Source: Rhizophagus irregularis
Lineage: Eukaryota
Length of the DNA: 64,000 bases
Assembly: GCF_026210795.1 (NCBI RefSeq)
Contig: NC_089436.1
Location: forward strand, 186,001-250,000
Direction: 5' to 3'
Below, in pieces: positions 1-64,000 of this stretch. Position 1 is the first letter of the stretch. The number at the start of each line of letters is the position of its first letter. Under the pieces are notes generated by a model. The model was not told the origin of the DNA. It did not search any database and saw nothing but the letters and a program-made list of their open reading frames with translations. Position numbers and translations under genes: made by a program.

Positions 1-151
1 CAAAACAATAATCAATTATAGTTTCAGATTTATTTATTATTAAAAGTTTCTTGAATATGCTTATGGTTTACCTTAATATTGAATCTTAAAATCCAGAAAT
101 AATATCGTCATATTAAAAAAAAAGTTCTTCAGAATTAATTAATAAAATATT

Positions 152-1579
152 TCATTGACGAGGTTCAATCCTCGCCCTTCCTGGTGTTCTTAATGATACA
201 GCAGGATAAATTTCATTAGGTAAATCACGAAATGCAATAGGATATCTTTCTCCATTGATGGAAAATGAACAAGTTCTTTCTCCCATATCCAAATGTACAG
301 TTATTCTATCATTTTTTTTAAACTCTTTTCCGTATTTATTTGTATAAGGTCCATTTTCTTCTTGTGTATTATGACAAATAGCTCCATTAGAACCAAAAAC
401 CCAGCCATATGCTTGTTTCCCAAGCCATGAATTGTAATCAACATCAAATTCTTTTATAGTACAAATTCCAACCCAAAAACAATCACATATTTCCTCAACC
501 ACTATATCCCATTCAAATATATCTTGCCCGCTTATAGGAACTGCTGTTCTAATCCATTCATGTGAAAGAGAATTTGAAACAACAACAAACGTGCTTTTTA
601 AGTACATATTACTACCACGAGCATTGTCATCCCATTGGAGTGAGATATCATTTAAGCAAATGTGCTTTCCAGCCAATAAAGCCTGCTTTCGATATACACC
701 TATTAAGGTTTTTGAGTCAATCAAACCATCAAGAGGTTCAATGATATTTGAAATTATAAATGGATGAATTCGTTCTAATTTTACAAGATTAAGTAAAGGG
801 TATGTTTTTGTTATCATCGTTGACTGATACTTTGCATGACCTTGTATATTATATATATCAAGAGAGACGTTACTATTTCTATTGAAATTTTTAAGAGTTT
901 TTGAAGAAGGCAAACATGACTCATAAAATGATAAAGCCTCTTCTGAAATTTCATTAGCGGCCCATAATATAACATAATGAAATAAATCATATTCCGATAT
1001 AGAGAATATCTTGGTTCCTTCCTCTCTTTTGACATTTGATAAAATATATTCTAATGCTTTAAAATTTAAATTAAAATACTCTATTGACTTTAATGACATT
1101 GAATTAATTGAATCGCATAATAAATTAACAAATTCATTATTAGTTGATTCCATACATTCCAAAAGTCGGGACAACACTTTAGCGGATATATTTATCTTAT
1201 TTACATTATTATTTCTTAGGTGATTTTTAAAAAATTCAATTATTTGACATTTTAATTGTTCGAGTAAAAAATAATCAGCGCCATGAAAAGCTTCAGCAAC
1301 CATTTCAATTGTTAAAGTTTGTTCTGTCACTCTTCCAGTATATAGATATTCAAGGATAACATGTAAAGTATCTGAAGAAACTTCTGGAAATTCAATCACT
1401 TCTTGTAAAGATTCTTTCATTCCGTTTAATAACATACGTTTAAATACTTCTGAACGCACCGCCAATATCACTCGATGAGCGTTTATTTCTACTCCGTCAT
1501 TTCCTTTTATTTTGATATCACTAAGTAAAGTATTATTTAATAGAGATTTTAAATCATTTGATAGTGTTTCTGCATACAT
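152..1579 (-). CDS. BTB/POZ-(BACK-like)-SPRY/B30.2 domain protein
   Basis: N-terminal BTB motif SDIKI..AHRVILAVRSEVFKRML..EFPEVSS..ILEYLYTG; C-terminal SPRY motifs EWDIVV..WVGI..GWVFGS..ITVHLDM..YPAVSL; intronless 475 aa ORF. Confidence 0.9.
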   Translation of the reverse strand: MYAETLSNDLKSLLNNTLLSDIKIKGNDGVEINAHRVILAVRSEVFKRMLLNGMKESLQEVIEFPEVSSDTLHVILEYLYTGRVTEQTLTIEMVAEAFHGADYFLLEQLKCQIIEFFKNHLRNNNVNKINISAKVLSRLLECMESTNNEFVNLLCDSINSMSLKSIEYFNLNFKALEYILSNVKREEGTKIFSISEYDLFHYVILWAANEISEEALSFYESCLPSSKTLKNFNRNSNVSLDIYNIQGHAKYQSTMITKTYPLLNLVKLERIHPFIISNIIEPLDGLIDSKTLIGVYRKQALLAGKHICLNDISLQWDDNARGSNMYLKSTFVVVSNSLSHEWIRTAVPISGQDIFEWDIVVEEICDCFWVGICTIKEFDVDYNSWLGKQAYGWVFGSNGAICHNTQEENGPYTNKYGKEFKKNDRITVHLDMGERTCSFSINGERYPIAFRDLPNEIYPAVSLRTPGRARIEPRQ

Positions 1580-1966
1580 TATTGAGGAAAAAAAATGTTA
1601 GAAATTTAAAGAAACTTGAACGAATTTTATTAGGCTGAACATTAGTAATTTAACTTAAAAAGGTAAATCATATGAAAAATAAATACACAAAAATGATGAT
1701 CACATTAGATAGTCGTATCGGTGACTAAATAACGTATGTGTTGGAAATGTACAAAATTGCATTACAATAAAATTTTTAATTTTAAGGGAATATTTTATTT
1801 TAGTATAATTTCATCGTACAATATTATTTGTTAACTTTGAATATATCTAATAAGATGTCTCTTATTTTGTTTGTAATTTTAAATACTGTAACATAAATAA
1901 TCAAGAAATTTAAACATGAATAGATTTAAAAACTGGAAAAATAAAATAAACTAACCTTACATTTTT

Positions 1967-3421
1967 TCATTTTATTGAATTATATTGATGAGGTTCAATT
2001 CTCGCCCTTCCCGGTGCCTTCAAAGATACAGCAGGATAAATTTCATCAGGTAAATCACGAAATGCAATAGGATATCTTTTTCCGTTGATGGAAAATGAAC
2101 AAGTTCTTTTTCCCATATCCAAATGTACAGTTATTCTATCATTTTCTTTAAGCTCTTTTCCGTATTTATTTGTATAAGGTCCATTTTCTTGTTGTGTATT
2201 ATGACAAATAACTCCATTAGAACCAAAAACCCAGCCATATGCTTGTTTCCCAAGCCATGAATTGTACTCGACATTAAATCCTTTTTCTGTACAAATTCCA
2301 ACCCAAAAACCATTACACATTTCCTCAACCATGATATTCCACTCAAATATACTACTTTGTCTGCTTATAGGAATTGTCGTTCTAATCCATTCATGTGACA
2401 AAGAGTTTGATGTAATAAGAGACGTATTATTTAGGTATATATTACTACCATGAGCTTTATCATCCCACTGAAATGAGACACAATCAAAGTAAGCGCTTTT
2501 TCCAGCAAATAATGCCTGCTTCCGATATACATCTATTAAAGTCTTTGAATCAATCAAGCCATTAAGGGGTTCAATAATATTTGAAATTATAAATGGATGA
2601 ATTCGTTCTAATTTTACAAGATTAAGTAAAGGAGATGTTTTTGTTAACATCATTGACTGATACTTTGCATGACCTTGTATATTATGTATATAAATAAGCG
2701 GATTGCTATTCCTATCAAGACTTTTGACTGTTTCTGAAGAAGGTAGACATGACTTATAAAATGATAAAGCCTCTTCTGAGATTCCGCTTGCAGCCCATAA
2801 TATTATATAATGAAATAACTCATATTCTGATAAGGAAAACATCATGATTTCTTTTCTTTTGACATTTGATAAACAATATTCCAATGCATTGACAGTTAAA
2901 TTACAATATTCGATCGACTTTAATGAAACTGAGTTAATTGAATCGCATAGTAGATCAATAAATTCATTATCAGATGATTCCATACACTCCAATAGTCGGG
3001 ATAAAACTTTAGCAGAAAGATTCAACTTGTTTTCAGTATTATTTCTTAGATGATTATTGAAAAATTCAATAATTTGAAGTTTTAGTTGTTCGAGTAAAAA
3101 ATAATCAGCGCTATGAAAAGCTTCAGCAACTATTTCAATTGTTAAAGTGTGTTCTGTCACTTTTCCAGCATATAGATATTCAATAATGACATGTAAAACA
3201 TCTGAAGAAAACTCCGGAAATTCAATCACTTCTTGTGAAGATTCTTTCATTCCGTTTAATAACATACGTTTGAATACTTCTGAACGCACCGCTAATATCA
3301 CTCGATGAGCATTTATTTCTTTTCCGTCATTTCCTTTTATTTTGATATCACTAAATAAAGTATTATTCACTAGAGTTCTTATATCTTTTAATAGAAATGC
3401 TTCCGCCGGATTTGGTTGCAT
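1967..3421 (-). CDS. BTB/POZ-SPRY domain protein, tandem paralogue of 152-1579
   Basis: Same BTB and SPRY motifs; long identical stretches with the neighbouring gene (e.g. LERIHPFIISNIIEPL, WLGKQAYGWVFGSNG). Confidence 0.9.
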   Translation of the reverse strand: MQPNPAEAFLLKDIRTLVNNTLFSDIKIKGNDGKEINAHRVILAVRSEVFKRMLLNGMKESSQEVIEFPEFSSDVLHVIIEYLYAGKVTEHTLTIEIVAEAFHSADYFLLEQLKLQIIEFFNNHLRNNTENKLNLSAKVLSRLLECMESSDNEFIDLLCDSINSVSLKSIEYCNLTVNALEYCLSNVKRKEIMMFSLSEYELFHYIILWAASGISEEALSFYKSCLPSSETVKSLDRNSNPLIYIHNIQGHAKYQSMMLTKTSPLLNLVKLERIHPFIISNIIEPLNGLIDSKTLIDVYRKQALFAGKSAYFDCVSFQWDDKAHGSNIYLNNTSLITSNSLSHEWIRTTIPISRQSSIFEWNIMVEEMCNGFWVGICTEKGFNVEYNSWLGKQAYGWVFGSNGVICHNTQQENGPYTNKYGKELKENDRITVHLDMGKRTCSFSINGKRYPIAFRDLPDEIYPAVSLKAPGRARIEPHQYNSIK

Positions 3422-4683
3422 TATTGAGTTGATGAGGGAAAAAATTTTGCTGCAGTTGAATTTTAAGGCTGAGCATTTTATATCACACTATGGCAAATAT
3501 GGCAATAAAAACGACAATAACATTAATTATTAAAGCATAAAGCGTTTATGCATCACTGTATCACAAAGTCACATGAATCATTCGATTAATCTTTTCTCCT
3601 TTAGGTAAAGATATCCCTTTTTATATATTTTTTTGGGATAAAGAATTCGTTGTAATGCCATTTAAAGCATTTAAGGCCTTTTATTTTGTTGAAAGCTCAT
3701 TTTTATGTAGAGGTGCGTAATTAACTAGAAGACAAAAATTGAACTTTAAGGATAATGCTCTTTCTATGACGTAGCAGATTAAACGTATTAACTATTCGAA
3801 GAATAAAAGAAATATAATTTATATCATTATAAATTTTAAGCAAGAAAATATTAATAAGAATTTCAATATATTAAAAAAAGGATTAAGAAAAATAAATCAA
3901 TAAAATTTATCAAAAAATTACGAAGTATGGATATGTAAAATTTTTTATACTTACAAAAGTATAATATAAAAAATGTTACGCGTTTCCTTTTTCGTGATAA
4001 CTGTAATACAGTATTTTTGCGTTACGGTTTCCTTTTGGATTATCTTAAGTGCACGATAATTGACACTAACTTTTCACGAGTGATCGTATCTAAATAATAC
4101 AAAAATAGTCATGTACTTTATCTACATTTATAATGTAATTGTAGATTTGTTAAAATATAATACAATCCTTAATTGAAATTCGGTACATTTTTTCATGTAT
4201 AAATTTAACGGCGATAGTACGTTTGTTTAATATTTACGGTATAATAAAGTACATTTAAAATTATCTATTATTTCATACATTAAAAATAAACGAGATAACC
4301 ACATTAAGTCACGTGAATTATGGTCGTGAATCTGTCACACGAACAAATTGTTCGCGAGTCGCGACTTCGCGTTTTAAATCCGTAAATGTAATAATGTAAA
4401 ATATTTTTATATGAACGAATACTAATTAAAGAAACATGGTTATCGTGTAGAGATAATTTTTTTTAATTTTTTTGAATGATCAAATGATCAGGTCATGTCT
4501 TTAGATAAAGAAATTTTTTAATTTGGAAAAGTGGAATGCGTGCGGAAGTAAAATTTAGTTATGCATCAGCGTGCAAATCAGGCGCAGTTTATAAACTACT
4601 ATAAATCACTCGTAAAATCTTACCTCTTCTCTCTTTTCTCTCTTTCCTAAACATAATAAACATTATAATTAAACTATCGGAAA

Positions 4684-6081
4684 ATGTCTCTGTCAAGCGA
4701 TTTAATGTGCATATTACAAGATCCATCACTTAGTGATATCAAAATAAAAGGAAACGATGGAGAAGAAATAAACGCTCATCGTTTGATATTAGTGGCGCGT
4801 TCAGAAGTATTTAAACGTATGTTATTAAGTGAAATGAAAGAATCTACTCAAGATGTAATAGAATTTCAAGAATTTTCTTCGAAAGCTTTGCAAGTTATTG
4901 TTGAATTTTTCTATACCGGAAAAGTATCAAAAAAAACTCTAAAACCTGAAATAGTGTTTGAAGCTTTATGTTGTGCTGATTATTTCTTACTTGGAGTACT
5001 CATGCTTCACATTATCAGATTCGTTAAAAATAATATGGAGGATAAGATGAATATTTTGTCAAAAATTTTATCCCGAATTTTAGAATCATCTTGTAGAGAG
5101 TTGGCTAATATTATATGTGATCTAATTGATTTAGTTTCACTAAAGTCTATCGATTATCATAATTTGAGTTCCAAAGCATTGGAATATATTTTATTATATA
5201 ATCAAGAGGAAGAAACAAATATGTTCTCCCTATCATCAGGTTATGATTTATTTCGATATATCACATGTTGGGCCGCGAGCGAAATTTCAGAAGAGGTTTT
5301 AGCATTTTATGAATTATATTTACCTTCTTCTGAAACTGTTAGAATTCTTGATTCAAGCGATACACAAAAATGGGATCGTAATATACCTTTTAAGGAAGAG
5401 TTACATATAAAGTATAGGTCCGAAATTGTAACAAAGACATCGACATTACTTAATTATGTGAATTTAGAAGTAATACATCCACTTGTATTTTCAAATGAAC
5501 TTATTAAAGATTTAGTTGATTCAAATATATTGACAGAAGTTTATCGTAAACAAGCTTTATTGGCTGGAAATTACTTTTCTATGCTTAAAAATGCCTTTAA
5601 GTGGAAGGTTAAAAGGTATAGACAATTGGAGAATCCCTTTATTTTTGACTCACAATCTAATACACATGAATGGGTTAGAACAAAATTTCCTTTTAGTGGA
5701 CAAGATATAGTTGAGTGGGATATCGTGGTTGAAAGAATGTGTAAATCTTTTTGGGTTGGAATTTGTGCAGATAATGGATTTAATGTTAATAACAACTCGT
5801 GGCTTGGGCAACACTCATACGGTTGGGTTCTTGGATCGAATGGATTTATCTGTCATCATAAAAAAGATAAGGACCCTTTCAAAAACAAGTACGGACAAAA
5901 GTTTAATGAAAAAAGTCGAATTACCGTACGTTTGAATATGGGGGAAAGAACGTGTTCTTTTACTATTGATGGAACCAGATATCCTATAGCATTTCGCGAT
6001 TTACCTGATGAAGTTTATCCTGCTGTGTCTTTAATGTTACCAGGAGTGGCGAGAATTGAACCATTATTTGGTAGAACTTGA
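4684..6081 (+). CDS. BTB/POZ-SPRY domain protein, divergently transcribed, more distant paralogue
   Basis: SDIKIKGNDGEEINAHRLILVARSEVFKRML; SPRY motifs WVGIC, YGWVLGSNG, YPAVSL. Confidence 0.9.
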   Translation: MSLSSDLMCILQDPSLSDIKIKGNDGEEINAHRLILVARSEVFKRMLLSEMKESTQDVIEFQEFSSKALQVIVEFFYTGKVSKKTLKPEIVFEALCCADYFLLGVLMLHIIRFVKNNMEDKMNILSKILSRILESSCRELANIICDLIDLVSLKSIDYHNLSSKALEYILLYNQEEETNMFSLSSGYDLFRYITCWAASEISEEVLAFYELYLPSSETVRILDSSDTQKWDRNIPFKEELHIKYRSEIVTKTSTLLNYVNLEVIHPLVFSNELIKDLVDSNILTEVYRKQALLAGNYFSMLKNAFKWKVKRYRQLENPFIFDSQSNTHEWVRTKFPFSGQDIVEWDIVVERMCKSFWVGICADNGFNVNNNSWLGQHSYGWVLGSNGFICHHKKDKDPFKNKYGQKFNEKSRITVRLNMGERTCSFTIDGTRYPIAFRDLPDEVYPAVSLMLPGVARIEPLFGRT

Positions 6082-7331
6082 TAACATTAGTAATAGTTAC
6101 TGCGCCATTATTATACGATCACTTGTTTTACTTTTCATTAAAATCAATAAAAAGTAAAGATTTATTATAATTTGTTCTATTCCTAGAGTTTAATTACAGA
6201 ATTGAATGAATTAAATGTGTTTACTTTATATTTGTGATTTGCGATTGGAATTAATTACTATTATATGTGCGTTAACTTATAGACTTATTTTGTAAAATAA
6301 TTTATATCAAAAAAAAAAATACCTTTGCGATATAACAATGTAAATTATGATTTATAACATAAGGAATTCGCTATTTATCTTAACTGTGACTGATTAAGCA
6401 ATAAGTTCGCGTTTACAACCATAAAATAGATTTTGACGGAATAACATTTCATCTTGATCCAGAAATTATTCACGTGTATTATTATTTTCCGATTTTTCGC
6501 GATGGAAATCAATTGTAACATCGATTTCTGTCATCTATACACCACCAAATCTTTTTGCAAAAGAAAATTTTTCTTTCATTCTTGAACTGTGATCAAAATC
6601 ATCAAACTGTTAATTATGTCAAAATTAGTAAACATTAACAGAAGTTGCTCGAAAACTCAAGAGGAAACAGTTGAATTATTTTCCTATTTACCAGACATAA
6701 TAATCAACTAGCTTAGGTGCTGATATGACTTGTTATTTTGATAGAAATTTACTTTTAACTTTCTCGAAGTATGGTACGTTCTCTCTCACATAGTAATTCT
6801 ATCATGTACTAAATTTTTGTTTCTGCGTCATACAATATTACTAATACTTAACTGTATTATAATAACTAATTTCTATTGATATCGTTTCTCATTCCTTTAT
6901 GGAAATTGTTTCTTCTGATGCATTTCTTGTTACTTTTATTTCTTTTATTGCTCGTCCCGAGGTAGAGGAGGAAATTTACAATTTAATGGATATAAACCTG
7001 CTGAAAATTTTTTAAATATTTTATTTTTGATGAAGATTTTTTTTTTTTTAAAAAAAAAAAAAAATTTTGATGAACATTACACGAATTTTTCAAATCGATT
7101 ATAATATATGAATTTGTATGTGTAACATACATCACACAAAATTTCCTTTTGTAGTAATAAGAATTTTTTAACTTTTATAGTAGTGCCACTAATGGGGGTG
7201 TGACATGGCAACGTGTAAAAAATAATTTAATATTTTATATATATTTATACTAGTGTTGGCGCTATAACGATAATCGGATTCATAATAATAATATTTTTAT
7301 ATGATTTAATTTCAAACCTAACAGGGATTTG

Positions 7332-7404
7332 GCTTCCTTAGCGCAGTAGGCAGCGCGTCAGTCTCATAATCTGAAGGTCGTGAGTTCGAACCTCACAGGG
7401 AGCA
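7332..7404 (+). tRNA. tRNA-Met(CAT), elongator type
   Basis: Acceptor stem GCTTCCT/AGGGAGC, anticodon arm TCAGT-CTCATAA-TCTGA, T-loop GTTCGAA (elongator rather than initiator), downstream T-run typical of a Pol III terminator. Confidence 0.95.
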
Positions 7405-8088
7405 ATAATTTTTTTTTTTACATTTTTAAGGGGGATGATGATAAATATTTAGTGTTACATTATTATTTTATTAAACAAATAATTTTTTTTTTTGCCTGCG
7501 GTATTAATATATTAATCAAGCTTTCTTGTTATAAGATACTGTATATTTTTTAACTTGTAACAAAATTGAACATTTATTGTTATTATTATTATTTTTTTTT
7601 AAATATGAATATTATTTGATAAGATTAAAAGGTTTCAAAAAAGGATTCAAGGCGTATGGCGTATTCGTAGCTTTAAAAGATAATAATAATAATAATAATA
7701 AAACATTTTAAAACTTGACAATTAAAATAATATAATTTTATTGTTATCACTTTTTTATAATTTACATACATCGAAGGGGTATGACCTCCTTAAAAAGGGA
7801 ATGTTGTAAATTATTGTACAAAAGAGAAATATTTTGTTGAATTGATTGCATTATATGGTAATTTTACTGCGGTTTTGGTCACTTATTATTCTAAAAAAAA
7901 ATTAAACATGGTGTCATTTTTTTAAACTTTTTTTTGTTTCGGAATATTAAAAAAAAAAAAAAAAAGAGGGAAATCTGTATCAAAAATTTTACGACTTTTT
8001 TTTTTATAAAATAAGTAAATAAATAAATAAAAAAGTATTACTAAATAAAGTCAATTTTAATTTATTTTTAAAAATATGATTGTATTAG

Positions 8089-8200
8089 AATATAATAATA
8101 ATATATAATAATAATATATAATAATAATATATAATAATAATATATAATAATAATATATAATAATATATATAATATATTATAATAATATAATAATTATATA
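8089..8200. repeat. (AATAATAATATAT)n AT-rich minisatellite
   Basis: Tandem units read directly from the sequence. Confidence 0.8.
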
Positions 8201-8815
8201 CATAATATTTTAAACTATAAAACAAAATAGAGTTTCAGTTAAATAAACAAGACTGTACAGAAAATCATTTTACGACTATAACTTTCGGATTTCGGAGAAT
8301 GGTTTTATACATATTGTATTGTCCATTATATATTGTAAAAATTAAAATGAATGTTAAAAAAAAAAAAAAAATGTTTGTGTGTTAGGTGTGTAAAATAAAT
8401 AAATAAATAAATAAATAAATAAGTAATAAAATAAAATAAAATAAAAATAAAATTTCTCCAAGTTTTAAAATTTTTTTTGATTAAAATGTCTTAAACATGT
8501 GTTTCAGGAGATTTAATTGTTCCTCGTTCCTAAAAAAAAAAAAATTTGAAACAAAGGATACCATTTTAGGTATTAAATTGAATACCGTTCGATCGACAAC
8601 CCTTGTATATTGTCTATGCGCAGTAAATTAAAGAAACAATAATTTTTTTTTTGATACCAAAAAATGAATAAATATAGGATGGTTCATGACCTGGTTTTTC
8701 TTCGCACTTAAAGATTTTGACAGTTTAATCTTAATCTTATAAAAGATAAAAAAGTTATATAAGGAAATTCAATTTCTTTCCAAATAACAAAAATAACAAC
8801 AATACAATCTTTCTT

Positions 8816-8887
8816 TGTTTAACCTGTTCAACCTGTTCAACCTGTTCAACCTGTTCAACCTGTTTAACCTGTTTAACCTGTTTAACC
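8816..8887. repeat. 9-bp tandem repeat (TGTTYAACC)x8 just upstream of the BTB gene start
   Basis: Read directly; produces the spurious RLN-repeat ORF on the minus strand. Confidence 0.9.
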
Positions 8888-8916
8888 TTGAATAAAAAAA
8901 CAAACAACCAATAAAA

Positions 8917-9387
8917 ATGTCAAGAGCAACTTCCCAATTAAGAATTCGATACTTATCTTCCGCAGCCACATCATTAATTGATGGTATTCCTGTTACCTTC
9001 ATTATATCCAAATTACATCAAATAGGACCAAATTTTTTTGATGATAAATCGTCGTCAATTGCGGAATTACAAGTTGATGGGATAGATAGACCATTTTGGA
9101 TTCATAAAGAATGGTTAATATTACAATCCAGTTTCTTTCAACAAGTTTTTGAAGGTGTCAAATCAAATGACAGTATAATTAAAATCCGAGTTCCTTCTCC
9201 TGAAACTTTTGAATCCCTATTAGAATTTTTATATGATGGTGATGCCGATAAGTTGTACGATACTCTTACCCAAGATAATTATTTTGATGTATGGAAAAAT
9301 ATAGAATTTTTAGGTCTTGGTCCTGCAATTAGAGCCGTTTGGATCGCTTTTTATCAAAATAATATCGAATTAGACACTCGATCGTAA
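8917..9387 (+). CDS. Small BTB/POZ-domain protein
   Basis: FWIHKEWLILQSSFF..VPSPETFESLLEFLYDGD..NIEFLGL matches the BTB pattern. Confidence 0.8.
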   Translation: MSRATSQLRIRYLSSAATSLIDGIPVTFIISKLHQIGPNFFDDKSSSIAELQVDGIDRPFWIHKEWLILQSSFFQQVFEGVKSNDSIIKIRVPSPETFESLLEFLYDGDADKLYDTLTQDNYFDVWKNIEFLGLGPAIRAVWIAFYQNNIELDTRS

Positions 9388-9669
9388 ATCAATTTTTTTT
9401 TTTAAAAAAAAATATTTTAAATTTTAAGAATTTAAGAAAAAAAAATTAATATACATATATATGTATTACATATATATGAAAAAAAAAATCAAAATCATGT
9501 AAAATAGAATTTCTCAACCCTTTTTAATTTAGCATTAAAAAAAAAATTAATTAATTAATTAATAATTAAGATCAAAAAATTTATATGTATTTTTCAACCC
9601 TTTAAGATTTTTATTTTCTAAGCATCAATTGTGTTTAAGTTTAAAAAAAAAAAATTTTTTTTTTTTTAC

Positions 9670-9700
<31 letters not shown>

Positions 9701-12700
9701 ATTGTTTATAATATATATAAAAAAAAACCAAAAAAAAATCATTTTTTTTTCTATTTTTTTTTTTCTTTCAAAAATCTTTTTTTTTAAAAAAAATATTATT
9801 CGTGAATAGATTTCACAAAAAAAATAAAAAATAAAAAAAAATAAAAACTTTTTTACAAATTTCAATCATAATTTTTTTTTTTTCATATGCAATGATGGTA
9901 AATTGTACAATTAAATTTTTTAAATTTGTACATTTTGTACATAAAAAAGTCTGTCGTAATTTTCCTCGAATAATAATTGATTCACATTGTCATTGTAATC
10001 CACGAAATAATTATCCTACATTCGAATATGCATGTCATTACATAAATTAAGCAAATCAAGCACAGATTTTATTAATTGATTTCAAATTTTTTTTCAATTG
10101 CGATAAAAGTTTTTTACGCCGAATTTGTTATTGTAAAGAAAAAACATATAAAATTTTTTTTAATACGGAGAAAAGCTACATATTTTAAACGTAATAAATC
10201 TTATTATTAGAAAATGAATAATATATATTTTTTTATTGTTATTATTATTTAAAAAAAAAAAATAAATAAATAATAATTTTTTGTATACCTCATTTTCAAA
10301 ATTTTCAGCCATTATGTTTGATCCATATGGCGTATTTTTATTTCATATGAAAAAAATACATTTTATATATATTTATAATATGTATATGTATGTTTTTTTA
10401 TCTTATTAAACTTGTTCACTTTTACATTTGATATTCATAAGATATAATGTTCTTTATAAAATAATGAAGGTAATTTTTAGTAATTTCGAAAAAAAAAACG
10501 ACTTAAAAAAAAAACTATCCCCAATAATACATGGGGAACATAATACAATCATACTAACTATAAATCTCCTAACCCTTAAACGGTAAGACAATTTTTATAA
10601 ATGACTTAATCGTAAACGATCATGTTACACGTTAATTTTTTGGTTCAACTTAACCTAATCTAAATATGGATATGAAGGGGATAAAAGTAATTTAACTTGC
10701 CGTAAATCCAGCTTAAATGTTTGCATATCTGTGTATTGCACATCATTTTTTTTTATATATTGCCCCCGAATATCATTTTTAAGGCTTTAAACGAATCAAA
10801 AAGAAAATAATCACTTTTCTAAATTAAAATTATTTCTTGATGGTTTCCAACTCGTTCGTTCGCAATTACTTGGAATTCTCTCGATAAAATTGATGTACTT
10901 TTCAAAACTCAATATTAACCGTACGATATCAATCTCAAAAATAAAAATAATCTCTAATATCTTCTAATTGTCTTTATTCTTTTTTTTAAAAAAAATACAA
11001 AAACAACCTGTTGCATTACATGTAATATTAAGATGTCATCGTATTACAAAGGAACTTGATAGATGCAAGAAACTTGTAACAACTGAGGCTAAAAGGAGTT
11101 TCCGAATTAATATCATTAATTATCGGAAGTTACAAATAACGAAACCAAAAGTTAAACAGAAGAAGTCAACAATGGAGACAAATTGTTTTTATTTTTTTTC
11201 AACAATCGAAATCAACAGCAAATCCATCATGAAGAAAATCGCAAACATATATGAATCCTCGACTTTTTTAAATAATATGCAGAAACATGAACAACGTATC
11301 TTATGGACTCCCAATGACTCCAATAGAGGACAATATAATTTATTAACAATACTTATCATATGGTTGACCCGTTAGGATTCTACTTCGTTCTTGGTGTCGT
11401 CGCACAATAATTGAATAATAATAAAATTATGATTAATGATACATTGTTCTTCTAACAACCTTCGAACAGTGTTTTCAACCAATAAAATATATGAATGTGT
11501 TAAAACCATCCTTAAGAGCTCCTTATAATTGGCGCATAAAAAAAAAATATACTTTTAGTTTTATATACACGAATACTATTTTATATTGCAAATATTGAGA
11601 GTATAAAATTTTAAATCCCCTTTATCTGTTATTTGTTTTAGAACGCTTTCTTTTTTTATACATTCTTTTTGCTTTTTTTTTTTTTCTTTTAAAAAAATAA
11701 CAAGTTCATAATTATTTTACGAAATTTCATTGGATACTTTAAATTCATTTTTTATTATTAATTTTTGAATTGTTGGTAATTAAATACAATTTGCACGACA
11801 TCATACAACATAAATATTATATTATGCCATGCATGTTTGAAAAGGGAAAAACCATCTATTTTCGGGTTTTTGAAATGTAAATCATTTTTATTTAACGTGA
11901 TTAAAGTTTCAGCAAATCATCGATCTCTAACAAAGGGTTAGTTTTAGTGTTTCATCGAAAAATGATTTTGTTACATTATAATGAAAAATAAAAAAGGTTA
12001 ATGAATAAAAAGATTAACTGTTGATAATTTGATTATCATATTGAATGAATCGATTATTTTACTTATAATAAATGATAAATTGATTTTCAAAGGTTTCGCA
12101 TTCTATACTGTATTTAAATAATAAAATTATTCATATTGTGTGATAATGCCAAAAAGTTTTTTTAAGTATACAGACAGGGACTTTCCTATCAAACGATCGT
12201 TTGAAGTTCAATAATATATGATCTTTTCTTATTGATTGACGATGACTGTACGTTCGGAAGTTTCAAACAATACGTTATTATGTGAAATATAATATGTAAA
12301 ATTTTACAAGTACAATCATTATTTAATTTATACATTGTTATACCCGCAGCAGAAATAATTTTTAGTAATTAAAATGGTAAAAAATACTAAAATACCTTTT
12401 TATTGTTCTGATATCATATTCTCATTTTTAAATGATCAAAAAGCATTACTATATCACGTACTATGAATAACATAAATAATCGTATGGAATTATTATTATT
12501 TTGTTTCATAAAATTCGTTATAATTTGGATACAATAAATTTTATTATCAATAAACAAAAAGAAGACAGTGAGACAAGTGAGACAATGAGACACTCTCAAG
12601 TCTCTATCACTTATATTTTTATCATTATATTTCTACTTTTGTAAAAGATTCATGATTCTATAATTTGAGGTAAATGTAGAACATGGAACAAACTTTTTTT

Positions 12701-15700
12701 TTTTTACAAAGTATTATTATATTGTAGAGGATTTATTGTTTTATAAATCATATTTACCTTCTCCGCAGAATTGGTTAATTGGTTTTAATAACTATGATAA
12801 CCAATGAAAATTTGCGTAACATACATCATATTAAAAAAGACCAGAATTATCGTTAATTTTGGCTGGAATTATAATTGGAATATAATTAATATAATTTATG
12901 TATTTTTGTATGATATACAAATAAACTTTTTGGCCAAAATTAAAAAATTATTTTTCTAATTCTGGCCTGTTTTTTTAAAAAAATACTGAAAAAAGGAAGG
13001 AAAGGGTACGTGAGACAGATAATCAGCCTTAGTGCCTTACTATGTTCTACCATTGACTTTCACCCTTTGACTAATTCAAATGGAAATTAAAAAGTCATAC
13101 CGACCTATTAAGGAAATCGATTTCCAAAAAAATTTCGTGAAAAACCCAAAATTTTCCTAAATGAACATCTAAAAAAGGGTTGAATTCCAGGTGGAAATTA
13201 TGAATTGATTAGGCAAGTTTTTTACTTGTAATTTTTGTGTAATACAAACATTTTTTTTTTTTTTTAAAGTAAATATTTTGAAATTTTTTTCAGATAATTA
13301 GTCCCTTTTCGTTCAAGTAAAATTGTAAATAATGTCTAGTAAATAAAATTATAGATTTTTTTAACATTTAACCTCAATATAATGTCCAAATTAAAAAATA
13401 TAGCTAATTGACACATGGGAAATGAAAGAATTAATCTGGTCAAAATTTTCTAAAGCAATTGTGACAAAAAAACGCAAAATCACCAAAAATATCAATCAGT
13501 TCTACAGCGATACAGTAATTACAGGAACGACACACATTTAATGATTTAATACAACGGAGTTAAAAACTTATACAATGTCAATACTCAATGTTCACGTATC
13601 TCTTCGGGCCGGAATTACATGATACTAGCTGTATTAAGTTTACGGTTTCACAAACAAAATAATAGAAATATCCTAAAATTTTAATGTCAATTAAAGAATG
13701 TATCACATGTTATGAATATTTGGACCTTCAAAAATGTACAATAAATAGGAAAAGGTTCTTTCGGAAATGTCGTGCGTGTTAATTGGAAACCACTGATCAT
13801 TTTTTTGCTTTAAAGTCTTTTTATTTAAAACTAAAGCGTAGTTAAAAAATAAAAAGTGACATCAAATGGTATAGTCTATCTATTGTATATAATAAATTAT
13901 TAATGAGCTTAATATTGCAGAATGGCAAGTTTGATTTTAGCATAATTATCATATTGAACTTTAATTTTATATTTATAATATGATTTTGATTTTTCTACAC
14001 AATGAACTTTTGCAATCTTACTACTTATTAAATGCTATATCGTGTCATCTTAGTATTTGAAAAATTATTAATAAAGCGTTACATGATTAGATACACTTGA
14101 CATCGCAGGTTAGCAATGATACATATGTATATTTTCTATAAATAGGTGTCATCCTTATCCCAAAACCCAAAAAAGAAATATTGGATATGTATTTACTTCA
14201 TAGCCGATAGATTTGCATGATTCGTCATTAAACTTATCAATGATTCCACAGGATTTATAGGATTTGCAGAAAAAAATTTGAAGCTTTGACAATAATCTGG
14301 GACCAGAAGTGCATTATGGTTGGTATAGGCATAGGCTATAAGATAACTGGTGGTCATATGTTTGTCAGAAGGATTATACATCATAGACGTGATGGTGTGT
14401 GGTGGGAATATTATTAAAAGATATCAGAAAGATGGTATGCTGGGATTATTGTGATAGGCTGGTTTAACCTAAAAAATAAGTAAAAGGTAAATACACAATT
14501 CATAGCAGGTCACTTTCCCTATGGAGGAGCGCTCTTGGTAGAGACTGGATATTTAGCAAGAATTTAAGGGTAAAAAGATGATAAAACATCTTTCCATTTT
14601 CAGTTCCACTAAAAAGGAAAATAGACTTTTAAAATTCTCACCTTCGATTACTAATCATATTATTTGAAGTGAACAAATATTGTAAAAAAAAAAATTATAA
14701 TATTGTCTTGAATAAAACTTGGAAAAAAAAATCTGAAAAAAAGTCACTTGGAACAGAAACTCTTGATATTTCTGTTGTATGAAAAGAAATCTTCAAATGG
14801 GTTGGTCCAAACCAACTTGAATCCAGTTCAAACTCACCTATAAAACTCGGATTTTAAAACATGCTTTGAAACTGAATATATAATTAAATGGAGGTGTATT
14901 TCTTCATTTGTCATGTCTTAATCTTATTACGCTCAAATATGCTCGAAAACTGATTTTGAATCTGATCGAGTTTAAAACTTTAAATATTATTAGTAAAATC
15001 ACATGACCATAAACAAACTCTGGTTTACTGAAACTAGATAACATCCCTAGTTTTGCCTCATGTGAATATGTAGTATTTATTAACCCTCATTTGAAGAAAT
15101 ATTTGACATACCAAATAGAGAAATAAAAGAACTCTTAGATAGAAATGGCAAAAGTGAATCTATAACTAGATTGAAGTTGAGGAATTGTAAAGGAAAGTTG
15201 ATCGTGTAAAAGAAAGAGACCTTTTTTAAATATTTATAAGGTACTTATGAGTTTGGAATATGAAAATCCATTTCTTTAAACAATATAATAAATCATTTGG
15301 TATAGATCCTTCATTTTGTGTTTATGACAACAAAGATTATTGTGTTATATATGAAAGAATTTCAGATGAGTTAGACTTCTAATAATGATTTGGTTTTTAT
15401 ACCTATAATCTCCTATAATGAATTAAAGTCTTTAGATCAAATAGCATTTTCAGCAGTGAACTTGGCGGTATCTGTTTTATTTTTCTTTCCTAGCTCTTTT
15501 GAATCTGAGCTTGAGCACAGCATTTACCTCTGCAGCTTGTTTATTTTCTTTTCTAAACTTATCAATTTGACTACTTCAATTCCTTCAATGAATCGATTTT
15601 AGATTATTGTTTCATATAAAATGTGGTTATTCAAAATAAAAAAAAAATGTTACAATTTGTAATACACGTGCCAATTTTCTGTCACGTGATAAATTTACGA

Positions 15701-15837
15701 CAATTTATCACGTGACCGCAGAATTTTTCGGGTGGTATTTGTTGACCGCATATGGAATGCGTTACAAAGCACAAATAAGTATATAAAATGTACGTACACA
15801 GTTTCAGAACTCTTTAATGTAACAATTATTTCGTATT

Positions 15838-17427
15838 ATGAACATCGAGAAAATAAAGAATATTTTCTTTGTTATTCTGTGCTTTAGCACAATTATATTA
15901 ATATCCATTGCTATATATTATATATCTAGAAATGGGTACATCACAGTTGATGTGGGAACAGCTTCTCTTGTAATTTCAATAGTTGATAAAGTAACAACAT
16001 CGATATTAACAATTACGTTTATTCATTTAACGACAAGAAAATGGCAAAAAATAAGAGATAGAGGATCATTGATAAGAATAGTAGAATCTATTGATTCGAT
16101 AAAAACCGGAATTGTTTCATGTATTACAAATATAAGTTCCATAGAAGTTGGGGCATATTTATTATTGGCTTTATTAGCAACGGCTACAGCATGGGGATTG
16201 TCCAAAGGAATAAGTACAAGCGAAATTGGAGGTGCATGTGATTTTAATGAAGGAAAAACTCACGCTTTGATAAATTGCACAGACGCACCTTCTTGTGGGT
16301 TAAATTCATTTGCTATGGGTGGTCTTTCCCCAGCAGGACTTGTAAGAGCAACTACAATAGTAAAAAATGGAATCGATAATAATATCACAGTTTTGGGAAA
16401 TCCAAATTATGCTATTGCAGCTCATGTTGGAAAAGACCTATTATTTTCTGCAAATGAAGTAAATATTTACAATCTAAGTGCGATCGTGGTAAATACTTCC
16501 TGTATAGCGACTGACAAATTTGCTGGACCATCTAAGGCAACTTTTCCACTAATAAATATGACGAGTTTAGATAGCAACATCAACATCAATGCTGCTATAT
16601 CGGATTTCCAGGGATTATACGTCTTGACTAATGCCGGTGATTACAAAATTGCTTTTGCTATTATTTTATCTGATCAAGTGTCGCCTGATTATTTCACAGA
16701 TCAAAGTAAAGTAGGATGGCTGAATGATACAGTGAAAACTTTAAAAAGTAATATAGTAACTCTTGTACAATGTAATTATACAGCAAGAATCGGATTGGTG
16801 GATATTACCCAAAAAAACAATTCATTACAAAGTTCGATAAAAAATTTTGTACCCATTAGCGCAGTAAATACGCTAGTATTAAATGTTCAAATGACAGGAT
16901 TTAATTATGATGCTTTGACCTTATCAAATGGAAATTCCAATCCAGATATTGATCCTTACAAATATGATGGGAGATACATTTTTGGATTAGAAATGGACTT
17001 TGCTAAATACATGGCCGCATCTTCTATAGTTCTCGTAGATAGAATATTGGAAAATAACTATTCTCTTAGTTATTTACAGTATACCAATGATACATTTCTG
17101 ATGAAATATTGTAATAATATTCAAGTAACGATTATACAATATTGGCCTTTATTATATATTTGGTTATTTATGAATATTATTTCATTATTAATATTAATAT
17201 TCTTTACGATAAAGGAGATATCAGAAAGAAATAATACTTGTTCTGGAATAGCATTGAACACTTTGATATTGCAAGCGTTGACAACAAAATGGGGATTGGC
17301 AAGATTGTTGTTAAAAGGTCAATGGAATACGGATCAAAAGGATATATTTATATCAAAAATGGACTTGATACATGAAAGATTGGAAGCTTCAAAAAACCAT
17401 TTTGGATTAACTTCTTTGGACCAATAA
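15838..17427 (+). CDS. Uncharacterised integral membrane glycoprotein (about 3 N-terminal TMs, large luminal domain, C-terminal TM)
   Basis: 529 aa ORF; hydrophobic segments at about aa 10-30, 40-63, 105-122 and 435-458; many N-x-S/T sequons and Cys in the middle. Confidence 0.75.
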   Translation: MNIEKIKNIFFVILCFSTIILISIAIYYISRNGYITVDVGTASLVISIVDKVTTSILTITFIHLTTRKWQKIRDRGSLIRIVESIDSIKTGIVSCITNISSIEVGAYLLLALLATATAWGLSKGISTSEIGGACDFNEGKTHALINCTDAPSCGLNSFAMGGLSPAGLVRATTIVKNGIDNNITVLGNPNYAIAAHVGKDLLFSANEVNIYNLSAIVVNTSCIATDKFAGPSKATFPLINMTSLDSNININAAISDFQGLYVLTNAGDYKIAFAIILSDQVSPDYFTDQSKVGWLNDTVKTLKSNIVTLVQCNYTARIGLVDITQKNNSLQSSIKNFVPISAVNTLVLNVQMTGFNYDALTLSNGNSNPDIDPYKYDGRYIFGLEMDFAKYMAASSIVLVDRILENNYSLSYLQYTNDTFLMKYCNNIQVTIIQYWPLLYIWLFMNIISLLILIFFTIKEISERNNTCSGIALNTLILQALTTKWGLARLLLKGQWNTDQKDIFISKMDLIHERLEASKNHFGLTSLDQ

Positions 17428-17814
17428 AATGGGGAAATTATTTGAATTTAACCATCTTTTTTTTTAGTGAACTAGCATAGACGTTTTCTGAAGCTAATAT
17501 GTTTGATTTTTATTTATACTGGCGATTTTTAGATTTTATGTAACTTGTTGTTTATAAAGAGAATAGTGTAATAGTAATTAAATATTATTATTTTATATAT
17601 CATTTCCCCACATATTGAGCTTAATAGAACTGTCATTGGATCCATGGATCTTCGATATGAAATATGACCAGATGATGTATGTATAAATATCAAAATTTAA
17701 AAATAAATTCAGAAAAAAAATACGCTTTATTGTTACGAATAAAATATATGAGGCAAATAGTTATAGTCGCGTACTAATAAAAATAAATTAAACAGAAAAA
17801 ATTATCTATTTTGT

Positions 17815-18440
17815 TTTTCTTGTACACGCAAGCTCTTCAGGTATAGGGATACCGCCTTTTACTTTCTGATTCATTACATGCATGCCGTTATCCTGTCTTT
17901 TAATAACCTCACAATTATTCCAATTATTCGTTTCACATTGTTTCGAAGAACATCAAGGTTTTCCCTGATTGCAGTTTTTGAAAGGTTTATTAGATATTCT
18001 TATTCACTAGTATAATAAAGCCCATCAGTTCAGTTGATAATAATAAAATGTCATTCTGTAGCTAGAAATAAAAAAAAAAATAAAGTTAATAAACAAATAA
18101 CAATTTAGCAAAAATAAACCAGTCGAACTCAATTTTACCTATCTTCGCTTGATAATAGAATATCTGTGCGTTCCCACAATTAATATTTTAATCGGATTTT
18201 CTTTGCATAGACGCATCATCTATTTAACGTCGAGAAAATATGACTTTTATGGCTTTAACCGCTTTGTTTTTTGTCGTTGCGAAAATGTTCTCCGAAAATA
18301 TCCACTTGTGTAGGTTTAATCTTTATGTGGTTCTTTTTGGGCAAAAATCGTCAATGAGAAAAACGATCATGATACCAAAATCAACACCACTATCGTTGAA
18401 GAAATCGGCAAAATTAAAGCCGAAATTACTGCAACAATAA
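17815..18440 (-). pseudogene. Heavily decayed relic, possibly a Crinkler-like/PD-(D/E)xK family C-terminus
   Basis: Minus-strand fragment LRNNVKRIIGIIVRLLKDRI resembles the C-terminal helix of this AM-fungal family; intron-like segment ~18062-18140; many frameshifts. Confidence 0.3.
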
Positions 18441-18452
18441 ATCCCTGTGATG

Positions 18453-19055
18453 TAGGGATGGTAAAGTCCTAGGTCCTGGACCTAAAGACCTGATCCTAGG
18501 ACCTGGTCTGCAGATCTTTAAGTCCAAATTTTGGACCAGAAGCGGAACAGGTCCTAAAAAGTCCTAGCTAATAAAGTATCAATATATATTAGATAGAAAT
18601 CAAACATTAAATATGTAGGTTATAAGAGATCTATATAAAATTATATTAGATTATATATGTATAGTTTGCTGTAAATTTGATTTTAAGTAATAATAAATTA
18701 TAAAAAAATGCACTGCAATATTGCAATACAATTTTTATATTATTAAAATCATATTAAAAAATGAGTTGCGATATTGCGATTCACATCTTTATATTAAAAT
18801 CATATAAAAAGGTGAATCGCGATACCGCAACTCACAAAATCAATATAAAAAAAGTGAATCGCAATACCGCAACTCACTTTTTTTATATCAAATCAATATA
18901 AAAAAGTGAATCCCAATCTCGCAAATCACTTTTTTATATTTAGTTATCACTAAATTCATAAAATCTATAAATAACTTAGTCAGGACCAGGTCCGTTCAAT
19001 AGGACTTATAGGTCCCAGGACCAGGACCGGACCAGGACTGACCTAACCATCCCTA
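18453..19055. mobile_element. hAT-type MITE
   Basis: TIR TAGGGATGGT/ACCATCCCTA; 8-bp TSD CTGTGATG (18445-18452) vs CCGTGATG (19056-19063), 1 mismatch; subterminal GGACC/GGTCC repeats; internal GTGAATCGC..CGCAACTCAC repeats. Confidence 0.85.
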
Positions 19056-19191
19056 CCGTGATGTAACCTATGCAATGGAAACATAGAAGATCATTACCAT
19101 GATAAATAATGTGACTAGTTCTAGAAGCCTAACAAAATAATTTTAATCGAATTGCTACTGAATTCGAATCAATTGGCAGAACAATTATGTA

Positions 19192-19343
19192 CTTTACAGA
19201 AACTTCAAAATCATAGCGATGGCTTAATGCGCAGTAACTGCGTATTAAATACATAGTGACCACATTATGTAATCGTAAAGAAATTACGTATTTGCAGTTA
19301 CTGCACATTAAGCCATCGCTACGATCTTGAAGTTTCTGTAAAG
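19192..19343. mobile_element. Tc1/mariner-type foldback MITE
   Basis: ~50-bp near-perfect inverted arms (CTTTACAGAAACTTCAA..GCAGTAACTGC) flanked by TA on both sides. Confidence 0.75.
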
Positions 19344-21113
19344 TACATCTCTCCAGATATTTCTTAACCCAAAACACAAATAGAAATGGATTTGATTAAC
19401 AAATGAGGCTTCATAATTCTCCTCCACTAATTCATCATCTTCCGCCCAATCATCTCCGAATTCTTCAGGTAAAGATTGGGCCGAGATATGTGAAATGATT
19501 AAATTTTATTAGTCATGTTTAGTTTCGCTAATTAATAATTTTTATGATTGCAGGCAAATCAGAAATTCGAGCTCTGCTTCTTCTGGACGAAACCAATACA
19601 CCAAACTCCCATTTCTTTACGATGTAAAGGATCCAGCAGATATGTTTTTATGCTTTATTCCTCCCTCAATTGTTCTTGCTCCACGGATTCTATCTTTATA
19701 AACCAGCCTTTACAAAGAAGCCCAAGAAGAAACTCAAAAAAGAAACCCAAAGAAAAAATCCAAAAGAAGCCCGAAAAGCAATAACCTGAAAGAAATCCAA
19801 AGAAAAGACAACGTCACTTAATCAATATAAATACCATCGTACAATATCTATAAAATATTTCATGTGAACAAACAAATCAATAATTATTATATATAAAAAA
19901 CTTTCTACATTCCTTTATTGCATTTTAGTACGAGGATTGAAAATTATATTATTATACTGAAGCTTATAGAAAGAAAACAATCAAGTTGGTATTACAATAC
20001 TCACAATTAGTAACTTAAATAGTACTGTACATAAATCATTATTTAACCAAAAAATTGCATAAATATAAGTTAATTAATAAATACTCATGATGAATACTCT
20101 TAAAACTCAACAGCACAGAAAAATTCTTTGATCACGTGACTATTTTTACCAATCATTTCCTAAAATAGCTGATTAAATTTTGGCAATAAAAAAAATTTTT
20201 TTTATCATATATTTTATATGGCCCTAAAATTTAAAACATATGTATTTTTGCCTTTTGAACAAGTTTACTTAGAATAAAATGCTATTTTTGTTTTGTTTTT
20301 TTTTATTTATAGTATATCTGGTCAAAACTTTATTAAAATTGTAATGGCACAAAAATACAAATATATGAAAGTTCCCACTCCTGCTGTGCAATGAAAATGT
20401 CTAGGTACATTTGCATCAAGTGATGTATCACCTATACAAGAAAAAAACATGACTCAGTAGTTACTTTAATGTCTGACACTGGCAACTTTGATTTTTCAGC
20501 AAGAACTAGATTTTCTTTACCACAGAGGAAAGACCGATACCAACAATTTTTTTTAGAAGGTTTAATTACACATCAAAAAATTCAGCCATCTCAAATTGAT
20601 GCTCCACACTCAACGTGTACCTTATAGCTTGTAATGATGATCCAAAACTTGTTGAACTTAAACAAACCTATGAAAATGCTCATTACAAGAAATCTATCAA
20701 TGATTATTTTTGATGATTACATCCTACTCGCTTTCTTAAGGAAGAAAAGGTTTATTAAACATGGTTGCTTATGTGAGGACCCAAATAATACTAATATAAC
20801 TTACAAATAAACTTTAAGTACTGAAATAAAAATACATTTTATGATATAACTCTATCAATATTGAAGATAGGAATTTGATTTTACTATCATTAGAATCCTC
20901 TCATCAAGAAAAGAATCTAATGATATAAATTTTATTAAATCAAATCACTAGTTGTTAAAAGCAGAAGTATGTAGGATAATAAAATTTTGAAAATACCCTA
21001 TAATACGCAAAATTTTAATATAAACTTTATGCAAACTCAAATGTGAGTTGTATCAGTATTGTTTGGAGTTCTCTTACATGGCTGGCATGTTGTATTTCAA
21101 GCCTTGTTGCACT

Positions 21114-21899
21114 TAGAGCTCTGCAACCTGACCTGACAGATCAGGTGACCTGACGGGTTGACCTGAAATATTCAAGTCAGGTCATCAAATTCATGACCTG
21201 ACACAGGTCGGATCAGTGCTAGTCAGTACCCAACCCAACCCGTTAACCCAACATATATTTGGGTCAAATAAATTAAATAATGCTGAAACTTATAATGATT
21301 CCAGCGTTTTTACATGTAAAATTAAAAAAAATACTAAAACTATCTGTTTTGGCGTTTTTACATGTAAAATCAAAAGAAAAATGCCGGAATTAATGATTCT
21401 GGCATTTTTACATGTAAAATCAAAAAAAAATGCCAAAACTATTAGTTTTAGCATTTTTACATGTAAAATTAAAAAGAAAAATGCTAGAACAAATTATTCT
21501 GACGCTTTTATATGTAAAATCGAAAAAAAAATGCTGAAACTATTTGTTTCAGCATTTTACATGTAAAATCAAAAGAAAAATACCAGAACTAATGATTCCA
21601 GCATTTTTACATGTAAAATCAAAAAAAAAATGCCAAAACTATCAGTTTTGGCATTTTTACATGTAAAATCAAAAGGAAAAATGCTGAAACAAATAGTTTT
21701 GGCATTTTATATATAAAAACAAAAAGTAAAAAACATTACAAAACGTTTTTTTACAATATTTAATAATAAAATTTTGGGTAACCCGAATACTTTGGGCAAA
21801 TGGGTCAAGTCAGGTCAGAACGATTTACTCAACCTGACCTGACCTGAAAAAAATTTCGGTTCAGGTTAACTGACCTAACCCGACCCGTGTAGAGCTCTA
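21114..21899. mobile_element. hAT-type MITE with internal ~50-bp tandem repeats
   Basis: TIR TAGAGCTCT(G/A)CA; perfect 8-bp TSD GTTGCACT (21106-21113, 21900-21907); ACCTG/CAGGT subterminal repeats; repeated palindromic TTTTACATGTAAAA core. Confidence 0.9.
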
Positions 21900-22199
21900 G
21901 TTGCACTAGTTGAAAAAGGAATATTTGGCCTTAGTAAAATTTGGCCTATATTCGACTAAAATCAAAAATTTGATCATGATCTACAATTAGATATTGGTTG
22001 AATAATTGCACGTCATACATTACGTATATTTAAAGTTTAAAAAAGGATCATCTTTTTTAAACTTCCCTTTTCCCTTCCATTTCGTTCATCCTCCCTTTCC
22101 CTTTTGTCCTTTCCTTTCCTTTTTGTTCTCCCTTTTTACACCCTCTTCTGCCTCTTTTTCTTAGAAGTAATGTAAGTTTCATTTCGAAACTTACATATT

Positions 22200-22790
22200 T
22201 TTTTTTTAATTTTTTTTTTAATTTATCTTTTTAATTTTAATTAAGAAACGAACTAACATTTCTTTTCGTTATTTTTTTTATAGGATGTGTAGGAGGACAC
22301 CGGCTTGTTCACGAAACCAGACTTTAAGGTAAAAATGGAAAAGGAGGAAGGGAAAAAACTAAGATTCGTAAGTAAGTACGAATCTTAGTTTTATTTTTTT
22401 TTAATATTATTAACAATTACTAATAACCATTTTTTTCTTTATTTTTTAGGTTTAGTGGGTTTCTGAAGAACGAAAACTCAAAAATAAAGATTCGTAAGTA
22501 TAAATCTTTATAAATTTTTTTTTTTGTTTTTTTATTATTATTAATGGTTACTAATAACTGTTTTTTCTTTATTTGTAGGCTTCTGAAGAACGAAAACCCA
22601 AAAATAAAGATTCGTAAGTATAAATCTTTAAAAATTTTTTTTTTGTTTTTTTTATTACGAACAGTTACTAATAACCGTTCTTTCTTTATTTTTTAAGTTC
22701 GGATGGGCTTCTGAAGAATAAAAACCCAAAGATAAAGATTCGTAAGTATAAATCTTTATAAATTTTTTTCTTGTTTTTTTTATTACGACC
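22200..22790 (+). repeat. Array of micro-exon/intron-like repeat units (left part)
   Basis: Repeated TACTAAT..pyrimidine tract..TAG|GGCTTCTGAAGAACGAAAAC..AAGATTC|GTAAGT units. Confidence 0.7.
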
Positions 22791-23397
22791 CTATAAAAAA
22801 AATTTTACTTAAAATATATTTAATTTTCTTTAAAATATACTTAATTTTCTTATTTTATACTTAAAATATACTGAAAATTGAATTTTCGCAAAATTTGGTT
22901 TTCAAAATAGTGTAGTACAATCTGCATGTATAAAAATTTGACTACCAATTAAGACTACCAGGAATATGACCATGTACCAATCAAAATTTCACAAATAATT
23001 TTAATAAAAAAGACGCGTTTATTTCAATCTCTTTAAACAAACAATAATGAATACTTCTAATACTCAAAAGCAATACCTTATCGGAACTTGTCTTGGGTGT
23101 AAAAGGTGTCTTTATTGTGGTACTGAACTTAGTATTCGAAAAAAGGCATGTTTGTGTGATAAAACCATCAAGCCAAGCAAAAGTAATAGAACTGATAAAG
23201 TCAAAGTCACGTACTCTCGGATTTCATCACCTGACTTACCTTCTGAACCACTCAAATTTATTCAAGAAAATATTACCCATTTTGATTATACCTTAGATAT
23301 CACAACAAAATTCAATTTCACTTTTTGTTTTACTTGCAATAGTTTTTTTCAAAGAAAAAAAAAATGCAAAACTAATTCAAAGTCTTCTGCTTTACGT

Positions 23398-23917
23398 TGT
23401 TAACCGGTTCGGTACGTTGAATAGATTAACTATGATTTGCAGTCAGGGAGATTAAGTACGTTTAACTATGACTGAAATCCAATCAAACAAGACACGCTTA
23501 AAATAAGGAGTTCGTTTATAGTGTAAAAGGTTATACTTTATTATAGAACTTTATAATTACAAGAATAATAACTAATCTGAACTAAACCTATAACGAAGGA
23601 AAATACCAACGTTATTTATATAAAAGTTACTACATATAAAGATATAATAAATATAATAAATATAATAAATATAAGAAATATAACTAATATAATAAATATA
23701 ACTAATATAATAAATATAATAAATAAATTAAATATAATAAATAAAATAATTATATCGATTATATTAAATATAATTAATATAATAAATATAATAGAAATAA
23801 TAGGCTAAGTAGGCCGCGGCTAGGTCGGCTTGGCACAGTTGGGCACAGTAGATCCTAATTTTCCACATGATCTTCTGGCGCAGTAAGTTGTAACTCTACA
23901 CGTGACTAGGGGTAACA
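23398..23917 (-). repeat. 3' LTR
   Basis: TGTTAACCGG...GGGGTAACA, direct repeat of 32347-32866. Confidence 0.97.
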
Positions 23918-23919
23918 GG

Positions 23920-23930
23920 TTCCTCCTCTT
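23920..23930 (-). other. Polypurine tract
   Basis: AAGAGGAGGAA, 2 nt before the 3' LTR on the minus strand. Confidence 0.8.
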
Positions 23931-24342
23931 AATTTGCAGCTCCTGCGAAAATCAATAAATTATTTCTAAGTTTCCTTATCTGAGGTCTGGTAACCTTCCT
24001 AATAACCTGGACGTCTAGTTTCTTCGTCCTTAAGATTTGTTCCGGAAAAAACTCAAAAATATCAAAAGTCTTTTCTACAATTGTTGCATAATGTAATGAC
24101 ATTTTATGCTTGTATTTCAATCGTTCGCTAGGAGTTGGTAGTTGGTCTAGGAGTTGTCCTAAATAGAAAGAGTTAATCATCGCCAATTGTGTGTCCTTTA
24201 GTCGTATTGACTTCGTTACACTTCTTAGAGTTGCAGAAAATTTAACTTGGAAATCTTCTTCTTCCATGTAGGGCGGTGGTGGAAAATTAATTTCTTCTGA
24301 AGTAGTTTGTTGAATATCTTCTAGTATTTCTGAAAAATCCAT
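23929..24342 (-). CDS. Accessory sense ORF of the Gypsy element (137 aa, unknown function)
   Basis: ATG-initiated helical-looking ORF between IN and the PPT; stop overlaps the PPT; preceded by a TATATATA box. Confidence 0.65.
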   Translation of the reverse strand: MDFSEILEDIQQTTSEEINFPPPPYMEEEDFQVKFSATLRSVTKSIRLKDTQLAMINSFYLGQLLDQLPTPSERLKYKHKMSLHYATIVEKTFDIFEFFPEQILRTKKLDVQVIRKVTRPQIRKLRNNLLIFAGAAN

Positions 24343-24855
24343 TTTTCTTCAAGCGGTTCAAACTCTTTTGTCAACTTATCCGCATCTATATATATGTTTT
24401 AAATTTCTGTAGATCATTTTGCTGATTAGATTTTTGTTTATTTCTGATGAGATTTTTGTATTACTCATCATGTTTCACCACATCTATCAGTTATTTTTAG
24501 CGCTTAAATTATTTAACCGCGTTTTTCTATTTTAAGATTATTTTTCCTTGTTCTAAAAATATCTTCACATTTTTCTCTAGAACTTTCCAGAAATATTTTC
24601 AAAAGTGATTTTTTTTTTTTTTTTTTGCGCGTCTTACGCGTCCACATTTTCATAATTTTTCGCGTCATGATTTTTCGTGATATTTTTGTTGTGCCTGATC
24701 TTAACGTGTTTTCGCATTGTGCCTATTTCTTATATAAGGTCTAAATTTTTCCCTTTCTCTTTTTCTTATCTTCTTGTAAAATCTTTATATTATCCCAAAA
24801 TTTTTTTCAAAATTTTCTTTGTCTACCTATCTATCTATCTACCAATCTATCTATC

Positions 24856-25552
24856 ATGACCTGTCGTCGATCTAATACCTCACGTCAGAAATCTCGAGCA
24901 AGATTTCAAAGACTTAAAGAAGCGCGTAAGATGAAAGTTCGTCAACTTGAAGGTGGGTATTGTACGCAAGGTTCTTAAGATGTCTCTTGAACGGTATGAT
25001 TGCCTGTAGACAGGGTTTCGACCTTATATCCGGTTCTTAAAAGGTTGATTTTGCGCAGCTTGTAGACGGGGTACTTATACTTCTAGGATATTTAAGTCTT
25101 GAAAGGCCTCTACCTGTAGAACTTTTTTGTACTATCGACCTTATTCACTTAGTTTTTAACTAACTTGGAGTGACCATAAATCTCCATTTTTATTTCTAAT
25201 AGAGGACCTTACGAAAGCTAAGGAAGAAAAAGAAGATCTTCAAGAGAAATTTGAAAATTTGCTGGAAATGGGGACCCATAAAAATCTCGAGACAGAATTC
25301 CAAAATAAAATCTGGGCTGGGGAGCAGCGAAAATTATGGGAGGCCCAAAAATTAATTATCGACCAGCAGCGAACAATAGAAGGTCTGGAAGAAGGCGTTT
25401 GTCAATTAATTTCTCATAATATAGGCTTGCAGAGTAGTAGAGGTCGTGCTGAAGCAGCATTTGAAGAAGCAAAGCAAATGCTTTTTGAGGAATGTAATAT
25501 AATTTTGTCAAACGGTTCTACTTCTAATCCTAGTTATGAAGAAGTTGATTAA
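24856..25552 (+). CDS. Spliced antisense accessory gene of the Gypsy element (basic N-terminus, coiled coil; exons 24856-24952 and 25203-25552)
   Basis: MTCRRSNTSRQKSRARFQRLKEARKMKVRQLE, donor G|GTGGGT, acceptor TTTCTAATAG, in-frame join to EDLTKAKEEKEDLQEKFENLLEMG..; upstream TATATAA. Confidence 0.65.
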
Positions 25553-25770
25553 ATAAAAAAAAATTTCTTCTTTCTGATTTTCCCTATAATTTTCTAACAA
25601 TTTTTGTAATAAATTTTTCATTAAGTTTTTCACAATAAAATTTCTAAAATTTTTCATCTTTTTAATAAATTTTTCTGGGGCATTGAATCGCAAATTCATT
25701 TTGATCGTCTGTAACACTTGTAAATAAAATTAACTATTTGCCACGAGTTGTAGATCTTAATCGTGACTAA

Positions 25771-27183
25771 TTATACTACAATTATTGGTTCCCAATTTTG
25801 TCGATCATGATACAATTTTAATAAACTTCCATTTACAGGAGTTCGTAAGACTTTTCCATCTATAGTTCGTAATTTGTACGCTCCTTTTTCTCCAACTTGA
25901 TGAATATAGTATGGTCCTTTCCATTTTGGATTTAGTTTTCCAGTCCATTGCTTTTCTTTTGCTACGTCATAATATAAGACTTTATCTCCAATAGAAAATT
26001 TTATTTGATGACGTAATTTTCTATTATGTCGTTCTTTTTGTTTTTGTTGAGATATTTCAATATTTGTCTTAGCTATTTCGATTTCTTGAGGTAGTTGGTC
26101 AACTAAATTTTCTATGTGATTTATTAAAGTTAGATTTCCATTATTTTCTAATGAATCAGTTGGTAGTTTAGCATCTCGTCCATATAATAAAAAGAAAGGT
26201 GCGATTTTTGTAGTCGAATGTTTTGTAGTACGATAAGCAAATAAAATTGGTGCAATATAATTATCCCAATTATCAATATGATCTGTTGATAATTTTGCTA
26301 AAGATTCTGATAAAGTACGATTAAATCTTTCTACAAGTCCATTTGTTTGAGGGTGGTATGGCGTTGAAAATAAATGTTTTATCTGAAATTTTTCCATTAG
26401 TTTTTCAATTATTTGATTTCTAAAATGAGTTCCTTGATCTGATAATATTTTTGCTGGACATCCATGTCGACAAATTATTTCCTCATAAATAAAAAGTGCA
26501 GCTTGTTCTGCAGTAGCTTCTTTAACAGGTCGTGCTTCTGGCCATTTTGTTAAATAATCCATTGCTGTAATTATATATTTGTTTCCATTTGTAGTTATAG
26601 GCAAAGGTCCTACAAAATCTATTCCTATTTGATGAAAAGGACTTTCTACTGGAATAGGATGTAAAGGTAACTTCGTCTTTTGTTTTCCTCTTCGTTGGCA
26701 AGAGTCACATGACATGACATAAGATCTGATGTCATTATACATTTGTGGCCAATAATATCTTGATTGAATTTTGTCAAACATTGTGTCAACTGAAAAATGC
26801 GCAGCAGTAGGATCGTTGTGGAACATAAAAAGAACTGGTTCCAATTCATGTCTTCTAATCACTCGTAATAGATTATTTTGTTTCTTTTTATCCTTTTTAT
26901 AAATGAAATTATTTTTGATAATAAAATATACTGATTGTTTTTGAATTTGTTGTTGTTGTTGGTTATTTAATGTAGAAGATAATTGATTATATTTTAAATA
27001 ATTATATATGTTATTGTAATGTTCGATATCCATTTTTGAAAATTTAGGCTGTCTCGTCACGATGCGGACACTTTCGCTTTCACCCTTTGATACTTTGTTA
27101 ATTATAATATGTAAAAGAGGTGGACTTTTAGTCCAAATTGGCAATGAAAGGTTCCAAAGATACTTTGTGAACTGGTAAATCAT
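25771..27183 (-). CDS. Gypsy integrase in a separate ORF (likely start MDIEHY ~27033)
   Basis: H-H-C-C zinc finger (HNDPTAAH..CDSCQ), IDFVGP, SDQGTHF, GLVERFN, C-terminal WKGPY (GPY/F). Confidence 0.95.
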   Translation of the reverse strand: MIYQFTKYLWNLSLPIWTKSPPLLHIIINKVSKGESESVRIVTRQPKFSKMDIEHYNNIYNYLKYNQLSSTLNNQQQQQIQKQSVYFIIKNNFIYKKDKKKQNNLLRVIRRHELEPVLFMFHNDPTAAHFSVDTMFDKIQSRYYWPQMYNDIRSYVMSCDSCQRRGKQKTKLPLHPIPVESPFHQIGIDFVGPLPITTNGNKYIITAMDYLTKWPEARPVKEATAEQAALFIYEEIICRHGCPAKILSDQGTHFRNQIIEKLMEKFQIKHLFSTPYHPQTNGLVERFNRTLSESLAKLSTDHIDNWDNYIAPILFAYRTTKHSTTKIAPFFLLYGRDAKLPTDSLENNGNLTLINHIENLVDQLPQEIEIAKTNIEISQQKQKERHNRKLRHQIKFSIGDKVLYYDVAKEKQWTGKLNPKWKGPYYIHQVGEKGAYKLRTIDGKVLRTPVNGSLLKLYHDRQNWEPIIVV

Positions 27184-30100
27184 TTATTAATCGTTCGATA
27201 TATTTAAGATAATTGATATTATTTTCAAGTTGTACTGCTTGAGGTTCTTTCCACCATTGATTATTAATAAGAAATTTGGGATTCATATCTGGCCTAATTT
27301 TTCCTAAAGTGAATCCAATGATACAATTATGTATAGTAGTTCCATAAAATAAATTCTTCTTGCACATCGTACAATATGTATGCACGTGATGATTTTCTGT
27401 ATCACATTCCATGGTACAACGACTTCCACCATGATTGATTGGTTGACCGGCGATTACTTGTTTAATTTTAATATTTTCCAAATACATATTCTCTATCGCT
27501 TGACGGTCCATACCACACATGGTCCAGGCGATGTGTTCTTCAATATTGAGCTGATTTTCTTCTGAATAATCAGAGAATACTTCTCCATTAATTTGTCTTT
27601 CCCACGAATTATTATATTCTTCTGTATTAATTGAATAGTTATCTTCATTACACTGACAAATAATCTCATTGCAGCAACTATATGGTGATGGTGAACGGGC
27701 TAGAGGAGGTTGACAAACTTTACAAATACAATCTTCTGGATGAGGTCCATTGGAGTTGTCAAAATCATATCGAATTCCTAAAACGATATTAATAGGAGAG
27801 TTATTTTCAGATCGTTCTTCAATGTAGCTTTGCATATCATATATTAGATTATCACAACGATTTAACAAATCAATAGCTCTTTGGGCAGGTCTATCAGTAT
27901 AATCATCTTCTGAATCTGCATCGTACTCTTCATGTACTGGAGTAGAACTTTCATTTACATTAGTTTGTTCTTCTTTTTCAATAGAAATCATGAAACAACT
28001 AAGAGTTTGGCTATCTTCTTCAAACATTCTAGATAATGCATCTGCATTTGCGTTTGCTTTTCCCGCTCGATGCTTAATATTAAAGTCATACTGTTGAAGG
28101 TCCATGACCCATCTCGCACGGCGACCTTTTGGGATTTTGGATGTCTTTAACCATTTTAGAGCAGAATGGTCAGTAACAATTGTGAAAGGTTTTAATCCTA
28201 AGTAGTGTTGGAAATGTTTGATAGCCCACACTATTGCAAGACATTCCTGGTCAGTTATAGGGTAATTACACTCAGCCTTATTCAAAGATCTGCTGGCATA
28301 AGCGACTACATGTTCTTTTCCATCCTCTCTTATTTGTGATAACACAGCACCAAGTCCAGTTCCAGATGCGTCTGTATGGATAATAAAGGGTTGTTCAAAG
28401 TCAGGGTATGTTAAAATCGGAGATTTAACTAATCTTTCCTTCAAATAATCAAATGCAGTTTGCTGTTTCTCAGTCCAATGAAAAGGGGTTTCCTTCTTTA
28501 AAAGTAATAACATTGGTTTGGCTATTTTCGAGAAATCTTTGATGAACTTTCGATAATAGGAGAATAAGCCTAATGCTGAGCGAAGTTGTGTTAGGTTTGT
28601 TGGGACTGGAAAAGTTTTAATTTTCTCAATTTTTTCTGGATCAGGTCGGATACCTTCTCGTCCTACTACATGTCCTAGGAAATGAATATTTCCAAGGCAA
28701 AAATAACATTTCTTAAGTTTAATTTTCAAATTTGCTCGTCTAAGAGTTTCAAATACTTGTCTAAGATGGTCCAAGTGTTGCTCCAAGGTTCCTTTTGAAT
28801 AGATAATTACATCATCTAAATATACTGCTACAAATTTCCCTAGATACTCCTGGAGTATTCTATTCATTAATCGTTGAAAAGTTCCAGGTGCATAAGCTAA
28901 CCCAAAGGGCATTACTAGAAATTCATATAATCCAAAGGGAGTAATGAAGGCAGTTTTCTCCACATCTGCTGGATCCATGGCTACTTGCCAATAACCACTG
29001 GCTAAATCTAATGTGGTAAACCATGTTGCATTACTAAAAGATTCAAGCATATCATCAATTCGAGGCAATGGATAAGCATCTGCTTTAGTGACAGCATTTA
29101 ATTTACGATAATCTATGCATAAACGTTTTTCTCCTCCTTTTTTATCAACAATTACCACAGGTGAAGCCCAAGGGCTAGCTGATTTTCTTATAAGTCTTTG
29201 ACTTTCCATTCTTGTGATTTCTCCTTGTAAAAATTCTCTATATTTAGGATTACATCTGTAGGGTGGTTGAGAGATAGGAGTAGCATCTTTTGTAATAATT
29301 TTGTGCTTAATTACATTTGTTTTTCCAATTTCCGTTTGGCTTTTAGCACAAATATCTGCATAGTCACTCAAGAGTTGTTGAAATTGGCTTTGTTGGTGGT
29401 AATCTAATGGTCCTAAATGTAAGTCTGGATTGACTTTTTCTCCATTATATACTTCTGCTTGAGCTAAATAAATGGCAGGATTTGATTCTTCCAATTCTTC
29501 ATCTTCATTATTTTGGTGGGTAGGAGATACTTCATTTTCCCAAGGGTTAAATTCAAGGGATTCTTCTGTTGAATAACCAGAAAAATCAGACATATAGATT
29601 TGAGCTTCTTCTAACTCTTCAGGCTCATATTCCTCTTCGTCATCATACTCAAATGATTGCTTCATTTTAATAGGTTTTGGGAGAGTAAAAATCACAGGGA
29701 CTGTTGTGGATCGTCCATTGTATCTGATAGTTAGGGTCTTCTTGTCCCAGTCAAGAGCAGCATTTACCTTTCTCATCCAGTTATTTCCTAGAATGAAAAC
29801 ACTATCGCTTGATTCTATAATTTGAACATTGGTTTTAATAATTAAATTTCTGACTTTTAGGGGTAAATTTTGGATTTCTCCCAATGATCTAACTCTAGTT
29901 CCATTGGCAGTTTTAATTACATATTCTGAAGGTCCATCGATAGTTAATTTCAAAGTTTTCATCATGGCAGTTGTCATAATACTAACTGCAGCTCCACTAT
30001 CAATTACTGCAATAACTGGTTGTTGGTTAATATGAAATTCACATTTAGCAGCGGTAGTGGGAGTTTCTTCTTCTGAGTTGGAGTCTCCATAGTAACTTTC

Positions 30101-32125
30101 TCCAATATAATTATTGTTATCAATCTTTTCACGCTTTCTTCTCATACTTTGAATTAATCCTTTCCTGTAAACAGGAAGTTGAGCTGTAGCTTGACCAATA
30201 GATAGACCACAAGGTAGGTCACTAATATATTTAGCTATGTCAAATTCATTGACATTTTCAATAGGTGCAGGGACCATTTTGGTTCTTACTTTTCTTTTTG
30301 TTGAAGGTTCTGCTGTAGCATCCATATCCATAGGTGTAGAAGGAGTTACTGGAGGAATAGGTTGGGTACGTAATTGGTCTTCCTTTCGAGATTCTGAAAA
30401 TCTTGTTCTTTTTCCTCTAGGAGAGGATATCTCATATGGAACAGATCTAGAACGAGTTGTGACATATGCTTCATATTCGTCTTCTTCCTCCCATTCTTCC
30501 TCATATTCATCCTCATTTTCATCATAGTAAATTTCTGCTTCATCATCTGCATAATTAATAGGTGTAACTGGTGCTCTTTGGCGAAGGCGATTATTATTAT
30601 TATTATTATTAATATTTCCATTTCCATTATTTGTATTTCTTCCCATTTGGCAGTTTCTGGAAATATGACCTACATTTCCACACCTAAAACAAGTGATATT
30701 TGGATTAAAGGAATTCTGAGTAGGGGCTTGACCATTCTGACGATTTTGATTGTTATTATTATTAGGTCTTGGTCTAGTATTTCGAGGGGTGCTTTGTTGA
30801 ACCATTAAAACTGATGAAAGATTTGCATAATTAAGAGCGAGTTGTTGCATTTGTTTTGTTAATGCTTCCATTTCATCTACTTGTGGAGTTGGTTTAACAG
30901 TTGTAGTAGTAGTTGGAATAGGTTCTATAGTACTAGTAGTTACAGGTGTTGTAGTTAAAAGAGTAGTATTTACACCTAATTCTACTAACTTGGCTCGGGT
31001 AATAGTTGCTTCCAAAGTATCAGTATTCCCAATTACTACCTGTCCAACTAAGAAGGGCTTGAGACCATTAATATAGTAGTTAATTTGGTATCTTGCGGCT
31101 AAAGCTTCCCCTTGGGTGGCTTTATTTAACAGCTTCTTAAAACGTCGGGAGTAATTTTCTACTGATTCATTGTCTCCTTGTTTAATATTTTGCAGTTCTC
31201 TGGTCCACTGATTCCTTCGAGCAGCAGTTGCAAAGTAGTTTAAAAATTGGGTATCAAAGTTATTTGCATTGTTATCTACATGCCATTGGTTGATATTTCC
31301 TCTATTCTCTTCATACCAATCTCGGGCAGCTTCCTTAAGAAATCCAGCGGCTAAAGCAATTTTTCGATTATCTGGCCATCCATTAGCTGCAAAGGCAGCT
31401 TCAAAGAGTCGACACCATTCATATGGATCCTCATCATCACGTCCATAGAAAAAGGGAACATCAACAACTTTAGATGTTGTACGATTTTGGTTGGCAGTTG
31501 TAAGAGCATTAATGGCATTAAGATTATTTTGTAATGCAGTAGTAATGGCATTTGTATTGTTATTCAAAGTATTTTCCAAAAGGTTTCCAACATTTCTGGG
31601 ATTAGCATTATCTATTGGGTCAGCTCCCCAAACTAACTTCATAAGATCTTTCATCTGACCTTCATTCATGTTGGCGTTATTATTTACTGGCGTATTATGA
31701 AAAATTCGGTATGCGTTGGTTACTTGAGTATCAGTTGGTAAACTCTTGAATCCGTTTGTTAATTCGAATAATTTATGTAAATAAAAGGATAATTCTAATA
31801 AAGGAGTATTTATTTGTCGAAACTTTATACTTTGTAGGATCTTAGTAGTTATACCGACAAGTGTATTGAGTTGTGTAGTTATAAAGAATTCAGTTTTTAA
31901 TACTTTAAAAGCGGCTACTGTTGCTCCAGTATATTGTTTTGCTGTGTACTGAATAGAAATCCAGAGCCAAAATTTCTCAAATCCGTCAGGGATATTGTCA
32001 GCTGGAATAGAATCTGTTGGATAACACTGAATACAGTAAACTTCTTTTTGGTTGATTGTTCTTCCTCTACGATGTTTTCTTTGATGTGACTTTAATTCTG
32101 CTTTAGATAAATTGTAAAAGGGCAT
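27128..32125 (-). CDS. Gypsy Gag-protease-RT-RNase H polyprotein with extra N- and C-terminal Cys/His-rich regions
   Basis: Gag (PFFYGRDDEDPYEW..AARDWY..IKQGDNESVENY), CCHC CFRCGNVGHISRNC, protease IDSGA, RT YLDD, RNase H TDAS..ECLAI..TDH..ADALSR. Confidence 0.97.
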   Translation of the reverse strand: MPFYNLSKAELKSHQRKHRRGRTINQKEVYCIQCYPTDSIPADNIPDGFEKFWLWISIQYTAKQYTGATVAAFKVLKTEFFITTQLNTLVGITTKILQSIKFRQINTPLLELSFYLHKLFELTNGFKSLPTDTQVTNAYRIFHNTPVNNNANMNEGQMKDLMKLVWGADPIDNANPRNVGNLLENTLNNNTNAITTALQNNLNAINALTTANQNRTTSKVVDVPFFYGRDDEDPYEWCRLFEAAFAANGWPDNRKIALAAGFLKEAARDWYEENRGNINQWHVDNNANNFDTQFLNYFATAARRNQWTRELQNIKQGDNESVENYSRRFKKLLNKATQGEALAARYQINYYINGLKPFLVGQVVIGNTDTLEATITRAKLVELGVNTTLLTTTPVTTSTIEPIPTTTTTVKPTPQVDEMEALTKQMQQLALNYANLSSVLMVQQSTPRNTRPRPNNNNNQNRQNGQAPTQNSFNPNITCFRCGNVGHISRNCQMGRNTNNGNGNINNNNNNNRLRQRAPVTPINYADDEAEIYYDENEDEYEEEWEEEDEYEAYVTTRSRSVPYEISSPRGKRTRFSESRKEDQLRTQPIPPVTPSTPMDMDATAEPSTKRKVRTKMVPAPIENVNEFDIAKYISDLPCGLSIGQATAQLPVYRKGLIQSMRRKREKIDNNNYIGESYYGDSNSEEETPTTAAKCEFHINQQPVIAVIDSGAAVSIMTTAMMKTLKLTIDGPSEYVIKTANGTRVRSLGEIQNLPLKVRNLIIKTNVQIIESSDSVFILGNNWMRKVNAALDWDKKTLTIRYNGRSTTVPVIFTLPKPIKMKQSFEYDDEEEYEPEELEEAQIYMSDFSGYSTEESLEFNPWENEVSPTHQNNEDEELEESNPAIYLAQAEVYNGEKVNPDLHLGPLDYHQQSQFQQLLSDYADICAKSQTEIGKTNVIKHKIITKDATPISQPPYRCNPKYREFLQGEITRMESQRLIRKSASPWASPVVIVDKKGGEKRLCIDYRKLNAVTKADAYPLPRIDDMLESFSNATWFTTLDLASGYWQVAMDPADVEKTAFITPFGLYEFLVMPFGLAYAPGTFQRLMNRILQEYLGKFVAVYLDDVIIYSKGTLEQHLDHLRQVFETLRRANLKIKLKKCYFCLGNIHFLGHVVGREGIRPDPEKIEKIKTFPVPTNLTQLRSALGLFSYYRKFIKDFSKIAKPMLLLLKKETPFHWTEKQQTAFDYLKERLVKSPILTYPDFEQPFIIHTDASGTGLGAVLSQIREDGKEHVVAYASRSLNKAECNYPITDQECLAIVWAIKHFQHYLGLKPFTIVTDHSALKWLKTSKIPKGRRARWVMDLQQYDFNIKHRAGKANANADALSRMFEEDSQTLSCFMISIEKEEQTNVNESSTPVHEEYDADSEDDYTDRPAQRAIDLLNRCDNLIYDMQSYIEERSENNSPINIVLGIRYDFDNSNGPHPEDCICKVCQPPLARSPSPYSCCNEIICQCNEDNYSINTEEYNNSWERQINGEVFSDYSEENQLNIEEHIAWTMCGMDRQAIENMYLENIKIKQVIAGQPINHGGSRCTMECDTENHHVHTYCTMCKKNLFYGTTIHNCIIGFTLGKIRPDMNPKFLINNQWWKEPQAVQLENNINYLKYIERLINDLPVHKVSLEPFIANLD

Positions 32126-32327
32126 TCAATTTCAAAATTCAAATTGTTGCAAGTACGTCTGCTAATATCTCAAGTACGTCTGAGAAAGTAAATTTCGTTT
32201 GCAAGTGCGTCTGCAAGTATCTCAAGTTCGTCTGAGAAAAGAAATTACGTCTGCAAGTACGTCTGCAAGTATTCTCAAGTTCGTCTGAGAAAAGAAATCA
32301 ATTGTTAATTCACAGTATAGCCTTTTA

Positions 32328-32344
32328 CCTGGCAGGAATCACCA
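32328..32344 (-). other. Primer-binding site
   Basis: TGGTGATTCCTGCCAGG, 2 nt after the 5' LTR; complementary to a tRNA 3' end ..GGAATCACCA (tRNA-Val-like, inferred). Confidence 0.75.
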
Positions 32345-32346
32345 CT

Positions 32347-32866
32347 TGTTAACCGGTTCGGTACGTTGAATAGATTAACTATGATTTGCAGTCAGGGAGA
32401 TTAAATACGTTTAACTATGACTGAAATCCAATCAAACAAGACACGCTTAAAATAAGGAGTTCGTTTATAGTGTAAAAGGTTATACTTTATTATAGAACTT
32501 TATAATTACAAGAATAATAACTAATCTGAACTAAACCTATAACGAAGGAAAATACCAACGTTATTTATATAAAAGTTACTACATATAAAGATATAATAAA
32601 TATAATAAATATAATAAATATAAGAAATATAACTAATATAATAAATATAACTAATATAATAAATATAATAAATAAATTAAATATAATAAATAAAATAATT
32701 ATATCGATTATATTAAATATAATTAATATAATAAATATAATAGAAATAATAGGCTAAGTAGGCCGCGGCTAGGTCGGCTTGGCACAGTTGGGCACAGTAG
32801 ATCCTAATTTTCCACATGATCTTCTGGCGCAGTAAGTTGTAACTCTACACGTGACTAGGGGTAACA
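32347..32866 (-). repeat. 5' LTR
   Basis: Direct repeat of 23398-23917. Confidence 0.97.
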
Positions 32867-33821
32867 ACGTGAATCTCAAGCTTTAGAAGTAAATTTAAAT
32901 GATAATGATTTGGACAATGATAATACTACCAAGATAGATGAAGCAGAACAAGTTATAGCATTCAATTTAGTGATAAAGCCATCTTCTGGTTCGATATTGC
33001 CATCTAAATGGATAGAAATAAAAGCATCATCATTAGATGATATTTTTGCAGAAGTTCATTATTATATTGGCAAGCTAATTGATAGTAAAGAGATTGTTTA
33101 TTCTGATTATTCAATTACATTCAAACCAGAAAAAACTGCAGGAGTTGGAGTAGGATTGATTGATATACAAGATTACAAAAAGTTTCTTTTGGATTATAAG
33201 AAATTATTAGAGGCAAAAAAAAATAGGACAATAGTTGTATCTATGAAGAAAAAAGAAAAACAGAAACAAAAGGTAAAAATTAATTTTTTTTATTGACAAT
33301 AATTATTGTTCTAAATAAAATAGTCTTATATTTGTTTTATTTTTTAGAAAGATTCAGATTTCGAAGGATCAGAAAATGAAAATAAAAAATCACGCAAAAA
33401 AAATAAAATTCCAAAACTGGATAAATTTCTTGAGGTATTACAGCAAGAAGGAAATATTATTCGTGAATTGAGAGAAAAATACAAGTGTAAAAATCATGAT
33501 GCATGCTTTGTTGATAATGGAAGACATTTAAAACTTACTGCAATGCATCTACAATGTTGGGCCAAAGAAATTGTAATTATTTTATTTATTTTTTATTAGA
33601 TAATAATGCATCATACATGTGTATGTAGTATTATAATATTAATAATTCTCTTATTTTATTTTTAGATTCGTGGTAGTACTGATGATACTCAAATGCCAAA
33701 TTTACCAATATTTTCACAATCTCGTTGTGTTAAGGAAAATTCCCAAACACCTACAACTTCAACTATTCCAATTTCTTTCAATCCATCAAATTCTAATACA
33801 ATGCTACCATTTTTCTCATAT

Positions 33822-34371
33822 GGGCTAATCTGACTCACCAACCAAATGTCACATGAAAATAAGTGTGACAATATCGAACCAATCGAATTTAGTGTAACAA
33901 AGCGAAAAAAAAATCAAAAAAATATTTCGAACGCTTCTTTTATATAATAAAACCATTATAAAATACTGTCAAAAATAAACAATAACCCTTAAAAATATGC
34001 TTTTATTATATAAATACATATAATATACAAATAATTATAATAATTATTAAACAATAATGCCTAAAAAATAAAAATAAACCTATTAATATATTTAAAAAAA
34101 GTTTTACAGCGTAAATGCTGTTTAAAATGCCTTAATAAACATAATAATGTGCAAATAATGTTATAAAAATAGAGCACATTATACTAACTTTAACATGTCA
34201 CATATTTGCAACATCCAATAGGAAAACAATTCCCTGACGATTTCCCACCATATTGTTTTTTTGTAGAAAGCTTATTTAAGTTTATTTTATTTGCAGATCA
34301 TCACAAATTTCATATATATTTCTCAATTATATCACCTGATCATTAATTAATGAAATGAGTCAGATCGGCCT
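33822..34371. mobile_element. MITE inserted in the last exon of the 23047 gene
   Basis: Imperfect TIR GGGCTAATCTGACTCA / TGAGTCAGATCGGCCT in ATAT context; AT-rich non-coding interior; TSD length ambiguous. Confidence 0.65.
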
Positions 34372-34788
34372 ATATGTTTATTCTATTTACACAAAATTCA
34401 AATAATAATCCAACTCTACCATTACAGGCATTATTATCTCCAACACAGCCAATTCCATCTCTTGATGATTTTTTTGAATCATTAGGTAATGCTGAAGAAT
34501 TTATGCAATTCAAAAATATCTTTAAGAGTAGTAAATGAATGCATTACAGTAGATCAAATTTTTGATCTTACAGATAACGAATTTGAACAATTAGGTATAA
34601 ACAAAATTGGATGGCGTAAAGTATTTAGAGCTGCTGCGCAATGTTACAAAAAATAATTTGATCAAATTTTGTTATTTCTTCTATATTTTTTGTAAACATA
34701 TATTTTTTTGTATAATTTGTATCCAATTTTAATAATAATAATAAAATATATTGCTCTAATAAAGTTTATTTTATTTTTATATTTTTAT

Positions 34789-35770
34789 TTACATATAAAT
34801 TGAACTTTCAAAAAACTTTACAGCCATTTGTAGGGTAATTTGACTACATGCTATAAGAAGAGGATATTTGGGATCATTACATGAGTTAACAAAATCTCTA
34901 TATCTTTTTAGAAATGATTTTATAACAGAAAAACTAGTCTCTATAGGATTAAAGTCTGGAGAATAAGGAGGTAAAAATTCAACACGCCCACCAAAAGCTT
35001 CTATATAATCTATAAAAATATCATTATGATGAATTCGTGCATTATCAAGTACAAGTACACTATGATTATTAGGATATGAATTCATCTGAGGTACCTAATA
35101 ATGTAAAAGAAAAAAAAGTAAATAAAAGAAATAAATATAACAAAATCATATAAAATGGCTAATTTTAATATATCACAGTTGAAATAACAAATTCTCTAAA
35201 TCTTTCTTTTGTACAGCTGCCTTCCATTATATCTACTGCAATAAATCCTTGTAATGATAAGGTAGGTAATATTATATATCATACATCACGTACAAACACG
35301 TTTTTCTTTATTGCCAAGGTATTTTTAAAAGAATACCCATACTCACGAGACAAACTACGTTCATCTTTTGAAGCTTCATCCATAAAAATAAGTTGCTCAG
35401 GTCTATAATCATGTCCAACTTTTGCAATAAATGTATTTCTGAGGAGTTCATTTTGCTCATGAGCTGCTCGATGTAACTAATAAAAAAATATTTAGTAAAT
35501 CTAATAAGCCAATATTATTTATAATAATTTCAAAAAAAATTTTACCTTTTTCCTACTAATTCCACAATAAACTAAAGAATGCCATAGAGTTGAAATAGAA
35601 ACTAATTTTCCTGTCCATAATTCGAGTTCTCCCACTAATTCATCCAAATACCAATCCACTTTTTCTTTGACTAAGTCTTGCAATATCTAAAGTGAAAATA
35701 AATTAGTAAAAATTTTCATTTATAAATATTCCTTTTATATTTGTAAATTACCTTCATCTCATTTCGATTT
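34789..35770 (-). pseudogene. IS630/Tc1-family (DDE_3) transposase, intron-containing, 5'-truncated
   Basis: Exons give FMDEASKDERS, LVLDNARIHH, FLPPYSPDFNPIE; GT-AG introns; premature stop; N-terminus lost next to the Polinton-like TIR. Confidence 0.85.
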
Positions 35771-35859
35771 AGTGTTTTGTACTGACCTGATAGTTTACGC
35801 TAAGGATCCTCTACCGTTCTCCATTTTATATATATTTGCCATACTTTATCAACAATACC

Positions 35860-36315
35860 GTCATCGGGCTGGATGTGGGAGGTGCAAGCACCTCCCACCT
35901 CCAGGTCTACGACCCGTCACAGTACCTATATGGCCCCTACGGGGCTCAGGAATCCCCCATATATCCTCCACAATCCTCCACATAGATCCTCCACAAAAAT
36001 ATATAACAAAAAAGGATAAAATAAGGGAAAAGAGAGGAAAATAAGAGGGAATCAGAAGAGTGTGGAGGATGTGGAGGATATTTTAAAAATATCGGGAGAG
36101 GGATTCCCCCAGAAAAAAGTTTTGATTTTACCCCCAGATCCTTCACATCCAGAACATCTTCCACACGTACAGGATTCCGTCCGATCATCTGTATAAGCTA
36201 ATGAGATAGCAAACCAGGTAAGTTAGCAGGTAAGCCCCTAGAAGGTCTATAAAGCCAGTAAGACCAACCCCGTCCTGCCCCCGTCAGAAAAAATAAGTAA
36301 TTGAACAATGGGTAT
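35860..36315 (+). repeat. Left TIR of the Polinton-like element
   Basis: GTCATCGGGCTGGATGTGGGAGGTGCAAGCACC...AATTGAACAATGGGTAT, inverted copy of 55935-56401; contains TCCTCCACA repeats and hairpins. Confidence 0.92.
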
Positions 36316-36344
36316 ACCATAAGTAACCTATAAGGACAGATAAC

Positions 36345-36713
36345 ATGTATACCCCGCACGCAGTATCAGTAATCCCCGAACTTGTAGGCCATATCCTGGA
36401 ACACATTCCAAGTAGCAATTTTGGGCCACATCTTTTAGAAGTCAGCCCAATCTGGAAAGCCAAAGCTGAACGAGTACTCTAGAAGCGGCATAAAAAAGCT
36501 GAAGAGGCATACGACAGGGCAGTAGAAAAGAAGGAAAAAGCAAATGATGCTCTTGGTCGATCGGAGGAGAAGGATAATAGAAATCGTGACCTAGGTGAAC
36601 TTGAATGGAAGGCATATCAAAAGGCTTGTAAAGAGTTAACGGACACTAGAAAAGAGCTAACTATAGTAAAAGGAGCTCTTGAGCGGTTTGGATTTCAGAT
36701 ATATGTAGTTTGA
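36345..36713 (+). pseudogene. F-box-like protein with coiled-coil tail (one premature TAG at 36480)
   Basis: MYTPHAVSVIPELVGHILEHIP..LLEVSPIWKAKAERVL*KRHKKAEE..; F-box pattern IPEL..IL..I..V...W. Confidence 0.6.
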
Positions 36714-36933
36714 AAAAGGGGAAGGGAAGATTTAGAGCAGTCGTAAAGGTTTGTGGTTTATAGTTTTTTTTTTACCCCTAGAAGATAACCAGATATAACC
36801 AGAGGACCGCAGAATCGCAGGACCATAGGACTACAGGAGGGTAACCTGGTAGGAGTGCAGATCTTTGGAAAAAATATTCGGCAATTGAAGATTAGGTAAC
36901 TATAAATTAGTACTCGATTTGATAGAACAAAAA

Positions 36934-39494
36934 ATGACTGCCCAAACTAGCACTCAAGCTCAAGTTATCCCCAAGTTTGGTGAACAGAAGAAGGCTTTTA
37001 GTATTGATGAGCTTAAACGGCTCATTAATGCTGCAAAGAATATGAAGGATCTCAATCAAGCTAAAGGTTATCTTTGCAGTTACTTTATCCCCTGCTCCAA
37101 CCCGCATGGAGTCTTCATGTGGCGATCAGAAATCAAAAACCTCGAGCACATCCCTGATAAAAATATTAATAAACTTATCCGTCCAATTACCAAAGTCTTT
37201 TACACACAATCTGAACAGGGTCCTTCACAAAAGGTTGAATTTAATATCAACAAATGGTTTATGATTGAATATAGTACTGTATGTGTAGCTACCTGTGACC
37301 CTCAAAAATCCCGTATCTTTAAACTAGGTGGCCAACTTTATCTCAATATCTTTCCAGAATTCCTCCATATCCTGCGTCCGATATCCACTTTTGAATCTAC
37401 AATCCACCTCGCGGTTAAATTTATCTTCTCTCACATTCAGGATATCTGGTGTTCAGGCGATTGGAATCTTACTGAGTATATCATAAAGTGGTTGGCCGGT
37501 GTGGCAGCTGGAAGGAAAATGTATTCGATTCTCTACCTGAAATCTGGACAGGGTTGGGGTAAAAGTATTATAACAGATTTCATTCAACGTAGTGTCTTAG
37601 GTACTCAACTTGTTTATAAAACCAGCGATCCTCAAACGATTCTTGGAAGTTTCAATGGGCAATTACAGGGTAAGGTTCTTCTCCTTCTCGAGGAAATGCC
37701 TACAGAAAAAAGCCAGTAGAATAATCTGTATTGATCATTGAAGGATAAGGTAACAGGCGACATAATGGAAATCCATGAAAAATATAAGACGCCAACACAT
37801 TACAAAAACTTTATATCTACTATTGTACTCACCAATGAAAATGCTCTCAGAGTGGAAAATGATGATAGGCGCACAGTATTCTTGGATGTGTCACCATCCC
37901 GCAAGGGAGACCTCAACTACTTTAAGAAACTCGGTGATGCTATGAAATATCCAGGTGCCAGTGAGGCATTCTATGCTTACTTGAGAGTCATTGCAGACGC
38001 TTACCCGGACTTCAATGGGAATCCACCACCTATGACAACATCTAAGCAGGATCACATCATATCAACTCTCCCACCGCTATTTCAATTCATAAAGGACACT
38101 TACCTCATAGTAAAAAATCATATAACCGACCTACCTGTTCAAGAATTTTATAGGGTATATACTTCATACTGTGAAACTCATTGCATTTCACCCCTATCAA
38201 AGATCAATGCATCTAGAATCCTATCAAATGAGCTAAGTATAAAAAGTAAAAAAATGCGTATAGGTAAAACAACACCACAAGTTTACAGTATATCTAGGGA
38301 GGATCTATATAAGAAGTTTCTTGGCAAAAACTGGATACATGAAACAGATGAAATTGATATAGAAGGAATTGATATAGATATTCCTGAGAAATCCACATCT
38401 GATCCCAAAGCCTTAGAGAAGTTCTTGGCAAATATATATAGCATTCCTGCTAATAATCCACAAGACGTACAAGAGAAACCTGCTGAGAAAAAACCTGCTC
38501 CTGTTGAAGAAAAACCTACTGAAGAGCAACCAGTTTCCAAAAAGACTCCACCACCAGTACCACCCAAGCCCAATTGCTTGAAGGTAAAACCTGCACCTGT
38601 TATCAAAGAGGACCTTATTCCTGAGGAACCTTCAGCTCCCATAGAGTCAGGCACTGATGAAATTATAGACAGTTTCTCAGACTGTTATCTATCTGATGAA
38701 GAACCTGATCAAGAAGATGAGTCGCCTGCTGAAGAACCTGCACTTAAAGCTGTTGATGACTACGATGTCTTAGATGACTTGCTATCTGACTTAGATTCTA
38801 TAACCGCTAACCCAGTTCTTGAGCAACAACCTGAGTCTCCTGCAGAATCTTTTGCAAAATCCAAATCCCTCGCAGATTCCAAATCTTCTACAGAACCTGT
38901 AGTAGAACTGACTCTCAAAGAGCAACCTATCCCAGAACCCGACACAGAACTAGAAGTTGACCAGGACCCTGAACCAAAAGAAGGTACTCGAGCACACTGG
39001 GCTTGACATGAAAGGTGCCAATGGGATCGTAAGCCATGGGTCAAGAATTCAAAGGACCAGGTCTTCAATGATCTCTACAATATAGGTAAGGATTTATGGG
39101 CTAAGTACCAAGACGCATCAGACGAGTATGACTGGGAAATACTCACGTTTGAAGTAGAGGAATGTCCCACAACACGTATTGAGGACAAGTACCAGTACTA
39201 CTTTAGGAGGTAGTAGACCACTTCAAGGACTGGATCGAATATAATGGGAACTTACCTAAAACACCTAGCCGTAAAGAACTCGCAGATCTAATAAGAGTAT
39301 ACAAGAAGGATCGTGATGCCGAGATTATTCCTATTACCTCCGGTTATGAAACTATGAAGATGAATACGGGTAAGGCACGAGAAATCCCAGAGGAGCGTCC
39401 AAAGACCAAGATGGAACGCCAGTGGGAGGCTGCTAATGGATTTGTAGACGAGTTGGATATTGATGAGGCCTGTGATATGATTGACTCCTTTTAA
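36934..39494 (+). pseudogene. D5-like SF3 helicase with long Pro/Glu-rich C-terminal region (premature stops at ~37717, ~37732, 39004; frameshift ~39210)
   Basis: Walker A SGQGWGKS, Walker B LLLLEE, motif C IVLTN, arginine finger DDRR; ORF pieces are colinear across single stops. Confidence 0.88.
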
Positions 39495-39577
39495 TAAGAT
39501 AAGCGCCTCTTAGTTATTTTTTATTTTTTATATAAAAAACCTATATTACAATTGAATACAATTCATAGTTATATCAA

Positions 39578-41433
39578 ATGGCCTATTCAAAAATTGCACG
39601 TGCTTTACCTACAAGACCAGATATCAAAGAACTACAGTATTCAGGCGCAAGATTTTCTAGAAGAGCTATTGCCAGACTTGGACAGCAACTCCAATCCCGT
39701 ATCCAACTCATAAATTTCAGATCCTGCTCCCCTATGAAAACTGGAAACCTGGTGGATGGACATCAGGAAACCAACCAGCCAGCCTCTTTTCACTCTTGGA
39801 CCATTATGATGAAGCACAACTACCAGATAATGCAGATCCTGATTACTTTGAACGATTCATAATTTATGTGAGAGATGCTCCACCGGTTGGAGGAGGATGC
39901 AATGGGGAGCTAAATGATTGCCTGTATGAATGCCTGAAGCATATCTATGGTATATTCTCTAAAATACCCGAGACCATAAAAAAGCCTGAATATATCAAAA
40001 AGGCATTAGGTCTTAATCGTGATGCTCCAGTTCCAGTCTCATATATGGATAAGGTTGAACAACTTGCAGGAAGCCTTGCACTTAATATTGTAGGGGATTC
40101 CACTCGAATTTCCAAGAGCAAATCTGACAGACATGCAACCCTCATCCTGTCTGAAGGCCACTACTCTCTTGCACTGAATCCCGGAAGACTTCACCCTAGT
40201 AAATTAGATAGAAAACTAAAGTCTCCCTTTGTTTATTGTGAAGATGGGGTTAATAATGTAGTAACAATATACAATGGTAAGACAGTTAAGTCTCTTACAG
40301 TTGGACAGTTTCAGAAAGGTAAGAACTCTGATAGTTACTCCTTCATCCCTATTGAGAAGAATCGTAAAACTGGAATATATGAAACACTTGAGGAAACATA
40401 CCAGAGGATCCATGAAGAGCGGGATTCCTTTCTACAGGCTACAAAGAAGTTCGGTCTAGGAATCGACTTATCTTACCACAACTGGTCGTACAAGAGAACT
40501 GCTCTCTGGCTTTTTGAACGGTTTAGTGTAGGAGTTCCAGCCAATGATCCTCTTGATCCAGTCGAAGCAGAGTGGATAAGTGATGCAATGATGGGAGGTC
40601 TTATCTGGGCAGATAATGAATGGAAGGGCTATGGAAGACAATACGACGTGACAAGTTTGTATCCAAGTATTCAGCAATCGAATGCTAACTTTCCAATCCA
40701 ACAAGGTAAGTTTCAAATACTCAAAGACTTTGTAGACTACAGAGGTTATGCCTTGTATGGATTATTTCATGCTAATGTAAGTGGTAATGACATTCTCTTC
40801 CGACAGAATAAGAGGAGAGTCTATACATTCATTGACTTACAACGAGCAAAGAAACTTGGTCTTGATATACAGTTAATCCAGGATGGAAAGCCAAATGCCT
40901 TGATATATGACAGAGAAGCAAGAATTTCTGGGACTGTAATATTTGGTGAGTATGTTCACTTTCTCTTCAATATAAAGAACCAGGGTGGCGTGGCTGGTCG
41001 TGTTGCAAAGAGAGTTCTCAATACATTATGGGGAGCACTCTGCCAGAGGAAACGCAATTACAAGACACTCACCACAGATCAAACAGATCCATTCAAGTTT
41101 CCGGAAGGCCACATACTTGACTCCATCATACCAGTAGGATCTGACCAGTGGCGATTCCAATTCACAAACCCAGGTAGTCCCTTCAAGGGTGAGTATCCTA
41201 GGATTGCTCCATTCTTATTAGCACATGGACAGAAGATGACTTCAGAGTTATTAGAACCATATAAGGATAAAGTACGACGCATCCATACAGATGGATTTAT
41301 TCTAGAGGAACAGCCGAGTAGTCCTACACTTATCACTTGTCCAGAAAATGCATCCAAAGCATTGAAAGCTCTCAAGTTTGAAACCGCAGGATACTGCCAT
41401 GTGAAAAATGCAAACAAGGTTATCTGGACATGA
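39578..41433 (+). pseudogene. Compact protein-primed family B DNA polymerase (frameshift ~39700)
   Basis: Pol motifs MGG..YDVTSLYPS, KRVLNTLWG, RIHTDG; N-terminal NDCL..GHY OTU-like pair. Confidence 0.88.
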
Positions 41434-41546
41434 TTGCCAAGAATGCAGTTGGATTTACAGTAGGTATATATATTTTTTCTTGCTTGAATGTAAAGTTAAT
41501 TTGAAGATTCCTATTTATTACAAAGTACAAAAAAGTATAAGGAATC

Positions 41547-42017
41547 ATGTCAACATATACTGAATTAGCAAGCATTATTAACAGCACTGACAGCATTAGT
41601 GATGAAGTTATTTATGATGCATCATGCAATCAGTTCACCATTGTCTCTGATGAAACTGTCCTCAAGATTATCCGTGCATTAAAAGACACTATAGTAGTCG
41701 CATTAGTATCTGGGTTTAGCAAAACCAGCTACCTTGTCCAGGATCATGTGAAGTATATCAAGAGAATCCAGACAGCAAAGTCTCCTGTATCATATGTGAA
41801 GTTCGTGGCCAGAAAACTCTTCCCAGATAATGCAGCATATACTGCTAAGATAGCAAAGATTCGTGAATCATACAAGAATAAACAAGCTCTTTTAGACAAA
41901 CTTGAGGCCCTCTTCGAGTTGTATTATAATGTAACTAAGGACTCATTAACAGGTCCCCCAAAGCGAGCTGTCACTATGAATGAGGCTGAGAAAACCTTAG
42001 CAGAACTTCTTGCATAA
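41547..42017 (+). CDS. Hypothetical protein of the Polinton-like element
   Basis: Intact 156 aa ORF with the shared upstream TTGAAG motif. Confidence 0.65.
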   Translation: MSTYTELASIINSTDSISDEVIYDASCNQFTIVSDETVLKIIRALKDTIVVALVSGFSKTSYLVQDHVKYIKRIQTAKSPVSYVKFVARKLFPDNAAYTAKIAKIRESYKNKQALLDKLEALFELYYNVTKDSLTGPPKRAVTMNEAEKTLAELLA

Positions 42018-42110
42018 GCGGCTCCTGTACAAATTTAGTTTATATTTTTTATCCATTTGTAATGGGCATACAGTAATTGAAGATGGCTATAGTATAAGTA
42101 ACATAACATC

Positions 42111-42527
42111 ATGTTGGACCAATTACCAGTAGAAATAGTCGAACGCATTGTTGCAAAGATCCCAGATACTGACCTTATTGCAGCGAGTAAAGTAGATAGT
42201 GTGTGGTGGCAGGAGGTTCGTCAAGAAGCATATAAGAGATGGAAAAATTACGCTACTACAATTGGGCATGTCCAAGCTCTTAGAAAGCTGTTTGAAAAAG
42301 GGAATATTGACTGGATATCATTTGAAGATGTAAACGACTTCTATAAAAGATGGATAGACCGCCTCACCAAGGATCAGCTTTATATTATGGAGAAAATGCT
42401 TAGGAATGGGATGGTCGTGGACCCCTAAGAGAGGGAAACCATAGAGCATGCATTAAGTGAACAAAGATGGGGAGGCGACCCTTGGGGACTGAACTGGGAG
42501 TGGAACGAATGGACTCAACAGGAGTAG
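42111..42527 (+). pseudogene. F-box protein (premature TAA at 42426)
   Basis: MLDQLPVEIVERIVAKIPDTDLIAASKVDSVW is a canonical F-box; frame continues past the stop to ..WTQQE*. Confidence 0.8.
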
Positions 42528-42551
42528 CTTATTTATCGGGTATCCTCATAT

Positions 42552-42779
42552 TTCTTGACAAGAACTGATGACCATGTAACCTTATCATCAGGTATCCTTG
42601 CATTTTTTCGACAAGGATTGATGACCATGTAACCTTATCATCAGGTATCCTTGAATTTTTTTGACAAGGATTGATGACCATGTAACCTTATCATCAGGTA
42701 TCCTTGCATTTTTTAATAAGGACTGATGACCATGTAATCTTATCATCAGGTATTCTTGTATTTTTTGATAAGGACTGAT
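42552..42779. repeat. ~53-bp tandem repeat (4-5 units), continued at 44469-44492 after the LINE
   Basis: Units GACAAGGATTGATGACCATGTAACCTTATCATCAGGTATCCTTG with internal TGATGA/TCATCA inverted pair. Confidence 0.85.
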
Positions 42780-44468
42780 TAACCTTGGCACTCCTGATGT
42801 TTCTATGGGTTGGTCTTGGGTACAAGTCCTTGATGGCGCTGGTTTTTTCCAATCTATCGCTGCTTACGCTCATGGAATTTTTCACAATTGGCCTTCTTCT
42901 ACAAGAGCTGAAATCGCCGCTATACATGCTGCTCTTACAGTCACTCCTCCGTCTTCAATGGTCACTATTCATACTGACTCTCAATCTGCCATAGATGGTC
43001 TTCGTCTATGTGCTACCTTTTCTTATTCCAATAGTAGGCTTTATTACAAGACCACCAATTTTGAACTTTGGGCTATTATTGAACGTCTCATTTCCTCCAA
43101 ATCTTTATCCGTCATGGCTGTTAAAGTAAAAGGTCACTCTGGTAATTTCTATAATGACTACGCAAACTCTCTGGCCAACTCTGCGCATACTTCTTCTTCA
43201 GCAATTCTTCTTTCTGATCTGGATCAAGTATCTCCTCACGATTTCTTATTAAAATATGATGATATTTTATGCGAATCCAACCCACGAAGCCTATTTAAAC
43301 AATATTCGCAAATGCTGTGGATGCATAGATTAACGCGTTTATCGCATTTTAACTTTACCATTGCTTTATCCTCTATCTCAGATTTCGTGATTGATTGGGA
43401 TCTTACCTGGTTCTCGCTTAATTCTGAACCTCAGCATGATGCTTCATTTACTCGTGCTCATGCTTCCTTTCATCGCACCCTCAAATTCAAACTCTTTTTG
43501 GAAGATTTGCCTACCTTGGAACATCTTAAAAGAATTCGCCCGAACTTGTATATTGACATCTTATTGTGTCGTTCGTGCCTCGACTCCAAGGAAGATTTCA
43601 TGCACTTGTTTATGTGCAAATGTAGACGAATCGCTATGGAACAGATTCTCCTCTCCTACCAACATCACTTTATCAACAAACTTCAAGAAGCTGGTGATCT
43701 CGTTAAGAAAGATCCCTCTTTAATTATTAACAAATTTAAATCTCTTCCTTGTTGGTCCTTTTCTTCTTCAAATTGGACTTCATATAGCCTTGTCCATGGC
43801 TGCCTTCTGAAAACCTTTGTCGAATTTTTTGAAGAACTTTCTATTCCACGTAACTCTGCGATGAAGGTTATCTCTGCTATTCACAATTACTTTATCCAAA
43901 AGATTAGAAAACGAATTTGGCTACCGCGCTCCTATGATAAATCTAAATGGGAAGACGCGATGAATATTACTCATAAACTCAAACTTTCTCGGCCTTCAAA
44001 TTTGCCAAAGTCTACGTACTTACCTTTCTCTACTTTACCTCCTCCGACCCTTTCCGACGCCGCACGTGACTCCGACGTTGATTATTTAAAGAACTCGATG
44101 AAATATGGTTTGCCTTGGTTCAATCACTATTCGGGTTTTATGGGTCGTCTAACGGTGCAACTTACTAACAGCTTTAGCAGGGTGGTGTGTCGATTTTAAT
44201 AATGGGCGCATTGTTCGTTGGTTTGTTTGCATAGTTGCCTCTTCTTAGGTTGAAATATATCTAGGCGGGGGATCAGGATAGTTTTAGTGTTATGCGATTT
44301 TTTTTCCTTTTCGAATTAATTTTATAGCTTTATTACTGTTTTGGAGACTATATAGTTTTGTTTTTAGTTAATTTTATTTTTCTTTTTGTACTTTGAAAAT
44401 TTTATTTTATTTTTGTAAATTCGTTAAATAAATTTAATAAAGATAAAGGCTACTATGCCATGTTTGCC
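42780..44468 (+). mobile_element. 5'-truncated non-LTR retrotransposon (RNase H + C-terminal CCHC), ORF 42805-44199
   Basis: RNase H SSTRAEIAAI..HTDSQ..KVKGHSGN..N.YA; zinc finger CRSC..EDFMHLFMC; 15-bp TSD TTGATAAGGACTGAT (42765-42779, 44469-44483). Confidence 0.9.
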
Positions 44469-44552
44469 TTGATAAGGACTGATGACCATGTCACTTGGTT
44501 ATTGTAAATTGAAGAAAGCTATTAGGTATGTAGACACATACAGAAAAAAGAC

Positions 44553-45134
44553 ATGTCTTACCCTTATATAGCTAACCCTATAACTGGACGTCCAATTATT
44601 ATCGGTGGAGATACCTTTAATCGAATAGTTATGGAATCCCATGATTATATTGATGGAAGGCTTGTTTGTAGACAAACTGCACCTCCACCTGAGGAGCAAC
44701 CTGTATATTTAAATACAGATACAGGACGTTATGTTCGACGTGGTACTAGAACATATCATAGACTGATTGAGAGTGACTATGAGGTAGTTGAGGACTACTA
44801 CCTTGTCCATTATGAAGAAGAGGAGCTTATAGAGGAAATCATCAATGAAACATGCTATAATGAGGAAAATCTTGATGGCCAGCGATTAACTTTTAATGAT
44901 ATACAAGAAATCAGGGCTGCTATTCAGGCTGACCAAGATGAATATGATGATTTTATCTTACAGCAGGATACGACTAACGGGACACCTTCCTCCGGTCCTT
45001 CTGGTCATCCACGAACTTTGGAGGACCATGTCCTGAGACTTACAGAGCTTAATATTGAGTTGTGTAGGGAATGTCTCATGCCTGTAAGCCTAAGTGACTT
45101 AACGGACAAGTTGTACAAGGACTGCTCCGAATAG
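44553..45134 (+). CDS. Hypothetical protein with two short NPxTGRxI/V repeats and a C-terminal CxxC
   Basis: NPITGRPIIIGGDTF and NTDTGRYVRRGTRTY; CRECL; upstream AAATTGAAG. Confidence 0.65.
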   Translation: MSYPYIANPITGRPIIIGGDTFNRIVMESHDYIDGRLVCRQTAPPPEEQPVYLNTDTGRYVRRGTRTYHRLIESDYEVVEDYYLVHYEEEELIEEIINETCYNEENLDGQRLTFNDIQEIRAAIQADQDEYDDFILQQDTTNGTPSSGPSGHPRTLEDHVLRLTELNIELCRECLMPVSLSDLTDKLYKDCSE

Positions 45135-45179
45135 TTACTTAATTTTGAATAATTCTTTTTTACATAAAGAAAGATAGCC

Positions 45180-45740
45180 ATGTCAACATCAATCGTAATA
45201 AACCAGTGCCAAAACTGTGGAGTAATCACTCCAAAAACAGCACATAGAGGATTATCCAGTGTATTATACAGACAGATTATAAAGAAGATTAGTGATGAGA
45301 ATGACCCTCTACAAGCCTTGGGACTTGCTAAGGATAAGTTAGTTCAGATCATTCATCGGGCAAGTAATGTGGACTTTACACAATTGTTTACACAAAGACT
45401 GGATATGAAAATTATGGATGGAGAGCCATATGAAGATATTAGGAAGTGGCTTCTCGAACAGCTTATAGCCATAGGTTGTGACAGTGGAGAAATTGCTTTA
45501 TATCAATTTCTAAGGGATACATATTTAGATGGTATTGACGAGCCTTTCACTACATTCTATGAGAACTATGTAAATCATATAAGTAATCCAATGACTAAGA
45601 ACTTTGCTTCTCGTGCTTTAGGAGCAATAGGGTTGAAGGCTAAGATGTTAAGGATTAACTTTGAAGGCCGTAAAAAAAGTGCTATGATTCTTAGAGCTTC
45701 TGCAGACGAATTACTTGATATTCTCACAAGATACTATTAA
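45180..45740 (+). CDS. Hypothetical protein (N-terminal CxxC; C-terminus resembles the helicase winged-helix region)
   Basis: LYQFLRDTY..FTTFYENY..NPMTKNFASRAL parallels helicase LFQFIKDTY..VQEFYRVY..SPLSKINASRIL. Confidence 0.65.
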   Translation: MSTSIVINQCQNCGVITPKTAHRGLSSVLYRQIIKKISDENDPLQALGLAKDKLVQIIHRASNVDFTQLFTQRLDMKIMDGEPYEDIRKWLLEQLIAIGCDSGEIALYQFLRDTYLDGIDEPFTTFYENYVNHISNPMTKNFASRALGAIGLKAKMLRINFEGRKKSAMILRASADELLDILTRYY

Positions 45741-46682
45741 TCCCTACTTGTAATGCTCGACGGTCCATGTGGCTCTTAGAAAAGATCTGTAGAAGGACTT
45801 CAATACCTTCTATTATTTTTTTATTATCCAGAGGGTGACTAGACTTCAGGGCTTCATATCGGGAGAATAACTCCTTCACATTTTCAGTTTTCAGAGTTTC
45901 AGTCTTTGCAGTCCTACCCTGTACTTTTGCTAAGAAGTCCTGAAAGTCAGCTCCTAGGATCTTACCAGAGAGTCCATAAGCTTCCCGAAAAACATATTTA
46001 ATCCAGGTATCTGTATTCTTGGCTAAGACACCAGGTACAAGTAAATTTTTACATTCTTTAGGGGATGGAAATACCCGAGCAAATTCAATCAAGTGTCCAC
46101 CTTTTTTTGCTTCAGATACAGCTTTCTAACCATAGGGACTAAACTTGGATCGAACTGTGATTGAACTGGGTTCAGACTGAGATCGAACTGGGTTCAAACT
46201 TGGATCAAACTGAGATTGAACTGAGATTGAACTAGGATCGAACTGAGATTGCTCTGTGATTGAACTGAGACTAGTATCCCATCTTACTCGAATGGACAGT
46301 GGATCACTCTTGGACCGTCTAAGATCAAACACTACAAATTCATGTTGTAGAGTAAGATCATCAATTACTGGTGCTAAGGTTGCTTGCCGAAACTAGAGGG
46401 TTTCGGCAGAATGGCGTACGCGAAACTGCCGAAACTAGTTTTGCGAAATCATCAAGAAATGCCGAAACTGTGAAACCTATCAAAATCGCGAAACTGCCGT
46501 AACTTGCCGAAACTGTTTCGGCGTTTCGGCAATACTTTCTATATGATTTAATTAGAGTTTCGGCATTTAAACAATTTATAAGAATAAAGATTAAAGACAA
46601 TATGATTTTTTGTATGTAAATATTTATTTTATAATATTTAATATTAAACTAATAAAATACACGATTAAAAATATAATAAAAA

Positions 46683-47375
46683 TTAAAATTTAATAATATC
46701 TTTATCTTCTATGTGGGGACCTGCTTCTACCTCTTCTTCTATCTCTACTTCTGTCCCGTCTTCTATCTCTACTTCTATCTCGTCTTCTATCTCTACTTCT
46801 ATCTCGTCTTCTATCTCACTTCTTGATCTACTTCTTGATCGAGACCTAGATCGCGACCTTCTTCTTTCCCTTCGCAATCTATATTCATATCGACATCGAT
46901 CATGCGCAGCATGCTGCCGTCGATACTCTCGTCTAAACAGATCTAAAATCCAATAAAAATATTAATGAATTGAATGAATTGCCTAAATAAAATTAATTTA
47001 AAATAATAATTAATAATAATTACCGGTTTGTAACCAGAATTCATCGTTCATATCAGCAAAACACGCTCTATCGAAACTATTTGGGCTTATAATAGGAATG
47101 TCGTCATCATTATTATTTATTATCCTACTGAGGTTTTCATAACCTCGTTTGAGGGCATTCCATTTTGTTTGGCATTGCCTGGGTGTCGCTGCAAATCTCG
47201 TTGCAACAAACACCCTATTTGCTATTATTGTCCATGCATTTACATGATGACGGTTTGCAATTCTTTCGAATTGCTGATGTAAGTTTCTCCGCTCCGCGAT
47301 TAATTGCCTAGCTGCGTTAATCGTCCATTGGAATACTGGTGGTGGCGGTGGGACAAAAGGTACTAATGCTGCCAT
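46683..47375 (-). CDS. Myb/SANT (trihelix-like) protein with RS and acidic tail; exons 47375-47024 and 46942-46683
   Basis: WTINAARQLIAER..AWTIIA..TPRQCQTKWNALKRGY; GT-AG intron joins in frame to DLFRREY..RSRSRSRS..EIEDEIEV. Confidence 0.8.
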
Positions 47376-48044
47376 TTTTTATTTTTATGATTTTTTCGTA
47401 ACTTGAAATTTGAAAATTAAATACAATTTGAAAATTAAAATACAATTTGGTTTTGAATTGCGAAAAAAAAATTCAAATTTCATAATATTTATAATAATTT
47501 TAAAATTCGTTATAATGTTTAAAACATGAACTGATGAACATAATAACATTCTACATAATTAAAGTATTTGTAACAAAATAAACACAGTTTTGATTCTAAT
47601 GTAATAAATTTAATTAACGCAGTTCTAAATTTTTTTTTGTAACGCAGTTCTTAAAATTTATTGATCTAATGTAATAAATTTAATTAACGAAGTCCTTAAA
47701 ACTTATTGATTCTAATATAATATGCTTATCCTTATTCCTTAATTAAATTGCACTATTTTTAAAATATAATATGCTTATCCTTATTCCTTAATTAAATTGC
47801 ACTATTTTTAAAATATAATATGCTTATCCTTATTCCTTAATTAAATTGCAATGTTTTAAAATATAATATAAAATTACAATTGCCTGCATTGCCTGCATAA
47901 TTATATGTTAACTGGACTTTGATCGCGAATATTTTGCCCTGCATAATTACATCATTTATTTCCTAAATAGTATCATTATTTAAATCACATGATATTAGAA
48001 TTAATTCTCATTGGATTAACTATTGTAATTATTTCTCATTATTA

Positions 48045-50345
48045 TTATTCCTCATTATCATCATAATTATCGTCATTATTATCACCGTCATCCATACCTA
48101 ATACATCATCTATATCATAATCATAGTCACCTTCTCTGGGTCTCTTGTTATTACCACTATCATCAACTTTATCATCTTCCGCATTATTTTCATCTGAATC
48201 ATCCAATATATCTCTTGGAATATCGCCGATTTCACTAGTAATTGAATCATGCGATAAATTAACAAATTGATCAATCCATAGACTTTCGATTACTACACGG
48301 CAATTGTCTTCGGGTATTGTTTCGCCGCTTGTAGTTAATCTCTGAGTAGAAGCTTGCTCCTCATTATATTCCTCATCGTCATCTTCTGCAAAAGCTTCTG
48401 CAATACGTATATTGATCTCATCATCACTAAGACGAGTATTCTTTTTTTGATCAATTCCATAAAATCCAAGTTCAGTTTTTGAATTGGATTTCCAATACAA
48501 AATTAATTTGCACATGGATTCTAGTTTATCCACATTAAGATTTAAGCGATGTTTATGAAATAGCCATCCTAAAGTCGAAAATCCACGTTCGCAAGTTGCT
48601 GAGTTAGGACATATTGCAAATAGATAACTTGCAATTCTTGGTAGGACATCTGGTTCTGGTTCAGTATTAATATATTTCCACCAATTCACGGGATTATCTT
48701 TAGCAAAACCGATATCTAGGTCAAATGGCTCTTGCTCATTAATATATTTCTGTATTTGATCACATAAAGTTTCAGCTTCGTAACGGTCGAAACCTAAATT
48801 TTTCCCGATTGAAGCTGCACATTTGATAATTCTCATGAGGGCGCATTTTTTAAGTGGCGCGTTTCTAAATCTGGGATCCATAAAAAAACAAGTAATATAC
48901 TTATCATCATCGAATTCATCAAATCTTTCATTTATTACTTTGATACAATGACTTCGGAATGCAGGATTTAATGATTTGGGTAACTTTTTTAATGTAGCTG
49001 CAAGTCTTGCCAAGCTCAGGAAACAATCTGCAAGTGTAGCTCTTCTCGATTCTAATGAAAGTACCGCTTTTCTTAGAGGATCCAGAACAAATCCAAGAAC
49101 TCGTAAATTTGAAAAAAAATTTCTCGATTGAATAATCGGTTTTATTTTATCATTTGTTAGCACTTTATCGTGATCGCTGGCCATTTCTTCTAGTGCTGAT
49201 TCCAAATTTATTACTGAATTTACGGATTCACTAGCAGTAGTCCAGCGTGTCTTGCAATATAATTTTAATCCTCCTCCACTAATTCCTTTTTCTTTAATTA
49301 TTTGAGCAAGTTTTGCATTAGCCTGATGAGAACTTCTAAAAAAGGTTGTCAAAATATTAACACGTTTTAATAAACGTTCCCCAAACTTCTCCTTGACGAT
49401 GTCGCATGCAATTAAATTGATAGAATGTGCAACGCATCGCACATTCTCAATCTTTGGATGATTCTCATGTATAATTTTTCGTGCATTACGAACATTGGCT
49501 GCATTATCGGAAACTACAGCACATATTCGATCTTCTCCAATACCTTCTATAACCTTTTCAATTACCGTAACTAGATATTCTGCAGTGTGCGAATTTTCAG
49601 ACAAATCAGAAAGTTGATAAAGATATTCTTTACGCGACGGAGTCATTACAATGAAGTTCCAAATTGAACGATGTGTACCAGACGTCCAACCATCAAAGGC
49701 TAAATTATAAATTAATATTATATAATAAGTAAGATTAAATAAAAATGACGTATGATAGCCTATTTAATTTAACAAACCTAACGTTAAATTCGTTTCCTTT
49801 TCAAGCTCAGAATTAACTTTGAAGTTCACTTGAGCTAATTCACGTTCAAGTAGTTGATTTACTAATACTTCCCTTGTTGGTGTATTGTACCCGGCATTAA
49901 GCTCTTTTATAAAATTGATGAAAAAGGGATGTTCCACTACTCTAAACGCAATTCCGCACGCAATAAAAAATTTAACTAATGCACAATTAATTCGTGTACA
50001 TCTTTGTTCGTTAAGCTCTGTTGAATCATAGTAATCATCCATGTTACTTTGACCTTTAGAATATTTTCTTTTTTTGGATGACTTGGACTTATCTTGCCGT
50101 TCCATTACTTTAGTCATATACCTTCTAACAACTGCTGCTGGCGCATCTGGACAATGGTTTGAAAGATGCTCTTCGAGCTTTGAAACTTCACCGCGTGACC
50201 ATGTATTCTTACAGTACTTGCAGGAGGCGGCAAATTTGCCAGAACCAACAGCTTCTCCTTTATTAATATCTTCCCAAATGCTATTAGGTGGCCGACCTCC
50301 TCTATTTTTCATTTTAATGGGTGAATCTTCTATATGATCAGTCAT
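48045..50345 (-). CDS. hAT transposase, apparently intact; exons 50345-49778 and 49699-48045
   Basis: BED finger CKYC..HLSNHC; spliced junction gives TLAFDGWT; SDNAAN, CVAH, TRW, CERGFS (hATC dimerisation domain). Confidence 0.93.
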
Positions 50346-51468
50346 TTGAAACAGTTTATTATTAATATTATTATTAAGAAAACGGAAGAAAGTAAAAGAA
50401 ACTTTAGTTCAGTGTTAAAGAAGATGACGGAATAGGGTTTATTAAATGCATGTTACGCATTTTCCTTTAATGAATATAAGCCCCTTAAAAAAAAACTGTA
50501 AAAACGTGTAATATCATAATATTAATATGGGAGTTAGAAATGAAAATTCTAACACTAGATAAAGCTTAAAAGAACTAAGACGACGGTAAAATATTGAAGT
50601 TTAATCTTTTATCTGTAGATTATTTGATCATCTAAATTATATTATTAATTGGTGTAACTTGGCGTAACTATATGCAAATCTTATGATCAACTATGCAGAA
50701 ACTACGGAGAAACCTATTATAGAGGTTTCGGCATGTTTCGGCAGTTTCGCAATTTTGACAGGTTTCGCAGTTTCGGCGTTTCGGCGTTTCGGCACTATAT
50801 AAGAGGTTTCACCTTTCGGCATTAGGCCAAACAGGTTTCGGCAAGCAACCTTAACTGGTGCTAATGATTCTGATTCTTCTGTATATAGGCGGATGATTAT
50901 CTTAGTATCTGTAAGGCTTCCATGACCTCCATGCAGTGAGATGTAGTTAACATTTTCTTGAATAGCCTTAGGAATGGCAAAGAATCTTTGGGCTACATAA
51001 ATACATGAAATATTTTTGTGTCGTCCATGTGTAAAGTAACCAGTGATGAGATCCTGGATTTTTTTAGGTGCATCCATCAGATCCTCAAAGATTACCACAG
51101 TAGCTTGAGTAGGGTCGAAGGAGTCAATCTCTGGAATCTTACTATGGGTTACTGCAGTAAATGGGATCTTCTCCTCTTCGAAAAAATCATGTACAACTGC
51201 CCACTTCAGCTCGTCAAGATATCTGCCAACTAAAAGTACTGCATCACATAGTATATACCGATTACCATCCTCCTTTGCCTTCTTGTCACCCATTAACAAG
51301 TTAATGATCATAGTTGTTTTACCTGAGTCTGAGCTACCTGCTACGGCTAATTGAAAGGGCCATGATGATGGAGCAAACTCATTGCCTTGTCTTGAGTCGG
51401 TCGTGTACTCGTCCAAATTGTATACATAAAGATCCATTTGAATTTTATTCTAACTTAGTTTAAATACT

Positions 51469-53678
51469 ATGTTGACATCAATACCAATTCCAGTTTATAC
51501 TCCTTCAGAACCTACTGGACCGCCTCCTGCACACTTGGCCAATGAAGAAGATGATGATGAATTAGTTAGAATACTAAAGGCTCATGCAAATTTATTGACT
51601 ACCAGGGGTCGTTTAACTGTTGATTCAGAGATACAGGAGGCAAATAATCAAATCAAACATATTATTAATATATTAATGTATCGCTGTAAAGCAAAACATG
51701 AAGAACTTGGTATTACAAAAGATTTGTTAGTTTTTGCACAAGGTAAGATAAATGCATTTGATGAAACATTTACTAATTTAGAACGACAATTAGTTATTAT
51801 ACGTGCTGCCAATGATAATTTTATAGAAGAAAACCATAACCTGCAAAGAGATTATGATACTATGGTAGAGCTTCGTCGACGGGCTATAGGTGAACGTAAT
51901 CAGGCATGACATGAACGTAATGTATTACAAGCAGATTATACTCAAGCAGTAATGGATCGTAATGAGGCTCAAAATGCTGTGAATCGTGGTAATATCCTTC
52001 TAAATCATTGGCGGCTGAGGGCTACTCAGACTGAAGGACAATTTGTATTGGCTAATATGCAACTTGAACAGGTTAATGCACAGCTAGCATATGCTAATAA
52101 TAGGGTGCGTTTTGGGATTCAGACATTAGGGAGACTTAGGAATAGACTTTTCCAACAGATAGCTACTCTTAGAATTCAGGTACAATGGTTTCGAATTAGA
52201 CAATTGAACCCTCCTCCACCTCTTTTAAACAATCCACTAGAGACGATATGGCTACCACTGCGATAGGATTGCCAATTTTTGAGGGTAAAGCTACTGATGA
52301 TATTGATACATTTGTTAGGCTTTATATGGGTTATCTTGATACTATCAATCTTAACCCATACGCTGCTGGAGGGCCACCAGAGTCTTGGAAAAGAGCTATG
52401 GGTATACTTAGAAGCTGCATGGCTGGTAAAGCGGCTGAATGGTTTGATCAAGAAATTACAGGAAAAAATTGGGAACTTTCTGGTATCACTTCAGCTGGTG
52501 GAGCTAATTTAGCTGCTTTTGTAGCATTAGTAATACCAGAAGCTGCAGGAGGACCGAATGCAGGTATCTATGTAAATGGGTCTGAAGTATAAATCTATTC
52601 AAGAGATCCAGTTAATGCATTAGCAACTATCAAAGCAGCATTTATTCCTACTCATGATTTAATGGGTGAAGATGAAGCTTGGAAAAGAGCTGGTGCTCGT
52701 CCGACAGATAGAGTTGCTCCGGCTACTGCAGATGCTGGTGTTGCTGCTAATAATAATCATTCTATAGTTTTTCCAGTTATTAAACCTAACCAGGCGCTTT
52801 ATTGGCTTAGAACACAATTTCCAACTGTTTTAGATGAAAAGAAACGTATCCGTTTTAACAGTCTTTACCAGGAAAATGAGCCAGTTGATGCATTTTATAG
52901 AACTGTAAAGAGGGCTGGAAAATTACTAAGACTAACTGATGATCTTATTATCGACCAGTTCTTTAGAGGTCTTTCAGCTGATAATATTTTCGAAGCAGAA
53001 AGGTTTCACAATCTTAATCCTGATGACTTGGTTAGACATCTGAGAAATTTAGAACGGAGAAGGGCTGAAATGCGCTTGGAGTTACAAAATAGAAATCGGC
53101 GACTTCGAGCAGATTACAGTGATGTAACTCAACCTCCGTTAGGAAAACAGGAATCTGTCATACTGACATCAAAGTCAACTGGGGTTACTCAAGAACGATT
53201 ACAAGAGTTGCTTAAGGCTCAGGCTGAAGAACTTACCAAAAATTTCCAGGTGCAATTTAAACAATTACAGGCTCAGCCAGTTCGTAATCCACCAGTCTAT
53301 AGACAGCAGATTAAACCTGTTCGACCAAAACCACAGAGACGTGTTGTTCAGGATCATCAGGATCCTGATTGGGATGATGGTTATGTAGAACCTGATGTTG
53401 GTGATGACCCTGATGCTCCTGAGTGGACTTTGGATGATCATCAAAATGCTATTGATCTTATTATGGGATATAAATGTGGGACGTCTAAAATACTTACAAA
53501 TCAACTTCAGAAGGCTAAAGATAGACGTGATGATCTGGATTTAGCCCGAGCAATGAAAAACCTTGATCTTAACAATGATGCTATGGACATTGATACTGTG
53601 AGTTTTGGTGAAAAGGTAGAATTGAGAGAAAAAGATGGTGATGTCTATATGGTTCGTGTTGGGTCAAAAAAAAAGTAG
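51469..53678 (+). pseudogene. Gag-like polyprotein: long coiled coil + retrotransposon capsid-like domain (stops at 51907 and 52590; frameshift ~52240)
   Basis: LPIFEGKATDDIDTFVRLY..AMGILRSCMAGKAAEWF..LRTQF..FNSLYQENEPVDAFY..IIDQFFRGL follows the Ty3/Gypsy Gag CA pattern also seen in the 27128-32125 Gag. Confidence 0.75.
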
Positions 53679-54415
53679 GTTCGAGTATCTCAAAACTTCT
53701 TAAGTCGTCCCCAAATAAGACAGCAGTTAGCTCTTCTAGTGTGCCCTTAAAAGGCAAAGCAACCCCTGTTAAGATTCCTGTGAAAGTTACTGGTAGTAAG
53801 TCTACACCTGCAAAAGCTGTTACTAAGAATGACTTATTAAGCCTGTTAAGGTCTGCAGACTTTAGGAAATTACTCTGTGAGATTCTTCAGGAGGAGATGA
53901 TGTCTGCTAGAAAAGTCACAGAGATTTCAGATGACTTAGCTAAGGAGGAACAAGAAGAGGATATCAGGGAATACGATCCTATGGATATTGATATAGCTCG
54001 TTTGGAGAATATTAAAGATCTATTAGCACTTAATGGGGAGGTTAATGGGATAGCAATTCAGTGTTTAGCAGACACTTGTGCTAATGCGTCTTTTATTCAG
54101 AGAGAAGCTGCTGAGGAATTAGGGTTGGATATCGACAAGAGTATTACATACAACATATCTGGTGCTCCAGGAACAGGTAGGACATTCGGCATGGTAAAGG
54201 GAGTGTTAATCAAACTTACCCCTGATTATGCTATCACTGAGAATCTTGCAGTTTTAGATGGATACAAGCATAGGGAAATTGGATTGAGCCGGACGTGTCT
54301 GAAATGTTACAATTATGATGTCCATGAATCACGTGAACATGTCGCCCTTACCTGTGATGGAAAGAATGTTTTTATCCCAATAGTTGCTGATGTTAATCGA
54401 GGAGACAAAAAATAA
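53675..54415 (+). CDS. Retropepsin-like aspartic protease in the -1 frame after Gag
   Basis: GEVNGIAIQCLADTCANASFI..ELGL..ISGA..IGLS; frame open from the A AAA AAG slippery site (53669-53675). Confidence 0.8.
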   Translation, partial: VGSSISKLLKSSPNKTAVSSSSVPLKGKATPVKIPVKVTGSKSTPAKAVTKNDLLSLLRSADFRKLLCEILQEEMMSARKVTEISDDLAKEEQEEDIREYDPMDIDIARLENIKDLLALNGEVNGIAIQCLADTCANASFIQREAAEELGLDIDKSITYNISGAPGTGRTFGMVKGVLIKLTPDYAITENLAVLDGYKHREIGLSRTCLKCYNYDVHESREHVALTCDGKNVFIPIVADVNRGDKK

Positions 54416-54441
54416 GACCCTTTAATTCTTCTATTTTTTTT

Positions 54442-55532
54442 TTATTCCCAAAATTTGCGAATTAAGTCAGGAACATCCTCCTTCAACTGGTCAGCAGGTT
54501 CCCAAGTAGCCTCAGTATCTGGGTATCACTCCCACTTAACCAAATACTGGTCTTGACCTTTTCTAATGCAATGCCGAAGTATCTGCTCAGGAACAAATCT
54601 TTCAGGTTGTCCTCTTATCACAGAGTCAGGTGGAGGCTTTTCATTAATAGGAACTACTTGCAATTCCTTTCGGGTATATGCACATCTGAATACACCTAAT
54701 CGACCATGTGGTCCGTTAAGAAGATATGTAGGAGGTTGTTCGGGTGAGAGTATCATTTTTTTGATTACACGAATGTTTGGGTTCCATCTTATGTCACCTG
54801 TACGGAATTTTCCGTAAAGTTTGTTACCAAGTACAGAAATAGGTTTATCTAACTTGACTCTGACACGTGTTCCTTCAGAGAGGAGATCTGTCTTTTTTGA
54901 CACTTTAGGTGATCCTATCGGAATGTCTGGGGGATTTCTCTGCCAGAGTTCATTTACTTTACTCACTATATTATGGAAATCTTCTGACCATTCCATGGAT
55001 GTCACCCCAGTTTTCAACTCTTGTGCAACCATTCGTTTTAGGAGAGGTTCTTGGATTGCTTGGATGGCTCGTTCGGCATATGACTGCTGTTTATGTCTAC
55101 CTAGTTCGCCGAACCTCATCATTACCCTAGGCTTTTCAGGAAAAAATCACGTACCTGGTCGTTAGTGAATTCTGATCCGGAGTCCGTCTCCAGTCGGTGT
55201 GTTGGAGGCTTGATACGATTTCTTCTGTAGATTTTGACAAACCCGTTTAGAACTCTATTTGCAGTCTTATCCTTTAGGGGTTCTGCATCAACTCTCTTTC
55301 CTGCAACTTCCACCACTACGAGAAAATAGTGGAATTTTTTGGGGTCAACTGGCATCTCTGCAAGATCTGCCTGATGTGTTGCATTTAGTTTCCATACAAT
55401 TACCTTTGGACGTTCTGTTGACTTTTCCTTTAGAGGCTTTTTGTATAGGTTGTAGTGCTCTTCACCTTTTAGAATTTGTGCTGGTACTCCAGAGAGATTG
55501 TAGTACTTATAGTAATTCTCTAAGTGTGACAT
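54442..55532 (-). pseudogene. rve (DDE) integrase with C-terminal chromodomain (frameshift ~55125, stop 54526)
   Basis: HQADL, ETDSGSEF, SYAERAI; VRVKL..RW SH3-like segment; chromodomain FVPEQIL..YLVKWE*YPDTEATWEP. Confidence 0.88.
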
Positions 55533-55576
55533 ATTACGACAAATTAAAGAAATGGTTTTAGACTTCAAATCTTAAG

Positions 55577-55908
55577 ATGACACGTTTTTACTGCCTAAAG
55601 TGCAAGAAGGAAACTGAAACTGCTAGTGAAATACAAGATATGACTACAAATGGATGTTATCGTTTACATGGTGATTGTACAGTTTGTGGCATGCATAAGA
55701 ATACTTTTACTGGAGTAGACTGGGTGATCAAGAAGAAGACTAAGGAGAAAAAGAAAGAAACCGCTGCTAAGAGATAGCAGACGGCTTACAATCAGCAATG
55801 CAAAAAATCAGACAGAAAATTTTAGATGCTGATGACACTTGCAAGTAGTGTATTGATAAATGTCTTAAAGAGCAAAAAAGAGAAAGACGGATTAGTACTG
55901 CCTTCTAA
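55577..55908 (+). pseudogene. Small zinc-ribbon protein (DUF5679-like) with basic tail, disrupted
   Basis: FYCLKCKKET..GDCTVCG; stop at 55775 followed by a continuing CKK..CIDKC segment. Confidence 0.6.
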
Positions 55909-55934
55909 ACTTATCTGGATACACTCTATTTCCA

Positions 55935-56401
55935 ATACCCATTGTTCAATTACTTATTTTTTCTGACGGGGGTGGGACGGGGTTGGTCTTACTGGCTCTA
56001 TAGACCTTCTAGGGGTTTACCTGTTAATCTACCTAATTTGCTATCTCATTAGCTTATACAGATGATCAGACGGAATCCTGTACATGTGGAAGATGTTCTG
56101 GATGTGGAGGATCTGGGGGGGTAAAATCAAAACTTTTTTCTGGGGGAATCCCTCTCCCGATATTTTTAAAATATCCTCCACATCCTCCACATCCTCCACA
56201 CTCTTCTGATTCCCTCTTATTTTCCTCTCTTTTCCCTTATTTTATCCTTTTTTGTTATATATTTTTGTGGAGGATCTATGTGGAGGATTGTGGAGGATAT
56301 ATGGGGGATTCCTGAGCCCCGTAGGGGCCATATAGGTACTGCGACAGGTCGTAGACCCAGAGGTGGGAGGTGCTTGCACCACCCACATCCAGCTGGATGA
56401 C
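55935..56401 (-). repeat. Right TIR of the Polinton-like element
   Basis: Inverted copy of 35860-36315 with scattered substitutions and one extra TCCTCCACA unit. Confidence 0.92.
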
Positions 56402-56402
56402 T

Positions 56403-57600
56403 ATATATATATATATTTTTAATATTATGAATGGTTACTAATAACCATTTTTTACTTTTTTTTAGACTTCGGTAGGCTTCTGACCTTTAGGAAAAGAGGA
56501 ACCAAGATTTGTAAATATGAATCTTGGTTTATTTTTTATATATATATTTTTTTAGAAAATTTCTAAGTTTACACGGGGTGTTTGTACACGGGTCATATAA
56601 ATATAATTTTTAATAGACTAATTTTTTGTTTTTTAATTTGAAATTGAATGTTACCAACATTATACTCTTTTACTTTTTATTCTTATTATATTACAGATAA
56701 ATATACGTATTTTCACCTGCTCTGCAAGTTTACTTAAGGCATTAAAGGAGGTTTTGAATGCCGTTTTTAATCTACTAATATGACCCATGTTTAAACACTC
56801 TGTGTACAAATAGAAATTGCCATTTTTTTAATATTATGAACGGTTACTAATAACCATTTTTTACTTTTTTTAGATTCGGTGGACTTCCAACCTTTGGGAA
56901 AAGTGGAATCAAGATTCGTAAATATGAATCTTGGTTTATTTTTTATATATTATTTTTTAATATTGTGAACGGTTACTAATAATCGTTCTTTACTTTTTTT
57001 AGGTTCAGTGATATCTGAGTTCTGAAGAACAGAAAAGAACTAAGATTCATACTTACGAATTTTGGTTTTATTTTTCTTATTTTTTTTTAAAAAAAATATT
57101 ATGAACGGTTACTAACCATTCAGTTCTTTTTTTATAGGTTTCAGGTGGGCTTCTGAAGAATGAAAAAGAACTAAGATTTGTAAGTATTATGAATCTTAGT
57201 AGTTTTTTTTTTTAAAAAAAGAAATGTTATACTGTATTAACGTTTCTATTTCTTTATTTTGTAGGAACTCTGGGGCTTTCTTTCTCTCCTTCCCTTTCAC
57301 TATTTCCATTCCTCTATCTTTTACTTTTGTAGGACAGTTTCTTGGAATTTTCTTCAGCTTCGGTAAGTTTCTTTTGTAGAATCGGTAAGTTTTATTTTTT
57401 TATTATTAATTTTGGTTTTTTTTTATTAATTTTTTTTTATCTTTTTTTTGTAGTTTCAATTTCCTTATCCTGGATGATAGGATTGATCAGTAAGTTTCAA
57501 AATGTTTTGTTTGAAACTTTTTTTAAAGTTTTTTTTTTAATTTTGTTTTTCCAAATTTTATTTCAGGTCGGACTTAAATTTATTTTTTTCTTTAGATATA
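56403..57600 (+). repeat. Array of micro-exon/intron-like repeat units (right part)
   Basis: Same unit type and orientation as 22200-22790 (GGTTACTAATAACC..TAG|..TTCTGAAGAA..AAGATT|GTAA). Confidence 0.7.
56572..56804. mobile_element. Tc1/mariner-type MITE
   Basis: Imperfect 27-bp TIR CACGGGGTGTTTGTACACGGGTCATAT / ATATGACCCATGTTTAAACACTCTGTG, with TA on both sides. Confidence 0.75.
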
Positions 57601-57753
57601 GTGAGACGACTTTTAATATTCGTTCTTTTCAAGATGCAGATTACATACATGCATAATTGTGAAATTGTGTATAATTATTGTTATTTATACATTAGATAGA
57701 TATGTATTATATATTTAAGTGTTTTAATAAATTAATAAATTTGAAATTGAAAC

Positions 57754-60700
57754 TAGTGCTCCAAAACGAGTCGAGTTGACTCACGAGTTGGTCGAGTCAA
57801 GTTGAGTCGAGTCGAGTCAAGTTTGATTTGATAATTTTCCCAAATTGATATGACAAGTCGAGTCACGAGTTAATCATGAGTCAAGTCGATTTTGATTTGA
57901 AATCGAAATCGACTTGACTCGTATGACCCGAATTGAAATCGATACGTAATACGTAAATTTTTTTAGATTATCCATAACGATCTTTTTTTATATCGATTAT
58001 ATCAATTTTTTTTTTCCTTCGAGTATTACAACTTCCCAATTTATATGTTAATCAGTTTAAAATGACTGAAAATTTGAGTTCTGGTGGTTCTTCACGAACT
58101 ACTAGTACTGTTTGGTCTCATTTTACGTTGGTTGAGGAATCAACAAAAGCCCAATGTAATTACTGCGAGTGAGTATATTGTTTGTAATATATTTTTAATC
58201 ATTTTTGTATATAAAATTGTGTCAATTTAAATAATTTAGCGCTAAGTATAAGCGAGCTAGCGGAAACACAACAAATCTTCACAAACACTTACAAAGGAAA
58301 CATCCCAGTAAAGTTGAATATGAAGCAGAAAGCACTGGTGAAATGGATAAGTTTGTTACGAAAGAAATACCTATAAGTTTATTTCCTTTCTGCTTTTTAT
58401 ATTAGTCATTTAAATTATACATTTATACAATATTTAAAAATAAATAAAAATTATTAATAAAAATTTAGCGTTATACTGCAACAATATTTCGTGAATTTAT
58501 CACTAAATGGATCGTCTGTGACGACCAACCCTTTACAGTTGTAGAAAATGAACAACTTCAAAAAATATTTCAATTATTATTCCCTAATATTAAAACTATA
58601 TCAGCAGATACAGCCCGTAATGATATTATAGATGCGTTTAAGGAAGAAAGAAATAAAATTCAAAATATTTTACAGGTATTTTTGGTACCTCTATTTTTTA
58701 TTTAATAATTCTCATAAATATTAACACATTAGAATATTAATAGAATGCTCCAGGTTGTCTTACATTTACACTTGATGCGTGGACTTCTTCAAACTTCCTT
58801 CCATTTCTCAGAATTACAGTGCATTGAATTTCCCAAAACTGGGAATTAAAAGAAATTTTGATCGATTTTTGTAAATTATCTGGCCTGCATTCTGGAGAAA
58901 ATCTATTTCAAACTTTTATCCAATGTTGTGATGATATGAGAATTCTTACTAAAGTAAGTATATTGATATAATAACCATTAATTCTTTATTGTTTTTTATT
59001 TATTTATAATCTATTTAATACAAATTATTTTTATGGAAAATAATAGATTATAGCATGTACAACAGACAATGCTTCTAATAATGATACTTTAATGAAGTCA
59101 CTAGAATCGGTTTGTCAAGAGAGGAGTATAGATTTTACCACAAAAAACAATTACGTTCGATGTCTGGCTCATATCATTAACCTTGCCGCACAAGCAGCTC
59201 TTTCTAGTTTAAAAGTTGGATATGTGGAAAATGAAAACGTACTTTTAAATGATACTAATGAAATAACTGAAGTAATTCCAAAGGTTAGGTACTTAGGTTA
59301 AATTGTTAATGTAATTATATCATTATAAGATTTAACTGATTTTATCTTATATTTATATCTTATATCTATAGCTTCACAAACTTATTATTAAAATTCACGC
59401 ATCCCCCAAAAACGAGAGAAATTGGCACGTCAATGTGAAGCTGCTCACCTCCCAAACAAAGAACTTATATCTGACGTGAAAACAAGGTGGAACTCAACTT
59501 ACGTGATGATAGAACGAAGTTGTGAATTATGAAAGGTAATTTTTTACTATTAATGATGATTAATAATAAAATTTTTTTATATAAATTGTATTATTTACTA
59601 TTTAATTATTTTAATTATACTAGACTTTGGATAACACTGTAACAGCAGATAGAGATTTAAGAAAATGGGAGTTAGTAGATTCCGAATGGAATTATTAGAA
59701 AAAATTAAAAATTTATTATATGTAAGATTTATTATTTTAAGAAAAGTTCATGCGAACTTTTCTTGTTGGACCCTGATATGTAACTATAGGAGTATGTAAA
59801 TTTATATGTAATTGTCCTATTAATTTTTAATTTTTATAATTATATTAGATATTTTGTCGTGCTACAAATCATATTTTCCATTCGCGATTTCCAACAATCT
59901 CAAACTCCGTGCCAGTTTATAATTGGCTTATGGATGAGATCGAAGATCTTCAAACCAACAAAAATACAAATGAAGTTATAAAAATAGCGGCAAAGAATGC
60001 TATGAAAAAAATTCAAAAATATTACTACTACACATCCGCCTTAGTGTATAATATATCTACAGGTATATTTTTTATATTTCTATGTTAATATTGTATTTTT
60101 TCTTCTAATTTTAACTTTTTAATATTTTTTTTTAGTTCTTGATCCCCGATTAAAACTTCAATACTATAAAGACATTGATTGGGAAGAAGAATACATTACT
60201 GAAATACGAACAAGTGTTTTTAATATATATAACACATAATATGCACCTTCACCATCAATGACTATTGAATCAGATCGAAATAGTGAGCCTAACGATAACC
60301 TATTCTATCACATATATAAAAAAAGACGTTCAACAAATGAAAATGAACTAGAATTGTTTCTTGGATATCCGGTTTTATCTGCAGAAATTAATATACTAGA
60401 ATGGTGGAAGGTACAGTATGATCAAAATTAAATAATTTCGTATTAATTATATTAATTTTATATTAATTTTTATTTTATATATATTATTTTTTTATAGTTA
60501 AATGAACCTCAATACCCTCACTTGGCAGTAATGGCTCGAGATTACCTCACTATTCCTGGTAAATATACCTTTAATAAACCATTAAAACTACAGTTATTGG
60601 GTTTAAAAATATTTTATTTAATATTTATTTTATATTTAATATTAGCGACTAGTGTTCCTGTTGAAAGAGCTTTTTCTGGCAGAACTGATCTTGTGATACA

Positions 60701-61355
60701 AAAAAGATGCAGTCTTTCAGCTGAAACAATCCGGGCGTGTATGTGCCTAAAGTCTTGGTGGAAAGCAGAATTATAAATTTATAATAATTTTTTATTTACG
60801 TAAATACTTTTATATAATATAATCAATATAAATTTGTAATATGTTTTAACTTTTAATGTTTGCTATTTACATTATTTTATTAAATAAAGAATAACTAATA
60901 ATATAAATAATCTATATAAATCATTTACACTTTACAATGAAAAAATATATAAAATTCGAGTCTGATTCAGTTTAACACATGTCAAATGATCAAAAATAGG
61001 CAAAAAAAATGGTGCAAATCGCATAAACTATTCGCAAATTTGTATAAACTATTTACAAATAGTATAGGTTAATTCGTAAATAGCCAAAAACAGCCAAGAA
61101 TAGCCAAGAATAGCCACTGCTTTTCGTGCCATTTTTTTGCCGATTTTTAGCATTTCGACCTGTGTAAACTCGACTCGACTTGACTCGACTTGAACTTGGA
61201 GTTAGACTCGAATTGATGCTTTTTATGAGTCGAGTCAAGCCAAGTCTAAAATTATTGTAATTTTTGACTTGACTCGACTCAACTCGACTCGATTTTTTTG
61301 AGTCGAGTACGATTTTGTTCAATAATTGACTTGACTCGACTCGTTCGGAGCACTA
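57754..61355 (+). mobile_element. hAT transposon with degraded multi-intron transposase
   Basis: TIR TAGTGCTCC(A/G)AACGAGTCGAGT; perfect 8-bp TSD ATTGAAAC (57746-57753, 61356-61363); GAGTC/GACTC subterminal repeats. Confidence 0.93.
58062..60776 (+). pseudogene. hAT (BED-finger) transposase, about 11 introns, with stops and frameshifts
   Basis: VWSHF..AQCNYC..HLQRKH, LDAWTS, TTDNASNN, RCLAHIINLAAQ, DVKTRWNSTY, LDPRLK, ATSVPVERAFS. Confidence 0.88.
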
Positions 61356-62214
61356 ATTGAAACTAAATTAATAAATAAATATTGAAGAATAAAGACCTTA
61401 AAATTTTGTGTTGAATAATCATCTGAAATTTGACACCACTATTAGACTTATATTCAACCTAGTCAAATTTAGGTCAAATTTTCTTTCCAAATTTGAGACA
61501 ATTGGCACCCTAAATGCACCTGAAAATTTGACCTCAATTTGACACAGGTTATCGACCTATATTTGACCTGGTCAAATTTAGGCCGAATTGTCCTATTTCA
61601 ACTAGTGTTGTCCTAAGATTTTTTTTATTTTTTTCAGGCTTCAATTGATAATATATTAACTAAAAAAACTGGAAAAGCAATTCAAGATCATATAAATAAT
61701 CTTCTTCTCATATAAAGGATAATGGCAATGTTACCGATGAAGATAATGATATTCAGGTATAATGCCAACCTTATGATTAGTTATAATAACTGTAAGATGT
61801 TTTTTCTAATCACGAATATATGACTTTTTTAAAAAAAAGAATCTTTTTCCCCAAGCACAAAATTAATAAAGAGAAAGAAGTAACACTGGTCAAAAAGATG
61901 AGTCTAGTTTTGTAAACCTGAATGGATTTATAATTTATTGCTATATAGGTGAAGCGATATAGCTGACACATTGTACGTATTGTATATGTTGTAATTTAAT
62001 GAAAAGATTCTAGTAATGAGGAAACCAAAGTATGTAGCTAATATTTTAACTGTAAATTTATTTTAAGGTTATCTCTTATATTTACTACTTTACTGAAATA
62101 TTCAAATCTAAAATAATATCTTAACGATATCATTATGAGATCGTAACGATTTCATGACGATTTTCTAAAATGATAACATATTGATATAGTTACGACTCTC
62201 TTAACGATAACGTA

Positions 62215-62510
62215 ATAATACTGTGACGATACAGTGAATGATAACAAAACGATATCATCCAGATATTTATTGATACTGAAATAGCATCATTTTAGTATCA
62301 GCACGATATCGACGCAGCAATGATACAGTGACAATACAGTGAATGATAGCAAAACGATATTATCCCAACACTAAGATAGCATCATTTTGGTATCAGCACA
62401 ATATCGTCGCAGCAATAATACAGTGACAATACGGTGAATGATAGCAAAACGATATTATCCCGACACTAAGATAGCATCATTTTGGTATCAGCACGATATC
62501 GTCGCAGTAT
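62215..62510. repeat. ~95-bp tandem repeat x3
   Basis: Repeated ATACAGTGAATGATAGCAAAACGATATTATCC..ATAGCATCATTTTGGTATCAGCAC. Confidence 0.8.
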
Positions 62511-62931
62511 TATTACATTATCATAACTGTATCAGCATGTTATCATTTAAAAATCGGCATAAAACCAATATGTTCCCATATTGATGTCGTTGAGATGTAT
62601 AGAAAACAACTAATGATTATTTAGAATATCAATCATGATATCTTAACGATATTTAAATGTTATCAGCTTGGTATTATGACAATAATTAAAGTATCAATTT
62701 TATTAATAATCAAAATTTACTTATTACATATCTGATCATAAATAATAATTACAACATTGTTACTAGTGAAATTACTAGAACTAACTTTATTTCCATAGTA
62801 TATGTGAAATTTAAAGCATTTACAATTATTTAATAATACCATTCAGTTTTTAAGAAATACGTGTAATTAATAATAATACCTACCATACTTACCGAAAATA
62901 AGATGCAACAATTGCAGACACAAGTGCTATT

Positions 62932-63904
62932 TTAATACATACTAAATCCCTGATAGACATGGAATGATTGTTTTGATTTTACCGCCAAGTCTATGGAAGC
63001 AACATCTTTAATTGTTCCTAAAAATACTCTAGTTGAATATGATATAAAGATAACGAGTGAGTAATAATATAATTTACTTATAATTTTTGATATTATAAAA
63101 ACTTTGTTTATTAATAACCTTTTGCAATATTTTATCGCCAATAGTTCTGCGCTCCTTGATAGGTTGTTACTTCTTGGATGGTTGATATACGCTACATATT
63201 TCGTGTTGTCGGTCTTGATCAATACTGTCTGATCGGAATGGCCCTGTATTATAGAAGGGAAAATAAATTGCTCTTAGCTCCAGGTGATTGATCATCTAAA
63301 GAACGAAGTATTAGTATTAGCATCTCATTTTTAAAGAATAAAGAAAATCAAGACTTCGAAGTAGTAAAACCTTCGAAATCTTTGTATAAACTCTGTCCAA
63401 TGATCAAGAAACTTAGAAATATAAAAGTGAACGTTAGATAACATTTGTTAAAATTTTTTTTTTGAAGTTTACCTTCAAAGTAAAGTCCAGGTCCGAACCT
63501 TTGGTGATATGTGTCCTGGAACTAACAAAAAAAGCAAATGAAGACGTTAGTTAACGTTTCGTTTAAGTGAAAAATAAAAAAATCAGATTTTTCAAGCTTA
63601 CCTTCGAGTAACAGCCTGGAAGCCGTGAACCTACAAAAGAGAAACTGAAATGTTTAGCTTCATTTAATTGAGAAACAATAAATAAAAGAATTTCAAAGTT
63701 ACCTTCTAGGTGTAGTAAACTTTCGTTTGGAAGAGTCACTGAGCCATTCACCCTTTTAGCTTCAAACTTCTTTTTCTGTTGCGGAGTAACGCCCTAGAAT
63801 GCAATCGTGCTGGAAAATCCGAGTTCGCGGTTGCCACAATCTTTCCTATCAACGAGGCAAGTTTTCGTACGGGAGAATTTTGAGTTGTTTCGCCTTCTGA
63901 CATT
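62932..63904 (-). pseudogene. Decayed DIRS-type retrotransposon RT-thumb/RNase H relic
   Basis: RKLASLIGKIVA..FPARLHSRALL; INHLELRAI; VLIKTDNTKYVAYIN; ..SIDL - motif order typical of DIRS pol; frameshifted. Confidence 0.6.
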
Positions 63905-64000
63905 CCCTCACTAAGCTCTTTATTTTGTGTTTTGGCAATTTAAGTGTTATTGCCTTTGAATCGAATTTGAAACCCTAAGTAATCGATCACCCGTGTAGGA

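Follow-up and report, generated by a model that had tools for sequence, protein, structure and literature searches.

The locus described here raises the question of why a DNA element of the Polinton type should carry a Gag protein and a retropepsin, and whether these might form a shell around its DNA. The element occupies positions 35860-56401 of the 64-kb stretch of Rhizophagus irregularis DNA that was analysed (the window). It is bounded by two terminal inverted repeats (TIRs), a left one of 456 bp on the forward strand (35860-36315) and a right one of 467 bp on the reverse strand (55935-56401), which are 93.6% identical over 467 columns in a self-BLAST of the window. Between them lie genes for a D5-like superfamily-3 (SF3) helicase, a protein-primed family-B DNA polymerase (pPolB), an A32-like ATPase, an rve-chromodomain integrase, a Gag and a retropepsin; the long TIRs, pPolB, retroviral-type integrase and A32-like ATPase are features of Polintons/Mavericks. 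Pfam domains bear out this TIR-enclosed gene set, which the initial annotation had proposed, each in its expected place, although that description missed two nested insertions, whose removal reduces the TIR-to-TIR span of 20.5 kb to a core of 14.35 kb. Polintons/Mavericks are flanked by target-site duplications (TSDs) of 5-6 bp, and no recognisable TSD for the whole element was found in the flanks of this aged copy. The genes for helicase, pPolB, ATPase, Gag and integrase, together with a coiled-coil-like ORF, are all interrupted in the window, leaving the retropepsin as the sole intact core ORF. The element represents one degraded copy of a Polinton-type DNA family that exists in multiple copies in Rhizophagus.

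Both nested insertions are foreign to the element. The larger is a hAT DNA transposon on the reverse strand (46375-50853), recognised by an 8-bp TSD, a 19-bp TIR and its Pfam content of a BED finger, DUF659 and a hAT dimerisation domain, in addition to a Myb/SANT ORF. It splits the ATPase gene, and sister contigs join 46366 to 50854 across it in four of four runs. The other is a fragment on the forward strand (42780-44468) that is LINE-like, truncated at its 5' end, and carries an RNase H domain (RNase_H, E=5e-9); it is inserted in a 53-bp tandem repeat and flanked by identical 15-bp TSDs at 42765-42779 and 44469-44483. The only RNase H inside the TIRs thus belongs to this fragment, 7 kb from the Gag-Pro cassette.

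The left part of the core encodes the replication genes on the forward strand. The D5-like helicase (36934-39494; DUF5906 in Pfam and PHROG primase/helicase families) has a long acidic tail and several stops, and gene models of sister copies run through its pieces. It is followed by a short pPolB (39578-41433), whose DNA_pol_B_2 match (E=2.9e-7) is above the cut-off and spans only profile positions 209-402 of 468. It has 189 homologues, intact relatives measure 617-646 aa, and comparison with sister contigs exposes an indel that shifts the frame near the 5' end of the window copy. Four small ORFs, also on the forward strand, lie further downstream: a 156-aa ORF with no assigned function (41547-42017), which recurs behind pPolB in sister copies as well as in R. 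clarus (P0407, P0410 and P0494); a 105-aa F-box-like ORF (42111-42428; weak, E=0.006); a 193-aa acidic ORF with a weak 2-cysteine-adaptor-like start (44553-45134; 2C_adapt, E=0.0012) and no usable Atlas match; and a 186-aa ORF (45180-45740) whose possible D5 C-terminal-like domain is a lead at an Atlas score of 0.86, under the 0.9 mark. At the right end, the integrase on the reverse strand (54442-55532) has an rve domain (E=1.2e-6) and a C-terminal chromodomain (Chromo, E=8e-5), both scoring slightly under the curated cut-offs in a gene broken by a frameshift and an internal stop. Beyond it lies a forward-strand 66-aa DUF5679 zinc-finger-like ORF (55577-55777; PF18930, E=5e-16).

The ATPase is encoded on the reverse strand, its 5' part with Walker A and B motifs at 50854-51437 (Pox_A32, E=6.5e-9, above the cut-off) and its 3' piece, cut off by the hAT transposon, at 46129-46366. 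The initial annotation had placed a Gag start 31 bp from the ATPase ATG. The gap is correct (ATGs at 51437 and 51469), but the gene was misidentified: the forward ORF starting at 51469 is a separate coiled-coil-like one of 265 codons with one internal stop (51469-52266), whereas the CA-fold Gag starts in another frame at 52248, overlapping it by 19 nt. The same two-ORF overlap is repeated in an independent contig, L001, and in several distant Gag homologues CA and a long N-terminal extension share a single ORF. A role of the coiled-coil-like protein as a matrix or fibre is possible. At the other end of the cassette, the protease stop (54413-54415) lies exactly 26 bp from the convergent integrase stop (54442-54444), as had been noted.

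The Gag gene (52248-53678, forward strand, one internal stop) is predicted to encode a two-domain CA fold at about residues 1-270, with an insertion of ~105 residues in the N-terminal domain, followed by a mostly unstructured tail. For the window Gag, Pfam gave Retrotrans_gag at no better than E=0.17, and Atlas gave 0.94 for the same family. The AF2 model of the intact relative P0045 (pLDDT 87.4, pTM 0.79) was compared with known structures by VIA-align, in which ranks 1-39 of 50 were all retroviral or retrotransposon CA, Arc, PEG10 or PNMA proteins, led by HIV-1 CA (Z 9.8, RMSD 4.5 over 159 aligned residues) and including the RSV CTD (Z 9.6, RMSD 1.9 over 70), and the first unrelated row had a Z of 4.2. 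As Z values of 9-10 fall below the ~13 advised for helical bundles, the assignment relies on the rank separation and on the matching of both domains. A read-through model of the window's own Gag gave the same ranking, with Ty3/Arc N-terminal domains matching the range 15-196 and skipping the insertion. Foldseek returned nothing at E<=0.001, the best hit being the PEG10 CTD (0.0085). Caulimovirus coat proteins, which enclose dsDNA, are among the structural neighbours. A CCHC zinc knuckle is absent from Gag and its close clade, and was found in 9 of 352 proteins, all distant. Altogether, the models support the CA fold that had been expected for Gag, with a predicted surface insertion.

The retropepsin (53642-54415, forward strand; Asp_protease_2, E=2e-7) is in the -1 frame relative to Gag, and just before the Gag stop stands an A-run (53666-53675, forward strand) whose register fits a -1 slippery heptamer. 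This junction is repeated in contig L002, and a lysine-run end is shared by 11 of 13 full-length Gags taken as representatives at 50% identity and by 31 of 38 full-length Gags with their own start. One pairwise comparison for each gene shows CA, Pro and ATPase to be apparently under purifying selection: dN/dS is 0.01 for the ATPase start against L001 (45 codons), 0.18 for Pro against L002, and 0.05 and 0.14 for CA residues 1-71 and 179-241, compared to 1.2 for the insertion, 0.74 for the Gag tail and 0.46 for the coiled-coil-like ORF.

Linkage of Gag-Pro to the rest of the element was pieced together junction by junction from partial sister contigs and gene models. L001 holds ATPase, coiled-coil-like ORF and Gag in the layout of the window. 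Gene models P0039, P0115 and P0148, which represent three Gag subtypes of 44-85% identity, extend back into the ATPase region, so that in each of the three the ATPase faces the Gag operon head-to-head; the earliest split in a 20-row clade (support 100/99) has relatives of these subtypes on either side. A diverged sister contig covering 54313-54645 crosses the junction between Pro and integrase. Eight of 14 pPolB-match contigs of 20-250 kb are equal in length to a Gag-match contig among the matches listed, a proxy only for their being the same contig, and the remaining six have no Gag partner among those matches, in lists of at most 120 rows. No sequencing contig among the matches listed bridges the ATPase/coil junction, where pieces break at 51423/51438. 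Within these data, sister copies keep Gag beside the ATPase and Pro beside the integrase, which upholds the proposed residency: judged from these sequences, Gag-Pro is a resident module of the element.

The jelly-roll genes expected of a Polinton were not recognised. Six unassigned frames of at least 100 codons remain, the longest of 202, all flanked by assigned genes. Searches of Pfam and PHROGs matched no jelly-roll capsid in the five of them scanned and no single jelly-roll penton, the ORFs of 156-193 aa being judged by profile and Atlas only, with no usable or only weak Atlas matches as penton candidates. No scanned ORF matched an adenain-type cysteine protease in Pfam, and the protease present is aspartic. 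The lack of a double-jelly-roll (DJR) MCP and adenain noted at the outset holds at the level of profile search, that of a penton more tentatively. In supplementary Table S1 of Krupovic 2014 (PMC4028283), as far as available, the elements P_Gi1.1 (11,954 bp) and P_Gi1.2 (11,019 bp) of Glomus intraradices (R. irregularis) also appear without MCP, penton and adenain, and the accessible part of Bellas 2021 describes no MCP in the Glomus Polinton and leaves the fate of its capsid open. Because no long unassigned ORF exists and two papers report no MCP in Glomus Polintons, the suggested replacement of the jelly-roll module by Gag-Pro is supported at the sequence level.

The element probably belongs to the same family as P_Gi1.1 and P_Gi1.2, likened by description: they share the host species and the missing capsid genes, and P_Gi1.2 has the ATPase, whereas the present core is longer at 14.35 kb. 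Since the word "gag" is absent from the main text of Krupovic 2014, the Gag-Pro module went unreported there. Fig. 5 of Starrett 2021 (PMC8502044) probably labels a PolB element with "Matrix/Capsid/NC/Pro", which would denote Gag and retropepsin, and the text neither discusses the labels nor names their bearer. The gene set of that figure and of the existing taxon "Rhizophagus glomeromycete fungus MELD virus" (NCBI taxid 2707321) is quite likely the one described here, although an NC is labelled there and the present Gag has no NC zinc knuckle. No record under the taxon's name is among the matches listed for the element's homologues. We found no study of a Gag-Pro Polinton gene set beyond these probable figure labels; the caution of the initial annotation, which knew of no described family and allowed for one, was warranted, and the family itself is probably a known one. 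Compared to Polintons/Mavericks, adintoviruses (Polintoviricetes) and mavirus-type virophages, the element shares TIRs, pPolB, rve-chromodomain integrase and A32 ATPase, but differs in its CA-fold Gag and retropepsin, its pPolB of ~620 aa and the absence of any DJR MCP, penton or adenain found. In the part of a 2026 preprint available, Glomus/Rhizophagus A32 ATPases group with those of Maverick-Polintons. With Metaviridae (Ty3/gypsy) and Caulimoviridae it shares the predicted CA fold, the retropepsin and the kind of gag-pro junction at which -1 frameshifting typically occurs, but it lacks its own RT/RNase H, LTRs and zinc knuckle, encodes the integrase on the opposite strand, has the ~105-aa insertion in the CA N-terminal domain and carries DNA-to-DNA replication genes.

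As Gag and retropepsin are the resident structural genes and no jelly-roll or adenain is recognisable, we favour, by a modest margin over even, a Polinton-type element whose intact copies package DNA in a CA-type shell. The excised linear genome would be copied from its TIR ends by the protein-primed polymerase and the D5-like helicase; Gag would assemble a shell together with a minority of Gag-Pro, the product of a -1 frameshift at the A-run, and the protease would mature it. The ~14-kb DNA would be loaded or condensed into this shell by the conserved A32 ATPase, perhaps aided by the coiled-coil protein encoded next to it. This would account for the retention of a motor in the absence of a jelly-roll capsid, and for the missing RNA-binding zinc knuckle. 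Within the multinucleate hypha the shell would deliver DNA and integrase from one nucleus to others, or it would take them to a different strain; there the chromodomain integrase would insert the element. We infer particle formation, DNA packaging and a functioning retro-type shell; no A32 ATPase is known to work with a CA lattice.

The strongest competitor, which we hold possible at roughly one chance in three, is that Gag-Pro is resident but does not package: the DNA would move unencapsidated and the ATPase would do another job, while Gag-Pro might form particles or other assemblies for protecting the integration complex, transporting mRNA or proteins of the element, or holding back rival Ty3/gypsy elements. 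Every residency result fits this equally well, the structural matches include domesticated CA proteins such as Arc, PEG10, PNMA2 and Drt2, and the same window holds an intact Ty3/gypsy element. Against it speak the near invariance of the ATPase start, kept head-to-head with the Gag operon across the subtypes, and the knuckle-free close Gag clade. Moreover, nine MCP-less Polintons lost both ATPase and protease according to the available part of Krupovic 2014, whereas this element retains the ATPase and a maturation-type protease. The true capsid might instead be a highly diverged jelly-roll among the small ORFs or be borrowed from a helper, with Gag-Pro an accessory. Bellas 2021, as far as accessible, records that missing MCPs of other Polintons were found later, and the window copy is decayed with one of six frames outside the profile scan; the shortness of the unassigned frames, their position among assigned genes and the lack of any capsid family, here or in the published Glomus elements, make this improbable.

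Passive descent of Gag-Pro from an LTR retrotransposon inserted into an ancestor is largely refuted, and we give it very little weight. The genes are retroelement-derived, the window copy does gather insertions, and distant Gag relatives keep CCHC knuckles; however, self-BLAST detected no direct repeats of at least 60 nt around 51440-54440, and the cassette has neither LTR nor TSD, in contrast to the TSDs on both true insertions. That no RT, RNase H, LTR or TSD surrounds the cassette had been claimed, and neither RT nor RNase H indeed belongs to the core. The Ty3 element in the window has a Gag of bare similarity (E=0.017) and a protease with no BLASTP match. An independent LTR element as the source was not seen: no homologue is fused to RT, the 22 longer Gag homologues (850-920 aa) all carrying only the protease family, none an RT, and the longest Gag match fetched measuring 936 aa. 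Purifying selection and deep Gag diversification with fixed neighbours likewise argue against a remnant. Movement through a Gag-packaged RNA intermediate, with RT borrowed from host Ty3/gypsy elements, seems just as implausible: Gag, protease and a retroviral-type integrase are all there and RT-bearing elements share the genome, but the TIR ends, the element's own pPolB and helicase, genes on both strands, and the lack of LTRs and zinc knuckle argue against it.

If the CA-shell reading is right, it bears on how viruses are classified, as capsid lineage is the main basis on which virus realms are defined. A32 ATPases are known in company with jelly-roll capsids, and CA shells in company with reverse transcription; an A32 motor without a jelly-roll capsid and a CA shell without RT would break both pairings. 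It would also answer the question on the capsid of the Glomus Polinton left open in the available part of Bellas 2021. Still more tentatively, at somewhat less than even likelihood, Glomerales Polintons may be a dsDNA virus lineage that swapped its jelly-roll for a retrotransposon CA shell with an added surface domain, filled with DNA-replicated genomes by the inherited A32 motor without reverse transcription. Such a lineage would combine the replicon and motor of Varidnaviria with a capsid of Ortervirales. In R. irregularis, Mavericks have expanded recently and are often hypomethylated (PMC8647823), and among mycorrhizal fungi their expansion is confined to Glomerales (PMC11952901), according to the available parts of both sources; numerous copies and Gag genes that are naturally intact are thus on hand for testing assembly and cargo. 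A protected DNA carrier could be relevant to how DNA passes among the nuclei and strains of a major plant symbiont.

A decayed Polinton-type DNA element (35860-56401) ends in inverted repeats of 456 and 467 bp, which share 93.6% identity in a self-comparison of the window. Its GC content is ~40%, compared to ~25-30% outside. The span is inflated because of two later insertions, a hAT transposon (46375-50853; 8-bp TSD, 19-bp TIRs) that interrupts the ATPase gene, and the RNase H-bearing 3' fragment of a LINE-like element (42780-44468; 15-bp TSD); without the two, a core of 14,351 bp remains. Position 46366 is joined to 50854 in contigs of all four runs (4/4). The RNase H was rejected as a gene of the element itself, as it sits in the TSD-flanked LINE-like fragment. 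Inside the hAT, a Myb/SANT ORF (47010-47378, E=4e-9) lies alongside the BED/DUF659 transposase, a pairing of Myb/SANT and transposase known from PIF/Harbinger rather than hAT.

The core is arranged in the order of TIR, helicase, pPolB, four small ORFs, ATPase (minus strand), a coiled-coil-like ORF termed coil (51469-52266), Gag (52248-53678), the retropepsin Pro (53642-54415), integrase (minus strand), a DUF5679 domain detected by Pfam close to the right TIR, and TIR. Pfam domains (D5-like, DNA_pol_B_2, Pox_A32, aspartyl protease, rve and chromodomain) were found where the initial annotation had placed the helicase, pPolB, ATPase, protease and integrase-chromodomain, and its intergenic spacings of 31 and 26 bp are exact. 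However, the ORF located 31 bp from the ATPase, which it had taken for Gag, is not the CA but the separate coil ORF that overlaps the start of Gag, an overlap also present in the sister sequence L001. The majority of core genes are broken in the window copy, which differs from sister contigs mostly by transitions; the homologue P0003 is 95-100% identical to this locus in aligned segments.

No recognisable TSD was found at the element's own ends in the flanks of the window copy, which may be because the left flank (34789-35094) and the right flank (56404-57265) are unlike sequences. The former contains a fragment with motifs known from Tc1/mariner-type transposases, and the latter consists of 130-bp repeats in an array related to 22354-22788. 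Elsewhere in the window, a 1.4-kb sequence occurs in three related copies (154-6062), of which two are direct (86%) and one is inverted (71%). The minus strand also carries a Ty3/gypsy element that looks intact (23398-32866), with 521-bp repeats of 99.8% identity and a 4-bp TSD. This Ty3/gypsy element encodes a 1,665-residue Gag-Pro-RT-RNase H ORF and a separate 470-residue integrase ORF, in addition to about 2 kb of extra sequence ahead of the 3' LTR. It was rejected as the source of the Gag-Pro cassette, to which it is barely similar.

Structure prediction indicated that Gag adopts a retroviral-type capsid fold. The window Gag matches Pfam Retrotrans_gag weakly (E=0.17), its relatives P0277, P0311 and P0322 exceed the Pfam cut-off, and Atlas assigns Retrotrans_gag at 0.94. 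The AF2 model of P0045, an intact relative of 87% identity to the window Gag modelled with a 56-row alignment, has a pLDDT of 87.4. Structural comparison by VIA-align against 48,161 chains revealed that the top 39 of 50 rows are without exception CA of retroviruses or retrotransposons, or domesticated derivatives of it. The best Z is 9.8 (RMSD of 4.5 over 159), C-terminal domains match at RMSD of 1.9-2.4 over 67-76, and unrelated rows begin at Z 4.2; by the standard of helical proteins, the Z values of the CA matches are moderate. Foldseek returned nothing at E<=0.001 in PDB or BFVD (best E=0.0085) and no BFVD row naming a Rhizophagus element, and searching PDB sequences with an HMM built from the Gag alignment gave nothing relevant. 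As the Foldseek E and Z values are only modest, the CA call rests on the clean ranking and the match of both domains. The model of the window's own Gag gave the same picture. The N-terminal domains of Ty3 and Arc align with it across residues 15-196 with only ~70 residues matched, pointing to an insertion of roughly 105 residues (about 72-178).

The window Gag has no CCHC knuckle, which occurs in 9 of the 352 fetched proteins, all in distant groups. These distant proteins (P0259, P0262, P0273, P0277, P0286, P0307, P0311, P0339 and P0343) combine the same CA insertion with the knuckle. Long N-terminal extensions occur in several of them, and in some a protease is attached without RT. Their genomic context may reveal the origin of the module.

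In single pairwise comparisons, dN/dS amounts to 0.01 in the first 45 codons of the ATPase, 0.05 and 0.14 in the conserved Gag core (CA 1-71 and 179-241), 0.18 at the beginning of Pro and 0.46 in coil, whereas it reaches 1.2 in the CA insertion and 0.74 in the Gag tail. A conserved CA core with a freely varying insertion is the pattern that would be expected of an outward-facing domain. In both the window and the sister sequence L002, Gag terminates on an A-run that lies in slippery register, and Pro occupies the -1 frame. The lysine-run ending is found in 31 of 38 full-length Gags with their own start, many of them near-copies, and in 11 of 13 representatives at 50% identity. This conservation argues for programmed frameshifting rather than decay. 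A second in-register slippery heptamer ahead of the Gag start (window 52224-52230, L001 927-933) could fuse coil to CA; as the matching residues are confined to one of three subtypes (29/37 models of the window subtype against 0/50 of the other two), a coil-Gag frameshift is not proposed. Downstream of the two slippery sites, the RNA folds weakly, at -8.6 and -6.3 kcal/mol without a shuffle control.

The proposal that Gag-Pro is resident in the element is supported, piece by piece, by the ATPase-coil-Gag layout, the Pro/integrase junction and the lack of RT-fused homologues. The independent metagenome contig L001 shows the window's layout of ATPase, coil and Gag, and the gene models P0039, P0115 and P0148, with Gag identities to the window of ~85% (68% overall with gaps), ~45% and ~48%, reach into the ATPase region. 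Relatives of these subtypes lie on either side of the earliest split within a 20-row clade of the Gag tree (support 100/99). This tree retains 43 of 56 rows (13 dropped at <75% occupancy), does not include these three models themselves, and is midpoint-rooted with a very long outgroup branch, such that neither donor nor event order is inferred. A diverged contig crosses the Pro/integrase junction (54313-54645) with 40 differences, and no contig among the matches listed bridges the ATPase/coil junction. Among the 120 matches listed for each of the two proteins, 14 contigs of 20-250 kb match pPolB; eight of them pair by size, a proxy, with a contig that matches Gag, and six have no listed Gag partner. 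The metagenome scan yielded two short loci only; viral contigs, scanned four times with proteins and once with the TIR pattern, gave no match, nor did genome contigs in one scan. Long loose ends within the cassette match other Gag subtypes, those of P0048 and L002 (24 listed of 189). In the P0022, P0048 and P0063 subtypes, CA is ~50% different, yet the protease and Gag tail are ~85% identical, suggesting that capsid modules were swapped between copies by recombination. All 22 homologues of 850-920 residues contain the protease family only, and the longest Gag homologue fetched, including 150 of 323 profile matches, has 936 residues. Gag-Pro as a passive LTR remnant is very improbable, and a cycle relying on a borrowed RT equally so.

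The core has six frames of at least 100 codons without assignment, the longest of 202 codons, and five of the six were scanned against Pfam and PHROGs without a match to capsid or adenain. The absence of a recognisable DJR MCP or adenain noted in the initial annotation is thus borne out, in agreement with the available part of supplementary Table S1 of Krupovic 2014 (PMC4028283), which lists both Glomus Polintons without MCP, penton and protease, and with the available text of Bellas 2021, where the capsid is still not found. We therefore consider a hidden or borrowed jelly-roll capsid unlikely. The pPolB (39578-41433) is short, with intact relatives of 617-646 residues and a Pfam match to profile positions 209-402 of 468, and may lack the proofreading exonuclease.

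The likeliest reading, which we favor by a modest degree, is a DNA-replicating element with a CA shell. The pPolB and helicase would copy the element from DNA to DNA, Gag and frameshifted Gag-Pro would build the shell, the A32 ATPase would load DNA into it, and the chromodomain integrase would insert the element. To hold a 14-kb duplex, a shell would have to measure roughly 37-45 nm across on the inside, as estimated from packing densities, and known retrotransposon shells are near this size. The main rival, which equally accommodates a resident Gag but assigns it a non-packaging role, is a serious though less probable possibility.

The Glomus Polinton, which has long been known, is very probably the same family. 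An NCBI taxon 'Rhizophagus glomeromycete fungus MELD virus' (taxid 2707321) exists, which in the available text of a 2022 preprint is used for the polymerase only. The gene set has probably been annotated once already, as Fig. 5 of Starrett 2021 (PMC8502044) probably bears the labels 'Matrix/Capsid/NC/Pro' on a PolB element. The available portions of transposon papers on mycorrhizal fungi, including PMC8647823 and PMC11952901, mention Mavericks without Gag, and those of a 2026 preprint group fungal A32 ATPases with Polintons. Beyond the legend of Starrett 2021, searches of the accessible literature, subscription papers aside, found no study of a Gag-bearing Polinton, and this gene set appears to be unstudied. 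The element resembles Polintons in its genes for replication and integration, differs from Polintoviricetes in its predicted capsid, and is not a member of Ty3/gypsy. Altogether, it is a real, multi-copy and evolutionarily maintained Polinton variant, in which a predicted retroviral-type capsid gene replaces any recognisable jelly-roll module.
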